Shown: piece after piece, positions 1-64,000 of the stretch | Position numbering within the stretch: the stretch's first letter is position 1 | Layout of the letters: each line of letters opens with the position of its first letter | Assembly: GCA_965240325.2 (NCBI GenBank) | Contig: OZ251239.1 | Location: forward strand, 248,001 to 312,000 | DNA from: Rebecca billardiae RCC1528 | Taxonomy: Eukaryota; Protista; Haptophyta | DNA: 64,000 nucleotides | Direction of reading: 5' to 3' | Made by a program: the position numbers and the translations under genes | Notes under the pieces: generated by a model | What the model was told of the DNA's origin: nothing | Databases searched by the model: none | What the model saw: the letters and a program-made list of their open reading frames with translations, nothing else

Positions 1-389
1 GCTCGCGGCCGAGAGGCGCTGCCGGCGGATGCCGGGGCTGCCGGCGCTGCCGCGGCTGCTCGTCGCGCGCGACGTGGGGCTGGCGCGCGGGCCCTGCACC
101 TCCGTCACAGCCTTCACCGCGGTGATGAGCTTCGGCAGGTACTCGCGCACCGCCTCGTTCACGCGCGACACCGTCGCGAGCTCGAACGCCTGCACGATCG
201 ACCCCTCGATGTGCGCGAGCGCCGCCTGCGAGTACATGACGGCAAAAGTGTCGACCGACGCAATCAGCGCGCCGTAGTCAGGCCCTGCGGGGACGGGCGT
301 GATCTCGCGCGAGGAGCGGCTGAGCTTGGAGGAGATGCGGGGGCGCAAGAGCGCCGGCGTGCCGGAGGCGAAGCGCGCGCGGTTGATCC

Positions 390-420
<31 letters not shown>

Positions 421-3400
421 CGAGCCGTTGGATGCCTCGCTCACGCGGCGCGAGCGCAGCGGCGCCGAGCCAATCGGCACGACGACCACGTCGTCGAGCG
501 AGCCGCCGAGGGCGCGCCAGACGACGAGCTCGAGCACGCACCACAGCCGCTCGACGAGGGTGGGACCCCAGAGCACGAGGAGCTGCCGGCACCGGCCGAG
601 CCGGACGGGCACGTGCGCGAGCTCCTCCGCCGGCCGCAGCGCCGGGCTGGCGCACAGCGCGTCCACCCACACGACCGGCGCGCGGCCGTGCTCGGCCGTG
701 AACGCGGCCGCGCGCGCGCGCAGCGCGTCGAGCTTCTGCGCGGGGTCGTCGCCCCACGAGTGCACGACGTAGTAGTCCGCGCTGGGCAGGCCGTCGTGGC
801 TGGAGAGCTCGACCTCGGCGCGCGCGAGCTGCACCGCCGCGAGCCCGTCGCCGGCGGCGGCGCGCGCGCGCAGCTGCTCGAGCAGCTGCAGCGCGCGCTC
901 GCGCTCCTGCACCGCCGCCGCGCTCGCGCCGCCGCCGATCGAGTCTTCGCTCACGTCCTTGGAGAGGCCGGGCGGGCCTCGGGCGCGGAGCATCTGGCGC
1001 CAGCGGCCGCCCTCGACGCCGCCGGAGCACGAGCCGTCGCCCTCGCTGCCGCCCGCGCCGCCGAAGCGGCTGCTGCCGCACGCCGGCGAGGAGGAGGAGA
1101 GGGCGCCGCCGAAGCGCTGCGCGCACGCGGGCGAGGGCGCGCCGCCGCTGCCGCAGCCGACGCCCGGCGCGACCGCGCCCGTGGCGATGCCGCCGAGGCT
1201 GCCGGCCGAGCCGCGCCTCGAGCTGGACCGGGACGTGCGCTGCGCGCCCGCCGCCGGCGATGCGGGCGCACCCTCGCGCCGCACCGAGTCTCGCGACGAG
1301 GACGAGCCGCGCGCCACCACCACGACGCCTTGCAGCTCGCTAATGGCCGCCGGGTGGCCGGGCGCGCGCCTGGCAAAGTTGAGCGCGGACGAGGCGAGCA
1401 CGGCCGCGTCGAGGCGCACCGGGCGCATGCACGCCAGCGCGAGCCCGACCAGCGCCTCCGGGTCGTTGTCGATCGCCTCCTTCGCCGGCGCGCCGAACCC
1501 GAGGATCGGCGCGAGGAACGCCGGACCGATCGAGAAAAGTCCGGACTGCGGCGCCACCGCCTTGGTCAGCCACTCCTGCAGGTGGCGGCGGCATGGCGGC
1601 CAGTGGAGCAGCCCGGCGACGAGCACGCCGACGAGCGGGTCGGCGAAGGCCAGCGCGCGGGCGGGCGGCGCGTCGGCCGCGTAGTACCCGAGCGCGTCCC
1701 GCGCGATCGTGAACCCGAGCGAGAGCAGCGAGTGCGCGCCCAGCCAGCTCCCGACCGAGGAGACCAGGCCGTGGTACAGCCGCCGATTATGCGAGCGGTG
1801 CTGCCGCACGAGCGCGTGGATGCGCGCGGCGGCGATGGTGAAGGAGAAGGCGAAGAGGAGCGAGGACACCGCCTGCAGCACCAGCGCGCCGTCGCCCGCG
1901 AGCCGCGCCGCGTGCGCGCGCCCGAGCTCCAGCGTCGCCGCGAGGAACAGCAGCTGCGCGGCGGCGAGCACTCCAAACACCGCGCGGCCGATCACCGAGA
2001 GCCGCACAATCAGGCCGACCGGGTCGGAGGGGTGCAGCGCGAGCATGCACGCGGGCAGCAGGAGGTACAGCGCGAAGATCACGCTGAGGTGGTACAGCGC
2101 GAAGAACGCCGGGTCGACGTAGTACGCCACCGCGAGCCCGAGCCCGGCGGTGGGCGCGAGGTGTGCCAGGTACCCTAACCAGAGCAGCAGCGTCGCGGCC
2201 CAGCCGACGCACGCGGTCAGCAGCGCGGCGTTGGACACGCGCTGCTGCGAGAGGCGCGCCTGCGCGACCGAGCGCTCGACCACGTCCATCAGCAGCGCGC
2301 GCGCCACCACGGCGCACTCGCGCCTCGGCACGCCGAGCGAGAGCGCCAGCGAGTCGCCGGACGCCGTCACCACCGGCGCCACGCGCGCCACCGCGAGCGG
2401 CGCGGCGTCGAGCGCGACGGGTGGAGGGCCGATGCAGCAGTCGAAGAGGCGGCTGCGCCGCGGCGGCGTGGGCGAGGAGGGCGGGCCCGGCGGCTCGGGC
2501 ACGACGCGCGCGCGCTTCGACCGCAGGCTGTCGCCGCGGCTCGTCGCCGCCGTCGGCGAGCTGCCGCCAACGGCCGCGCGCGAGGGCGGAGGGCCGCCGC
2601 CGCCGCTCGCCGCCGCCGACGCGGCAGCTGAGGGGTTCGTCGCGTCGGGCGCGACGCCCGCGGCGGCGTTCATGCTCAGGCCGCCCTCCTTCGAGGAGCG
2701 CGCGGAGAGCGTGGTGCCGCCCATGCTCATCTCCTCCTCGCCCTCGCTGCTGTCGCGCGCCATCTCCAGCGCGGTCGGCTCATACGACTCGGACCGAAAG
2801 ACGGCGGCGGCGCGGCTCCCGCCGCGCATGACGATGCCGGGCAGCGGACTGCCCGGCGGGAGCGAGGAGACGGGCGAGGCGAGGCACGTGCTGTCGTCGG
2901 CGAAGGAGATGCGCGCGCGCAGCCGCGTGTGCGGCACCACCTCGCCCGGCTTGCCCACCTCGCCGCCCGAGCCCCCCGCGTCGACGAGCGCTCGGCGGCT
3001 GCCCTCGCGGCTCCCGCTGTGAACAAGTGGCCTGGGCCCGGGCGACAGGAGCACGCCGCCCTGCTGCCGCGTGGCGAGGATCACCTCGTGGTACGTGTCG
3101 CGAAGCAGCTTGAGCACGAAGCGCACGTCGGGCGCGTTGGCGGGCTGCAGCAGCAGCAGGTGCCGCACGCCGTTCACCGTGATCGCGCGCGAGTCCGAGA
3201 AGGCCGTGGCGGTGTGCGGCAGTGCTGTCATCAGCGCGACGACTGCGAGCGATCGAGGCACGCGCGGCGGGCGCGCGCGGGGTGGCGCGTCGGGCGCGGG
3301 GAGCCGTCAGCCGCGGCGTCGGTCGGCGCGCGCGCGGGGGGCGAGCGCGCACGGCGGCGCCACGGGCACGCTCGCGCGCGACCACCACCACCACCGCGCC

Positions 3401-4728
3401 GCGCCGCGCCGCGCCGCACCGTCGTACGGCTTGACGAAACCGTTGAGGTGCGACACGATCGGAGCGCTCTCATCCAGCTGCTCGTAGCCCTCCTCCTCAA
3501 AGACGGCGACGGCGACGCCGCAGAAGGTCTCGAAGTACCACTGCTTGGTGCAGCGCGCGGGGAGCTGCCCGGCGCACAGCTTCTGCCACAGCCCCTCCAG
3601 CCCGAGGAACTGCGCGTCCGCCAGGTAGCGCATCACCGGGCACTTGGCGCGCTCGGCGAACGAGCGCGCGAGCTGCATCGGCAGCATCGGCACCGCGTAA
3701 CGGGAAGTAACGGTCATCGGCACGCCGTGCTCGAAGCAGAAGGCGTACGTCGCGCGCGCGCCGTCCATGTCGAAGCCTGACGCGCGGCGCGCGCGCGGGC
3801 GGGCGGCGCGCGTTGGCGTGCGCGCGCGCGCGATCGGCTCGCCGGCACGGCGCGCGCCGCGCGCCGCGGCCGTCGCTCGCGGGCGCGCCTCGCGCCGAGC
3901 GCGCTCTCACCGTTGTTCACGGAGCTGTCGGGTGCCCAGCCCGACTGCTGCGACTCGTCGCGCTCGAGGCCGCCCTGGATCGCCATCAGCCGCACCTTGC
4001 TGACGAAGTGCGCAGGGTCCTCCGCCATCAGGTCCGCCACATCGCGCAGCGACGAGATGCACACGATCGTGAGAGACTGGTCTGCCGAGTCTGCCAGCAC
4101 CGAGCGCAGCAGCTCGGCGCCGCCGTGCAGCTGCGCGTCGTCGACGTCGGTGTACCCCGCGAGCCGGTACTCGTGCGGCTGCGCCGCCGTCTCGCGCCCC
4201 GCCGAGCCGATCCCCACCGGCACGTCGTCCGCGTGCACGTGGTCCAACACGCAGCGCGCGAGCCGCGCGCGACGGATCGGCTGCCCGCCGCCGTTCGCGA
4301 CGACCGCGCGGAGGGTGAGCTGGCCCTGCTTGTGCATGATGGCGCATACGAGCAGGGCCTGGAGCACGGCGCGGGACGCACACCCCGCGCGCACGCGCGA
4401 GCGTACGCGCGCGCAGGGGCGATGCACCAGGCCACAGGTGAGCGGCGAGTGCTCATCACGAGCGTTGATGAGCTCCGGCGAGGTGCACGGCGCGCGCGCG
4501 GCTCATGCCGCAGACGCGCGTGCGGCGAGGCGGCGTGGGCACGCGCGCTCGGCGCGGGGAGGCGGGCGCGATGCGATCCACGGGCCGCGCGCTCAAGCAC
4601 GCGCGCCACGGGCCGCCCTGCCGCACCTTGACATCATCCGGGTCCGGGCCCGGGTCGGTGATCAGCGCTATTTGCAAGCCTTGCGGCCGGCAAGCGGCGT
4701 CGCGCTTGCGGCCGAGTAAGCTGCGCAT
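1..4728 (-). CDS. Nucleoside hydrolase-like / ~6TM / TIR(HET)-like fusion protein, copy A (3' end runs off the window)
   Basis: Hand-spliced exons 4728-4627, 4358-3911, 3776-3420 and 3242-<1, all GT..AG and frame-consistent. N-terminus has ITDPGPDPDD, ISSLRD, IQGG, SVNN.FD and KPYD (IU-nucleoside hydrolase-like motifs). About 6 hydrophobic helices at ~2230-1590. TIR/HET-like domain at ~780-480: DYYVVHSWGDD...VWVDALC...LLVLWGPTLVERLWCVLEL. The last exon is missing from the ORF track because it has no stop inside the window. Confidence 0.85.
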
Positions 4729-5929
4729 GGCGAGCCTATGCCCACGCGACTCGAACGCGGCCCGCCTTGGCGCCCGTCGCCGCGCCTGGCGAAGGCCGGG
4801 GCCACCTGGGGCGGTCCAGCCCTTCGCCCACCGGGACGCACCGGGACACACTACACTACGCCTGTCACGCGCTGTTGACTGTTCATTGGATGCCGAGGGT
4901 CACGCAGCAGTCTTTTCGAGAGCAGATTCGATATTCTCTCAGGCTTCATTTCAGATTGACGCAGCCTCATCAATGCAGCGCAACTCTGATCCCTATGTGC
5001 ACAGGCGCCTTTTACCCAGTCTTTTTACCGTGTGAAAGTGTATTCAGAGCGGGTTAAAGGCCACATGTCACGCTCGAGGCAATATGTAAGGTATGCCGGT
5101 ATCACCCACTCCGAAGCGTACCAGTAGCGAGAGGCCGGCCTGATACAGGGCCACGCGAATCTTCAGGCTCACAGCTAATGAATGAAAGGCGCATCAAAGT
5201 ACTGCAGCACAGGAATCCTTGCCTAATAACGTATCACGACGCGTGAGCTCGCCGCGGAGGCGGCGGCCGCGAGGGCGGCCGCGGGCGCGATTGATACCCG
5301 GGACCCAGAGAGACAACTCGGATGACGAGATCTTCCCATCCGACGCCGAGGACGGCTCTCCTGAGGCGATCGCGCTCGATGACGGTCGTGATTTGGACGA
5401 CTGATGGCGATGCGCGGCGAAAGGCGGAGGAGAGTGGCGCGGCGCAGGGCTTCGAGCCGGTTGTGGCGATGGAGCAACCTATCATCGCCAACGTCGTCGC
5501 CCCGAGCGCCGCCGCGCTGCCGCACGCCACCGTCGCCACGCCAGTATGCCAGTTGCGCCAGTGCAAGCAGCCGGCGTGGCCGCGCCGCTGGCGAGGCCGA
5601 GTGAGTCGGCCTGCCCGCGATCGCGGAGTATCAAAGCCGCGGGGCCGGCGTGGCCAGCTGCCAGCAGAGCGGTGGCCGCGGTGCTCAGGGTGTTGCAGGT
5701 GCGACCAGCGCGCCGCTGTCATCGCGTGCCCGCAAACAATTTAAGAGGGAGTCGCTATAATGCAGTTCGTCCCGCCGCCCGGCCTGCCAGCCACTTACTA
5801 ATTGACGTCGAACAGTTTTTAATCGCCGGTAACCGGGAAATCATTAAATAGCCGGCGGCGCCCTTAGTATCGAATTAATATCGGGCTTATTGCCAGCAGC
5901 GCGGCCGCCGCCGGTGGCGGTAGCTAATA

Positions 5930-7726
5930 CTAGCTTCGCCGTTTAATTCCTGAGATGGCCTCAGACTCGGGACCGTCCGATCCGAGCCATTGCCACACCG
6001 AGCGCAGCCCACCGAGCACGTCGTCGAGCAACACCTGTGCCACACTAACCGCGCAATCGTTCACGCCGTACGAGAAGAGCAGGCGGGACGAATGACCTCC
6101 GTCGCTTTGACGACTGTGATGCTCGTCACTCTGCACCGGCTCCATGCCCAAGATGAATTGGATGCTATCGCAGTCCTGCCGCTCAGCAGAGCCCGCTGCT
6201 GAGCCGAGCGCAGGGAAGCACCACTCGGGGCCGAGCCGGCGGATGGCAAAGGGCGGGTGCGCGTCGAGGGTCAGCATGATTTGGGTGTAGTGGTGGCCGT
6301 ATTTGAAGACCGGAGCGTCGAGCTGCGCGCGCGCCCCATGGGACAGTTCCGCAGGACCCACTGATGAGCTCCGCGTCACCGCTAGCTTCTTGCCGCCCAC
6401 GTGCACGTGCACCGCCAGCAGCAGCTCATGACTCTGCGTGAGGAAGAGGGGGGCAGCTGAGAGGTGTATCCGAGGGACCACCGATCGCATACCCGCATGC
6501 GTCTGCATCAGCGATGCCCATGCGTTGGCCTCGCGAGCAGCCGCAGCCGTGGCGTTGCTGCTGGCCTTGCCACTAGCCCAGCCACCCTCCACGTCTGCCT
6601 GCGCAGGCTGCGCGCCCATCTCGAGCCTGGCCAACGGCAAGACGCGGCTGGGCGGCACGTCGGCCGCGCTGAACCTGCGGAAGCAGAGGGGGCACTCGTT
6701 GGGCCTGGCGCTCTCCAGGCTGGCGTTCACCATCACAACAGCCGGCGCAGGCCCCTGTCGCAGAGGACTCCAGCCAGGGGGGTCCAAGCTCCACAGCACA
6801 TGCAGCCTCTCCTTGTACCAGAAGGGCAGCAGGTTGCGGTCCCGCAGGCCTGGCCGCACACCAAGCGCACGGCTTTGTGCGTTCCTCGCTGCAAAGATGT
6901 ATCCGCCGTGGGTCTCAATGAGCAGCCTCGCGCGCAGCGCACATGCGCCTGTGCCACGCGCTCCGCGTACGCATTCGAGCAACAGCGGCCCCACTGCGTA
7001 CTTGTTGGCGGCCTCGCGCGGATGGCAGAGGCAGGACGCCCACAGGCCACCCTTGCCGTCCAGACAGGTACCCACACCCACCTCGCACGGCTCGCGGAGG
7101 AAGCGGCAGTCCGTAAGCGATGAGGGGCAGGACGTGACCCGCACGAGCACGCCGCGCGCAACCTGGTTGAATGCTCCGTCTAGGAGCGCAACCCCGAGCG
7201 TGTTGTCGAAGCTCTCCTCGTTCGTGCCGTTGCGGGGCGTGTAGTCCGCGCCCATTCGGACCGTCTTGTGGGTGTCCCTGCGATCGACTGTGGCAGCAGC
7301 ACACTCGTGGAACCTCCTGCAGAAGAGCATCACGTAGCGCGCGTCAGGGACGCCGAGGTGTCGAATCTCGCGCGGACGGAGCCTGGCCACCGGTGCGTTG
7401 TACTGAACCATTGGCGACGAGCCAGCGGGTGGCTGCGGCAGGTGCGGGCGGCGTAGTGTCGGCATCACGCGTGGCGTGGTACTGCTGCAGCGACCGGACG
7501 CATTTCCAGCGGCATCGTCGCAGAGCCTGGCCAGCTTGGGTGTCACCTCGCCGTCTGCCAGCGCAGGAACGCCAAACATGGCTTGAGGCCTCCAGTCGTA
7601 CCAAAGGCGTGCCGTTGGCGAGCCCGTTGGTGCGAGGGCCCCACAGTCCTTGATGAGGGTGAGCGCCAGCGCCAGCAGCAGGAAGCGTCGGCGACGCGCC
7701 ACATCACCAGAGCAATGAGGCAGCAT
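5930..7726 (-). CDS. Secreted or type II membrane protein with a five-bladed beta-propeller glyco-enzyme-like C-terminus (GT91/GH130-like)
   Basis: Intronless ORF. First ATG at 7726 is followed by RRRRFLLLALALTL (signal anchor). Motifs NLLPF...WSLDP and PPFAIRRLGPEWCF...IQFILGM...LLFSYGVNDC resemble beta-propeller mannosyltransferase/glycosidase folds. Family assignment is by eye. Confidence 0.6.
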   Translation of the reverse strand: MLPHCSGDVARRRRFLLLALALTLIKDCGALAPTGSPTARLWYDWRPQAMFGVPALADGEVTPKLARLCDDAAGNASGRCSSTTPRVMPTLRRPHLPQPPAGSSPMVQYNAPVARLRPREIRHLGVPDARYVMLFCRRFHECAAATVDRRDTHKTVRMGADYTPRNGTNEESFDNTLGVALLDGAFNQVARGVLVRVTSCPSSLTDCRFLREPCEVGVGTCLDGKGGLWASCLCHPREAANKYAVGPLLLECVRGARGTGACALRARLLIETHGGYIFAARNAQSRALGVRPGLRDRNLLPFWYKERLHVLWSLDPPGWSPLRQGPAPAVVMVNASLESARPNECPLCFRRFSAADVPPSRVLPLARLEMGAQPAQADVEGGWASGKASSNATAAAAREANAWASLMQTHAGMRSVVPRIHLSAAPLFLTQSHELLLAVHVHVGGKKLAVTRSSSVGPAELSHGARAQLDAPVFKYGHHYTQIMLTLDAHPPFAIRRLGPEWCFPALGSAAGSAERQDCDSIQFILGMEPVQSDEHHSRQSDGGHSSRLLFSYGVNDCAVSVAQVLLDDVLGGLRSVWQWLGSDGPESEAISGIKRRS

Positions 7727-8215
7727 GATGGAAGCGTGCCGGCGCGTGCGCTGACTGCCGAGGAGTCCCGGGGGAGTTGCAACCCCGTCGCTCAAACCTT
7801 CGCACCACGGCCCTTGCTCCCCCTGCTACGGCCCTCGCCCGGCGGCGTTCGCGCGCCCTCAGCAACCGCGGGCGATGACGACTGACGACGACGAGTCGAC
7901 GACGCAACACACACCGGCGCGCGCCTGCCTGATCTGAGAGGGAGCACGGCCGAACTCGGACTCATTCTATGATTTAACGACACAGGTACAGTTTCCAGGT
8001 CTCTCTTCGGAGAGCGTGCGATGAAGGAGGCGCGGCAACCTGCCACCGTGAGCCTTACGCACGTTAAAACAAATAAACTGTAGGACGACGCGGGTCTCCT
8101 GATTAATATTCGGACTCGTGTGAAGGTCCCTCCCACTGGCTTATCTCCTACTGTTGGATGGCGTTAATCACGCCTTAACCAAGTGTGCACGTTAAATCAT
8201 AGTAAACTGTACGTA

Positions 8216-8300
8216 CAGTTTACTAGACGCACACTGCTCAGACAGGCGAGATACCATACTGTTGCCTGAGCTGTGTGCGTCTCTTATTCTTAGTAAACTG
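8216..8300. mobile_element. Tiny Tc1/mariner-like MITE (TA|CAGTTTACT...AGTAAACTG|TA)
   Basis: TA at 8214-8215 and 8301-8302 flank imperfect inverted ends. An extra right-end fragment lies at 8201-8212. Related copies at ~12684-12751 and 37643-37690. Confidence 0.6.
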
Positions 8301-8319
8301 TACAGATCTTTCGGCCAGC

Positions 8320-9693
8320 ATGGAATCGTACCGCCGTCCCGCGGTCGCGCTCGCTCTCCGCGCGTTCCTCGCCGTGCTGGCACTGTGCGCGGCGCGCGGC
8401 GCACAGTGCCCAAGTGCCGAGTCGCCGCCCTTCGCCATTGTCGCCGAGCTCCTGCCCAAGCATCACCACGTCATCCCAAGCTCCATTGCATTTGCGCGTG
8501 AGCTTGGTGCACGCAGCGTGTTTGTGGTGAGCACCTCTGAACATGCATTCGGCGCCTCTGAGCTCCTCCGATGGGCTGCTTTTCCGGGTGTGACGCACGT
8601 GGAGCTCCGCAAGTCCAGCCTCGATGAAACTCTCGCGTGCCTCACCAGACACCCACGTCTCGCGCTCGTGGTCGTGCAGACATTGGCCGATCAGGCGCGC
8701 ACGCGTCAGAACATCTTGTTCTCGCAGCTTGCGCAGAGCCAAGCGTCGGTGCCGATCTTCGTGGGCTGCCACAGTCTCTTCCACATACATATCATTCGGG
8801 AGGCTTCCCGCCAGCACGCGCTCACTGGGATGGTCCCCCTCGCCTTCTGCCCCGGAATATACAAAGGGCTTGCCCAACGGGCGACGAACGGATGGCAACC
8901 GCCGACGTGGTACATGCCCGCGTACTTCGGTGAGCCCGCGGCCCGGACAGCGATGCAGCCCAGGGGCTGCCTCGATGACCGGACCGTGCGCTTCTACGTC
9001 CCGGGAAGCATTGATCAGCGCACAGGCCGCAACTGGGAGGCGCTGCGCGAGCTGCGCGAGCTGCAGATTCCTCGCGGGGTGCGCGTGCGCGTTGAGGTGC
9101 TGAGTGCTGTTCGAGGTGAGGACGGCCGGCGATTCGTGTCGATTCAGGACTTCGTGCGCAATGCCACGGGGGGGAGCGTCCAGCTGCATGCAGTGCAAGC
9201 CGACTGGGTCCCGGCCATCAACGCCATGAGCCACTCCAGCTTTTTGCTGCCGCTGATCGATGAGAGCAATCACAAGGTCTCAGACAACTACGCCAACGGC
9301 TTCACGTTGCCCTCCGTGCTTCCATTTGCGGAGGGCCTGGGCACACCGCTCGTGCTGTTCGAGAAGCTGGCGGCATCGTTTGCTGTGCGTGGCCAGATCA
9401 CGTACAATGCCTCCGCCGGCTTCCTCGGCGCCATGCAGCGCGCCGTCGACCTGTGCATCGGGACGTCGAAGGTGGGGCAGCATGAGCAGCGCGAAGCGTA
9501 CGACCAGCTTCGTGCCACCGTGCGCTCGAGCGTGTACTCGGAGGACGGGCGCCTTGCCGCCTTCGCGCCCGCGCGCAAGCTGGCGTGCGACGCCAACAGA
9601 ACGTTTATGGAGCAGTTGGGGACTGCACTGGGGCGTGCAGACTGCATGTGCTGCACGGCTACTGCCAACTACAGTACCGACTACTATAGCTGA
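8320..9693 (+). CDS. Signal-anchored putative GT-B fold glycosyltransferase-like protein
   Basis: Intronless ORF from ATG 8320 (MESYRRPAVALALRAFLAVLALCAA). The C-terminal half (FYVPGSID..RN, SFLLPLID, PSVLPFAEGLGTPLVL) resembles a GT-B nucleotide-sugar-binding domain. Confidence 0.55.
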   Translation: MESYRRPAVALALRAFLAVLALCAARGAQCPSAESPPFAIVAELLPKHHHVIPSSIAFARELGARSVFVVSTSEHAFGASELLRWAAFPGVTHVELRKSSLDETLACLTRHPRLALVVVQTLADQARTRQNILFSQLAQSQASVPIFVGCHSLFHIHIIREASRQHALTGMVPLAFCPGIYKGLAQRATNGWQPPTWYMPAYFGEPAARTAMQPRGCLDDRTVRFYVPGSIDQRTGRNWEALRELRELQIPRGVRVRVEVLSAVRGEDGRRFVSIQDFVRNATGGSVQLHAVQADWVPAINAMSHSSFLLPLIDESNHKVSDNYANGFTLPSVLPFAEGLGTPLVLFEKLAASFAVRGQITYNASAGFLGAMQRAVDLCIGTSKVGQHEQREAYDQLRATVRSSVYSEDGRLAAFAPARKLACDANRTFMEQLGTALGRADCMCCTATANYSTDYYS

Positions 9694-9989
9694 GTTATTC
9701 GTCGTGCTGATGACAAATGAATAATATATATATATGACCGCGTTCCGCGGTCCTTTTCTGCATAGAATCAACGCAGTTGGGGGCCCGCGGTGGCCGTGCA
9801 ATCGCGGCTCTCCGCCGTAGTGGCAGTTCGCCAGTTGAAGTCGGTTCTGAGATGACTGAAGCTATATTAGTCCGACCGTCGCCCTGCCTGCGCGACCGCG
9901 AGACTCATTCACACTTCACACAATATCACAGCAGCGGACCTGAGACCGCACCCGGCACCGGTCGTCAAATCGGACGTCCGTCTGACAAC

Positions 9990-10135
9990 TAGCTGCCAAA
10001 TGTCCAACTGGCTGATCAGCTCGGATCCGACCCGTCCGCGATCGTGCCATCGGCATCGGAATTACTACTAGTAGCTGCCAAACTGTGTCCAACTCTGGCT
10101 GATCAGCTCGGATCCGACCCGTCCGCGATCGTGCC
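9990..10135. repeat. Imperfect ~60-bp direct repeat (2 copies)
   Basis: tagctgccaaa..tgtccaact..ggctgatcagctcggatccgacccgtccgcgatcgtgcc at 9990-10048 and 10072-10135. Confidence 0.85.
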
Positions 10136-10504
10136 GAGTGAGTCGTGCCGCGGAGCTCGGAGTACTGAAGGAGTCGGGTGTGACAGCAGGGTGCTTTAGC
10201 GCTGCGGCCCGTGCCAGCCAACGACCAGACGTACTCTGGCCACTTGACCCGTTGCACGGGTGAGTGACCGTACGCCCTGCCTAGTGCCTACCGCGCGCGC
10301 CGCGCGACCGGCGACTCGGGGTGATGGAGAGCGGATGGCGACAGCAGCAGCAGTCCTCATGAAGACGATGAAACTGGCGGCACGGGTGCACGAGGTGGCA
10401 GGCGAAAGCGCGCCGACGAGACCGCATTTGACACACCTGAGCCGCACGCGCGTGCCGTCGCCGAGCCGGGCGAGCGCTGCAAACGCGCAACCGTAGCGTC
10501 TTAA

Positions 10505-11850
10505 CCCCTATTGTGGAACGGACCCCTATTGTGGAACGGCGCCAGTTTTTCCTATGTAGAGCTCGGATGTCGCGGAGGCGATGAGATCGGCGGCTACCGC
10601 CGTGTGCGCCTGGCCAAGGCGCGTCCAACGAGCCCAAGAACGTCGCCATAGCCCCACCCCAGCGCCGTCCGCTGCCGATCGTTTGCTGGAGTCAGAGCTG
10701 AGAATCTGGTGTGAAAAAATGGTTTTCGGCTCCTGTAGGCCGAAGCTTCGGCCGGGAGGGCGCGCACGGTATTTTTGGGAGCTCCCCGAAAGCAGCCCGG
10801 GCAGGGAATCAAGCCGGCTTGCCGCTGCCGCACTCGTGGATGGAGCGCGAGTGACACGAATTGGGTCAGGTCAGCATGGCTGATTCCTGGGTTGGAGGAC
10901 GCCCCGCCGCGGCGGGGGGCGGTGCGGCGGCGCGAGCTGACTGGTGGCGATGATGAACGCGTAGCCGAAGGTGCCGGACCGTCAGGCGACGCCCAACCCC
11001 GCAAAGCAGCTGCATCGCCTGCCGACCGCGCGAGAGCCGCGCCGCGCGAAGCGGCTGGGCGCGAGTGGACTACGACCCGCCGGATGCAGCCATCAGGGAC
11101 TGTGTGTAGAGCGGGGAGCTGGCGTGAGGGCACAGCTGTCGCCGACTTCGGCTCATATGCCGTGACAACGGGCCACGCTCTGTCGGATGGTGAAGGACCC
11201 GACCAGCCCGTCGAGGCCGCTGGGGCTGAAGCCGCGGCTGAGCGGCTGTGACGGTCGAGCAGATGCACACCAACTGGGTCGCGGAGATAGCGCTACTCGG
11301 CTTCGCGCCGACCACGCGGCAGGTCTGCATCGATGCGGCGCTTCTCTTCCTGCGTAGCGGCGCGCCCTTCTCGACGCTCTCCAGCATGCCCTGGAAGCGG
11401 TGGTGTCGGCGGCGGCTCAGGCGCCACGCGAAGGCGAGCGAGCGTCGATGACGGACACGCTCGTCGACCGCATCACTCATCGTGGAGAGGGTTCGCGCGG
11501 GCAAGACGTGCCCCCCGGCGGCTGCGGGGTCGAGGGCGGGTGCCCACACCACCAGCACGCCGGCGAGCGCCAGTGGGCCGACTGCGAACGCTCAGGAGCC
11601 AGCAGTGGCACCGTCCTGAGCGAGGAACCAAAATCGTTCCACAATAGGGGTCAGTCGACCCGTCGACGCACCTCGCGGGCGCGCGCGCGCGCGCGCGCGC
11701 GCGCGGGCTAGTTCCGAGCTCCGCACCCTCAGCGGTGTATGGTCCCTTCGGTAGGACCCATGGCCAGTACCTGACACCTTAAGATCGCTCGCCGAGCCGC
11801 ACTACCTCGCCCTAGGGGCGGAAAACCCGAAAATCGTTCCACAATAGGGG
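10505..11850. mobile_element. Non-autonomous piggyBac-like element (1346 bp)
   Basis: TTAA at 10501-10504 and 11851-11854. 16-bp TIR CCCCTATTGTGGAACG / CGTTCCACAATAGGGG. Asymmetric internal TIR copies at 10521-10538 and 11635-11652. No transposase ORF. Confidence 0.88.
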
Positions 11851-12819
11851 TTAAGACGTTACCGCGCGCGCCACGACGGCGCGGCACTAGCTGATGCAGG
11901 CCGTACTGCCGGCACTGCTTCTGCGATCATGCGCCACGGTCGCAGCTGACTGCGTGAGCAGCAAGCGGGAGGCGGGTCCGGAGGCACGTGCAGGCGCCGT
12001 CCCGCATATCCGCCATCGCCCATCCGGTGCCGGGGCACGTCACCTCCGACGATCCGGATGTGGCCCAGTCCGGACGTCACGCGATCCGGGAAGACGAGTA
12101 CGATTCGCTCGTAACGAACCGTTACACTAATGTCACGTCCAGCTGACGTCCAGATCGCACTTTACTTAAGGGAATCAGCTGGGCGCGGTTTTTTTTGGCC
12201 TGATAGACCTCTCAATGCGATCTCAAAAACTCGAAACTCGGTCTCCGCCAGCCCTAAAAATCGCCCCCCGTCCCTTTTTTTCCGCCGCCCCCGTCCCTTT
12301 TTTCTTGATCAAAGATCTTTTTGAAACGTGGTTCGGGCCCGCTGCCGGTGCGGGCTCCACGCTGCGCGCTCCGCCCTGCACCGCGGGCCATAAAGATCGA
12401 CTGACGATATGATGTTATACGACGACCGACTGACGGATCACGACTATTCATTCATTCACTACGTGCGCCTGCCGTACCGCGGTGTGATCGCCGTGATATC
12501 ATCACACGCTGCCAGCGGTGACGATACTATTCACTATAGGCACCCTGGCGGTATATCCGATCGAACGTAGCGATTCCGTGATATGCTGGGCCGGTATCAT
12601 CATAAATATAATAATAATCGCGGTGAGAGTCAGAGTCCAGAGACTCAGGGACGGTCACGGTTGACGACAAAATATGACAGCCCTACAGTTTTGAGTTATT
12701 AGTAATACTAGTAGTAACGGACTAAGAGACGCACACAGCTCAGGCAGGCGACGGATTACTACCTTACGGTGCCGGGTGCCCTTGCCGTCCTGACGACGAC
12801 GCAGCTGTGATGCTGCTGC

Positions 12820-14003
12820 TCAGGCCCGGCTCCCCCCGGTCACACGCCTGGCCATCACCACGGGTCGTTCACACGACGGCGTCGAGACGACGCTGGCTGT
12901 GACCAGCTGCGGCAGCTGCGATGATCGCGGCCGCCGCGCTGCCACAACGTCCGGAGCAGTGGCTGTGCTGCTGGCGCGCTTCCGCTGTCGCTTGGCGGCG
13001 CTCGTCACTTCGTTGGGGCTCTTCATGTCTTGCTGCAGCCCGCGCGTGTGCCGACCTGAACTCCGATGGCGCTTCATGCCGGCCAGCTTGTGCGCAGCGC
13101 AACGGCTGGCGCGCGCGTCGCCCGGCATGCCGAATGAAGGCCCCGCGGTGCAGCCTGTGTGATCGCACTTGGGGTGCTTCAGGTCGACCATGCCGGCCAG
13201 CTTGTGCGCAGCGCACCGGCTGGCGCGCGCGTCACCCGCCATGCCGTAGGAAGGCCGCGTGGTGCAGCCCGTGTGATCGCACTTGGGGCTCTTCAGGTCG
13301 ACCATGCCGGCCAGCTTGTGCGCAGCGCACCGGCTGGCACGCGCGTCACCCGGCATGCCGAAGTGAGGCCGCGTGGTGCAGCCCGTGTGATCGCACTTGC
13401 GGCTCTTCAGGTCGACCATGCCTGCCAGCTTGTGTGCAGCGCACCGGCTGACACGCGCGTCGCCCGGCATGCCGTAGGAAGGCTGCGTGGTGCAGCCCGT
13501 GTGATCGCACTTGCGGTTCTCCAGGTCGACCATGCCGGCCAGCTTGTGCGCAGCGCACCGGCTGGCGCGCGCGTCACCCGCCATGCCGTAGGAAGGCCGC
13601 GTGGTGCAGCCCGCGTGATCACACTTGGGGTTCGTAACGTTGACCATGCCAGCCAGCTTGTGCGCAGCGCACCGGCTGGCGCGCGCGTCGCCCGGCATGC
13701 CGAAGTAAGGCCCCGTGGTGCAGCCCGTGTGATCGCACTTGCGGCTCTTCAGGTCGACCATGCCTGTCAGCTTGTGCGCAGCGCACCGGCTCGCGCGCGC
13801 GTCGCCCGGCATGCCGTAGGAAGGCTGCGTGGTGCAGCCCGTGTGATCGCACTTGGGGTGCTTCAGGTCGACCATGCCGGCCAGCTTGTGCGCAGCGCAC
13901 CGGCTGGCACGCGCGTCACCCGGCATGCCGAAGTAAGGCCGCGTGGTGCAGCCCGTGTGATCGCACTTGCGGTGCTTCAGGCCGACCATGCCGGCCAGCT
14001 TGG
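12820..14003 (-). CDS. EsV-1-7-type cysteine-rich repeat protein (5' end uncertain)
   Basis: Eight 38-aa repeats CDHTGCTTxPxxGMPGDARASRCAAHKLAGMVDLKxxK followed by a basic NLS-like tail (KRQRKR). The frame opens mid-repeat just after a plausible CAG acceptor (14006-14004), so an upstream exon is likely. Confidence 0.8.
13074..14001. repeat. 114-bp coding tandem repeat, 8 units
   Basis: gatc(g/a)cactt recurs at 13161, 13275, 13389, 13503, 13617, 13731, 13845 and 13959. Confidence 0.95.
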
Positions 14004-14192
14004 CTGGGATTGGGAAGGCGACCACGACCCTGGCCTCGCCCGCCGTCGCGCGCGCCTCGAGTTGACGAGCACCCACGCCGACGCTTTTCAGACTCGAACG
14101 TCACTTCCCCTGGGTACTGTCTGGTACTCTCCTCCGGACTGCGCCGCCATCGTTACTCGGCGGGCACAGCCCGTCTGGGGTTAACCTCACAG

Positions 14193-16267
14193 CTTGGGGC
14201 GTCAACCCCCGAGATCGGGCTCGCAGCGGCCCGGACACGATGGCGCGCCCACGAGAGGCGCGCGTGCGCCCGCCTACCGGCGCTGCAGGCCGGCGCGGCT
14301 GATCGGCGCGGTCCACAGGACACGTGGGCACCGCGCGCGCCTCTTTTCCTGTCCTCTCGCGCTCCTCGCCGCGCGCAGTAGCCCGCTGCCAAGCCATCAA
14401 CGCCTGCCAAGCGAGCCGGCGCGCGCACCAAGGGCGCGCGCTCGGCGCGGATAGGGCCAATTAAGGTCGGGGCACGGCATGGGCGAGTGGGCACGCATGT
14501 TATACACCGCTCGGGCGCACGCGCCCGGCGTTCTGCGCGCGCCCTTGCCACTGGCAAGTGCTCGCGCACTGCGCGCGTAACTCACGAATGGTGCACCTCG
14601 CGGCAGCCCGCAGGGTATGCTCTGCATGGAGGCATCCTTCGCTTCCCAGCGGGCGAATCGGTGCCAGCCGCAGCCTGGGGGTCGTCTGTGAGTACCCCGG
14701 TCCAAGATGCCCCATGGGCACGCTGATACGGGTTGCTATGTCGTCGATGCTGCCGAGGAGTGCCGAGCGGCTCTGCCCTGTGACGTCCCGGCACATGGGC
14801 CTTGTCGACTCTCGACCTTCCGCTCCGAGTTCATCACGCCAGACGCAGGCGATGCCGCTGTGCACGCTCGCGTTCGACCACTTCGTACCCACCAGACCGG
14901 CCCTTATGTCTCTGTTGGCGTAGGTGGCGTGCGCGCGCGCGCGCGTGCCGCCTGCCACAGTACAGTAGACGTAGTCGGTGCCGCGGACGCGGTGGCCGTG
15001 GGCCGCGTAGCGACCTGCTCGGATAGTCGTCGTAGTCGCTTTAAAATAAGACTGCACAGCCTGGTTGATTTACATATACATCGTCATCATCACTGCGCGC
15101 GATTTGCTGATGCATCAGTGTCATCAGCGCTCATCATCACATACATTTATCGGTACAGTAGTTTAAGCGGCGCGCCAAAGCGCACAGTACGCGCGCCGTG
15201 CAGAGGTGAGCTCGGGCACGACAGACGGTCCGCGCGCGTCTCCGTCTTGACCGAGAACTTCCTCGCGGTGGCGATGGCGGACTCGTGCTTGGCCGCCGCC
15301 TGCCGTGGCGTGATCTCGCTCGACGACGCACCCGGAGGCGGTGACGTGCACGGGCAGGCGCTGCTCGCATGCCCGTTCCTCACCCACTCGCAGATGCCGA
15401 GCGCGCGGCATGCGGTGCACTGTGCCAGCGCTGGCGCGGGGCACGCGCGCGCGCTCGCGCTGCCGCCATCGCCCGCGCCGGACTTCTTCGTCTTCTTCTA
15501 GGTGGGCGTCGAGCCCATCGACGGCGGTTCCATCTCTCGCCGCTGCTGCCGTACCCGCGTGCTGTGCGGGCGCGGCCGCGGCCGGCGGCGTCGGCACCTC
15601 GAGACCAGGCAAGAGGCGCGCCACGGCCGCGACGAGCGCGGGCATCAGGTCGCCAGCCGTCACCTGGCCGTCGAGAGGCTTGAGCGCATCCTTGTGCGCC
15701 GCCGACAGCGCGCACACCGCCGGGCGTACGAGCAGCTGCCGCACAGCGCACACAGCTGTCGCGGGCTGGCTGCATCCACATCGGCACATTTCGAAACACC
15801 CGCTTCCGCTCGGCGCCAGCGCCGCGCCACTCAACCGCGGTTTCGATCGAGCGGAAGTGGGCGGGCTCGCGGACCACCTCGAAGCCGACGATGAGGTCGA
15901 GCGCATCTGCGGCGCCGGGAAGCAGGAACCCGCCGGTGCCCTTGCATTTGGCCGGCGTCGGGAACCAATCCGCCACGCGCACAGCATGGAGCGCAATCGC
16001 TCCAGGAGCGGGCGCGCCTGCGAAGCGGAGGTCGCCCCCAGCACCGGCTGTGAAGCGGGCAGTGTACACGGACAGCGCGCCGTCCTCGTGCGCGAGGATC
16101 ACGCCGTCTGGGAGGCCGTCAGTCAGAATGACGCGCGCCATGCCCACCACGCGTTGGCGCAGAGGCGGCGCGCCGGACTCACCTCCCGGACGGCACCCCA
16201 CCACTGGGAGGGTTGCCGTCCGGGAGGCGCAATCTCTCCGGACTGGTTCGGGGGTTGACGCCCCAAG
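14193..16267. mobile_element. Non-autonomous DNA transposon, family A copy 1 (CTTG...CAAG ends, 7-bp TSD)
   Basis: 20-bp TIR CTTGGGGCGTCAACCCCCGA. TSD CTCACAG at 14186-14192 and 16268-16274. A near-identical inverted copy lies at 49536-51645. Confidence 0.92.
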
Positions 16268-19058
16268 CTCACAGGCCGCGGTGGAGCACCGGACTGGGCG
16301 TGGACGCCCACCTCGTGATCGACCCGTCGCCGCGGGAGTGAGCGGTGCGCGTGGAGCCGGCGCGCTCGGGCCTGCGCGGCATGCCGAACGGCCGGTCCAG
16401 GAAGCGCGACTTGCCCACACCACCACGTAAGTGCTCCACCGCACTCGCCCTGCCCGCACGCGAGGCACGCGTGCACGATTGCCGTGTTTGCGGGCGCGTG
16501 CACGTCAGGGGCTGCGTGCGCCCGAATGGCATGGAATGGCATGCCCGGAGGGGCGTAGTCCGATGGTACTTGCGGCATACCATCGGCCAAACGTAGGCTG
16601 CGCTTGGCCGGCCTTGGCCATGGTGTGCTCATGCGTGAGCACTGCAAGCCCTATCTCACACTGTCCCTATGTGCCCTGCTCGCACGCGCGCAGCCCCTGT
16701 CGGCGGTGTGTGAAGCACGGTGCCCGCGGAGATCTCTCCCGGGGCTCCCTCTGACGTGCTCTTGCCAGTGGCCCAGCGTGTCAGGCGCGTGGAATGGCAG
16801 CTGCGGTTGCGCGCGCAGTCGCACGACCTCATGCGGCTGCTGAGGTGAGCGAGCTTAGCGCTGCTGCGGCTGATGGCCTGCATGGGCGTGCGTTGTTCTG
16901 CTGGCGGCACGCGATCGATGCCGGAGCGTCGATGCGGCAGCCCACGATAAGCTCCAGCCGAAACTTGAAAAGGTTGGCATCGACTGGCAGACGCTCTGGA
17001 GGGTGCCGTGCCGTGACGGGCGTACTCCACGCCTAGGAGTGGTCGCGCACAGCTTCTGCGCGACGATGAGCTGAGGCTGCCGCCGGCGAGTCCGCCGCCG
17101 CCATTGCGGCTGCTTGGCTTTCTAGCCGTGATGTCTGTGCCAGGCGGGTAGGCAGGTCTCCAGTCTGCATCGCCTCAAGCAGACGTCTCACTATCTAACG
17201 CCTCAGCTGCTCGTCTGGCGGCGGCGCCGCCGCCCGACTGTGGCAGTGTGCGGGCCTGCCGGGCCACCGCGGCGTTACCAGTGCGCGCCTGCCGCAGCCA
17301 GTGCTGAGTGCCCTGGCCCGGGCCCCGGGGTCGGGTCGCGAAGGCGGTCTCGTAGGAGACGATATAGCGCCCGGCGTTGAAGGAGAGTTGTGTGCGCGCC
17401 ATGTAGTAGTAGCGCTGCCAGACGACTGTGTAGGACCGGCGCGCGAATCATCCGATCTGAATCTTATCACCGGCTGGCGGCGGCAGCGGATAGTAACATA
17501 GTTTATATTAGTCAGTTACCGTCAGTCTCAATGATGTTACACGATCCGAAGCGGGCGCGGCGTCGGTCACCGATCAGCCTCACTAAGCAGTCTCTGCTTA
17601 CTCACTGTAGTCCAGTCACTATAGTCAGTGTCCGCCGCGATCTGGCACTACGAGCCACGACCGTCTGACAGAGTCAGAGAGTCAGAGTGGTAGTACACGG
17701 CCCCAAGGGCGGGTCGGCTCAGTAGTAGCTAAGGCACGGTGATATAGGCTTAGCAGCGGTCGCAGCCACGAAGGCTATCAGCATTGGCAGCATCAGCACC
17801 AGATCATCCGCGCAGGCCTGGCCAGCATCACTCACATCAGCTGTCAGCAACTGCGCACCACTGCTATACGGAATACGGTGGCGCTTCGTGCGGCCCGCAC
17901 AGACGTGAGACGGCCCCGAGTCGCAGGGCGGCAGGCTGACGCGCGCGCCGCGTCGCCTACCGCGTACTCGTAGGCATTGTACTGATGTGCACTGGCCTCC
18001 ACGTCGCCGCCACACTCAATCTCATAGTAGGACCGTCGTCGGCCTGTTACCGCTCACCGCAGTCATCCACTGCTTCAGACCGGTGCCAGCCTGGCGTGTC
18101 GCCCGGCGCGCGGCCCCGGAGGCCAGTACGGCCAGCCTTGCCGACCTGGCACGGTGATGACGACTCGTTGTATAGCCGGGCAGCACGGCTCAGCACTCGA
18201 CGCAAGCACGCTGAAGTCCGTGGCCGAAGTCGACCTAGGCTGGTCGTGAGTAGTGGCGTCTCGCGAGTGATGAGAGACGACGAATGCGTCAAGCTTCCGA
18301 GACTGACGACCCGTTCGACGAGGGGCGAGCCAGCTAGCGGTGCTAAGCTTGCCCACGGCCATGGTGCCACCGCGCGAGAGAGCATGCTGCTGCTGATGGA
18401 GGGCTCGTTATCTGAGGCACCATGTGATGAATGAAACATCACCGCACAGGCCACGACCACAGTCGGCTGCGGGCAAGTTCCAGCTGACAGCCACGAGGGG
18501 ATTGGCTGTCGTGAAGCTGGTGGTTGGCACCGGGCGAAGACCAGTAACGTGCCTACTGCAGTCTTCTGGCTCCATCGCAGGGACTCGGGCAGAGCAGGTG
18601 TCCAGAGTTTGAGCAACACCGCCGGGGCAGCCGCCGATCATGTTGCAGTGGGTGGAGCACAACTGAGGGGTTGCGAGCGCGCGTGGCGCGTGAGGGCGAA
18701 TGCACACGAGGGAAATATCCGCTAAGTGAGCTCCGACTGGCCAGCCGTATCTACCAGCCACTCGAAACACGCCGCGCGCCCGAAACCCCCGTGGTCCAGC
18801 CACCCGGTGCCCTTTCGGGGCAGGCACAGCCCAAACGGTTCATGTGCGTGCAGAACGGGCGTGGCGAGTGCACAACCAGCCGCGAGCGCTCACCTGCTCG
18901 CACTCCCTCCTCCGTATGATCTTACCGAGTGCTCCGCTCAGCGACGCCCTCGAACGGGGTCACACGGCTCCGCCGCGCGACCAGCCCAGAGGCGCACGCG
19001 ACACGAGGGGAGGGCCTCGCCGGCTCTCCATCAGCCGCGGCTCCCGAAGTGCCCTCCC

Positions 19059-20138
19059 CCAAGGGTGGTCAGGGGCCGACTCCAGCGGACCAGGCCGGCG
19101 CCGGAGCTTCACCTCCGATTTTTTGCAGCGGCGCGGCGCGCGGGGCCGCCGCCGCTGTGGCGGGCCGCTCGGGGCGTGCACGGCGTGGGCTCGTGCGGCC
19201 GCTGCCGCGCACGCCGAGCGATCCGGCGCGGGCTCGCGGCTTGTCGATGGCCTCGCGCGCCGCAGCGCGACGCGCGCCTTGCCTAGCTTCGCCTGTCTCG
19301 CGCCTTGGCCGCCGTGCACGCGTGCGCCGCCAAACCGCAAGCTCGGCATACCTCTCAGCCGAGCGTGCACGTGCCTTGCGCGACGCGACGCGGGCATTGC
19401 CGCCAGGCGATGTAGGCGTAGTGCGAGCGCGCGCCGTGAAGCCTCGGCGCGGATCGAGAACAATGAAATGATGCCGCGTACGCGCGTGGACCGTCTGTTC
19501 GTTGAGCAGTGCTGAAAGCTGCACGACTGACTCTCTTGCCGGGGCGATCGTCACGTCGCATCGTCACGCAAGGCTCACACACACGTCATAGTGGCGTTCA
19601 TCGTTTTGGCTACAACGCTCGACTAGTCTTCACGAGTCGCAGCGTCGCGATAGCCCATCGTTCAACGGAGGACCGTGATGTCCATTGGTGGTTGATGCGT
19701 CAGCAGTTGTCGACAGCTGACCGAGACGTTGAAGACACTCTCGATCCGCGCTGAGGCTTCACGGCGCGCGCTCGCACTACGCCTACATCGCCTGGCGGCA
19801 ATGCCCGCGTCGCGTCGCGCAAGGCACGTGCACGCTCGGCTGAGAGGTATGCCGAGCTTGCGGTTTGGCGGCGCACGCGTGCACGGCGGCCAAGGCGCGA
19901 GACAGGCGAAGCTAGGCAAGGCGCGCGTCGCGCTGCGGCGCGCGAGGCCATCGACAAGCCGCGAGCCCGCGCCGGATCGCTCGGCGTGCGCGGCAGCGGC
20001 CGCACGAGCCCACGCCGTGCACGCCCCGAGCGGCCCGCCACAGCGGCGGCGGCCCCGCACGCCGCGCCGCCGCAAAAAATCGGAGGTGAACCTCCGGCGC
20101 CGGCCTCCGCTGGAGTCGGCGACCCTGACCACCCTTGG
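19059..20138. repeat. Long inverted repeat / foldback: ~400-bp arms, ~280-bp spacer
   Basis: 19059-19459 is the reverse complement of 19739-20138 with few mismatches. The ORF track shows mirrored peptides (18844+ vs 19662-; 18960- vs 19729+). Confidence 0.93.
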
Positions 20139-20296
20139 TCACCCTTGGTGAGGCCGCTCGAGCGACTTCGTGTCTGGCGAGGCAGATCGCGCCAGTGCGT
20201 GGCGATCGAGGCAGACGCCTGCCTCGCCGCTTGGCGAGGCAGCTAAGCTAGTCAAGGGTGTCCAGCAGCCCCGCAGGACTGCTCCGGCCCGAGGCG

Positions 20297-23200
20297 ATGG
20301 CCGACGAGTGGTTCGACGCGGCGGAGGACTTGGAGAAGGCGGCGGCGGCGGCGCAGGGGTCGCTGGCGCCGCCGCGGCCGCTGCCGGCGCAGGCGGGGCC
20401 GAGGCGATCGCGCTCGTCTGTCAGCTTCTACGAGGAGCTCGTCGAGCCCGAGCCCACCCATCTCGGCGCGGCGGTCGAGAGCGGCTTCAGCGTGCGGCTG
20501 GTGCGGCTGCGCGCGCGCGAGGTGCGCCACGTGTTCGGCCCGCCGTCGTGCGAGCTCTTCGCGACGGTGAGCTTCCAGAACGGCCTCGCCAACGCGCGCG
20601 GCCGGCGCACGGTGGTCTTCCGCTACCGCGACGTCCTGCTGCTGCACGCGCGGCTCTTTGTGGCGCAGCCGTGGGCGTACGTGCGCTCGGGCGCGGCGCG
20701 CCGGCTGAGCCTGGTGCCCAAGTCGGCGGCGGGCCGCGCGCGCGACGTGCGGCTGGTGGAGTCGGACGTGCGCGCGCTCGTCGAGTCGCACGGCTCCTCG
20801 GCGCACGTCCTCGCCTTCCTGCGCACGTCGCGGCTCGCGCTCACGCCCGCGCACGCGCGCGCGGCGCTCGCGACGTACGCACGCGTCAACGTGCAGCACA
20901 TCGACGGCGTGCTGGAGCAGAAGCCGTGGGTGGTCGCGGCGGAGCGGCTGGGCGGCGCGTGCTCGCCCGCGTGCATCTTCCAGGGCTACCGCGGGCTGCT
21001 CACCCTCCTCGGCTTCTACGCGCTGCTCGGGCTTCTCGGGTTGCTGCTTGAGCTGCTGCTGGGTGAACCGCGCCGGCCGGGGCCCAAGGCGGCGCTGCTC
21101 GCGCTGTGCGTGCTGGCGACGGTGGTGCCGCCGTGCTACTGCCACCGCGTGGTGCTCCGGCCGAAGAAGCGCCGGCGCGGCTGGCTCTCCGCCCTCGGCG
21201 CCGCGCTCTTCCTCGGCGCCACCCTCGGGCTGCGGCTGCAGTGGGGTGCCAGCTTTGCGCGCCACGAGGCGCGCGAGCAGGCGGCCGCGGCCGCGGCCGC
21301 CCACCCGGCGGAGGGCGCGCACGGCGGCGGCGGCGGCGGCGGCGCGGAGGCGTCGCGCGCGCACGCGCTCGGCGACGCGGCGCTCACCGTCGAGGCCTTC
21401 CTCCTCTGGTCCGCCATGTTCGTCACGCCGGCGTACATGCTGTACTGGTGGATGGCCGCGCCCGCGCGCCGGCGCACGCTCTGGGTCGAGCTCCGGCCCT
21501 CGTCGATCACGCTGGCGCGGGGGCCGGACGCGCGGCGCGCGGAGCTGGTGATGCTGCTCGACTCGCACTTCGCCGCGCGCGCCGTCGAGGGCACGCCCGC
21601 CATCGAGCTCAGGAACACCATGTCCGAGCTCTCGCTCGAGCTGGGCTCGGTCGGCGCGCGCGACCAGTGGTACTCAGCCATCTGCGCGGCCGCGGCGAGC
21701 TCCGCGCGCGTGCTCGCGCGGCACGGGCACGGGGCGGGCGCGCCCGCGGGTGCGCCCGCGGCGGACGGCGCGGCGGGCGAGGCGGCGGGCGTGCCCGCCG
21801 CCCCGGCGCCCTCGCCGCCGCGCGCGCGCAGCCCCGCGCCGACCCGCCTCGGCCGCTCGGCTCGCGTGCCGAGCGGCGCGCCGCCGCTGAGCGGAGGCGC
21901 TCGGCTGAGCGGAAGCGGCGGCGCGTCGGGCGCGCGGCGGGGCGCGCAGCGCTCGCGGCGCAGCGGCGCGACGGCGGAGCAGCACTCGTCGGGCAGCGTC
22001 GACGCCGAGCTCTACGTCTCGATCGAGGACACGCCGCTCCCGCCGCTCGGCCCGAGCGGCTTTGCGCAGCACCCTCACGGCGCCTTTGCGCCTGTGCGCG
22101 CGCCGTGCGAGTGGGAGCCGCACCCGTGCGAGGAGGAGGAGGAGGAGGAGGAGGAGGAGGAGGAGGAGGAGGAGGAGGAGGAGGAGGGCGGCGGCGTGGC
22201 GGGCGCGCCGCGAGAGGACGCCGCGCCGGCCGCCACCGTCGTCGACGCTCGCTCGGGGGAGATGGGCATGGGCGGCGAGGCGCGCTCGGGCGCAGGCGCG
22301 GGCGCGAGCGCGGGCGCGGGCGCGGGCGCGGCCGGCGGCGCGGGCGCGGCCGGCGGCGCGGGCGCGGCCGGCGGCGCGGCCGAGGCCGGCGGCGGCCGAG
22401 GTGGCGCGGCGGGCGGCTGGGCACGGCGGGAGGACGGGCCGAGCCCGCGCGTCTCGGGCGCGAGCGCGCTGCCCCCGCCGCCGCGCCGCTCGCGCTCACA
22501 CACCGCCCGGCCCCGGCCCAACCCGACCGAAGCAATTTGGTTTGTCGACGGCGCGGGCTATTTTGCGGCCGTGCACGCCGCCATTGCGGCCGCGCGACAC
22601 ACGGTACTGATCGCGGACTGGTGGCTCACGCCGCACCTGTTCCTCACGCGGCCGGTGGACGGCGCGGAGCTCGACGCGCTCGAGCGCACGGCGGCGGCGC
22701 GCGCGCCCCCCGCCACCGGCGCGCCCGCCGAGCGCGCCGAGTCAGTTGACGTCGGGGAGAGTGCTGACAGCTCAGCGCTGCTCGCGCGGTGGCGCGCGCG
22801 CGCGCCGCGCCCGTCGTCGGACGACGCGAGCTCGAGCGTGGGCGCGCGCTCCTCCGCCTCGCTCGGCGGGCTGGAGGCGGGCGAGGGCGGCGGCGCGGGC
22901 ACGCGCGGCGGCGGCGCGGGCGCCGCGTGCCGCGGCTCGCCTGCCGACGCGAGCGCGGCGCGGCGCGCGGCGCGCGCGCGCGCCGCGCACGCCGGCGGCG
23001 CCGCAGCTGACGCCGACGGCGGCGGCCGCCTCGACTTGCTCCTCCAGCGGAAGGCGCGGCAGGGCGTGCACGTGTACGTGATGCTGTTCAAGGAGCTCTC
23101 CTTCGCGCTCGGCATGCGTTCCCGCTGGGTGAAGGCCTGGCTCAAGTCTCTCGACAAGCGCATCCACGTCATCCGCGACCCTGACTTCATCGCGCGCCAG

Positions 23201-25713
23201 CTCGGCCGCTGGTCGCACCACGAGAAGCTGGTCGTGGTGGACGCGGAGCTCGCGTTCGTCGGCGGGCTGGACTTGTGCTACGGGCGGTACGACACGCCCG
23301 AGCACCCGCTCTTCGACCCGGCCGGCCGCACGTTCCCCTGGCTCGACTATCACAACCTGCGCCTCGAGCCACTCGGCGACGTGGTGGCATACGCACGCGA
23401 CGTGTTGCGGCGTGACGGCAGCGCGGGCGCGGCCGCGCTGCGCGCGTGCGCGTCGCGCGAGGGCGGCGAGGCCGCGGAGGGCGGCGGCGGCGGGGGCGCG
23501 GCGGCGGCGGCGGCGGCGGCGGCGGGCGCGGAGGGCGGGCGCGCGCAGCCGCGCATGCCCTTCCACGATGTGGCGTGCGCGATCACCGGCCGCGCGGTGC
23601 TCGACGTCGCCTGGCACTTCACGCAGCGCTGGAACTACGCCGCGCGAGTGAAGGCGATGGGGGTGCCACCGCTGGTCCCTCCGGAGCGGCAGCACTCGGG
23701 GCACGCGCAAAGGCTGCTCCGCGCGGTGGCGCGCGCGACGGCGCGGCCCGAGCTGCGCGGCACGTGCAGCGTGCGCGCGTACCCCGTGAGCTGCCAGGTG
23801 CTCCGCTCCGTCGGCCGTTGGTCTGCGGGCTGCCCGACGGAGGCGTCCATTCTCACCGCCACCCTCTCACTGATTGCGGAGGCTGAGCGCTTTGTCTACC
23901 TCGAGAATCAGTTCTTCATCTCGTGCGCGCACGACGAGGCGGGCCAGGACGAGCCCACCAACCAGGCGCGCGCACACTGCCACGCCAGCGCAGCGCCGGC
24001 GCGCGCGCGCGCGCGCGCTCACCCGCCGACGTGCGCGCCCGCGCACGCTGCGATGCGCCGCTGACGGCTGCTGGCCTGCTGGCTGGCCGGTGTGCCGCGG
24101 GTGTGCGCACGCTGTCGCGCGCGCGGCGGCGCGCGCAGGTGGCTCGCGCGCTGTATGCGCGCATCATGCGCGCGGCGGCGGAGCAGAGGACGTTCCGCGT
24201 GATGGTGGTGGTGCCGCTCTTCCCCGTCGCGGGCGGGCACGCCGACCCCGAGCAGAAGTCGATGACGATCAACTTGCTGATGCACCAGCTGTACGCGACC
24301 ATCTCGCGCGGCGGTCGGTCGCTGCTCGAGCGGCTGCGCGCAGCGGGGCTCGAGCCCCGCGAGTACGTCGCTTTCTTCGGGCTGCGCACGCACGGCACGC
24401 TGAGCGCGGCGGGCGGCGGCGCGGGCGCGGGGCCGGCCTCGCCGCCCGCGGGCGCGTGCTGCGCCTCGCTCCCCTCCGCGCCCCGCGGGTTCGTCAACTA
24501 CAACGGCCCGCCGCCGGTCGTCGAGTCTGAACAGGTGTACGTGCACTCTAAGCTGATGATTACTGACGCGCGCTGCGTGCTGATTGGCTCGGCGAACATC
24601 AACGACCGCTCGCTGCTCGGGGAGCGGGACTCGGAGGTGAACGTGCTGCTGCGCGACGCGGACGAGGGGGGCGGCGGGCTCGGTGCCGCCGCGTCCGCCG
24701 CGGACGCCGCGGACGCGGCGGCCGGCGCGGCCGAGCGCGCTGGCGCGCCGCCGCCGCCGCCGCCGCGCGTCGGAGGCGGCGCGCCCAGCCTCGCGCGCAC
24801 GCTGCTCGCGCAGCTGCTCGTGGAGCACCTCGGGCTGGAGCGCGCGCCGGCGGAGCTGCGCGACGAGATCCTGCGCGACCCGGCGGGCGAGCGCGCGTGG
24901 GCGTCGGTCCGCGCCATCGCCGCGTCCAACACGCGCCTCTTTGACCGCGCGTTCCGCTGCGTGCCGATGGATGATGTGACGTCGTTCGCGCAGCTCGACG
25001 CGCTGCGGAGGGGGCGGCTGGGCGCGTCGGCGAGGCCCGCGGGCGGCGGCGCCGGGCGCGGGTGCTCGGGCTCGGGCACGCCCTCACTCAACTCCAGGCG
25101 CTCGTTCGGCTCGTCACTCTCTCAGACCGGGCGGGGCATGCTCCGCTCACTCGACACGGCGGCGCTGCGGCTCGCGCCTGCGCTGCTGCAGCAGCCCGAG
25201 CCGCGCGCCGCGGCGGCGCTCGGGTCCGAGTCGAGCGGCGGCGCGCCGGGGCCGCTGCGCCCGGCCGGGAGCGTGGCGCGCTGCTCGGCGCTCACGCTGC
25301 CCTCCGTGTACTCCTCCGAGGCCGAGCACTCCGACCGCTCGGTCGTGCCCGACGCCGCGGCGCTCGGCGCAGCCGGCGCGCTCCGCCCCCGCGCCGCCGA
25401 TGCCGACGCGGCGAGCGCGCAGCCGCCGCGCTCGCTCGCGCACGGCGTCGCCGAGGAGGCGGTGGACGAGCCGGACCCGCTGGGTGGGCTGGCGCCGGCG
25501 CTCGCCGACGTGGGCGACGCGTCGCTGCGGATGGACTACGCCGCGACCGCGCTCGGGCAGCACCTCAACGCCGCGGCGGCCGTGGACGTGTCGATGCTCG
25601 AGCTCGTGCAGGGCCACCTATGCGAGCTGCCGCTCGACTTCCTGCGCGACGAGCAGCTGCAGCCCGAGCACCCGAACAGCCTGATGCGCGAGCTCATCGA
25701 GACGGTGCAGTAG
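20297..25713 (+). CDS. PLD: Phospholipase D (PLD1/2, PX-PH-like class) with transmembrane segments in the N-terminal region
   Basis: Two HKD motifs: WSHHEKLVVVD..FVGGLDLCYGRYD and YVHSKLMITD..IGSANINDRS. Also WFVDG..YF, IADWWLTP, PRMPFHDV, FTQRWN, YLENQFF and RDSE. Exons 20297-23965 and 24139-25713 are joined by a GC-AG intron (EPTNQ|VARALYARI). Confidence 0.93.
22130..22186 (+). repeat. (GAG)19 poly-Glu tract within PLD
   Basis: Read directly from the sequence. Confidence 0.95.
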
Positions 25714-26276
25714 GCTGTAGGGCGGCGGAGCCGGGCCGGGCGGCCGTAGCACGTCCGTTTGGTGCGGGTAAAAATGTGCGCGGAAATCAAGCCGCATCAT
25801 ATTTTTTGAATGGGGTCGGAATTGAGTTGTCGTTCTCGAAGCTGCCTTTCCGCGATTGACTCCCAAAGCTTCCCGCTGCACTGATGAATAGGTGGTGTCA
25901 AACCAACTACCCAGATGCAATCAATCGTCGATATGTGGGCCCTCTCACGATCGTAGGGACTGAAATAGCGACCGTACTCACATATGGACATTTTCGGCCT
26001 GCGCCGATCGCAGCGACTCCAGAAGCCACCGATGAAGCTCGAATCATGTGAACAGAACGACAGAGTGGTCGCCAGGCGCCCTATGGGAATGTAAGAACCT
26101 CATTAAACTTTACCCGCCTATTTCGTCGATATGCGACGTCACCGCGCGTGCGTCGTCTTCGCGGCTGAACCAGATCTCGGAGATCATCAGGGGATCGAGC
26201 CCAGACGAGCGAGAGCGCCTTTCGCGCGGAGGGTTGGCACGGCACGCCCCCCTCTAAGCTCGGCGCGCGCCGAGCC

Positions 26277-29200
26277 ATGAGGGAGGACTTCCTCGTCATC
26301 TGCGACCCGGGTCCCGACCCAGATGACGTGAAAGGTGCGCCCCGCGCGCGCGGCGCGTGCGATCGCCGGGCCGCGCGCCGCCGTCTCGCTGAGCTCGCTC
26401 ACTCGCTTCCCCCGCGCGCCGCCGTGCCGTCCACGCGCCGCGGCTCGCGAACGCGCGCGTGCAGTCATCGTCACACTGGGTGTGCTACACAAGCAGCGCG
26501 CGGTGCGGCTGCGTGGCGTGATCGCGAACGGGAGCCAGGCGCCCGAGGACCGCGCCGCGCTCGCGGCGTGCGTGCTCACGCACGTCGGCGTCACCGGCGT
26601 CCCGGTCGGCGTGGGCGCGTGCGGCCCGGCCTACGAGGCCAAGCCGCACGAGTTCGCGCTGGAGGGGTACGAGGCGGTGAACCGCGCGGCGCGGCTGGTG
26701 GACGGCGCGCAGCTGCTCATGCGCCTGCTCCGCTCGGCGCGGCCGCGCTCGCTCACCGTCCTGTGCATCTCCTCGCTGCGCGACCTCGCGGACGCGATCG
26801 CGTCTGACCCCGAGCTCGTGCGGCGCGCGGTGTGCCGCGTGGGCGTGCAGGGCGGGCTGGAGCGCGACGCGTCGAGCCAGTCGGGCTGGGCGCCGGACAC
26901 GGCGCAGAACAACGTGTACGACATGGACGCGGCGCGCACCGTGTACGACTTCTGCCTGCTGCGCGCCGTGCCGCTCACGGTCGTGTCGCGCGACTGCGTG
27001 CCGCTGCTGCCGATGCAGCTGGCGCGCTCGTTCGCGCAGCGCACGCACTCGCCCGTGCTGCGGTACCTGGCGGACGCGCAGTTCCTCGGGCTGGAGGGGC
27101 TGTGGCAGAAGCTCTGCGCCGGCCAGCTCCCCGCGCGCTGCACCAAGCAGTGGTTCTTCCAGACCTTCTGCGGCGTCTCCGCCGAGCACTTCTCGCGGCG
27201 CCGGTACGAGCTGCTCGGGCCCGACGCGTCGATTCTGCACCACCTCAACGGTTTCGTCAAGCCGTATGACGTGGTGGCGCTGATGGCGGTGCTGCCGCAG
27301 ACGCGCGCGCACGTGCTCCCCGAGGGCGCTGCGTTCCACAGCGCCGCGCACCCCGCCGCCGCCTCGCGCACGCCGCCGCTCATGTCGATCTCGCTGCCGA
27401 TCTCGCCGGCGCGCGCGCTGCGTCTCTCGTGTGCCTCGCGCTCAGCGACCGGTGCGCTCGAGCTGGGCGTGGACGGCGGCGCGGAGGCGCCGCCGGTGCC
27501 GCCGCGCGGGATGGGCTGCGGCTCGAGCGCGCCGACGCTCGGCGGCTACCTCTCCCCCTCGCCCTGCCCCTCCACCGCCGCCACCTCCAGCTGCAGCGCC
27601 TCGCTGAGCGCGTCGGCCAACGCGTCCGGCCGGCCGAGCCCGCCGCCGCGCCGCCGCGGCTCGCGCACCGCCGACCTGCCGCCGCTCGGCGCGGGGCTGG
27701 AGTCGGCGGCGCCGCCCGTGCTCGAGGCGCAGCCGAGCGGCGGCAGCAGCACCGTCGGCGGCGCCGCCGCCGCGGGCGCCGCGCTCGACGAGCGCCACTG
27801 GCTGCTGCTGGACCCGCGCCACTGTGTGCCAGAGTCGATGGTACTTGTTTTACTCCGGGATATCTACCATGCGGTTTCGTTCGCCGGCGCGCCGGCGGCG
27901 CCGGGCGAGCGGCGGCGGCGGCGCGGCGAGGCGCGCGGCGCGGGGCGCGCGCATACGCCGCCCCGCGCGCGCATCGGCGAGACCGCCTTCCGCTCGGCGC
28001 GCGTCGCCTCGGCGGGCGGCGCGCACGCCGCGTTCGCGGCATGCCACGAGCTGCTGGGCACGCAGCGCACGTCCGGCGGCACGCTGACCGACCTGCAGAT
28101 CTGCGCGCTGCTCGAGGCGGCGCTCTCGCAGGCGCGGCGCGCGCAGAAGCGGCTGGCGGACGCGGCGGTGAGCGTCGGCGCCATTCTTTTCCTCCTCGCC
28201 ACCGCCGCCGCCATCGCCGACCAGGCCGTCGCCGCGCGCCGGCTCGCGAGCGCGCGCGCCGGCGCCGCCGAGATTGTGCATCTCGAGATCGCGCATCTCG
28301 CGCGCGCGCCCTTCTACGCGCTGCCCGCGGTGCTCGGGCTGCAGATCGTCCTCGTGGCGATGCCGCCGTCGGACGCGGCGCAGAGCCTTGCGCGCGCGGC
28401 GTGCGTCAGCGTCGGCGCGGCGGGCGCCACTTCCTGTGCGCTCGGCGCGTGGGCGATGAGCACGCGCCTGGGGCTCCACCGCAGCGCCTACTCGGCGGCC
28501 GTGCTGGCGCTCGCGGGCGGCCAGCTCGCGCTCGCGGCGTGCGTGCTCGCGTCGCTCGGCGCGCACTCGGCGCGGCTGTGGGCCCGGACGCACGAGCTGC
28601 TCGGCAGCCTGTGGCGCCACGTCGCCGCCGCCATCTTCGCCTTCGCCCTCCCGAGCGCCGCCATCTTCGCCGTCGTCGCCGCGGCGCAGGCTGCTGGGCT
28701 GCACGGCGCCGCGCCGCGCCGCGCGCTGCTGATCGCCGACCTTGGGGCGTGCGCGCTGCTCGCCGTCGCCGGCGCGCTGATGCTCAGCTCGGGGCGGCGC
28801 GCCGCGCTGCAGTCGTGGGTCGCGCGCAGGATCGGCGCGCGCGGCGAGCTCGCCGCGCTCGCGCCGCTGATTGGCTTCGGCTCGGACGAGGCCGTTGACG
28901 TGGCGGGTCTTGTCGGCCACGCGCGGCACGCGCTGTGCGGCGTGCGGCTGCGCCGCGGCTGCGAGGGCGAGCTGCGGCGCTGGTTCGGCGCGGACGGGGG
29001 CGTGGGCGCGGAGGGCGGCGGACGGGACGGGCGGCGGCGCGTCGGCTCGCCCGCGCGCGCGCGCGTCGGCGCCGCCGCTGCCGCCGTGCCCACCTCGCCG
29101 CAGCGCTCGCGCGTGGGTAGCGGCGGCGCCGACGCGCGCGGCGGCGCCATCGCCAACGCGGCTTGCGGCTACACCTGCCGCGTGCCGCCGCGGCCGGCGC

Positions 29201-30038
29201 ACGCGGGGCAGACGACGCCGCTGGCGACGTCGGCGAGCGGCACGCCGGGCGGCGCGACGCCGGCCAGCCTGGGCACACCCGCGTGCTCCACGCCCGCGCA
29301 GCGCTCTCGCTCGCCGAGCACGGGGCCCTGCAGCCGGCAGCCGTCCTGCCCCGCCAGCCGGACTCCCTCCGGGCCCAACTCCCGGCGTGGCTCCTACGGG
29401 ACGGTGCCGGCCGCGAGCGCCGTGGGCGCGCTCGGCCGCACGCGCGAGGAGGGCGAGGGCAGCGGCTCCAAGGCTTGCTCTCGTAAATCTTCGCGCTCGA
29501 GCAGCCTCTCAGGGGCGTCCACCATCGTGGGCGAGGCGATCGCCAAGATGCGCTCCTCCGCCAAGCTGCCCGGGTACGGCCGGCCAGCGGCGGCGCGCGG
29601 GCGAGCCGGCGGCGCGGCGGGCGCGGAGGAGGCGCTCGGCACGGACGAGGAGGGCGGCGCCGAGCGCGACGATGCGGAGGGGGACGCTGGCCGGGCGGAG
29701 CGAGGCGCGCCGCGCGCGCGCGTGCGCGTGCGCTCGCCCACGCGCGTGAGCACGCTCAAGAGCCGCATGTCCGCGCCCGCCCGGCTGCGCGCCACGCGCG
29801 GCACGGCGTCCGACGCGAGCCCCGAGCGGCCGGCCAACGGCGCGGCCGGCGGCGCGCGCGCGGACGCGGCCGCGGGAGTGCGCCCTGGCGGCGGCGGCGC
29901 AATGCACCCTTGTGCCTCCATGCCAGCAAGCATGGGCCGCGGCCGCGCGAGCGCCGCGGCCGGCGCCGCGCCGCCGCCCGACCCGTCGGGCACGCTGCCC
30001 GTGAGCGGCAGCTCCATCTTCGAGGCGTTCCGCTCGCT

Positions 30039-30069
<31 letters not shown>

Positions 30070-31224
30070 AGCGTTGGCAGCGGGCGCAGCTCGGCGCAGC
30101 TGCTCTCGCCGGGCGGCGGCGGCCGCGCGCCGCGCGGCCGCGAGGGCGTCGACTGGCGCGACCAGCTCCCGCGCGTGGACGCATTCGTCGTGCACTCGGA
30201 GGCGGACGACGGCGGCGCCAAGGCGGCCGCGCTCGCCGGGTGGTCCCGCGCGTTCCGCGCGCGCGAGGGGCGCTCGCCCGTCGTGTGGCTCGACGCGGCG
30301 TGCGCGCCCGACGGCCTTCCGCCGCACCGGCTGCTTGCGTACACGCCTGTGTTTCTCGCACGCAGTCGCTCGCTGCTGCTGCTCTGCGGGCCTCAGATCG
30401 TGGACTCGCTCTGGCCGGTGGCGCAGCTGTACTGCTGGCACGCGATGGGCGGCAGCTACCGCCACGTGGAGGTGCAGGTGATCGGCGGCGACGCGGCGAC
30501 GCGGCTCGAGGCGGTGGCGGCGCTGGACGCATTTCACGTCGCCATCGCACGCGCATCACCGCTCGCGGCGTGGGGCGGCGGCGGGTGGCACGGCGCGGGC
30601 GCGCTCGGCGGCGGCAGCGGCTCACGCTGCAGCCGGCTCAGCCATGAGCAGCGCAGCAGCGTCAGCAGCGCCGGCAGCAGCTTCCGAGGCGCCTCGCGCC
30701 TCTCCCGCAATCTCGCCAAGGCGCGCCGCCGGCTCGCGCACGCGGTCGAGCTCTCGGGCGCGCAGCTCTTCAACGAGCTCGTCCGCGAGTACGTGCCCGT
30801 GGTGCGCGCGGCCGCCGGCGCAACCGACGACGACGCGGCGGACGGCGAGACGGACACGGACACGTGCCGCGACGACGACACGCCCTTCGACACGGAGCTC
30901 GACGACGACGACCTGTCGATGTGCGACGAGGACGACCTGCTCGACGAGCTCGACGGCGACGCGTACGCGCGCAACACCGAGCGCGATCTCGAGATGCAGC
31001 AGATGGACGCAGTGATTGACGTGCGCGTCGGAGTCGTGCGGTCGGCGTGCGTGCCGCTGCCGAGCACGGCGCGCGCCTCAGCGCCGCTGCCGCCGAGGCA
31101 TCCTGGGCCGATCAGCAGGGAGCGCCCTGAGCCCTGGTCGGCGAGCCTCCCGGGGTCGAGCGAGCCGCCAGTGTCGTCGATCACGCGCGCCGCGTACTCG
31201 CGTCATCCGCAGGCAGCAACATGA
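26277..31224 (+). CDS. Nucleoside hydrolase-like / ~6TM / TIR(HET)-like fusion protein, copy B (catalytic Glu position is Gln)
   Basis: Exon 1 is 26277-26334 (MREDFLVICDPGPDPDDVK), then a GT-AG intron 26335-26464, then exon 2 to TGA 31224. Hydrolase motifs ISSLRD, VQGG, AQNNVYD, KPYD. About 6 TM helices at ~28160-28790. TIR-like domain at ~30170-30480: DAFVVHSEADD...VVWLDAAC...LLLLCGPQIVDSLWPVAQL. Confidence 0.87.
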
Positions 31225-31532
31225 ATGAGTGGGCTGCCGCAGCGTTCGGACTTCGGGCGCGTTCTGATGCGCCTGATGGCTGATTCAGTGATTGGCATCG
31301 GAAAACGACAGGCCAGGGTACGGACGGCCCGCGCGCGTTCAAGGCCGTTCGCCCAGGGTTCGGAATGGCGGGTGGGGGGCCAGATCATCTTCCGGCCAGC
31401 TTGTTCGTCGCCATGGTGCCGACGACCGGCGCTCGTGTCGAGGCCTTGTCGAGCATGGCGGCAGGCATCGTCAATGTATGCGCGACTGCTAGTAGTAGTA
31501 TATTTGTAGTATAGCTTAGTAGTATTAGCTGA

Positions 31533-33280
31533 CTGGAGATCGCGGCATCTCTGAAACGTGGCCTGTTGCAAATTGAATAAATACCAACAAATATGTGACG
31601 GCGACATCCCAGTGGGAATCCGCGTGACGCCCGGTTGGATGCAGAGTGTTCTCGACGAGGATGGCGTCTGGACCGCGGGGAACGCGATCGCTGCACCCCT
31701 GAGGTTGTCGTGAGTGCAGCAATCCACTTGCGCCAGGCTGGGGCGTGACCTACGTCGAGAACACTCTGCATCCAAGTGGGCACCCCCTCATGTCCAAGCA
31801 GAAGCAGAAGCTCTCCGCGCGCGGTCGACGCGGCAAGAAAGCTCAGAAGGGCTGGAGCTCAAGATTCAGCGCATGCTGCAGCCCGCAAGACGCGTGAGGA
31901 GGCGGGCACGAGGCGCTACGCAAGTCCCGGTCGACCTCGATCTCATCGTCCGAGTCCTCAGCTCCAGCGCCGGCCTTCCGCTGGAGCTGCGCCGTCACGT
32001 CGTGCGACGTGCCAGTCGTTGAGCTCGCTGAAGATGGGGCGGAGCGCGCAGGGACCGGATGTCGGGCGCATGTTGCGCGGGAGCGCGGCACGGCACGGTG
32101 CGCACGAGCACGGCCAGCGACACACCCACACGCGACCCGCCTGGTCGATGCGCAGGTTGTGGAAGCTCTTCCGGCTTGAGTGCGGGCGCGCTTCTCGTCG
32201 CGCGTCGCCGGGTCGATTGTGTCGTACCCCGGAAAGTCGCGGTGATCTCGGCGTAGGGTACCACCACACGATCGCGCGTCCTCGCGAGCTGCGCGCGCGT
32301 GCGGTTCATAATCAGCTCCGAGCCGCCCAGCTCCGTGTTCATCTGCTTGGCCGTCCCCAGCCAGCGCGCGATCTCCTCGGTGAAGCTGATAATGCGGGGC
32401 GCCCTCCTCGAGCGCCGCCGAGGCCCGAGCGCATCAGCTCCGGGTTGACACTGGCTCGCAGAGCGCTTCCTGGACGACCAGCAGCGACGCGTGGCACTCA
32501 TTGAGCCCGGTCACAACGGGGCCATCCCAGCCGTGGATTACGCCGGCGGCAACTAGTCTGATGACAGTGAATCCTACGAGTACTATCTCATTCTCTTGCA
32601 GTACTGTCCTGTTGAGCACCGTTCGGACACTGCGCCGTAAGCTTCTACTGATCCTCGACGCTTACCTCTAGACCCCGACACTGCTTTGGGGGCGTCTGGG
32701 GACTGATCGTGGCTGGCACCGAGGTGGTCGACTTCATCTACTTGGCTGGCGCACCTTCGACTCCTCCAATACCCAGTAGAAGTACCGCGAGCTCTCGTGG
32801 TGGCACTCCGAGGAGCGCTGCACCGCAAGGCGAGCGCAGATTGCAGATGGTGATTGCGAGCGCGCCCGCGGGCGAGACTACGCACAACTCGAGCACGATG
32901 GGGAAGGCGTTGAGGAAGATCCCGGTCGTTCTCTCGGCCGCAGACCACAGCATGATTCTCGACCAGATGGCTGAGCGCGCCGACGCGCTCGATCACAACT
33001 CGTGTCGGCACTGCACGCGGACGGCGTCGACGAGTGTCGACCTGACTGCCGAGCGTGCCGTGGCTGTATAGCATGCAGCGTGGCGCACACTCTGTCTAGA
33101 ACCGTAGGCAAGCGTCGACGCACGTCGTCTGGTGCGACGCGCGCCTCCTGAGCGCCTCCCGTGGCCGCCGCCGCAGCGCGGCAGCGGCCATCATGAAAAA
33201 AGTTCGCTCGCCGAAATTCCCTCCGATGTCGCGTTTGGTCTCACTTCAAAATGCAACAAGCCAATTGTGGCGATCTCCAG
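31533..33280. mobile_element. Degenerate DNA transposon-like element with imperfect TIRs and frameshifted coding remnants
   Basis: Left end ctggagatcgc...tggcctgttgcaaattgaa versus right end ttcaaaatgcaacaagcca...gcgatctccag. Broken minus-strand reading frames (e.g. FHNLRIDQAGRVWVCRWPCSCAPC). No clear TSD. Confidence 0.45.
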
Positions 33281-34875
33281 ATCTCCGACTCCAATAATAA
33301 AACTGTGCCCTGCAGCGGGCGGGGGGGTCGGCGGGCCGTGCCAGTGCTGTCGCAATGTTTCCTCGATCTACGGGTTCGCGTCTTTCCACAGCATTCGCTC
33401 GTGGCCGGGTGACGGACAGTCGGACCAGTGACACCTGTGACTCAGTTCTCCCACGCGGTGCGGTACGCGACCGCGTTCGCGCGCATCAGCGAGGCCCACC
33501 GACCCACGAGGGAATGTGCAGCACGCGGGGCGGGGCGGGTAGCCCGTTGCTCCGCGCGAGCGCGGGTACGCGCTGTATGTGCCGCATCTCGACCGCGATG
33601 GCGTAATCGAGCGCCTCGCCACCGACGAAGCCGCCAGAGTAGATCGTGTGCATGTCCTCCTGCCGCCAGCCGAGAGCGGTCGTCGCGAAGACGCTTGCCG
33701 ATGTCCGCTCCGGGCATGATGGGCTCGGCGCAGGCCGCGTTGACATCGTGCACGGCCGCCAGGCTGAGTACGAGCGCGTTGACGTTCACGCGGTCGTCGC
33801 TCTTCGCCTCTTCGACAGGTCTGGCGCCCGCGTGTTTGGCGGCACGAGGAGCTGTTGGTTGTGCGCGCACGCGCGCACAGCGACAGCGTGTGCCACTCGC
33901 GATCGAGAGTGGGCACGAGCTGCTCACGCAGGCACACGAATCGCAGCGCATCCGTCACCGGCGTGACGACGTCGGCCTCGTCCCGCAGCGCCTGCGCCAT
34001 GGACGAGGATAGCGCGGCGATGTTGCATGCTCGACGATTCATCTCTCTGCGGATGGCATCACGGGCTTGTCTGTGTCGCGCTGCGGCGAGGGTCGCCAAC
34101 TGGCGATGACGCGGTTGCTGCCACGGCGACAGACCCGGGAGGTGCGTGCGCTGCGCGTCGTACGCCGTTGGCGCTGCGCTTCCGTCGCATTGGTCATCGT
34201 CGACGCCATGCAGGCCGGACGTGTGCTTCGGCTGAGGGACCGCGAGCGAGCGACGCAGAGTCCGGCGCGCGGATTCCGGCGATCGAGTTCAGAAGGCCGC
34301 GCCAAATCTTGCGTCGCGTGCGATGGCGCTTCCCGCCCGCGAGACACCTCGTGATGAGGGCCTTTCCGCACCGAGCCCGACGCGCGGCGGTGGATCGCGC
34401 GAGGTGGCTGTCGTGCGCAGCGCTTGATGTTATGGCCCGTGCGAGCGCTCGATGTGCAAGTCGGGCGAGGATCGCCCCAGGTCGCACGATCGTGTCGACG
34501 CGCCGAGCGTGCCTGCAGACGCGTCGACTTTAGCCCGCGTTTGACCTGCACGCGAGACGACGAGGGCAGCAATCGCGAATCGGGCGAAAAGCCCCCTCGG
34601 GAGTCCTCTCACGATGTCCGCGCCGGCGTTGGATTTGGCGCGCGCCGCCCATGCGCTCCGCGCCATCGGGTAACTCTTTTTCGGCCGAGCGTCCCCAGTG
34701 GGAGCTGCGAGGGCGCCCGGTAGTGAGCGAAGCGATTTTCTTCTCTTTGCGAGGCGATCTTCTTTTTCCTTTTCTTCTTTTTCTTATCTTTTCCCCGGGC
34801 ACACTACGGCAGGGGCGGACCTACCTACCCGCCATAAATCGCGCGTGCGACGCGCGTTTGACATTGTCATCAATC

Positions 34876-36105
34876 ATGATGCGGCCCAGCCGCCACCCTC
34901 CGTCCGCCACGGCCGGCGTCGCGGTGGTGGCCCTCGCCCTCGTTTCCGGCGTCCTGGTGCGCCCTGTAGAGGGCGCCCTCTTTGCACGGCGGCCAACGCC
35001 GTTCGCGGCCGCGGGCTGCCGCCACTCCGTGCGCGGCGCGCGCGGCGCACCGCACGCCGTGGCCCCCGCGCTCGCCACGGTGTCTCCTCGCGGCGAGCCG
35101 CGCTCTCCCCGTCACGTCTTCCTGGGCGTGCTGCCGGCGGTGGCGTACGGCGGCCTTGCTGCGACCACCATCGTCGCGGCCTCGCTGCTCGTGCCGATCC
35201 TCTCGGGCCCCGGGGCCCTCGCCCTCATCGGCGGCACGATTGGCATTCCGGCGGCCACGCTCGCGGCGCAGGTGCTCGGCCCATCCGGCGGCCGCATCGC
35301 GCGCAGCATGGGCGGCGTGCCCGCGGGCGCGGAGCTCGTCGCGCTCGCTCGCGAGGCCGCCTCGGCCGTGGGCGTGCCCGAGCCCAAGGCCGTGTACAGC
35401 ATCCCCGCCCGCGAGGCGAATGCGTTTGCGACTGGCCTTCGCGGCAACACGGCTGTCGCCGTCACGCAGGGCCTCGTGGACTCGCTGAGCGAGCGCGAGC
35501 TCAAGGCCGTGCTCGCGCACGAGATGGGCCACCTGAAGCACAAGGACGTCGGCCGCAACATGCACGTCGCCATCGCCGCGGCGGGCCTGGGCGGGGTATT
35601 CCGCGCGGGCCAGGGGCTGCTGCGCGTGGCGAGCCAGCAGCAGCAGCAGCAGCGCGCCGGCGGGGCGGCCCCGCGGAGTGCGCGCGCGAGGGACGAGCGG
35701 GGCGAGACGGACGAGCCCGCGTCCCCCGGGGCGCTCACGGGCGTGGCCGCGGCGCTCTGCGTCGCGGGGCTCACCACGCAGGCCATGGCGCACGCGCTCC
35801 GGCTCGGCGCGAGCCGCGCCGCCGAGCTCGAGGCCGACCGTGCGGCCGCTGAGGCGTTTGGCGCGGACGCGCTCATCTCTGCGCTGCAGAAGATCAGCCA
35901 GGGCGCGCGGACGCACGCTGACCTGCGCAACAGCGCGCTTGGTTCGTCCATGGCCCACGTGATGATCAGCAACGGGCCGGGCGCCGCGCCAGTGACAGCC
36001 GACGCGCCGCCCACGCTCAACCGCTTGCTCGGCCGCGCGCGGCAGCTGCTGAGCACGCACCCGTCGCTGGAGGTGCGGGTCGCGGCGTTGCGAGCGATCC
36101 GCTGA
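34876..36105 (+). CDS. htpX: M48 family zinc metallopeptidase (HtpX-like), probably plastid-targeted
   Basis: NAFATG, VAVTQGL, ELKAVLAHEMGH (HExxH), SRAAELEAD, LISALQKI and STHPSLEVR. The N-terminus has a signal peptide plus an R/A/S-rich transit-like stretch. Intronless. Confidence 0.9.
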   Translation: MMRPSRHPPSATAGVAVVALALVSGVLVRPVEGALFARRPTPFAAAGCRHSVRGARGAPHAVAPALATVSPRGEPRSPRHVFLGVLPAVAYGGLAATTIVAASLLVPILSGPGALALIGGTIGIPAATLAAQVLGPSGGRIARSMGGVPAGAELVALAREAASAVGVPEPKAVYSIPAREANAFATGLRGNTAVAVTQGLVDSLSERELKAVLAHEMGHLKHKDVGRNMHVAIAAAGLGGVFRAGQGLLRVASQQQQQQRAGGAAPRSARARDERGETDEPASPGALTGVAAALCVAGLTTQAMAHALRLGASRAAELEADRAAAEAFGADALISALQKISQGARTHADLRNSALGSSMAHVMISNGPGAAPVTADAPPTLNRLLGRARQLLSTHPSLEVRVAALRAIR

Positions 36106-36506
36106 GAATAATGGGCACTTGGGCAGCACGAGCTAGCTCACAAAGTTGCAATAATGCAGGGCCGCGCGCAATCGAGTCGCGTTATTCAGATGACTCCGTC
36201 AGTCTGATCGACTCAGATTATTATTCATATATATATATATATATATAATCATCACGGCTCGGGTCTATCAGTCAGTAATCTGATGAGCCAGTTCTTATTG
36301 CACCGCGCCTGCCTTGCTCGGCCCCCGCACGCTCGCGCCATGGCGGCGCGGGAGGCCAGATCCAGCGCTCCAGGTTGTACGCGCTCACCAGGACCGAGAG
36401 CCGACGATCAATATCGTCGTCATTCAAATTCAATGATCAGCAGGCATCAGTTGGTTGGGGACCGCCCGTCAGTCTGACTCGCGCCAATAAGGAGAGTAGA
36501 TAGCTG

Positions 36507-37643
36507 CTATTCCAGCGGCGCGTGCGCCTCCTCGAGCGCGCCAAGCCAGCATGGGTGCCTGCGATGCGCGCACACCACGTTCGACCACCTGTGGAACTCG
36601 TACTCCTTCGCCCAGCACCGCGTGATGCGGTACGTCCGGCCGACGCCCGCCCAGTAGCAGTCGTACCCGTGCTCGGCGAGCAGCGCGATCGACGTGGAGA
36701 GCTTCCGGTACTGCCACGGGCCGATGCGGTGGTACTCGAACTGGACGAGCGCGACCTGCCCCGTGCCGAGAGTGCGCGTCGCCCCTTGCAGCACCAGCGC
36801 GTCGCTTCCCTCCGTGTCCACTGTGAGCACCGTTGGCACTCGAACCACCGCGGCAGCACGCTCAGAAGCGTTCGCCCCCGGCACGCGGGCGCTGCCGCCG
36901 CCGCCGCCGCGGCCAAAGACAAGCTGGTCCACGGTCATGGCGCGGACTTGGACGGTTTCGCCCTCCTTGACGGTTTCGCCCTCCTTGCGCTTGAGCTGGT
37001 GCACAGTCTCTATCCCGGCGAGCGTCGCATCCACCGCAGGGAACGTGACCGTCGCGTTGGTCTCGCCGGGGCGAAGGTGTGTCATTGCGGCGTGAATGAT
37101 CCGGAGCCCGCTGTCGCGCCAGTTGGCGGCGGCGCGCGCGCCTTGGAGCAAAGCCGCGTTCACCGGGAGCGCCTCGACGCACTCAATGAGCGGCGTCTGC
37201 ACGCGCGAGAGCGGCGCGCCCGCTGGCGGCCGCGGGTAGTCTTCGCGGCACTGGAGGCACGCGCCACATGCGTTCTTGCCGTGCTCGCGCATCCGCTTGT
37301 TCACGGCGCCGAGCGCGGCGCGCCAGCTCTTGGCCGAGAGCGCAGCGGCGGGCGCTGCCGCACTGAACATGCGCGTCCAGCCGGCGCAGTCATACCCCTT
37401 GTTCCCGCCCACCACGAGCACGCGCGCGTGCTCGACGGCGCAGCCGCGCGCGCTGCGCGCCGCGATCGTCGCCAGCCACGACTCGGTCGGGCAGCTGGAC
37501 ACTTGCATCACATTGTCGCGCCGGAAGGCGCGGAGGATGGCAGCACACTGCAAAGCGTCATGCCCAGGGGCGGCTGGCTCCGCCGCGCGTGCGCGCACGA
37601 CCAGCACGAAGAGCACCGCCCGGCGAACGGCCCCGGCCGCCAT
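36507..37643 (-). CDS. FkbM-family SAM-dependent methyltransferase with N-terminal signal peptide
   Basis: VVGGNKGYD, ECVEALPVN, AMTVDQL and VLTVDTEGSDALVLQGA...VQFEYH. ATG at 37643. Intronless. Confidence 0.85.
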   Translation of the reverse strand: MAAGAVRRAVLFVLVVRARAAEPAAPGHDALQCAAILRAFRRDNVMQVSSCPTESWLATIAARSARGCAVEHARVLVVGGNKGYDCAGWTRMFSAAAPAAALSAKSWRAALGAVNKRMREHGKNACGACLQCREDYPRPPAGAPLSRVQTPLIECVEALPVNAALLQGARAAANWRDSGLRIIHAAMTHLRPGETNATVTFPAVDATLAGIETVHQLKRKEGETVKEGETVQVRAMTVDQLVFGRGGGGGSARVPGANASERAAAVVRVPTVLTVDTEGSDALVLQGATRTLGTGQVALVQFEYHRIGPWQYRKLSTSIALLAEHGYDCYWAGVGRTYRITRCWAKEYEFHRWSNVVCAHRRHPCWLGALEEAHAPLE

Positions 37644-37644
37644 A

Positions 37645-37690
37645 CAGTTTACTAAGAATAAGAGACGCACACAGCTCAGGCAGGCGAGAT
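37645..37690. mobile_element. Solo end of the Tc1/mariner-like MITE family, abutting the FkbM start codon
   Basis: 37643-37682 is the exact 40-bp reverse complement of 8263-8302. Confidence 0.6.
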
Positions 37691-38960
37691 TGACGCCCGT
37701 ACTCATTCTATGATATCGCGCAAAGAAGCACGACAGTCGACGGGAGGCGATGGATCGGCTCCTTGTGCTTTGCTGCGCTGATGAGCGGGGCCCGAGGATG
37801 CCCAAGTGGCTCGGCTCGATAGCAGGTCGTAGTTACTAGAAGCGCCAAGCGGCCACGACGATAATGAGCTGGGGCTGGCCACCTGCTTGACGAATAAGAA
37901 GCTGCCTGGATGCTGATGGAGAAGCTCCCAAGAGATCAATCTCAGCACATGCTATCTCAAGAGCCGCCGCCAAATAAATAGACACGACCGCAGTTCAATC
38001 TGCTTCGTATCGAAGCAGATTTGACGGCGGCCGCTGCGCGCGCTTTGCGGCCCACCCACGCGCGCCTGGGCGTTGAACACGGCTTGAGAGTGCCCAGGCA
38101 TGGTCTAGCTACCCTCAGACAGCCGCCAGCCTAGTACCTCCAGCTTCACCGCCTCCACGATGGCAACGCGCGGCGGCGCCGAGCTGCCGTCGTGCTGGCT
38201 GGGCGCTCGACTGGCCCGCGACACCCGGCTGCACTCCTTGCAGCCGCTTCAAGCACGTGGGCGACCGACAAAGATGATTGTAGACAGTGTACATACTGAG
38301 CGCGTTACTCTGCGCGCGTTCGCATGACCAATCACGCTGAAAGTGCCCACCAGCCAGCCGCGCGGGACACGCTGAGGCACGGGTCGGGCTCCGTCCTTGC
38401 GGCATGCCGCACGCGGTGTGTACACCGAGTGCAAGTCAGGCAGGCGCTTGGCGGGAGTGGTGGTATCGCTTCTTCGCTTGTCTTGGCGTCGATCGCAGGC
38501 GCGACGCGCGTACCCCTCGCAAGTACACCCTCCTCGTGCTCAGTGTCACTCGCGCGGAGCCCACGGTGAGGGATCTTGAGCTCGAGGTGCAGCGTACGAG
38601 CCTACTGGCGCTGAGTAGCAGCCTACCGACCGGCGCACGGGTGACGACCGTCATCCATTACGTTATGATACCCCTCCCAGCCTCACGCCGCAGCCTGACG
38701 ATCACCTCCGCAGCGGTTTGAGCACCATTCCAAATCTGCTTCGTGGCATGTTCAAACGCTCGTTTGGCACTCCGTCTGGACGCCGTGGCACGGGAGAAGG
38801 GGAAGGGCGGTGGCGGCGAGGCTCGGGTCATCGATGGGTATGGTCCCAAAGATGCCCCCAAGCGTGCGCGCGCCCGCTCGCGCCGTCTACCTGCGCGCCC
38901 AGCGCTCCCACGCCGCCGCCCACCCAAATCTGCTTCGTATAGAAGCAGACTGTGGTAAGG

Positions 38961-38962
<2 letters not shown>

Positions 38963-39050
<88 letters not shown>
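38963..39050. repeat. (TA)44 microsatellite flanked by hairpins
   Basis: Read directly. A perfect 14-bp stem hairpin lies at 39060-39093 and tctgcttcgtatagaagcaga at ~38929-38949. Confidence 0.95.
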
Positions 39051-39051
<1 letters not shown>

Positions 39052-39138
39052 TCTTGCAAGGCGGAATACTCTTGCAAGGAAGAGTATTCCGCCGAAGCTG
39101 CCGCGGATGCGCATGCATCTCCGCTGGACAGAACGAGC

Positions 39139-40825
39139 GTGAAGAAGCCCAAAGAAGGCACCACCACCTCGACGAGGGTCACTCCTCGCTCGAAGGTAGA
39201 GCGCGAATCGCCACAGAGCGCGCGCGACACATCGACCAATGCACTTGTGACGACACTTGTGTCGAAGAAACGTGACTGGATAGTCATCGAAGGAGGAGTC
39301 ACAGACTCTAATCCAAACAAGAAGGAACGTGTGTTCATGGCACGCGAATCCTCGGCAGGAGTGGACATACCCGCCACACACAAGCTGACACAGTCGGCTC
39401 TGAAATCCAAGCGCGCGGTACACAGCGCGATACGGGATGCACTCGCAGAAGTGAGCACCTACTACAAGGGCAAATCCTCAGATGTCACACCTGTCCTGAC
39501 ATAATGGAGCCCAAGGATAGCAAGCTATCCGGCTTTCAACTCAGGGTCGTTCTTCCGAGCCCCCCCACGCTTTTTCCCCAGCCTGCCCGAACATTGTTGT
39601 ATGAGGACCTATTGCGAACGCGGGGGCGTGGAGGCCTCCCCAGGATGACGAAACTTGGCCGGGACCAAGTGTTGTTGGAAATCCAAACAACACTTGGTCC
39701 CGGCCAAATTTCGTCACATACTATCTCGTCCCGAAAGATCGCAGGACGGAAGCTTCTGTGACTTCCAACATCGGCCCACGAGAGGGTCGAGAGCATGCCG
39801 TGCGTGCGTGCGGCGGTCGGCGGAGACAAGTACGACCGGCGCGTTCGCGCGCGCGCTCGTATGCTCGGCGGCGGTGGTGTTGAGGCTGGCCAGTCACGTG
39901 TGACGCCTGGCTGCGCTCGCGTGCTTGAGCGCAGCTTGTGCGGCGCAAGCCTCCGTTGTGTGATCTGACGTGCGCAGAATGCACTCGTCGCGCCTTGCGC
40001 CCGGAGCGTTTGAATTCGTAGAAGATTTCGACTCAGCCACGATGCACACGGTCGTGCGTGTCTCCAGAAGACACTTAAGAGCAGGGCTCGACCGTGGCAT
40101 GCCCACCATCTCCTCATATCATCTCGCTTAGCTGTCTGCGCACACGCGACCAGCTCCACCGTGCTCGGCTGTCGGCGCCCGCTTGCGCGGTCGGTCGGTG
40201 GGACACCTGGTTGCCTACATTGCACACACGAGCTTCTCTTTGCAGATCAAGTGTGCGTTGGCGCTCTGACTGCCGCCCCTCGCCGACATCATGCGCACGA
40301 GAAGGGCCTGCACGTGCACGACAGGGACGCTAGGGTCGCGGGCTGCCCTCGCTGAGCTTCTCCTAGGCTCCCTTGGGCGAGCAGGTGCCGATCCTCCCGC
40401 AATCTCAATAGCTACCGGCGCAACTCCAAAACGGAAAGGAAATGCTCGCAAGAACGCCCGCGGCCCCTCGTTTTGAGCCCGAACATTTTTGTAAGCCACC
40501 CTAGACAAATGCTTCAGGACAGATACCCGTCTGGGCGAGCTTGCGGGGGCTCGGAAGAACGACCCTCATTGCCAAAGACAAATGGGTGAAAGACGCAGCC
40601 AAAATCGATCCATACAAGGCTGACAACGCTGACGCCAACAAGATCGGATCGGTCTACGATCGATCTGCGGCAGCGATATTCAAGCAGCTGAAGGACTCTA
40701 TTGAGCCTCAGTTATTCGCCTATCTGGAATCGAAGCTGCACATCAGCGATCCGACCAAGAACTACTTGGATCTGGCGCTGCTGCTACAGATATTTGAGCG
40801 CGAGCTCAAGATCACGACTATTTAA
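39139..40825 (+). pseudogene. Degenerate gag-like (Copia-type) retrotransposon fragment split by a MITE
   Basis: Lower-GC, A-rich coding style. Removing 39544-40568 rejoins ...KLSGFQL|IAKDKWVKD...AAAIFKQLKDSIEPQLFAYL...LALLLQIFERE. There is a frameshift near 39500. The gag identity is an inference. Confidence 0.55.
39544..40565. mobile_element. PIF/Harbinger-like MITE (1022 bp)
   Basis: TIR GGGTCGTTCTTCCGAGCCCCC / GGGGGCTCGGAAGAACGACCC. 3-bp TSD TCA at 39541-39543 and 40566-40568. Excision restores the host reading frame. Confidence 0.88.
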
Positions 40826-40943
40826 TGTGTATGGCGGGCCGTATTTTCGTGTAGTTTTGCGGGCAACGACCACTCGTACCTCGGGCCGTCAGGAAAAGCT
40901 ATGGCCATGGGAGTGTCGCCACATCGGGCATCGGCCAGTCTTT

Positions 40944-43081
40944 ATGCCGGGGGGGATGCACGGCGTGCACGGCGTGGCATGGGCCTGGCTCAGCGTGGCC
41001 TGCGCGTGGGTGAGCCTTTCTGGCTGCGTCGGCATGCTCTACGCGTCGGGCGTGCTGTACCCGCACATCCTGGCTGAGATGGGCGGCGCGAAATCGGGCG
41101 CGGAGGCGCGTGTGGCCGCCATCTACAGGTGGATACGGGTGATCTGGACAGTGGCCGACCCAACTCACGCGGAGGCCTCCCTGGGAGCATTGGGGTCGAA
41201 GGGGCGCCAGGGACGGACTTCAGGGGGTCCCTGGAGTTCCGCCGCAGCGCGCTTTCTGCGCTGCGGGCCCGTCTCCGCGCGTGGCGGCCGCAATGGCACT
41301 GTCCAATTAGCCCCTGGCACTGGCTGAGGCATGGGAATCGAGCTCAGAGACGCGCGCGCGGAGGAAAAGCGTGTGCAGCGGCTCGGACGGTTGCTCTGGG
41401 ACCTACCCACGCCAGCGCAACCGCGCCTTGCCTCGGAGTCCGCCCTTCCTGAGTCCGCGCACGCGCCTTGCGGCTTGAAACGCTGGCGTTCGCCCTTGTG
41501 CGCGGGACTCACGAAACAAGGCGAAGGCGGCGAGAAGCGCGACCTGGCGCGTGCGCAGACGACGTCTCACGACCAGGTGAGTTCAGCGAACATCGTGCGC
41601 CGTCGTGGCGACCCGCCAGTGGGCGCTCGTGCTCGTTCGCCCACGAGCCCTCGCCACGAGGCCCGCCGCCCGCTGAGTGTCCAGATAGCCCCTGTGTCCA
41701 GTTAGCCCGTATCCACCTGTACTCGGTCCAGCTGCTCGGCGCGACTTTGCCCGGGCTGGTGGTCGGGCCGCTGTGCGAGCGGTTCGGCCACGCGCGCGTG
41801 ATCGGCGCGGCGAGCCTGCCTCTCCTGCTGAGCGGCGTGTGGTGCAGGCACGCGGCCACGCTGCCCCAGCTGTATGCCGCGGTGGGCGCGTGCGGGGGCG
41901 TGGCGGTCTGTCTCGTCTTCATGACAGCGTACTCCGTCCCGTCCGTGCACGACTTTGGCCGACGGGCCGGGCTAGCCGCGGGCCTCTTGGCCACAGGCTC
42001 GTCCATGGGCCACGCCACACTCAGCTGCGTGTACACGTACGCACTCGCACGCGGCGCCAGTTGGCGGGTCGTGTACGCCAACGCGGCGCTGGGGTGTGCC
42101 GCGCTCAACGCGCTCGCGGCGGCGGCGCTTGGCGGCGCCCTGCGCGCCTCGCAGCGCGCGGCGTCAGCGCGCCCGGCCGAGCGAGATCCACAGCGCCCCG
42201 AGAGCACCCCCGACGAGGCGGCGACGACGGCCCGCCCCGCGCCGCCGTGCTGTGGCGCAGGCGGGCTCGTCGACCCCGGCATCCTGGCCAGAGAACCGAC
42301 GCTGCGCGTGCTCGCACTTGCCTACTCGCTGGCGGCGCTCGGCTTCTGGTCGCCGTTCAACTTCGTCGTGTCGCAAGCCGAGCGGCACGGCGTGCACGAC
42401 GAGCTGTTTGCAGCGGCGCTCAGTGCCACCGCCGCCGCCGCGGGCATCCTTGGGCGGCTGCTCGGCCCGGCGGCTCTGATCGACTGGCTGGGGCTCCCGC
42501 CGCTGCGCTGCTTCAAGCTGGGCATGGCGGCGCTCGGCGTGGCGACGTGCACGCTCCCGGGCTGGGCGGCCGCGCACGCGCCGCGCGCCGCGCTGCTCGC
42601 GTACTCCGCGCTCCTCGGCGCCCTCGGCGCAACGTACATCGCCCTCGGCCCGCTGGTGCTCGCGCAGCTGTACGGCCGCGAGCGCGTGACTCGCCTCTAC
42701 TCTCAGGTAGTCATGCACGAGCTGTGGGGACTGCTGCTGGGGCCGATTGCGTTCGGCGCGCTGGCGAGCTCGACAGGCTCGTACCAGCCTGGATGGGTGC
42801 TGCTCGGCGGCGCGAGCCTCCTCGTGCTCCCGCTCTGCACGCTCATCGGCCGCGAGGAGACTGGACGGGCGGCGAAGGGCGCGGGCGGCGCGGGCGCACC
42901 GCCCGACACTGCGGGGCTGATGACGCTCAAGACGCCAGCTGCAAGGCACGCACTGCCGATGCCTGCACCCCCTTCATGGGTGGTGCAAGGGATGGCGCTC
43001 GCGGCCACGGCCATCACCGGCTCGCCATCACGTGATGGCGGCTTGGCGGTGACCGAGTCGGACGGTCGATGGGCGAGCTGA
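40944..43081 (+). CDS. MFS monocarboxylate transporter (MCT/SLC16-like), interrupted by a MITE
   Basis: TM1 AWAWLSVACAWVSL..GVLYP; GPLCERFGHARV; FGRRAGLAAGL..TGSSMG; GILGRLLG; GPIAFGAL..STGSY. The two halves join perfectly (AAIY|SVQLL) once 41126-41721 is removed. Could be a pseudogene if the MITE is not spliced out. Confidence 0.8.
41126..41719. mobile_element. Tc1/mariner-like MITE (594 bp) inside the MFS coding sequence
   Basis: TA|CAGGTGGATACGGG ... CCCGTATCCACCTG|TA. Subterminal tgtcca(g/a)ttagccc-type repeats at ~41300, ~41678 and ~41695. Confidence 0.92.
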
Positions 43082-43343
43082 TGCTGCCGGCGACGACTGC
43101 CCGCTCGGCCGCTCCGACGCGTGCCAACTTATTCAGCCCCAACGCGGGCGCGGCCCTCGTCCTCGTTAGTCGTGGCCACGGGATGATTATGATGACGATG
43201 CCGGACGAGGCGCGGATGATCACGCGTGCGTGACTCGATATACATCGATATGATGCCGAGACGGCCATACACTCAGTGATTATTAGGCCTTCTGAATCAT
43301 ACAGCCAGCGACGGCTCTGTGCCAATCTGTGGCACCGCTGCTA

Positions 43344-43458
43344 TATATATATATTATATATATATATATATATATTATATAATATGAGATATAGACATAG
43401 CGTCGTAGTGGCCTTAGTAACTCAGTCCGTTATTATTAGTCTCTCTCTCTCTCTCTCC

Positions 43459-43504
<46 letters not shown>

Positions 43505-43640
43505 ACTCCGCGAGTCTCTGGCTCTCTCTCTCAGACTCTCTCTGGCTCTCTCTCTCTGAAATCTCTGGCGGCTCTCTCTCTCTCTCTCTCTCTCTACTCT
43601 CTCTCTCTCTCTCTCTAGCTCTCTAGACTCTATATATACA
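43344..43640. repeat. Compound (TA)n / (CT)n simple repeat region
   Basis: Read directly from the sequence. Confidence 0.9.
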
Positions 43641-43821
43641 ATTACAGCGCAGTCGTACGGTATTATTATGCTACGGTCACTCGGCCGCGCGTCGGCGTAC
43701 GTCGAGTTGACCGAGGGCGAGTACTCAGTACTCAGTAGTAGGCGTAGCAGTCGTCTGATGACGATCGTCAGCAGCGACGATAGTACTGCTAGTAGCGTTC
43801 GTCATCGACATCGTCATCATA

Positions 43822-44958
43822 TCATGACGAACGCCGAGCGGCACGACGCGTGATAGCTCGAGCCGTGGCGTGGCGTGGCGAGCTGGCAACGGCAGCACGT
43901 TGGCGCACGGATCGGCCGTGTGATGCCGCGCGCACTGCGCGCGTGCTGTTCGCGTCGCCGCCTCGGCCAGCGCGAGCGTGGGAACTGGGTTGTGCCGGGG
44001 GGTCCGAGGCGATCTCGCGCGCGAGGATGAGATGTGCAGCGCCCTCGCCCGCACCAAGGGCCCACGGAGGCGGCGCCTCGCGCGGCCGGCTGTTCCACGC
44101 CAGCTTGCGCGCCTCGAGGCCAACCGTGGCCGCCCTCACCTCGCGCGCCGCCAGGAGGCGCGCGCTCCGGCGCGTACGCGCCTCATGCTCAGCAAGTGCG
44201 TCCGCGGTGTCCGGGTGGCGTGCGGCCGTGCGCCGGGGCGGAGGGCGCGGCGGCGATGAGCGGTTGCGAGGCGTCCGACTGCGGTCGTAGATGCGGATCG
44301 TCCCGCCGTGCACACGCTCGCCGTCCGCCGACTCGCCCACAAAGTGCAGCGTGCTCGGCAGCTCGGCGAGGGCTTGCAGCACCACGGCCGCGCCCGTGGC
44401 GCCCGGCGGCACGTCGGAGCGGTGCACGCCGCGAGTGACTTGGGCGGGCTCGCCGGCGGATGCACCACCGGCCTCGTACAGGCGGAGTGTCACCACGCCG
44501 CGCTGCATCGCGAGGGCGTTCGACGGGTCGGACAGGTCGAGCCGCAGCGCGCCGCCGCGCCTCACATGTATCGTGCGGCCCGCAACACCGTCGATGCAGA
44601 GCACGTGAGGCCCTGCCACGCCCTCGGAGGCGACACTCACTCGGACGCTCTTGAGTGGAGCGTGCAAGGGCGCCGAGCGCGCGCGCACACGATCGGCGCT
44701 GACGCTGCGTCGTCCGCTGTCCACGGCGGGGCGCGAGCCATGCACACGCGCGACGTGATGGGCGCGCACGCGTGCGGCTTCCTTGTCGGCGACGAGACGA
44801 TTGGGCGCCCACAGCGCACGCGGCAGGTACTCGGCGCCACGCTTACTCGCGCCCGCGGCCCACGCCCCGTGGCTGAAGGCAGGCCGATCGTAGTACGCAT
44901 CCTCGTGGCGCCGCTCCCACGGCCGTCTCGGGCGGTTAGCGGGCGGTCGAGCCGCCAT
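43822..44958 (-). CDS. Hypothetical protein with a degenerate cupredoxin-like beta-sandwich segment
   Basis: ORF from ATG 44958. The segment IDGVAGRTIHVRRGGALRLDLSDPSN...PGATGAAVVL...LPSTLHFVGE...GGTIRI resembles a cupredoxin-like module. The 3' end may be spliced. Confidence 0.55.
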   Translation of the reverse strand: MAARPPANRPRRPWERRHEDAYYDRPAFSHGAWAAGASKRGAEYLPRALWAPNRLVADKEAARVRAHHVARVHGSRPAVDSGRRSVSADRVRARSAPLHAPLKSVRVSVASEGVAGPHVLCIDGVAGRTIHVRRGGALRLDLSDPSNALAMQRGVVTLRLYEAGGASAGEPAQVTRGVHRSDVPPGATGAAVVLQALAELPSTLHFVGESADGERVHGGTIRIYDRSRTPRNRSSPPRPPPRRTAARHPDTADALAEHEARTRRSARLLAAREVRAATVGLEARKLAWNSRPREAPPPWALGAGEGAAHLILAREIASDPPAQPSSHARAGRGGDANSTRAVRAASHGRSVRQRAAVASSPRHATARAITRRAARRSS

Positions 44959-45100
44959 GACGAGGGCTGACGATTTTTTTTTAAAAACCAGCAGCCGCTT
45001 TATTCGTCCGCGCGCCTGTCTTGATTTTCGGGCGCAGCCCCGCGCGCGCCCGCGAGAAGCGCGCGCCGCACCGGGGAGGTGGCCCCCCGCGGCGAGCGCC

Positions 45101-47821
45101 ATGCGGGCTGCGCAGGGGATCAGCGTGGTGATGGCGGGCCTGCTCCTCCTTCTCTCCTTCAACTACTTCCAGCCGCTCCGTCAGCCCTCCTCCAGGGCCA
45201 CGGGCGTGTATGAGCGCCAGGCCTCCTCGTTCGATTTGTTCGACCCGCACGCGGTCGCTGCGGCAGGCCGCACGGCCGAGCGGATGGCCATGCTGCAGCA
45301 GGCGATGCGGCGCGCAGCGCAGGTGGAGGACTTTGACGAGGCGAAGCGGCTGAAGCTCGAGATCGAGGCGCTCCGGAGAGCCGCCGCCTCGGTCGAGAGC
45401 CCGGTGCTCGCAGCGGAGCGGCGCCGGCACGCGCTCGCGGGGCAGCCCGCGGCCGCGGCGGTGCAGGCGGTGGCGCCGGTGTTGGCGGGCGCGCCCGCGG
45501 CGGCAGCAGCCGAGCCAACCCCCAAGCCGGCGGTCGTCGCCGTCGGCTCGGCGCTCGCGCCTGCGCCGGCGGCGAGCGCGGCGAGCGCGGGCGCGGGCGA
45601 CGCGCCGCTGCAGGGTTGTCTGGTCTCGGCGTGGGATTCGGCGTGGCTCGTGTTCGCGAACGGCACGCGCTCGTGGCTCGCGCACGCGTCGAGCGGGTGC
45701 AAGGCGAAGGCCACGCGCGTCGACGTCTCGATGATCCCGAAGAACGAGGGCGCCGGCCGCACCTACGCGCTCAACGCGGCGCAGTCGGCGGCGGCGTGCG
45801 ACGCGGGCGCGCCGTGCCCTGCGCAGCGCGCCGTGTCTCCGTCGGCCAAGGGCCCGCCGCCGATGGAGGAGGCGGAGGGCGCGTGCGTGAACGCGGCGAT
45901 CTTCGCGCCCGTCACGCCCGCCGCCCCCTCCGCCACGTCGCAGCCCTCCTCCGACCACCGGCTCACCAAGGAGCTCGTGCAGCGCTATGCGACGCTCGAG
46001 GACAACTCGATCATTGTCACGTTTGTCAACTCGCACTACCTTGACTTTGCGCTCACGTGGGTGAAGCACCTGCGCGAGGCGGGGTGCGACAACTTCCTGG
46101 TGGGCGCGATGGACGCCAAGGTGCGCAGCGCAGCGCAGCGCACCGCACCGCACCGCACCGCACCGCACCGCACCGCCCGCCGCCGCGCTCGGGGCGGGCT
46201 GTGAGGTGGGCGGCGGGGCCGCGCGGCGCCGCGCGGGGGCGTGCACGCCGCGACACCTCGCTCAGAGCTTGGCGCCCCCGCCGCGCGGCCGCGGCCGCGC
46301 GCGCGCGCGCCCGCCCGCGCACGCAGGTGCTTGACGAGCTGCGCACGCGGCAGATCCAGGCGTTCACGATGGTCGACGGCGGCGTCGTCGCGCGCGACCT
46401 GGGCTGGGGCTCGCCTGCGTTCAAGAAGGCGCAGCAGGTGAAGGTGCAAATGTTTGCGGACGTGCTCGCGCTCGGCTTCAACGTGCTGCTCGCCGACATC
46501 GACGCGATCTTCCTGCGCAACCCGATGCCGTACTTCCGCTGCTTCCCGGACGCGGACGTGCTCGTCTCGTCCGACCACCTGCACAACTCGACCACCGACG
46601 GCGGGCTCGAGCTCGCCACCTCCTCCGGCGCCACCCTCAACGTCGGGATGCTTTTCGTGCGCGCGCGGCCGGCCGCGCTCGAGATGATGCAGGCGTGGGC
46701 CAAGGCGTGCTCCGACAACCTCAACTTCTGGGAGCAGGCGGTGTTCAACGAGCTGGCGAAGAACGAGCGCGGGCTGGACGTGGCCGACCCGAAGCTCGCG
46801 CCCCGCCGCCGCTTCAAGCTGTACGGGCGCAAGCTCGTGGGCGGCGTGCTTCCCGTCTCGCTCTTCTGCTCGGGGCACACGGGCTTTGTCCAGCGCATGT
46901 ACGAGCAGCTTGGCTTCCAGACGCCGTACGCGCTGCACGCCACCTTCCAGTACTCGGGCACGCGCGGCAAGAAGCACCGCTTCAGGGAGGTGATGGTGTG
47001 GGAGGACACCTCCGACTACTACGACCCGCCGCCCGACCTCTCCGCCGGCTTCGTGCGCTACCAGCCCGAGCTGCCCGCCGAGCTGACGCGTCCGCCGTGG
47101 GTGGGTGTGACGGACACGCAGCGGCACCTCACGCTGGTCGCGACGCAGATGGCGGCGATGCGCGACGCGCTCGCGCTCGCCAAGGCGACGAACCGGCTGC
47201 TGATCATGCCGCGCCTCGTGTGCGGCTACGACAAGTACTGGGCCGGCATGCCGGAAGGCATGATCCCCGGCTCCGCGCTCAAGCTGCCGATCTGGAAGTG
47301 CCCTATGGATCACGTCTTTGAGCTCGAGCGGTTTGAGCAGCCCGAGCGGCTGCTGCGCGAGTGGTCGTTCCTGCTGAATAAGCGCACGCCCGAGCGCGTG
47401 AAGGGCTCGGTGGCGAAGGCGCACGTGCCGGAGCTGCCCGCCGGCAGCGCGGCCGACGTGCGCGGCGCGCTCGAGCGCGCCGGCGTCGACCTCAGCAAGA
47501 GGTGGGCCGCGCGCGAGCGCGAGTGCCGCCCCCGCGCGTGCGGCGAGCCTTCAGCTGGCAGCGCGCGGCCGCGACGGCTCGCGTGCTGACGCGCGCGCGC
47601 CGCGCGCCGTGGCACGCGCGCACGGCCGCAGGGTACTCGACCTCACCGCCGTGCCACACTACACGCAGGTGCTCGCGGGGAGCGAGCGCAAGGCCTTCGA
47701 GGGCGCTGTCGGCAAAATGGGCGGACACTTCTGCTGCAACCCCAAGGGGGCGCGCCCGATTACGTATCGGATGCCGCTGGGCACGCCGCAGGACCGCGTG
47801 GGCGAGGTGAAGGCGCACTAG
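45101..47821 (+). CDS. Nucleotide-diphospho-sugar transferase (GT77, XEG113-like) with a UVR motif in the stem
   Basis: Exons 45101-46120, 46327-47501 and 47632-47821 (GT-AG). N-terminal TM anchor. Motifs IIVTFVN..DFALTW, GAMD, LGWGS..F, LADID (DxD), NVGMLF, WEQAVFNEL, LFCSGH, HATFQY...KHRFRE and CPMDHVF. Confidence 0.9.
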
Positions 47822-48861
47822 CGCCGCCGAGGCTCCAGGGGCGCCTGCTTGTCCTCGCGGGCAGGCTGGCGTCTGACGTGCTGACTAGCGCGCGTGACAC
47901 GCTGTCACGCTGGAGTGCGCGCAGCTGCTGGCAAAAAAGTATATATAGGAATAATGATCGGCTACGCCGATCTTCGGGTAGGGAACAACGAAGTTGAGGG
48001 CGCACGGCCCTAGTGGCTAGTGCTAGTCACCATCACGCAGGTCGCAGCTTGTGAATGTGAGCAGCAGCCGCGGCTTGTGATGTGACACGGTCACACGCCC
48101 ACGGTCGGACGTTCGGACGGTGCCGGTGCGGCGGGGGCAGCGGCGGCGCGACGGCGTCGGCGGTGGCGCGCTCGCACAGCGTCTGCAGCACGTAAGCGCA
48201 GCGTGACTGCGTGTGCAGCAGCGCGCCGCTCAGCTCCCACCGCTCCACGCCGCCGCAGCGGCGCGCGCGGCGCGCGCCCGCCTCGGCCGCGGCCGCGCCC
48301 GCCACCGTCCGTCGCGCCGCCGCCAGCTGCGCTGCAGCGTGACTGCGTGTGCAGCAGCGCGCCGCTCAGCTCCCGCCGCTCCACGCCGCCGCAGCGGCGC
48401 GCGCGGCGCGCGCCCGCCTCGGCCGCGGCCGCGCCCGCCACCGTCCGTCGCGCCGCCGCCCAGCTGCTGCGCCGTCGGTGACGGCGGCGGGTCGAGTGCG
48501 GAGAGGAGGTGGATGAGCCAGTGCAGCCCGGACTGCGTGACGTCCACGTCCACCACCGCGTCCTCCTTCGCCACCGCCATCTCCTCCGCCCGCCTCGCCC
48601 CCCAGCGGCAGTCCCACCACCCAGGCGGCGACCGGCCCGCGGCGCGCGCCGCGGGCGCCCGTGACGCGCCGCCGCTGCCGTCGGCGGCGGCGATCGCGGC
48701 GGCGAGCGGCGATCGCGGCAGCCCGTCGGGCGGCGGCGGCGGCGCGCCGCCGCCCTCCGCTCCGCCCTCCGACGCCGCCCTCCGACGCCGCCCTCCGACG
48801 CCGCCCTCCGACGCCACCCTAAGACGCCGCCGCCTCCGATCCGCCCCGCCGCCTCCTGCGG

Positions 48862-51708
48862 CTTGCAAACCAAGCCCCCCAAAACGGGATGGGCGAGCAC
48901 TGGGCGACGCGAGGGCCCGCCTGCGCAGCGCTCCCAAGGCCGCATGCGGGCGTGACAGCCGTGCGCGGGCACTTTGTGGGGGCAAGAAGACCCGTAGGCA
49001 GCAATCGCGCCGCCTCGTCGACGCCCTCACCGCCCTCTCCGCGCGCAGAGACCTGCCGGATGGCACGCGCAGTTCTGGAGAAGGCCTGTCCGACGAGCGT
49101 GATGGGCACGCGTGCGCCCCTGGGGCATTCAAAGGTCGGCTTTTTCGCTTCTGCGAGATGGGTATGGGTGTACTCAACATCAGTGCTTCGCCGGCAGCCA
49201 TGCCGACATCGATCAGACCGCACACACACGCTCGACAGCTGGCAGGCCAGCAACCGGTTGAAATGGCGGCGCGTGTGATCACAAGGCTGTCGGCGAGGAG
49301 ACCGCAGTGCGAGCCAAAGGAGGGCGCGCAAGACATGCATCTCGGTCGTGAGGCGTGCATGAGCCGCGAGCACGGGCACGACGTGCACGGCAAAGCCCGT
49401 CATGCGCCTCGACGCGCACGCGCCGCGGGGGACGACCGAGGAGGGCGCGCGCAGGCTGGCCTTCTTGGCGGCGGCTGTCCGGGAGTGCCCGCGCACGCGC
49501 AACCTGTATTCAAAAAGCTCCCGGATGACACAGGGCTTGGGGCGTTAACCCCCGAACCAGTCCGGAGAGATTGCGCCTCCCGGACGGCAACCCTCCCCAG
49601 TGGGTGGGGTGCCGTCCGGGAGGTGAGTCCGGCGCGCCGCCTCTGCGCCAACGGCGTCAGGCCAGGCGTGCCGTCGCAGGCGCTGCGCCGCTGCGGCGGG
49701 CATGGCGCGCGTCATTCTGACTGACGGCCTCCCAGACGGCGTGATCCTCGCGCACGAGGACGGCGCGCTGTCCGTGTACACTGCCCGCTTCACAGCCGGT
49801 GCTGGGGGCGACCTCCGCTTCGCAGGCGCGCCCGCTCCTGGAGCGATTGCGCTCCATGCTGTGCGCGTGGCGGATTGGTTCCCGACGCCGGCCAAATGCA
49901 AGGGCACCGGCGGGTTCCTGCTTCCCGGCGCCGCAGATGCGCTCGACCTCATCGTCGGCTTCGAGGTGGTCCGCGAGCCCGCCCACTTCCGCTCGATCGA
50001 AACCGCGGTTGAGTGGCGCGGCGCTGGCGCCGAGCGGAAGCGGGTGTTTCGAAATGTGATGTGGATGCAGCCAGCCCGCGACAGCTGTGTGCGCCGTGCG
50101 GCAGCTGCTCGTACGCCCGGCGGTGTGCGCGCTGTCGGCGGCGCACAAGGATGCGCTCAAGCCTCTCGACGGCCAGGTGACGGCTGGCGACCTGATGCCC
50201 GCGCTCGTCGCGGCCGCGGCACGCCTCTTGCCTGGTCTCGAGGTGCCGACGCCGCCGGCCGCGGCCGCGCCCGCACAGCACGCGGGTACGGCAGCAGCGG
50301 CGAGAGATGGAACCGCCGTCGATGGGCTCGACGCCCACCTAGAAGAAGACGAAGAAGTCCGGCGCGGGCGATGGCGGCAGCGCGAGCGCGCGCGCGTGCC
50401 CCGCGCCAGCGCTCGCATAGTGCACCGCATGCCGCGCGCTCGGCATCTGCGAGTGGGTGAGGAACGGGCATGCGAGCAGCGCCTGCCCGTGCGCGTCACC
50501 GCCTCCGGGTGCGTCGTCGAGCGAGATCACGCCACGGCAGGCGGCGGCCAAGCACGAGTCCGCCATCGCCACCGCGAGGAAGTTCTCGGTCAAGACGGAG
50601 ACGCGCGCGGACCGTCTGTCGTGCCCGAGCTCACCTCAGCACGGCGCGCGTACTGGGCGCTTTGGCGCGCCGCTTAAACTACTGTACCGATAAATGTATG
50701 TGATGATGAGCGCTGATGACACTGATGCATCAGCAAATCGCGCAGTGATGATGACGATGTATATGTAAATCAACCAGGCTGTGCAGTCTTATTTTAAAGC
50801 GACTACGACGACTATCCGAGCAGGTCGCTACGCGGCCCACGGCCACCGCGTCCGCGGCACCGACTACGTCTACTGTACTGTGGCAGGCGGCACGCGCGCG
50901 CGCGCGCACGCCACCTACGCCAACAGAGACAGAAGGGCCGGTCTGGTGGGTACGAAGTGGTCGAACGCGAGCGTGCACAGCGGCATCGCCTGCGTCTGGC
51001 GTGATGAACTCGGAGCGGAAGGTCGAGAGTCGACAAGGCCCATGTGCCGGGACGTCACAGGGCAGAGCCGCTCGGCACTCCTCGGCAGCATCGACGACAT
51101 AGCAACCCGTATCAGCGTGCCCATGGGGCATCTTGGACCGGGGTACTCACAGACGACCCCCAGGCTGCGGCTGGCACCGATTCGCCCGCTGGGAAGCGAA
51201 GGATGCCTCCATGCAGAGCATACCCTGCGGGCTGCCGCGAGGTGCACCATTCGTGAGTTACGCGCGCAGTGCGCGAGCACTTGCCAGTGGCAAGGGCGCG
51301 CGCAGAACGCCGGGCGCGTGCGCCCGAGCGGTGTATAACATGCGTGCCCACTCGCCCATGCCGTGCCCCGACCTTAATTGGCCCTATCCGCGCCGAGCGC
51401 GCGCCCTTGGTGCGCGCGCCGGCTCGCTTGGCAGGCGTTGATGGCTTGGCAGCGGGCTACTGCGCGCGGCGAGGAGCGCGAGAGGACAGGAAAAGAGGCG
51501 CGCGCGGTGCCCACGTGTCCTGTGGACCGCGCCGATCAGCCGCGCCGGCCTGCAGCGCCGGTAGGCGGGCGCACGCGCGCCTCTCGTGGGCGCGCCATCG
51601 TGTCCGGGCCGCTGCGAGCCCGATCTCGGGGGTTGACGTCCCAAGCACAGGGGGGTATACCCCCTGTGTCACCGTTGAGCCAGGCCTTTGGGGGGCTTGG
51701 TTCGCAAG
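48862..51708. mobile_element. Non-autonomous DNA transposon, family B (CTTG...CAAG ends, 7-bp TSD), hosting a nested family A copy
   Basis: TIR CTTGCAAACCAAGCCCCCCAAA / TTTGGGGGGCTTGGTTCGCAAG. TSD CCTGCGG at 48855-48861 and 51709-51715. The element is absent from the paralogous site at ~54235-54245. Confidence 0.9.
49536..51645. mobile_element. Non-autonomous DNA transposon, family A copy 2 (inverted relative to copy 1)
   Basis: TIR CTTGGGGCGTTAACCCCCGA / TCGGGGGTTGACGTCCCAAG. TSD CACAGGG at 49529-49535 and 51646-51652. Confidence 0.92.
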
Positions 51709-52417
51709 CCTGCGGGCGACTGCGCTCGGATGACGAGCCGGCGCCCCGGCCCGGGCGGCGGCTGGGCGGCAGCGACCAGCGTGGGCGGCCAACGGTGCTG
51801 ACGGAGGAGTTGACCGAACGCGACGCGCTCTCCGCCGCTGACGGAGGAGTTGACGGAGGTCGTGCGCGCGAGGTCGGCGGCGGTGTGCGCGGCGGCGCTG
51901 GGCAAGTGCGCCAGCCTCTCGGGCAGCACATGCCCCGCCGCGCGCCCGCCGCCGCCCAGGCTCCCGCGCTCGGCCTCGCGCCGCCGCGCCGCCGCGCGGT
52001 CCGAGAGCAGACGCCTGTCGACCGGATAGCTCAGATTTGCGACGCAGCCTGCGGAGAGGGTGGCGCATGCGGCGGGCTCGGCGGGTCGAGCGCGCAGTGC
52101 GCGATCACCTCGAGCAGCAGCTGCGCCACCTCGTACGCGCGCAGCATCGGCGCGTCCGGTCGCATCACCTGCAGTCGGTACTCGGTCGCCAGCAAGCCGC
52201 GGAGCCGCGGCGGCGGCGGCACGCGGGCGGCCGCCGCCGGCGAGGGTGAGGACGGACATGCCATTCGGCGCACCTCCCTCGACTGCGCCGCCACCATCGC
52301 CCTCGCTCCCTTCAGCCGCCGCCCCCGACGCCTCCGCCTCCGCCTCCGCCGCACCGACGACGCCGCACCACGCAGCCAGCCAGCCACCCGTGCCGGTGGC
52401 ACTTTGTTTGGATCGTC

Positions 52418-53000
52418 GTGACGTCGTATGGAGCGCTCGTTGGAATTTGAGCGGGGGTGGAACTTGACACCGCATTTCCCAGCGAAGTGCCCCATCTCGG
52501 CGGGGCTGGCACGGTCGGCACACGCTCCTGAGCGCTCGCTTCGCGGTGCGGCAGGCCTTGGGCAGCCCAGACAGACATGCCGCGACCGAATTACCGGGCC
52601 ATGCGCGCACCACACCGCGCTACATGGCCTGCGCGCTGGATGACTGAGAGGCAACGCCGAACCACGCCGAACCACTGCATTCCACTGCCCCGCATGCACC
52701 CCGAGTCACCTTCAGAGGGCGTCGACGAGCGCAGAGCGGGTGCGTGGGAGTTCGACCAACTCGTGTACCTTCTTGCAAGCACCAGCGGCGAGGTCGCAAG
52801 CCGAACCTTGACCAGCCGTGGAACTTGAGCCGGTCGGCAGCAAAACCACCGTAGTTTAACCCGGATCAAGTTAGCCGAGCGTGCGAGGAGGAGGCGCGGT
52901 GCGCGTCCGCGGCTGGCGAGAGGCGTCCGGACCGTGCCGTTCTCGGCCGCGCCCGCGCGCTTCCCGCCGCCGCAGGCCCCAAGAGCGCTCCATACGTCAC
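52418..53000. mobile_element. Putative ~580-bp MITE
   Basis: Imperfect inverted ends gtgacg(tcg)tatggagcgctc(g)ttgg / ccaagagcgctccatacgtcac. The segment is absent from duplication copy II (~54875). TSD unclear. Confidence 0.6.
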
Positions 53001-53466
53001 CTCACGCGCAACTTTTTGCGATCATCATTCGGATCAGAGTCTGTCCAGGACAGCGTGCACCCATTTGAATCAGAGAGCTCTTATTGATTGCAGATAGAGC
53101 ACAAACTTGACAAACGCGTCGATTCACACCCGCATTGGTTTTGAATCAATTGGCAATACGGGGTGAGGAATCTTGAATCACAACCGTAATTATTGACCTT
53201 TCCGCTCAGGCTGTCCAGGACACACTCACCACACTTCTTTCATCTGAGCGAGAGCTCTTAATCCTCGCAGATACTGTAGAGATGTCGAATGCCACCCGCG
53301 CATGCAGCCTACTGAGAAACCGGAGACTGACTTCGTAGTAGTCCGTAGGCTGCGCTCGGGCTACCGCCGAACGGCTAAGAAACCGAGACTAGCCGTGAGA
53401 TCTCTGATGACTTCTTTAATAATTGCCCGCGCGATTGCCTGTATAGTATTGCCGGGATGTCATCTT

Positions 53467-56213
53467 ATAATGATCGGCTACGCCGATCTTCGGGTAGTGA
53501 ACAACGAAGTTGGGGGCGCACGGCCGGACGGCCCTAGTGGCTAGTGCTCAGAGTCACCGATCACGCAGCTTGTGAATGTGAGCAGCAGCCGCGGCTTGTG
53601 ACGACACGGTCGGACGGTCGGACGGTGCCGGTGCGGCGGGGGCAGCGGCGGCGCGACGGCGTCGGCGGTGGCGCGCTCGCACAGCGTCCTGCAGCACGTA
53701 AGCGCAGCGTGACTGCGTGTGCAGCAGCGCGCCGCTCAGCTCCCGCCGCTCCACGCCGCCGCAGCGGCGCGCGCGGCGCGCGCCCGCTTCGGCCGCGGCC
53801 GCGCCCGCCACCGTCCGTCGCGCCGCCGCCAGCTGCTGCGCCGTCGCCGTCGGTGACGGCGGCGGGTCGAGTGCGGAGAGGAGGTGGATGAGCCAGTGCA
53901 GCCCGGACTGCGTGACGTCCACGTCCACCACCGCGTCCTCCTTCGCCACCGCCATCTCCTCCGCCCGCCCCGCCCCCCAGCGGCGGTCCCACCACCCAGG
54001 CGGCGACCGGCCCGGCGCGCGCTGCGGGCGCCCGCGCGCCGCCGCTGCCGTCGGCGGCGGCGATCGCGGCGGCGAGCGGCGATCGCGGCAGCCCGTCGGG
54101 CGGCGGCGGCGGCGCGCCGCCGCCCTCCGCTCCGCCCTCCGACGCCGCCCTCCGACGCCGCCCTCCGACGCCGCCCTCCGACGCCGCCCTCCGACGCCGC
54201 CCTCCGACGCCGCCGCCTCCGATCCGCCCCGCCGCCGCCGGGCGACTGCGCTCGGATGACGAACCGGCTGGGCGGCAGCGACCAGCCGCGTGGGCGGCGT
54301 GACGCGACGCGCTCTCCGCCGCTGACGGAGGAGTTGACGGAGGTCGTGCGCGCGAGGTCGGCGGCGGTGTGCGCGGCGGCGCTGGGCGAGTGCGCCAGCC
54401 TCTCGGGCAGCACATGCCCCGCCGCGCGCCCGCCGCCGCCCAGGCTCCCGCGCTCGGCCTCGCGCCGCACCGCCGCGCGGTCCGAGTGCAGACGCCTGTC
54501 GACCGGATAGGTCAGATTTGCGACGCAGCCTGCGGAGAGGGTGGCGCATGCGGCGGGCTCGGCGGGGTCGAGCGCGCAGTGCGCGATCACCTCGAGCAGC
54601 AGCTGCGCCACCCCGTACGCGCGCAGCATCGGCGCGTCCGGTCGCATCACCCGTGCAGTCCGGTCGCCAGCAAGCCGCGGAGCCGCGGCGGCGGCGGCAC
54701 GCGGGCGGCCGCCGCCGGCGAGGGTGAGGACGGACATGCCATTCGGCGCACCTCCCTCGACTGCGCCGCCACCATCGCCCTCGCTCCCTTCAGCCGCCTC
54801 CCCCGACGCCTCCGCCTCCGCCTCCGCCGCACCGACGCCGCCGCACCCGCGGCACTTTGCCGACGTTGGATCGTCGTCACCGAGCCGTCACGCGCAACTT
54901 TTCGTGCCGATCATCATTATTGATCAGAGTCTGTCCAGGACAGCGTACACCCATTTGAATCAGAGAGCTCTTATTGATCGCAGATAGAGCACAAACGCGT
55001 CGATTCATACCCGCATTGGCTTTGCGGATATCCCACTGCGATCCTATCCCATAGGATTCAATCCTATGGCATAGGATGGCCCCAGGGACGACTCAGCAGA
55101 CGACATTTTCTCATGTTGCCGAATGGTACGACTGCACCTAGGGGTCGGTAGCAGTGTCGCCACCATCCGCCAGAGCGAGCTTGTTGTGATTTTCGACCAC
55201 CACCGCATGTTTTGGGCTCCACGGATGGAGCGCGTGAAGCCGTCGCGGTCGTTGCCGCCTTGCGACTCCACGGTGGCAACGCCGACCAACATGTGGCACT
55301 TGTGATGACACCCAGCTTGATGCTCACACATCGTGGTTCACTGTGTTCGACCGGAGCCGTACGAGGTTCAATCACAATGCGTTTTGGTCCTCGCCAAGCA
55401 TGGCATTGTACGTCACGCCGGGGCTGCGCGCACAAGCCGCTGCGGGTCGCTCGCGTCGTCAGGTGGTTGCGATCGAGCATCGGCACGCATGTAGAGCAAG
55501 CCTCGGAGGTAGCCGGAACATCTTGCCATGTCGCGTGCGTGGATGGTATCGCACCTGTAGACACGCCATGCGTGTGCCGCAGTCGATTGACGCGACGCTC
55601 GACCCGCACGCTCTTGGATTCGTGGGCTAGTGGTCCACAAGGACGGCCGCCACCATCGTGGGAGGTCCGTGGCCGCACGCACGATGGCGGTTGCCCTCTC
55701 TTCGCCCCGCCCCAGAATCGGTGTGCCACGGGCAGCAACGCGCCTGGCGGCGTGGGCGGCGGTGCGGGCGGCAGCGCGGGCATCCGGTGCGAGCACTCGC
55801 CTGCGCCGTCCGTGCCCAGGGTCGCCGCTCGGCTGCCAGGGGCGAGCAACTGACGCTGTCATGCCGATCCTATGTAGCCGTCCCTGCCCGCGGATCCTAT
55901 GGCATAGGATCGCGCGCGCGCGCGCGGTCGCGCGCGCGCGCGCGCGACCGCCGTGGCAGTGGCGGCAGGCGGAGATGGTGTGTGTCGACAGCCGGTGGAG
56001 TTGTGTGTACGATATAGCAACACCGATGATCGTATGCGCAGAACTGAGCCGCTGGCGCTCTGGTGAACTCATCCTATGCCATAGGATCAGATCCTATCTG
56101 TTGCAGTGGGATATCCGTTTGAATCAGTTGGCAATACGGGGTGAGGAATCTTGAATCACAACCGTGATTGTTGACCTTTCCGCTCAGGCTGTCCAGGACA
56201 CACTCACCACACT
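53467..56213. repeat. Tandem segmental duplication, copy II
   Basis: See copy I. It carries a different insertion (55025-56117). Confidence 0.85.
55025..56117. mobile_element. Non-autonomous DNA transposon, family C copy 1 (4-bp TSD)
   Basis: 15-bp TIR CGGATATCCCACTGC. TSD TTTG at 55021-55024 and 56118-56121. The empty site is visible at ~53131-53160. Palindromic ATCCTATNNCATAGGAT subterminal repeats at 55041, 55061, ~55894 and 56071. Confidence 0.9.
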
Positions 56214-57194
56214 ATTCTAGCGCAGTTCTCTTAAGAGAAGAGGGATGCGTCTAATCTAAAACGCTGTTTTTCAGAAGCGCGTGAATCAAAGCTGACGACC
56301 CAACCTATCGTTTCTATGGTTGGCGAGCTGTTTCAGGCTCTTACAATTCAGGCATCTTTAATAGGGGGTCCATGACAGCAGCCCACTGAATTGTGATTTT
56401 CGACAACCATGCGATTTAGGTGTCTGACGAGCGTGGCGCTTGCGGAGGCACCCACAAATATGTCCTGGAACCCAGCCCAGCCGTCAGAAGCACCCAAAAC
56501 CGACTCCGAGTCCGCGCGTCGTCGCGCGGTCGTGCGCGCACGCCAGCTGCGCCACTGTGTCACATACAGATTCAGCCAAACGTCAACGACTTGTTATGGC
56601 GGCTAAATGACGGTATGTCGTCGGACTTACTTATTCATAACCGTTGCAACCCGCCCCAACAAAATTAAGGTGGACTTGCTAAATTTTAGTAGGCACGATG
56701 AGTGCGCGTAGAGGTCGGTGAAAAACTACTCCAAGATCGAGCATGTTACCCACTTAATTAGAGACATGTACCCGTATACATGCACTCACCCACCCGTTTA
56801 TTATACAATGCGGGTGGGTTTTAAATATATATTCAGGGTGGTGTCAATATGGGGGTACCTTGTTCACTATTCGTGACACTGGGTCATCCGAATAGGCCGC
56901 GCCGCCGCGCGGAGTGACGGCGGGCTCATGCCACCGTCAAACCGTCCCGCAGCAGGCCCGGACGGACCTGATGCGGGCGGCGGGCTGCAAGCCGAAGCAC
57001 ACTACCAAGCGCACCTCTGAGCATGCCACCATCCCCATAGTCGTGAAGGAGTCCTCCGCCATCGACGCTTGCGTGCGCAGACTAGCAGTCATCGCCGCCG
57101 CAGAGCTTGCCGCGGCCGTTCGGCGACTTCCGTGCCCGTGCTCTGTGTCACCGGCGTCGTCGCCGTTCGTCGTACCCCAGCCCACGCGAGGCCG

Positions 57195-58514
57195 TCACCG
57201 GTCCACCGGTACTGCGGCGGACTGCGCGCGCTTCGCCGCGCGCTCGCCCTCGAGCTCCGCCGCTCTCCTCTCGCGCTCGAACTGGACGCAGTCGGCAGCC
57301 ATGGCAGCCCGCTCGGCCGCAGCGCGATCTGTGCCCCCCCGCGCGCTGCGCTCGGTTGCGTCGGCGCGCAAGCTGGCGCGCGCAGCGTCGGCGACGGCGC
57401 GCGCGGTCGCCTTGCGCGACGAGTCCAGCTCCACCTGCTGCTCCGTCAGGCGCACCTGCTGCTCCAAGATGACCGCGTGCTCAGCAGGAGTCACGCGCTG
57501 CTCGTGCAGCGGCACCTGCACGCGGCCTGCTGCGGACGCGCGCGGCGCGCCGGCGTCGGGGGGCGAGTAGAGGTCGCGGAAGGGGCAGCTGTCGTCGCCG
57601 GCGCCCAGCGACGTGTCGTCGGCATCCAGCTCCGCCTTCCTCTCCGCCGCCGACGCGCCCTGCTTCCGGCTCAGGATGCGCTCCATGTCCTTGTTCTTGC
57701 CCTTCCACCACCTGTGCACGGTCATCAGCCAGATGCCGATCACCTCCAGCAGCGGCGAGTCGTGGCGCGCCGAGATGCCGAGCGCATCCGCGCAGACGAG
57801 CGCGAGCGCATTGGGCTTCTTCGTCCCACCGTCGCGCGCGGTCTGGGCGCACGCCGGGGTGAACACTCTGACCAACGGCTTGTGCTTCTTCAAGTTCTCG
57901 AGCATGAGGTCCATGAGCGTGCGGAGGAGGTCGAGGAGCATGAAGTTGAGCACCGATGCGTACCGCGGGCGAAAGCCGGCCACGGGCCGACCGGCCAAGG
58001 GCTGCAGCACGTGGATGGCGCGCGCCGCCACCGCCGTCTCCTCGAGCTGCTGCGCGCTGACATTGACGTCAGGCCGTAGCTCGGGCCTGCACGGTTGCAC
58101 ACAGCCGAGGCCGTCCGCGGAGGAGGCGAGCCCCTCGGCGGTGCCAGCGGGGACCTCGGGCGGGTCGCACACATCCATGGGCACGCGTGCATCATCATCT
58201 GCCGCGCCCTGGACCTCGTCATGCCCGGCACAGCGGTCCGCAAGTTGGTCGGCGGTAGCTGGCCCTTGCGGCAGAGACGTCGCGGGCACGTCCGAGGGCG
58301 AGAAGGCAGCGTCGGGTGGGGAAGGAGACAGCGTCGAGTCGTTGCCGATGCCTATCCCACCGCGTTGCGCATGTTCGTCTCCGCGTTGCTCGCCTGCACG
58401 TGCTCCTAGGACGCGCTCCTTGGTCGCGGGCAGCACACGTTGAGCACGCAGATTCAAATCATGAAGCACGAGCGTCGACTGGCCAGCGACTCCCAGCGAG
58501 AGCCCGGTCCACAC
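57195..58514 (-). CDS. Hypothetical protein with a C-terminal coiled coil (start uncertain; possibly TE-derived)
   Basis: 439-codon frame with protein-like composition (LLDLLRTLMDLMLENLKKHK...IWLMTVHRWWKGK) between AT-rich flanks. No recognisable domain. Confidence 0.45.
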   Translation of the reverse strand: MWTGLSLGVAGQSTLVLHDLNLRAQRVLPATKERVLGARAGEQRGDEHAQRGGIGIGNDSTLSPSPPDAAFSPSDVPATSLPQGPATADQLADRCAGHDEVQGAADDDARVPMDVCDPPEVPAGTAEGLASSADGLGCVQPCRPELRPDVNVSAQQLEETAVAARAIHVLQPLAGRPVAGFRPRYASVLNFMLLDLLRTLMDLMLENLKKHKPLVRVFTPACAQTARDGGTKKPNALALVCADALGISARHDSPLLEVIGIWLMTVHRWWKGKNKDMERILSRKQGASAAERKAELDADDTSLGAGDDSCPFRDLYSPPDAGAPRASAAGRVQVPLHEQRVTPAEHAVILEQQVRLTEQQVELDSSRKATARAVADAARASLRADATERSARGGTDRAAAERAAMAADCVQFERERRAAELEGERAAKRAQSAAVPVDR

Positions 58515-59037
58515 GAAGCATGGCTACCTGTCCGCAGCCGCCCAGCCGCTCGGCGAGGCGCCTGCGCCGAGGTGGGCGCGCCCAACGGCGAGCGGACGGC
58601 CGTCGACGAGGGCCATCAGCCTCGCCGACCCCGTTCAGAGCTCCGCTCCCGCGCCGGGGCCAGCCGAGCGCGGATTTGGAATCTGCCGATCGCGAAAACA
58701 CGCCGAACAAGTTCTGAAAAGGAAAAGAAAAGAAATCAAAAAGCAATTTAATCTGATGGACCCCCTACATCTTACTATGACGGAATGTTCTAACACACGG
58801 CTGGTGTTATGTGCTATTCCACCCTGCATTCCCCTAAGTGTTACTATCGTTAAAATTAGCATCTACTACAAACGCAATCATTGCGGCAGCGATATCCACT
58901 CATATACGCGGTGGCCACCTACCGAAAAATCCCCAAAATCCTGCGCGCATCCTCTTTTTGATTTTGCGGAGCACGTGCGCCGCCCCCCCCCCCGGCTTTC
59001 GCTCACGCTCAGACCTTTCGGGGGGGGGCCGTGCGCC

Positions 59038-59176
<139 letters not shown>

Positions 59177-59654
59177 CCGGGGGCACGCGCCCGCGGGGGC
59201 GCTGCATACGACGACTACTTCGAGACGACGGCTGATGACGCGTGGCACCGCGACCACCGCGGTGGCGCGCGCGCGTCGACGCCAGACGGTGTGTCGAGCT
59301 TCCGCTCGGCGATGGACTATGGAGTGATGGGCGACTACGAGGGGGGGGGGGACGACGGCGAGGAGCGCTGATCCTGGTGTTTGTCTCTGCTGCTCGATCT
59401 GCTGCTACAGCTTGCTGACTCTGACGCCTGCCCGTTGCATACCACGTCGTTTTAAAATATATACGCGGTCATGTTACAAGTGCTGCGTATGATTCAGTAT
59501 TTTTTAAAATCAATCAGGCTCACGGGCCGACGTGACACCGTAAGGCGGCAGTCTGAGTCACTACGACAGACAACAGGCGCTGTAGTCGGCATATTAACAT
59601 ATTAAGGAGCAGACGCTGCTTCTGCCATGCGGAGAGGTCCTAAGAGTCGATCGA

Positions 59655-60437
59655 TTATCCAAGGGCGGTAGGGTCGCCAAACTGTTGGTCGCGCGGTTCA
59701 ACGAGCATCTCGTGCACGCCGACGTGTGGGGGCGCCGTCAGAGCATAGATCACTGCAGAAGCAATGTCCGCGACGTCGAGCACCGAATTGCGGTCACCGC
59801 TGATGGTCTTGCCGATAGCCACCCCGGTCTTCTCCGCCGCTTCAGCATCCGTGTTGCCGACGATGAGGTTTGTGCCGACGTCTCCTGGCTGCAAATCAGT
59901 AACCTTGACGCCAGTGCCCACGCACTCGGCGCGCAGCCCCTTCGAGAATGTTGTGACAAACGCTTTCGAGGCGTTATAGACCGAGAGCGCCGGGAAGACC
60001 TGCTTCGCCGCGTCAGACGAAATGTTGACGATGTGGCCCGACTTGCGTGCGAGCATGCCCTGCAGCACGGCACCAACGCCGTTGACAACACCCTTGCAGT
60101 TGGTGTCGATCGTCCTCTCCCACTCGTCCTCGTGCAAGTTCTTCATCAGCGTGAAGTACATCACGCCGGCCGCGTTGACGAGGATGTCGACGGGCCCGAG
60201 CTTGGCCTCCGCTGCAGCAGCAAGCGCCTTCATTTCGGCACGCACAGTCACGTCAGTTGCCACTGCGATCGCCCGGCCGCCCTCGGCGATGATTTTTTCG
60301 GCGGTGGCTTGGATCACGTCCAGCCGCCGGGCAGCAAGGGCGACCAGACAACCCTCCGCGGCAAGCCCGAGAGCGATTCCTTGCCCAATGCCGGAGCTGG
60401 CACCCGTGACCACGGCAACCTTGCCCTTGAGAGACAT
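59655..60437 (-). CDS. Classical NADP-dependent short-chain dehydrogenase/reductase (YdfG-like)
   Basis: VTGASSGIG, AARR, LVNAAG, VNISS, YNASK and QPG. 260 aa, intronless. Confidence 0.95.
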   Translation of the reverse strand: MSLKGKVAVVTGASSGIGQGIALGLAAEGCLVALAARRLDVIQATAEKIIAEGGRAIAVATDVTVRAEMKALAAAAEAKLGPVDILVNAAGVMYFTLMKNLHEDEWERTIDTNCKGVVNGVGAVLQGMLARKSGHIVNISSDAAKQVFPALSVYNASKAFVTTFSKGLRAECVGTGVKVTDLQPGDVGTNLIVGNTDAEAAEKTGVAIGKTISGDRNSVLDVADIASAVIYALTAPPHVGVHEMLVEPRDQQFGDPTALG

Positions 60438-60792
60438 GCCGCAACTCGGCCCGACGGCCCGACTTCGATAGTGTTTTCAGCTCGACGCCGATCGATCGGT
60501 TCGCATCAAAGGAATCCAGGGGCGCCCTACCGGGCTGTACCCCCTTGATTCCTTCGCATCGCGCACGTTCAACGTGACACCCGGATCGATCCGGTCAAAC
60601 CACCGCCGTGGCGTTGTGGCGCCAGCTGTCCGCGGCTCCGTGCGGAGCGCCGGAGCCCCACTCACCGAGTCCGTTGGCACCGGCACTCGCCGCCGCTGCC
60701 CTCTGCGCGCGCGCGTGGCGCGAAGCTGCTGCGCGGATGAGCGCGCAGCCTGACGAGGCCAGGCGAGCGCCTCGCTGCCCCCGCTCCCCCAG

Positions 60793-61469
60793 ATCGAGCT
60801 CCTCCTCGAAGACGGCGACCCTGAACGGTGGGACGCTGAGCTTGTCATCTCGGCCGCCGGCCTCGACGTGTGCGCTCTCGCGCTCACGGCGGACAGCGAG
60901 GCTATATTGCCGAGCGCGTGTCATGCGCAGGCGTGTGACCGTCCACGTTTGACCCTCTTCGCCTAGCTCTGGTTCCCGCACAGCTTCTCCAGCCCCGCGC
61001 TCTGTGGACATCAAGTTCATGCAAGGCGTTCGCATGGGCGCCTTTGAACTGAAGGCGCCGACTCACTACCTGCTGCTCAGAACCCAGACTCACCGGCCCC
61101 AGCTGACCGCGGCTCAGCGTGGGCGTGGGCGTAAGCCCGGTCGCCCGTGGCTGTCGCAGGTGCCATGGATGACTGCCGACGCTGTGCTTACAGTCGTGCA
61201 GCACGCGCTCGTGCACTACAAGACGGTCAGTCAGGATGCCGCTGCACTGCGCGCCGAACGTGCCCCGGAGCTCGCCGCGATCGCCGTAGCCTTCTGCGGC
61301 ATGGGCGCGAGCTTCCCGGCCAAGGTGCATGTGCTCGATCAGCGCGCGCAGGCGCGCGCAGCCGCCGTCGAGCCTCAGCCGCCGCCGCCGGCGTGTCCGT
61401 CGGGCGCGCAGGTTGCCAAGCCAAGGCTCGCGGCCAGTCGACCTCATCACGCACGTCGGCACGAAGTGA
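60793..61469 (+). CDS. Possible small multi-exon hypothetical gene (structure unresolved)
   Basis: Protein-like blocks (IELLLEDGDPERWDAELVIS; DIKFMQGVRMGAFELK; VPWMTADAVLTVVQHALVHYKT; FCGMGASFPAK) are bounded by plausible GT/GC...AG sites. Confidence 0.3.
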
Positions 61470-62420
61470 TGCTGCACGCTCGCCGAGGCTGCGGGCCACG
61501 ACGAGCCTCGCGCACCAGCGCCCGCCCCGTCGCCGTCGACTACCGCCGCCATCAGCTCCTGAACGAACGCACACCCACGCTCGACCGGTATGTGGCCGCA
61601 TCTGCGGTCTAAATGAGCCGGGCCCGGGTCCGGGCCGCCGGGCGCCTGCGCGGTCGGCGCGCCGCGGCGGCCGCGGCGCCGCATCGACAGGTGCCTCAGC
61701 AGCTCAGACCACCGCACGCAAGCTTGCGCTCGACGACTATTATTACCGTAGCAGCATCTTTTGGCGGCTGTATAATCTGCCCATCTCGATGCGTGGCGGA
61801 TGAGTGCCGACCGATCAGGCCGAGTGGGCGGCGAGTGCTGCCCGGCCCGTGGCCGTCACGGCACGCCGTCACGCCACGCAATGTCAGTAAGCTAATGTCG
61901 CTACGCGGATGGCAGCTGTAAAGTGCCTAATGGCGACATTCGGCATGACCTTCAGTAGATCGCCCAGCGCCGACGACTCGCCGCGCGCACGGGCGAGCGC
62001 GCTTGCAGCCGGTGCCCATGTTAATGTACATACGTCCCGACGGTGCCCGGACTGGAGTCGAGACGGCGCATCGCAACTCGCCTCGCATGGGCCACGCGCG
62101 CAGCCGGCGAGTGTGCGGGGCGAGAAGGGGCGGGGATGATCATCCGTGTCTCCCGGTGCCATCCGGCCGGCGCGCGCGGGCGTGCGCGCCGTGAGGGCCG
62201 CGCATCGGCCTGCGCAGGGCGCGTGGTGCGTGTCAGATTGGTCGCCATCGCCCGATCCTGAGGGTTTGCTCCCGTCCTGGCCGTCCAAGCGGCCCGGCCC
62301 GGACGGCGGGGCGGCGGACCCGGCGAGCACTCGAAGCGATTCCGCTGGCCGGCTGGGAATCACACACAGGTCGGTCTGTCGCCCCCCTGTTTCGGTCATT
62401 GCGACCTCACCGCCGGCGCG

Positions 62421-63275
62421 ATGCTAGCAGACCTCGTCGTCGCTGGCTGTGGCATCGTGGGCATGGTCTGTTTTTGTCTTGTATTCGCCCCACAGGCATG
62501 GCTGAACGAGAAGCGCAAGACAACCACCGGGCTTAGCATGGCGACCATGTTTGTGTGGCAGTCGGCGGGCATGACGTACGCGGCGTTCCTGCTGTATGAG
62601 TCGGCATCAGCGTGGGTCGTGTTTTCGGTGGTGTCGTTCATGGGCGTGGCGGCGGTGATCGATGCCCAGATAGCCGTTTACACGAAAGGGTGGCGCGTGC
62701 CAGTGGCCCTTCTCTCTGCGGCCATCATGGTGGCCACCGTGGCCGTGGTGGGCATCCTCTGGTTCGCATATGACTGGCTGCCTGATCCTGTCGCGGTGAC
62801 ACTAGGTGACCTGTTGCCAGCGGCCTTGTTCACGGTGGGGTTCTTCCCACAGTTCCAAGTCTTTATTGAGACGTGGTCCGTGGAAGGCTACTCTTTTGGA
62901 GTCACGGCGTTGGATCTAGTGGGCTCTGTCGCCAATGCGCTCGTGCTCTTCCTGACGCAGGGCTGGGGAGGCAGGGTATGGCTCTCTGCGCTGCCCTTTC
63001 TGGCCATCGCCGTGCTGCACGTTGTGCTCATCCTCCTCGCTCTCGTCATCATCGACCCGTGCGGAATGAGTCCTCGGCGTTACATCGGCTTCGACGACAA
63101 GGGGGTCGCTGTCGAATCAGGCTCTGCGGATGACTTGACCAAGCAGGTGACGCCTGAAGCCGAGGCTGGGGCTGCGAGTCCCAGCGCCGCAGGAGCAGCA
63201 GATGATGCCGCGGAGTCCCTGGCAGCAGAAGCCTCGGCGTCGTCTGCTACAGCCGCACCGGCAGTTGATGTCTAG
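62421..63275 (+). CDS. PQ-loop repeat membrane protein (LCT/cystinosin-YPQ family)
   Basis: Two PQ loops, VFAPQAWLN.KRKTTTGLS and FFPQFQVFIETWSVEGYS. About 7 TM helices and an acidic tail. Confidence 0.9.
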   Translation: MLADLVVAGCGIVGMVCFCLVFAPQAWLNEKRKTTTGLSMATMFVWQSAGMTYAAFLLYESASAWVVFSVVSFMGVAAVIDAQIAVYTKGWRVPVALLSAAIMVATVAVVGILWFAYDWLPDPVAVTLGDLLPAALFTVGFFPQFQVFIETWSVEGYSFGVTALDLVGSVANALVLFLTQGWGGRVWLSALPFLAIAVLHVVLILLALVIIDPCGMSPRRYIGFDDKGVAVESGSADDLTKQVTPEAEAGAASPSAAGAADDAAESLAAEASASSATAAPAVDV

Positions 63276-63343
63276 TATAATCTGCCGACGCCTAGAGAGA
63301 GAGAGAGAGAGAGATCGAAGAGAGCCAGTCTCTCTCTCTCTCT

Positions 63344-64000
63344 CGGATATCCCACTGCTGTCCTGTGCCATAGGACTGGGTCCTATACTGCACAGGACAG
63401 CCACAGGGACGACTCAGTAGACGACATTTTCTCATATTGCCGAATGGTACGACTGCACCTAGGGGTCGGTAGCAGTGTCGCCACCATCCGCCAGAGCGAG
63501 CTTGTTGTGATTTTCGACCACCACCGCATGTTTTGGGCTCCACGGATGGAGCGCGTGAAGCCGTCGCGGTCGTTGCCGCCTTGCGACTCCACGGCGGCAA
63601 CGGCCGACCGCCATGTGGCACTTGTAGATGACACCCAGCTTGATGCTCACACATCGTGGTTCACTGTGTTCGACCGGAGCCGTATGAGGTTCATCCACAA
63701 TGCGTTTTGGTCCTCGCCAAGCATGGCATTGTACGTCACGCCGGGGCTGCGCGCGCAAGCTGCTGCGGGTCTCTCGCGTCGTCAGGTGGTTGCGATCGAG
63801 CATCGGCGCGCATGTAGAGCAAGCCTCGGAGGTAGCCGGAACATCTTGCCATGTCGCGTGCGTGGATGGTATCGCACCTGTAGACACGCCATGCGTGTGC
63901 CGCAGTCGATTGACGCGACGCTCGACCCGCACGCTATTGGATTCGTGGGCTCATCGTCCACAAGGACGGCTGCCACCATCGTGGGAGGTCCGTGGCCGCT
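63344..64000. mobile_element. Family C copy 2 (runs off the window end), inserted at a (CT)n tract
   Basis: Starts CGGATATCCCACTGC and aligns with 55025-~55680. Confidence 0.9.

Follow-up and report, generated by a model that had tools for sequence, protein, structure and literature searches.

Gene Organization of the Locus

The window analysed here, a 64,000-nucleotide stretch of contig OZ251239.1 from the haptophyte Rebecca billardiae RCC1528, carries two genes, A and B, which lie where they were originally predicted, in divergent orientation and separated by about 21.5 kb. In agreement with the same prediction, both show a three-part layout in a single frame, made of an N-terminal hydrolase domain, six transmembrane (TM) helices, and a C-terminal alpha/beta domain. 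The features are the following:

4728 to beyond base 1, minus strand: gene A, four exons, 3' end outside the window
4728-4627, 4358-3911, 3776-3420, and 3242 to beyond base 1, minus strand: exons of gene A, GT-AG junctions read
3070-4728, minus strand: XopQ/HopQ1-like (HLP) nucleoside-hydrolase domain of gene A, interrupted by three introns (NCBIfam, Pfam, and gene B matches)
4633-4656, minus strand: DPGPDPDD of gene A, which corresponds to DXXXDXDD, the HLP clan's non-canonical calcium-binding motif
1369-2316, minus strand: membrane block of gene A, with six TM helices, a conserved helix before TM1, and a conserved segment after TM6 (LAPILGFG)
97-819, minus strand: TIR/HET-like domain of gene A, into which about 65 low-complexity residues are inserted (AlphaFold2 model, family profile)
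529-531, minus strand: Glu codon of gene A in WCVLEL, the catalytic-type Glu of TIR enzymes
26277-31224, plus strand: gene B, two exons (26277-26334 and 26465-31224), stop codon TGA
26335-26464, plus strand: intron of gene B
26277-27876, plus strand: XopQ/HopQ1-like hydrolase domain of gene B (PDB, NCBIfam, and Pfam matches)
26304-26327, plus strand: DPGPDPDD of gene B
28057-28974, plus strand: six-helix membrane block of gene B (hydropathy and homologue alignment)
30142-30834, plus strand: TIR/HET-like domain of gene B, degenerate at four near-invariant family positions
30424-30426, plus strand: Gln codon (CAG) of gene B replacing the catalytic-type Glu (LWPVAQL)

The expected landmarks were all recovered, namely DPGPDPDD (in both copies), NN..D, and KPYD in the hydrolase domain, PSD after TM2, R..LQ.W, and LAP(I/L)(L/I)GFG after TM6 in the membrane block, and D.(Y/F)VVHS..DD...VW(V/L)DA.C...LL.L.GP...LW...(E/Q)L in the C-terminal domain. 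A tblastn search of the window with B as the query matched the hydrolase of A at E values of 4e-35 and 4e-50 and its C-terminal domain at 2e-20, and no further copy besides A was found in the window. A and B belong to one haptophyte multigene family, within which they are old paralogues; they are related copies, as proposed, but they are not mutual nearest relatives, since database proteins about 60% identical to them outrank the other copy.

Integrity and Distribution of the Fusion

The single open reading frame, the high GC3 over the linkers, and the homologues with the same order bear out the view that the three parts form one gene. Specifically, the last segment of the gene A hydrolase (VVALMTALPHT...LLRDTYHEV) is encoded by exon 4, an open frame of 1081 codons in which GC3 is 0.93-0.99 throughout, while GC3 of gene B is 0.88-0.99 in every 100-codon window. 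At least 18 long proteins share the order nucleoside hydrolase (NH), TM block, and TIR; their sources are Diacronema lutheri, Pavlovales sp. CCMP2436, and metagenomes, and two proteins with this order (P0018 and P0156) derive from MMETSP transcripts. An artefact of the gene models, in which the hydrolase and the TM-TIR part would be separate neighbouring genes fused only in appearance, is very improbable: stop codons are rare in DNA of 77% GC, long stop-free frames occur here in several frames, and the models of A and B were read from DNA alone, but the last conserved hydrolase segment shares exon and frame with the TM and TIR parts, GC3 stays at 0.90-0.99, unbroken over both linkers, the two transcriptome-derived homologues carry the whole architecture, and the order is common to both paralogues and to the homologues.

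Moreover, other arrangements exist, as the hydrolase and TIR domains are combined without TM helices in P0172 and follow the rearranged order TM-TIR-NH in P0169, which argues for a functional coupling of the two domains. No paper describing the fusion was found in the literature searched, in line with the original impression that the architecture was undescribed.

The N-Terminal Domain Is a Distant Homologue of XopQ

The N-terminal domain had been described as IU-nucleoside-hydrolase-like; PDB and NCBIfam searches place it specifically with the XopQ/HopQ1 type rather than with generic IU-NH. Against the PDB, gene B matches the XopQ structures 4kl0, 4p5f, and 7jlu at E values of 3e-18 to 9e-18, versus 3e-3 for a classical IU-NH, and the homologue P0018 matches XopQ at 3e-33, with no other match at or below 0.01. 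The analogy with yeast Urh1 and nicotinamide riboside, drawn originally, is not the nearest one. In NCBIfam, the XopQ model (NF041355) is the sole model matched, by exons 2 and 3 of gene A (E values of 6e-8 and 4e-9) and by gene B (2e-23). The scores of 82.6 bits for B and 121 bits for P0018, versus a cut-off of 500 bits, led to the rejection of equivalog status and mark the domain as a distant homologue. With a likeness to XopQ of about 30-35%, as judged by eye, and 121 versus 500 bits, the substrate specificity of XopQ is not safely transferable to the algal domain.

The Pfam model IU_nuc_hydro (PF01156, gathering cut-off of 34.2 bits) scores 31.5 bits on exon 2 of gene B and 22.6 bits on exon 2 of gene A, the first exon with the Asp motif being excluded, and reaches an E value of 9e-5 on exons 2 and 3 of gene A; full-length homologues lie above the cut-off (P0004 with 48, P0158 with 42.5, and P0018 with 38.9 bits). 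The calcium-binding motif of the HLP clan is DXXXDXDD rather than DXDXXXDD (PMC11685791), and both A and B have the former, their TDPGPDPDD aligning with TDPNKDPDD of XopQ. Algal HLPs, some of them from Emiliania huxleyi, have been mentioned previously (PMC6019455).

The hydrolase is the most conserved part of the protein, with a mean column identity of 52% and with invariant Asp and Asn at the calcium- and ribose-binding positions. Furthermore, four Cys that have no counterpart in XopQ are invariant across the hydrolase domains of the algal clade. In gene B, about 150 low-complexity residues (approximately 27340-27790) are inserted ahead of the last conserved segment, and a search of this insert for a canonical in-frame intron found none.

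The Membrane Block and the Topology

The AlphaFold2 model of the gene A membrane block (m9c23d2e1950b, pLDDT 77.6) contains six TM helices, in agreement with hydropathy and with the alignment of homologues, and no fold match to this model was found in the PDB or the Atlas. No signal peptide was predicted in A or B, and the predicted inner loops hold 11 Lys and Arg residues versus 4 on the outer loops. Together with the count of six helices, these features are consistent with the predicted cytosolic location of both the hydrolase and the C-terminal domain.

The C-Terminal Domain Belongs to a Protist TIR/HET-like Family

Pfam searches with the C-terminal domains of A and B returned no match, be it to TIR, TIR_2, HET, or any other model, even at an E value of 10. 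Conversely, within the large and mainly haptophyte TIR/HET-like family to which these domains belong, 30 of the 106 members match TIR_2 (best E value 9e-7), two match TIR, and ten match HET (PF06985), the latter weakly (best E value 6.5e-4), and the family profile finds convincing matches in the PDB to TIR chains only. In the AlphaFold2 model of the gene A domain (mded4ea76f0fa, pLDDT 80), the best 35 Foldseek and the best 50 VIA-align matches are all TIR, with Z scores of up to 11.3 over 136-143 residues, and the domain is predicted to adopt the flavodoxin-like TIR fold. The relationship to TIR and HET that had been proposed from motifs is upheld by these matches and by the predicted fold.

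The two copies differ at the putative active site. Conservation of the catalytic-type Glu across the family reaches at least 90%, and 18 of the 21 NH-fused members keep it. In gene A it stands in the WC..E arrangement, where helix alphaC begins, and its counterpart in the plant TIR motif WCLDEL (7xoz) is the established catalytic Glu; every other near-invariant family residue is retained as well. Gene B, in contrast, has lost four near-invariant residues (W to E, R to S, C to P, and E to Q), and the same substitutions recur in the database protein P0167. The original prediction of two NAD-consuming receptors is therefore narrowed at best to A, with a putative activity, since B is devoid of the catalytic-type Glu.

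A Candidate Membrane Writer-Eraser

Each product is one polypeptide that joins an HLP glycosyl-hydrolase, a six-helix membrane block, and a predicted TIR-fold domain, with the soluble domains predicted to lie in the cytosol. XopQ is reported to hydrolyse the TIR product 2'cADPR to ADPR by cutting its 1''-2' ribose-ribose bond and to be a very efficient and highly 2'cADPR-specific enzyme, an activity known solely for bacterial XopQ homologues (June 2026 preprint, bioRxiv 10.64898/2026.06.15.732069). Given this activity of XopQ, the N-terminal domain more likely processes or erases a TIR-made signal than senses a nucleoside and gates the TIR, the role first suggested for it. The best explanation of the family, which the sequences lead us to hold with moderate confidence, would be a membrane-bound TIR writer with a fused eraser. 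Specifically, the TIR of copy A would be activated, presumably through oligomerisation in the membrane, and would cleave NAD+ to yield an ADP-ribose-derived signal, while the fused HLP domain, by homology with XopQ, would hydrolyse 2'cADPR or a close analogue. Writer and eraser together might keep the background signal low or render the signal local and short-lived, in the manner of GGDEF-EAL proteins for c-di-GMP. Copy B, in which the hydrolase is intact and the TIR has no Glu, may serve as a regulatory subunit or solely as an eraser, perhaps within hetero-oligomers. Several considerations weigh against the writer-eraser proposal: neither A nor B gives a Pfam TIR or HET match by itself, the hydrolase is only distantly related to an enzyme that is highly specific for 2'cADPR, many TIR domains are scaffolds, not enzymes, and a protein that both makes and breaks a signal could cycle to no effect unless either activity is regulated.

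Alternatively, the HLP domain, whether catalytic or not, may bind a riboside or an ADPR-type metabolite and, by its occupancy, switch the TIR or the membrane block, making the protein a one-component receptor. A crystal structure of XopQ contains ADPR (4p5f), both XopQ and HopQ1 were for many years regarded as catalytically inactive on nucleosides (bioRxiv 10.64898/2026.06.15.732069), the hydrolase is N-terminal to the membrane block, where sensor domains are frequently placed, and the four Cys of the algal clade, missing in XopQ, could form a regulatory site. Still, the calcium-binding and catalytic-type Asp and Asn are all kept and nearly invariant, which exceeds the needs of binding, and the closest characterised relative is an efficient enzyme, so that a sensor role appears unlikely.

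A different reading concerns the other end of the protein, where the C-terminal domain, in the manner of fungal HET or animal adaptor TIR domains, could serve in oligomerisation or cell death while leaving NAD+ uncleaved, with the hydrolase working on an unrelated ribosyl compound at the membrane. The HET matches of the ten family members, the automatic naming of Atlas clusters as 'Heterokaryon incompatibility domain-containing', the conserved domain that B and P0167 retain without the Glu, and the presence of adaptor TIRs (MyD88, TLRs) among the structural matches all fit such a module. However, it is rendered improbable by the conservation of the Glu across the family and in the NH-fused members, and by the repeated fusion to a XopQ-type hydrolase in three arrangements, which would be difficult to account for if the two did not share a small molecule.

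Returning to the writer-eraser, a fuller version can be put forward only tentatively: haptophytes may employ a 2'cADPR-like TIR signal, with this family as its membrane-bound writer-eraser, a XopQ-class enzyme as the built-in terminator of host TIR signalling, Glu-less copies such as B in a dedicated erasing or regulatory role, and the six-helix block as the input or output element.

Implications

Bacteria, plants, and animals all use TIR domains to produce immune signals from NAD, and, to our knowledge, little is known of how hosts themselves switch these signals off. For 20 years the role of the effector XopQ was a puzzle, until a preprint of 2026 showed its cleavage of 2'cADPR. The repeated fusions of a XopQ-type hydrolase to TIR, in several arrangements, provide independent "Rosetta-stone" evidence that the two act on the same molecule. 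They also point to signalling by TIR-made small molecules in haptophytes, a group of phytoplankton that is central to bloom formation and whose interactions with viruses are important. One such protein would offer a compact and testable system for the making and breaking of a signal, and a natural pair, A with the Glu and B without it, lies inside one 31-kb stretch. If the proposal is true, the enzyme class that is injected as XopQ against plant TIR immunity also terminates TIR signalling from within a eukaryotic host.

Comparison with Known Systems

The XopQ/HopQ1 effectors of the HLP clan share with the hydrolase of A and B the fold, the clan, the DXXXDXDD motif, and the conserved Asp and Asn positions in SSLRD, NN..D, and YD, but they are secreted bacterial type III effectors, whereas the domain described here is encoded by a eukaryotic host and shares its polypeptide with a membrane block and a TIR. 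The enzymatic TIRs (SARM1, plant TNL and TIR-only proteins such as RUN1, RPS4, and RPP1, bacterial Thoeris ThsB, AbTir, and SPARTA) share the predicted fold over nearly the whole domain (Z 9-11), their betaA D.(F/Y)(V/I)SHS and WC..E(L) motifs align with the haptophyte family, and one family member matches ThsB, albeit weakly. They differ in that A and B belong to a separate protist family with an additional invariant W.D..C.DQ, as in HET, and in that the domain of A and B is attached to six TM helices. The fungal HET domain (PF06985), for which we know of no established biochemical activity, shares the landmarks HSW, W(I/V)DA(L)C, and W..E with the family, but the family matches TIR_2 more often and better than HET, and the taxa and partner domains are unlike.

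Among haptophytes, Gephyrocapsa huxleyi expresses multi-TM TIR proteins when infected by virus (New Phytol 2025, PMC12489294). Compared by their description, they resemble A and B in that a TIR with a conserved Glu comes after several TM helices near the N-terminus, but no extra domains are reported for them and a nucleoside hydrolase is never mentioned (PMC12489294). Lastly, GGDEF-EAL proteins offer an analogy, as they combine a maker and a degrader in one polypeptide that is often membrane-anchored, with folds and chemistry unrelated to those of A and B. In these proteins, one of the two domains is frequently degenerate, a condition comparable to that of copy B.

Gene structures and genomic context

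Two paralogous genes of the Rebecca billardiae window, A and B, code for proteins that join an N-terminal hydrolase domain of the XopQ/HopQ1 type, a block of six transmembrane (TM) helices, and a C-terminal TIR/HET-like domain (C-domain). The original prediction had placed them 21.5 kb apart in divergent orientation, and their coordinates, exons, and orientation are recovered, together with all the motifs that it quoted.

Features of the window, with strand
4728 to beyond base 1, minus: gene A, four exons (4728-4627, 4358-3911, 3776-3420, 3242 to beyond base 1), GT-AG borders seen in the sequence
3421-3776, minus, and 26990-27290, plus: four-cysteine region of the hydrolase domains (residues 196-268 of P0018, a transcript-derived homologue)
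5930-7795, minus: long ORF of 621 residues between genes A and B, no Pfam match
8275-9693, plus: long ORF of 472 residues between genes A and B, no Pfam match
12820-14076, minus: EsV-1-7 ORF of 417 residues between genes A and B, eight cysteine-rich repeats (Pfam PF19114, E 8e-110)
20258-25713, plus: large phospholipase-D-like gene with two HKD (PLDc) motifs (ORFs 20258-24064 and 23923-25713)
26277-31224, plus: gene B

Gene B starts with the ATG at 26277, its exon 1 (MREDFLVICDPGPDPDDVK) extends to 26334 and is followed by a GT donor, and the acceptor AG at 26463-26464 gives an in-frame junction into ...VIVTLGVLHKQ; the open frame spans 1629 codons (26335-31224). Exon 4 of gene A stays open for 1081 codons and leaves the window, the 3' end of the gene lying outside it; this exon carries the final conserved hydrolase segment together with the membrane and C-terminal parts. 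The GC content per 2 kb ranges from 58 to 80% across the window and is about 77% over the two genes; since stop codons are rare at such GC content, codon periodicity was examined, and GC3 is about 0.90-0.99 in each 100-codon window of both ORFs, including two low-complexity linkers. Therefore, the entire stretch is coding in a single frame. At the end of the gene B hydrolase (about 27340-27790, plus strand) lies a Pro/Ser/Ala-rich insert of about 150 residues that is absent from gene A; GC3 is still high there, no canonical candidate for a hidden in-frame intron is found in it, and the insert is perhaps a genuine loop, or else an intron of unusual type.

Gene A is the sole match to gene B within the window in tblastn (E 4e-35 and 4e-50 for the hydrolase, 2e-20 for the C-domain). 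A recent local duplication is rejected, because both genes have nearer relatives in the databases than in one another; they are old paralogues that merely happen to be neighbours. The phospholipase-D-like gene ends about 560 bases upstream of the gene B start. An Ectocarpus virus is where the EsV-1-7 motif was originally noticed. For the hydrolase-TIR genes, scans of viral contigs yield no relatives of the hydrolase or of the TIR-like domain, and BFVD returns nothing beyond generic TIR and deoxyribosyltransferase folds. PADLOC has no match for A, B, and P0018, and gives one weak ThsB match for the homologue P0002.

The N-terminal hydrolase domain

The hydrolase domain belongs to the HopQ1-like protein (HLP) clan, which is defined by the calcium motif DXXXDXDD, as opposed to DXDXXXDD of the classical enzymes (PMC11685791). 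Specifically, TDPGPDPDD of P0018 aligns with TDPNKDPDD of XopQ, and DPGPDPDD is also found in A and B. Against the PDB, exon 2 of gene B matches XopQ (4kl0, 4p5f, 7jlu) at E 3e-18 to 9e-18 and classical nucleoside hydrolases at 3e-3 at best, while residues 8-316 of P0018 match XopQ at E 3e-33, with no other match at or below 0.01. The XopQ model is likewise the sole NCBIfam match, with a score far under its equivalog cut-off. The IU-nucleoside-hydrolase-like assignment of the original prediction is narrowed accordingly: Pfam IU_nuc_hydro scores slightly under threshold on the separate exons (31.5 bits for B), and the closest kin is XopQ rather than the classical enzymes. The proposed analogy with yeast Urh1 and nicotinamide riboside is rejected as the closest model, the classical enzymes matching about 15 orders of magnitude worse.

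Among 16 homologues, the hydrolase is the best-conserved part of the protein (52% mean column identity), and the Asp and Asn residues at the SSLRD, NN..D, and PYD positions are invariant or nearly so. Four cysteines (FC..., LCAG, LPARC, ETFCG) are invariant in the algal hydrolase clade, and XopQ lacks them at the corresponding places of the alignment; a metal or redox site is a possible role for these residues.

The C-terminal domain and its Glu-less variant

The C-domain family is revealed by exhaustive profile search and not by word-indexed searches. Pfam gives nothing relevant for the C-domain or the TM block of either copy, even at E 10; a word-indexed protein search with the C-domain alone returns just two matches, and one with exon 4, scored over the C-domain, returns none, low-complexity words being probably to blame. 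Conversely, the exhaustive search retrieves 2833 cluster representatives at E <=1e-3 and 1662 at <=1e-10. Pfam recognizes TIR_2 in 30, HET in 10, and TIR in 2 of 106 aligned members, and nearly all matches of the family profile in the PDB are TIR domains (TLR15/TLR2, SIGIRR, plant RPPT-TIR, SNC1). ESM Atlas neighbours are haptophyte clusters automatically named "TIR domain-containing" or "Heterokaryon incompatibility domain-containing". The AlphaFold2 model of the copy A C-domain, built on the family alignment (pLDDT 80, pTM 0.75), has low confidence in the Gly-rich insert alone; its top 35 Foldseek and top 50 VIA-align matches are all TIR domains (VIA-align Z up to 11.3 over 136-143 residues), so that the TIR-type domain proposed at the outset is borne out by the predicted structure.

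The near-invariant positions of the family are H, S, W, D, R, W, D, C, R, W, C, and E. The Glu of the family WC..E motif aligns with that of the plant WCLDEL motif (7xoz), which is known as the catalytic Glu of NADase TIRs. All of the near-invariant residues, Glu included, are present in copy A, while the TIR domain of copy B (30142-30834, plus strand) carries four replacements: W to E, R to S, C to P, and E to Q. The nearest TIR relative of copy B in the databases, P0167 (52% identity), shares its E, S, and Q replacements and has T instead of P at the remaining position. Since P0167 has similar replacements, the Glu-less state seems to mark a "pseudo-TIR" subfamily that is being maintained, not a copy in decay, and the window supplies intact-Glu and Glu-less copies side by side, the latter of a type conserved elsewhere.

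Membrane block and topology

Hydropathy gives 5-6 peaks in the membrane block, and its AlphaFold2 model (pLDDT 77.6) has six long helices, preceded by a pre-TM1 helix and followed by a short helical segment after TM6. The predicted cytosolic loops hold 11 K+R against 4 on the other loops; this bias and the absent signal peptide fit a cytosolic location of the hydrolase and TIR domains, so that both probably face the cytosol, as originally proposed. The six-helix block has no significant fold match in the PDB (best E 0.39, TM-score <0.3) or in the ESM Atlas (TM-score at most 0.38 by query), where the single row at 0.49 (by match) belongs to a small helical protein unrelated to it; for this reason the block is given no function and is not named a channel or transporter. 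Homology of the block links the hydrolase-bearing proteins with one another and, by an iterated local HMM, with many TM-TIR proteins of 450-620 residues that lack the hydrolase; the hydrolase is therefore an N-terminal addition to a pre-existing TM-TIR module.

The fusion in other proteins

The shared three-part architecture of the original prediction, in a single frame in both genes, recurs in the databases. An N-terminal IU_nuc_hydro domain is present in three long matches of the TIR search, and a search with the P0018 hydrolase domain finds 24 long proteins from Diacronema lutheri, Pavlovales sp. CCMP2436, MMETSP transcriptomes, and metagenomes. Of 25 long proteins inspected (22 of these 24 plus the homologues P0004, P0018, and P0072), at least 18 have the order hydrolase, 5-6 hydrophobic peaks, TIR-like domain. 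Moreover, P0172 is a soluble hydrolase-TIR fusion with no TM helices, and in P0169 the hydrolase follows the TM-TIR part; that the two domains are joined repeatedly and in more than one arrangement points to a shared function. In P0003, a further arrangement of these modules, a single protein carries two TM-TIR units in tandem. The gene call of P0072 (JGI contig) reads through an in-frame intron after NGFVKP, in the same place as the third intron of gene A, whose position seems conserved in the family.

Proposed mechanism and relation to known systems

XopQ and HopQ1 are reported to cleave the O-glycosidic ribose-ribose bond of the TIR product 2'cADPR to give ADPR, with near diffusion-limited efficiency and high specificity, and mutation of two conserved Asp residues abolishes the activity (preprint June 2026, 10.64898/2026.06.15.732069); eukaryotic or fused homologues are unmentioned there. 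This activity, combined with the hydrolase, TIR, membrane, and fusion evidence, leads us to propose, at about even chances, a membrane-anchored TIR "writer" with a fused XopQ-type "eraser". The TIR domain would cleave NAD+ to a signal product, inferred to be 2'cADPR or a close analogue, and might serve in defence; the HLP domain would hydrolyse this product, and copy B would act as an eraser-only or regulatory paralogue.

The original idea that the hydrolase senses a nucleoside or NAD catabolite and gates the TIR domain is rather unlikely next to the kinship with XopQ, a highly efficient enzyme. Equally doubtful is a HET-like C-domain devoid of enzymatic activity that serves in cell death or as an adaptor, beside a hydrolase of unrelated function: it would agree with the HET matches and the Glu-less copy, and stands against the Glu conserved across the family and the recurrent fusion. 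A gene-model artefact is very improbable, as the transcriptome-derived P0018 and P0156 back, by indirect evidence, a single mRNA for the fusion.

The writer-eraser proposal joins parts that are already known. HLPs have been listed in algae, Emiliania huxleyi among them, in an analysis of the hydrolase domain alone that leaves TIR and transmembrane regions unmentioned (PMC6019455). The searched literature holds no description of the hydrolase-TM-TIR fusion, in agreement with the claim of an undescribed architecture, and no paper on host-encoded XopQ-like domains linked to TIR domains; individual family members are present as database entries for uncharacterised proteins. Multi-TM TIR proteins of Gephyrocapsa huxleyi are expressed in virus infection, but, in contrast to A and B, they are reported with no additional domains and a nucleoside hydrolase is never mentioned (PMC12489294).

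Follow-up and report, generated by a model that had tools for sequence, protein, structure and literature searches.

Glutamine in place of the catalytic glutamate in a TIR-like domain fused to a XopQ-like hydrolase suggests an old pseudo-TIR lineage in pavlovophyte algae

The 64,000-nucleotide stretch of Rebecca billardiae RCC1528 DNA analyzed here (the window) carries two members, copies A and B, of a large multigene family of pavlovophytes (haptophytes) whose proteins consist of a XopQ-like nucleoside hydrolase, then five to six hydrophobic segments, then a TIR/HET-like domain. In copy B the presumed catalytic glutamate of the last domain is replaced by glutamine. Our preferred reading, to which we give a probability of roughly 0.55, is that copy B is a maintained family member with an old, non-catalytic pseudo-TIR that modulates the signaling of many paralogs and is not the dedicated partner of copy A. 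The sequence-only reading had proposed copy B as a dead sensor, scaffold or inhibitor partnering A; its first part was supported in so far as Gln stands at the Glu site, the fold is kept and the sequence looks constrained, whereas the A-specific pairing was not. What the analysis shows is the fold, how the residues align, how well they are conserved and how the genes are arranged; loss of NADase activity and a regulatory role of copy B are what these would suggest.

Copy B lies on the plus strand at 26277-31224 and in our gene model would encode a protein of about 1605 amino acids. The mechanical ORF at 26335-31224 (+) comprises 1629 codons with no in-frame stop, where shuffling leads one to expect 17.5 (the lowest of 500 shuffles had 8), and therefore the open frame is not a by-product of the 75-80% G+C content; the other five frames over the same ORF contain 7-19 stops each. 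GC3 was 0.93 overall, 0.87-0.99 across all 300-nt windows and 0.91 within the TIR-like domain, which is free of stops and frameshifts. The intact frame of about 1600 codons described earlier was thus confirmed as open, except that its first ~43 codons appear to be intronic, and the gene model was corrected on this point. The putative intron 1 (26335..26464, 130 nt, GT..AG) lies inside the mechanical ORF, whose first base is also that of the intron. It is preceded by exon 1 (26277..26334), which was located by searching for the motif and translating three frames, with the donor GT (26335) read directly from the sequence, and which supplies the start codon and the Asp-rich N-terminal hydrolase motif (MREDFLVICDPGPDPDDVK plus one base). 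This DPGPDPDDVK motif is also present in exon 1 of copy A, and the relative P0156 begins with the same motif. When G (26334) is joined to TC (26465-6), a Val codon results and the reading frame is recovered, in agreement with DDVK-A-ILVAGVLH of P0156. The remainder of the protein would be encoded by exon 2 (26465-31224), which contains the XopQ/HopQ1-like nucleoside-hydrolase domain (26465..27339, from matches to XopQ structures), a membrane block of five hydrophobic segments (28150..28791, ORF residues 606-819), the TIR/HET-like core running from predicted strand A (VVHS) to strand D (30157..30522; family HMM E 2.5e-45), a low-complexity loop and C-terminal helices that complete the TIR fold in the AlphaFold model (30523..30870), and an acidic C-terminal tail with the stop codon (30871..31224, from the translation; GC3 0.91). 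Copy B appears to be a transcribable and selectively maintained member of the pavlovophyte multigene family.

Copy A is encoded on the minus strand and extends past the start of the window, so that its final residues are missing. Its TIR/HET-like core, with HSW and RLWCVLEL, occupies 442..807 (family HMM E 3.5e-52), followed by the loop and C-terminal helices of the TIR fold at 1..441, where structural alignments reach model residue 237. The upstream part of the same last long exon (808..3243) encodes in a continuous frame the end of the hydrolase domain, the linker and the hydrophobic segments, and homologs align at 3243-3070 and across the membrane block. The hydrolase-domain exons (3421..4364, boundaries approximate) were found by tblastn of family proteins as two blocks in different frames, 4364-3888 and 3801-3421, the latter being 65% identical to copy B over 127 columns; the exon 1 region, MRSLLG...ITDPGPDPDDVK, was placed at 4600..4756 (limits approximate), with the motif at ~4656.

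The hydrolase domain of copy B matched the XopQ structures 4kl0, 4p5f and 7jlu_B over ~270 residues at E 1.5e-18 to 5e-18, as compared with 3e-3 for the classical IU-nucleoside hydrolases 1ezr, 8ctm and 5tsq. The XopQ/HopQ1-like similarity extends across the hydrolase fold and exceeds that to the housekeeping IU-nucleoside hydrolases; KPYD of the family aligned with LYD of XopQ. With the Pfam IU_nuc_hydro profile copy B scored 31.5 bits, under the 34.2 cut-off that its relatives P0005 and P0006 pass. The TIR product 2'cADPR is a substrate of XopQ, in which D120 and D399 were the residues mutated (bioRxiv 10.64898/2026.06.15.732069). In contrast to the type III effectors XopQ and HopQ1, the hydrolase of copy B is eukaryotic, is joined to a TIR-like domain and is predicted to be anchored in the membrane. 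The hydrophobic segments, five in copy B and five to six in its relatives, were counted with a Kyte-Doolittle hydropathy scan (19-residue window, threshold 1.6), which cannot separate five from six.

The C-terminal domains of copies A and B were 50% identical (54/109 in BLASTP, no gaps, E 1e-17), and the E/Q and W/E sites singled out by the sequence-only reading are aligned columns in this alignment. As that reading had it, copy A shows RLWCVLEL with the Glu codon GAG at 531-529, within GPTLVERLWCVLELVVW, and has HSW, and copy B shows SLWPVAQL with the Gln codon CAG at 30424-30426, within GPQIVDSLWPVAQLYCW, HSW having become HSE; this last change was read directly from the sequence, and CAG differs from GAG by one base. 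The TIR Glu column was assigned by profile alignments to solved TLR TIR domains. These alignments place the family Glu on the Glu of TLR WCQYEL/WCHYEL, as the proposed correspondence with the catalytic glutamate demanded, and the match of the family profile to the TLR15 TIR (E 4.8e-4) consists of two stretches that are collinear. In the AlphaFold models the family Glu sits early in the helix following strand C; enzymatic TIRs carry theirs at the start of helix C (W-x-x-x-E), where copy A has Glu and copy B has Gln. The family Glu is retained in 143 of 170 domains and, together with the preceding WC, is at least 90% conserved in the family alignment A3. That an E-to-Q change inactivates TIR enzymes agrees with published work, in which E264Q abolishes the activity of a Chlamydomonas (algal) TIR (bioRxiv 10.64898/2026.04.20.719644) and the catalytic Glu is crucial across all tested TIR NADases (PMC13732033). 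In the present family, whose Pfam TIR and HET scores are sub-threshold, the label "catalytic Glu" is applied by homology. A candidate counterpart of the BB-loop Asp/Gly on which the activity of TIR enzymes depends is the conserved motif WxDxxC(I)DQ after strand B, of which copy B keeps W48, D50 and C53 and has PD where the family has DQ and copy A has SP. Since the Gln at the Glu site is accompanied by loss of the W of HSW, T84, R88 and C91, copy B is most likely a non-catalytic pseudo-TIR, and NADase activity has probably been lost from its TIR-like domain.

The TIR-like fold attributed to copy B was borne out by AlphaFold models, in which the cores of both copies had pLDDT >90, and by structural alignment. 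A Foldseek search of the PDB with the copy A model returned only TIR domains among the top 50 matches. The VIA-align Z scores of copy A were 11.2 with RPP1, 10.9 with AbTir and 9.9 with SARM1 (values at the top 11.2, 11.1 and 10.9), and those of copy B were 10.4 with RPPT-TIR, 10.1 with RUN1 and 8.9 with SARM1 (top values 10.4, 10.1 and 9.9), in alignments that span 114-146 residues at 9-16% identity. For copy B the alignments run over model residues 10-236 and include the C-terminal helices (residues 183-240, mostly pLDDT >90) that follow the low-complexity loop (residues 148-176, pLDDT <50). Judged from the models, both copies have the flavodoxin-like alpha/beta fold of the TIR superfamily (STIR clan), which is built of parallel strands A-E and helices A-E. 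A single-sequence PDB search with the copy A domain gave low-complexity artefacts of its Gly run (parvovirus capsid, HIV Env linkers), which were disregarded.

At the sequence level the family stands between TIR and HET domains. The Pfam profiles TIR, TIR_2, ThsB_TIR and HET gave no match for A or B at E up to 1, and among 108 family members weak matches to HET (PF06985; 32 members, best E 0.0065, below the Pfam threshold) were about as common as those to TIR_2 (26 members, best E 3.9e-5), with TIR matching four and ThsB_TIR two; atlas neighbors, from Haptophyta, are automatically named HET- or TIR-domain fragments. The motif grammar resembles that of fungal HET (WxDxxCIxQ after strand B, W..(Q/x)E at helix C), and the family motifs HSW and WxDxxCxDQ are nearer to HET than to the enzymatic TIRs, but the family is non-fungal, and the fusion partners of its domain are a hydrolase and a membrane block in place of NACHT/WD40. 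The C-terminal domain might not cleave NAD+ at all, being HET-like or purely an assembly domain in which the E/Q difference is structural or concerns binding; a published listing enters what HET domains do biochemically as not determined (PMC12881547). We regard this as improbable, since the Glu and the preceding WC are among the best-conserved positions, since their joint loss with HSW in a subset of members is as expected of an active-site module, and since the nearest solved structures of both copies are enzymatic TIRs (RPP1, RUN1, AbTir, SARM1 and the SPARTA TIR-APAZ; Z 9-11), the W-x-x-x-E of which is complete in copy A and lacks its Glu in copy B. Protist TIRs from groups including haptophytes keep the Glu, and the tested ones make cADPR isomers (bioRxiv 10.64898/2026.04.20.719644).

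Many paralogs are found per genome, with at least 12 members on different contigs in Diacronema lutheri, and members without the Glu make up 24 of the 79 rows of the clade. The Glu was lost several times: at least five changes are forced by supported branches, and the best tree has 13-14. In the tree of the TIR-like domain copy B groups with P0015 and P0029, both of which have Gln (SH-aLRT 94), and VAQL is invariant in six Gln-type domains, namely copy B and five others including D. lutheri KFE25_001723. The question raised earlier, whether the Gln is conserved in relatives of copy B, can thus be answered in the affirmative for the nearest ones. Because Gln and VAQL are common to proteins that are mutually only 41-53% identical, the Gln state is old; the two Gln clades are apart in the free tree, and joining all six domains was not rejected (AU p 0.42). 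By its sequence, copy B falls into an old and conserved lineage that lacks the glutamate. A full hydrolase domain is likewise present in the Gln-type gene of D. lutheri. Exons were handled one at a time, and the tree of the hydrolase domain, into which the two hydrolase exons of copy A were entered as separate rows, is a star and does not resolve orthology. A word search with the C-terminal region of copy B (1265-1500, then 1280-1392) gave no match and no close full-length ortholog, and a metagenome scan with the copy B domain gave none either; the same scan with the six-member Gln-type alignment retrieved one locus, L004, of Glu-type.

If copy B is such a pseudo-TIR, its Glu-less domain may act as an assembly, docking or ligand-binding module. 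This dead domain is attached to a hydrolase domain of intact appearance, and copy B could in this way modulate or end the nucleotide signaling of many Glu-bearing paralogs, copy A among them. We consider it possible, though unlikely, that the VAQL Gln-type genes form a specialized "eraser-only" pavlovophyte lineage, in which the dead domain docks with Glu-type assemblies or binds their nucleotide product and so delivers an active XopQ-like hydrolase to the place of signal production. If true, this would be a built-in eukaryotic terminator of TIR-type nucleotide signaling that uses the same type of enzyme as plant pathogens inject to destroy 2'cADPR.

Copy B looks constrained and not neutral. 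It retains 21 of 26 highly conserved family positions, and structural positions are kept equally often in non-Glu and Glu members. The non-Glu members tend to lose S18, W19, K26, L67, T84, R88, W90 and C91 in a raw comparison that is not corrected for kinship, the phylogenetically independent test of co-loss having only four usable pairs and hence no power; the residues lost together may line the active site. The ratio of TIR to hydrolase identity was 0.65 for non-Glu pairs and 0.69 for Glu pairs. Neutral decay, which would have told against the sequence-only reading, is disfavored by this ratio together with the stop-free frame, the retained structural residues and the invariant VAQL. A related view, that copy B was recently disabled or is slowly decaying while the hydrolase and membrane parts alone sustain the gene, is a doubtful one. 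The frequency and several origins of non-Glu variants could mean weak constraint on the domain, and the terminal branch of copy B in the TIR-like domain tree is somewhat long (0.75 vs a median of 0.54), but the Gln state is old, the fold-determining residues are kept in a confidently modeled domain, divergence of the domain relative to the hydrolase is no faster than in Glu-type genes, and the domain combines its high GC3 with an undamaged frame.

The likeness to paired plant NLRs that had been proposed for A and B fared poorly. A dedicated sensor/executor pair of the RRS1/RPS4 kind, in which the Glu-less domain of copy B heterodimerizes with A and holds or releases its activity, seems to us quite unlikely. 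The two genes do lie within one 31-kb stretch in divergent orientation, 5' end toward 5' end, the models suggest that copy B retains the fold and many surface-forming helices, and A has the Glu that B lacks, as in Arabidopsis paired TIR-NLRs, in which either the catalytic Glu or the Asp of the BB loop is missing from the sensor TIR (PMC13732033). The gene starts are, however, 21.5 kb apart (about 4700 vs 26277), with a two-HKD phospholipase D gene (20258-25713), an EsV-1-7 repeat gene (12820-14076) and further ORFs between them, which is not the adjacent head-to-head arrangement of paired receptors. In addition, A and B share only 50% identity in the domain and are not each other's closest relatives in its tree, the hydrolase tree is star-like, and the numerous D. 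lutheri members are dispersed over contigs. No second family copy was found near Gln-type genes on L001 (7.7 kb) and L002 (11.5 kb), where contig size bounds the check, or in the 10-kb flanks of L003 (D. lutheri), so A- and B-type genes show no conserved co-occurrence in these relatives; the neighbors on L001 and L002 showed no synteny with the window, and a STAND/NB-ARC module is absent. The resemblance to RRS1 and RRS1-like sensor TIRs is thus one of domain state: as in copy B, a TIR fold is without the Glu while a related protein retains it, and such sensor TIRs are thought to work via TIR-TIR association, not catalysis (PMC13732033). Copy B differs from the plant proteins in having no NB-ARC/LRR, in being a predicted multi-pass membrane protein with an N-terminal hydrolase, and in having neither a head-to-head neighbor nor, in the relatives examined, a conserved linkage to a Glu-type gene.

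It is very unlikely that the TIR-like domain of copy B is still enzymatic, either because the Gln is tolerated or because the carboxylate is replaced by the Glu of HSE or by Asp87 before the helix, given that E-to-Q cost TIRs their activity wherever the cited literature tested it and that copy B also lacks several other residues of the presumed pocket. The loop between strand A and helix A lines the NAD+ pocket of TIR domains. Position 19 falls in this loop by alignment to the TLR box-1 motif, it is Glu in both copy B and P0156, and it is acidic in 5 of 25 non-Glu as against 3 of 137 Glu domains (Fisher p 0.002, not kinship-corrected). This raw enrichment vanishes when only domains without Trp19 are compared (5/20 vs 3/36, p 0.12, not significant), and a carboxylate moved to position 19 was rejected as a candidate; in P0015 and P0029, the nearest relatives of copy B, the residue is Thr and Ser, respectively.

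A lone E-to-Q paralog of a large family would be a modest finding by itself, and regulators with a Glu-less TIR are already known, the RRS1-type sensors of plants as well as animal ones. What is seen here is a Glu loss of this kind in an uncharacterized algal family that joins the TIR-like domain to a XopQ-like hydrolase, the type of enzyme recently shown to destroy a signal made by TIRs. Since the Glu-less state is old, has recurred and is under structural constraint, the family offers natural "dead" and "live" versions for comparison; it suggests that haptophytes independently evolved a division of labor between TIRs that catalyze and TIRs that do not. An animal parallel is found in SIGIRR, which in the profile alignment has Asn (WCTTNF) at the family Glu column and an otherwise alignable strand C/helix C, the match being very distant (E 0.12) and the protein of another architecture and another kingdom. 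The TIR of SIGIRR serves regulation rather than catalysis.

The TIR-like domain of copy A is read on the minus strand in the frame YYVVHSWGDD...GPTLVERLWCVLELVVW, where GAG at 531-529 encodes the Glu, and that of copy B on the plus strand in the frame AFVVHSEADD...GPQIVDSLWPVAQLYCW, where CAG at 30424-30426 encodes Gln, in agreement with the sequence-only reading of Glu in A and Gln in B. BLASTP aligned the two C-terminal domains without gaps (54/109 identities, E 1e-17), and thus both the E/Q difference and the replacement of the HSW Trp by Glu in copy B (HSE), also noticed earlier, fall in aligned columns. A six-frame scan with the family HMM found copies A and B as the only family members in the window, which is very G+C-rich (58-80%) and has genes with introns. 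The intact copy B ORF of ~1600 codons described from the sequence was recovered as 1629 codons (26335-31224, plus strand); in the predicted gene model its opening ~43 codons are an intron, such that exon 1 would span 26277-26334 (MREDFLVICDPGPDPDDVK plus one base), intron 1 26335-26464 (130 nt, GT..AG) and exon 2 26465-31224, all on the plus strand, with an inferred protein of 1605 residues. This predicted splice gives DDVK-V-IVTLGVLH in frame, which agrees with the relative P0156. Copy A, which continues past the window start, has at least three introns, with minus-strand exon blocks near 4656, at 4364-3888, at 3801-3421 and from 3243 to the window edge. Exons of both copies were used one by one in searches and folding. 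Copy B is a maintained coding sequence and not an accident of base composition, since it has no in-frame stops (17.5 expected from shuffles; minimum 8 in 500) and a uniformly high GC3 (0.93 overall; 0.87-0.99 across all 300-nt windows, TIR-like part included); the remaining frames over B contain 7-19 stops. Between VLPEGAAF and RHWLLLD copy B has ~150 additional low-complexity residues (27330-27790, plus strand) where copy A has ~8, and this looks like a coding expansion rather than an intron because GC3 holds at 0.92-0.97. A low-complexity Gly/Ser/Arg-rich insertion also occurs at the same site of the TIR fold, after strand D, in A (304-471, minus strand) and B (30550-30690, plus strand), with pLDDT < 50; the transcript-derived relative P0151 does not have it (tblastn blocks 837-472 and 303-100), and for A either a loop or an overlooked in-frame intron of 168 nt could account for it.

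AlphaFold models of the A and B domains, built from input alignments of 108 and 111 sequences, had mean pLDDT values of 82 and 84, with 161 and 159 residues at or above 90, respectively. In a Foldseek search of the PDB with the A model the top 50 matches were all TIR domains (E from 2e-3, probability 1.00), including RUN1, RPV1, MyD88, RPS4, SPARTA, AbTir, SARM1 and ThsB. The structural comparison to known TIRs gave VIA-align Z scores of 8.9-11.2, namely 11.2 (RPP1), 11.1 (RPPT-TIR), 10.9 (AbTir) and 9.9 (SARM1) for A, and 10.4 (RPPT-TIR), 10.1 (RUN1) and 8.9 (SARM1) for B with 114-146 residues aligned; these alignments take in the helices after the disordered low-complexity loop. The models thus show a TIR fold for copy B. 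A core-only family profile matched the chicken TLR15 TIR (E 4.8e-4) in two collinear stretches, with family DafvshSwhD on DAFISYSEHD and family LagcrkLlvLaGptylerlwcvlElf on IENSHKVLFVLSPSFVNSCWCQYELY, and TLR1 gave the same alignment. The family Glu aligns with the Glu in the W-C-x-x-E motif of TIR domains, and in both models the Glu/Gln column (position 94) lies early in the helix following strand C; SIGIRR differs in having Asn in this column. Profile alignment and modelled secondary-structure position together show that copy B carries Gln in place of the catalytic-position Glu, as had been proposed. The C-terminal domains of A and B had no match in a Pfam search, and the family sits in the TIR/HET superfamily below both Pfam thresholds, because a member-by-member scan gave weak matches to both HET (32/108, best E 0.0065) and TIR_2 (26/108, best E 3.9e-5). 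That the family has no NADase activity at all carries some probability, in support of which HET domain biochemistry is listed as not determined (PMC12881547).

Every TIR NADase examined depends crucially on the Glu at the catalytic position (PMC13732033), and a Chlamydomonas TIR whose group includes haptophyte TIRs no longer produces 3'cADPR when it carries the E264Q change (bioRxiv 10.64898/2026.04.20.719644). We infer that the B TIR-like domain would be unable to cleave NAD+ and would instead serve for docking, assembly or ligand binding. This 'dead TIR' reading is reasonable, and it is stronger because the Gln is conserved among relatives of B. Two Gln-bearing relatives, P0015 and P0029, cluster with B in the domain tree (SH-aLRT 94), and the P0029 contig also encodes a hydrolase domain directly upstream. 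A second Gln group comprises P0067, P0156 and P0097, the last in a cluster that includes Diacronema lutheri KFE25_001723 (P0174), which reads VDNLRTVAQLYAW at the motif. P0156 shares VAQLY and HAE with B and has the top identity to the B hydrolase region (61%) among word-search matches covering at least 90% of that region. In D. lutheri (L003 9461-10405; JAGTXO010000018.1) a full XopQ-like hydrolase that shares 52% identity with B across 281 aa sits directly upstream of the annotated KFE25_001723 start, which falls inside the gene; judged from this sequence, the public gene model is truncated. The comparison indicates that the Gln state is old and maintained, since V-A-Q-L is invariant in all six Gln-type domains at 41-53% overall identity to B and a single clade for the six was not rejected by the AU test (p 0.42). 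Word searches and metagenome scans found no orthologues of B closer than this set.

Among 170 domain instances the column is Glu in 143, Gln in 10 and another residue or a gap in 17; non-Glu members make up 24/79 rows in the hydrolase-fusion clade versus 1/83 outside, and supported branches of the domain tree force at least 5 changes. In a raw comparison of 137 Glu rows with 25 non-Glu rows, structural positions D12, H17, D21, L30, W33, R43, P45, W48, D50, L64, G82 and G102 were equally kept, and S18, W19, K26, L67, T84, R88, W90 and C91 were lost in the non-Glu rows; a phylogenetically independent co-loss test had only four usable pairs and no power. In non-Glu members the WCxxE Trp (position 90) is often replaced by Glu (6/25), or position 19 is acidic, which may reflect chance, shared ancestry or compensation. 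There is some probability that the B domain keeps residual activity via another carboxylate. The family residue is retained in copy B at 21 of the 26 highly conserved positions, whereas W19, D55, R88, C91 and E94 are missing and T84 is absent as well; by alignment, several conserved residues near the motif have been lost together, and in the raw comparison the pattern looks like a relaxed active-site module with the fold kept. Slow decay of B likewise has some probability; the Glu-less domains are not diverging faster, as TIR-like/hydrolase identity ratios are alike (0.69 for Glu/Glu pairs, 0.65 for non-Glu pairs, 0.57-0.97 for pairs with B), and selection keeps the fold of B.

The only Pfam match in B was a weak N-terminal IU_nuc_hydro (31.5 bits, cut-off 34.2). 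Against solved structures this region matched XopQ (4kl0, 4p5f, 7jlu_B) over ~270 residues at E 1.5e-18, versus 3e-3 for the best classical nucleoside hydrolase, and the XopQ-like domain looks intact from its sequence. Five hydrophobic segments follow mid-protein (residues 606-819; 5-6 in relatives). XopQ hydrolyses 2'cADPR, a product of TIR enzymes (bioRxiv 10.64898/2026.06.15.732069), and on this basis the main role of a Glu-less member whose hydrolase is conserved could be signal removal or regulation. With the A domain as query, an exhaustive phmmer search returned 1642 proteins at E <= 1e-3 (759 at E <= 1e-10), with the family consensus DaFvSHSWhDd..K..AL..W...F...hGR.P.vWlDk.CiDQ...L..LPvyLagC..LLvLaGPTY..RLWCv.ElF; hydrolase-fusion relatives came from D. 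lutheri (at least 12 paralogues), Pavlovales sp. CCMP2436, MMETSP transcriptomes and metagenomes. The fusion family is more striking than the E/Q change itself, and the present analysis adds a Glu-less lineage that is old, structurally constrained and common to copy B and D. lutheri.

A dedicated A-B pair, suggested earlier by likeness to paired plant NLRs, keeps some probability but is not supported by gene distance, trees or relatives' loci: A and B are divergent with 5' ends 21.5 kb apart and other genes between them, do not group as sisters in the tree of TIR-like domains (the hydrolase tree had no resolution) and, unlike paired plant NLRs, have no STAND module. No second family member lies near the Gln-type gene on L001, on L002 or on L003 (the last from D. 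lutheri, with 10-kb flanks), and the neighbours on L001 and L002 show no synteny with the window. A looser network, in which Glu-less members would interact with Glu-bearing paralogues, is possible. Between A and B lie an EsV-1-7 cysteine-repeat gene (12820-14076, minus strand; 417 aa ORF, eight repeats, PF19114 E 7.6e-110), a phospholipase D region (20258-25713, plus strand) and further ORFs. The latter region comprises two overlapping long ORFs with an HKD motif in each (PLDc E 3e-8 and 3e-6), probably a single two-HKD gene interrupted by an intron or a change of frame, and ends ~560 bp upstream of the B start codon. Downstream of B is a Peptidase_M48 ORF (34651-36105, plus strand; E 8.9e-30). 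The EsV-1-7 repeat family takes its name from an Ectocarpus virus gene, and the copy in the window lies in a haptophyte-type genome.
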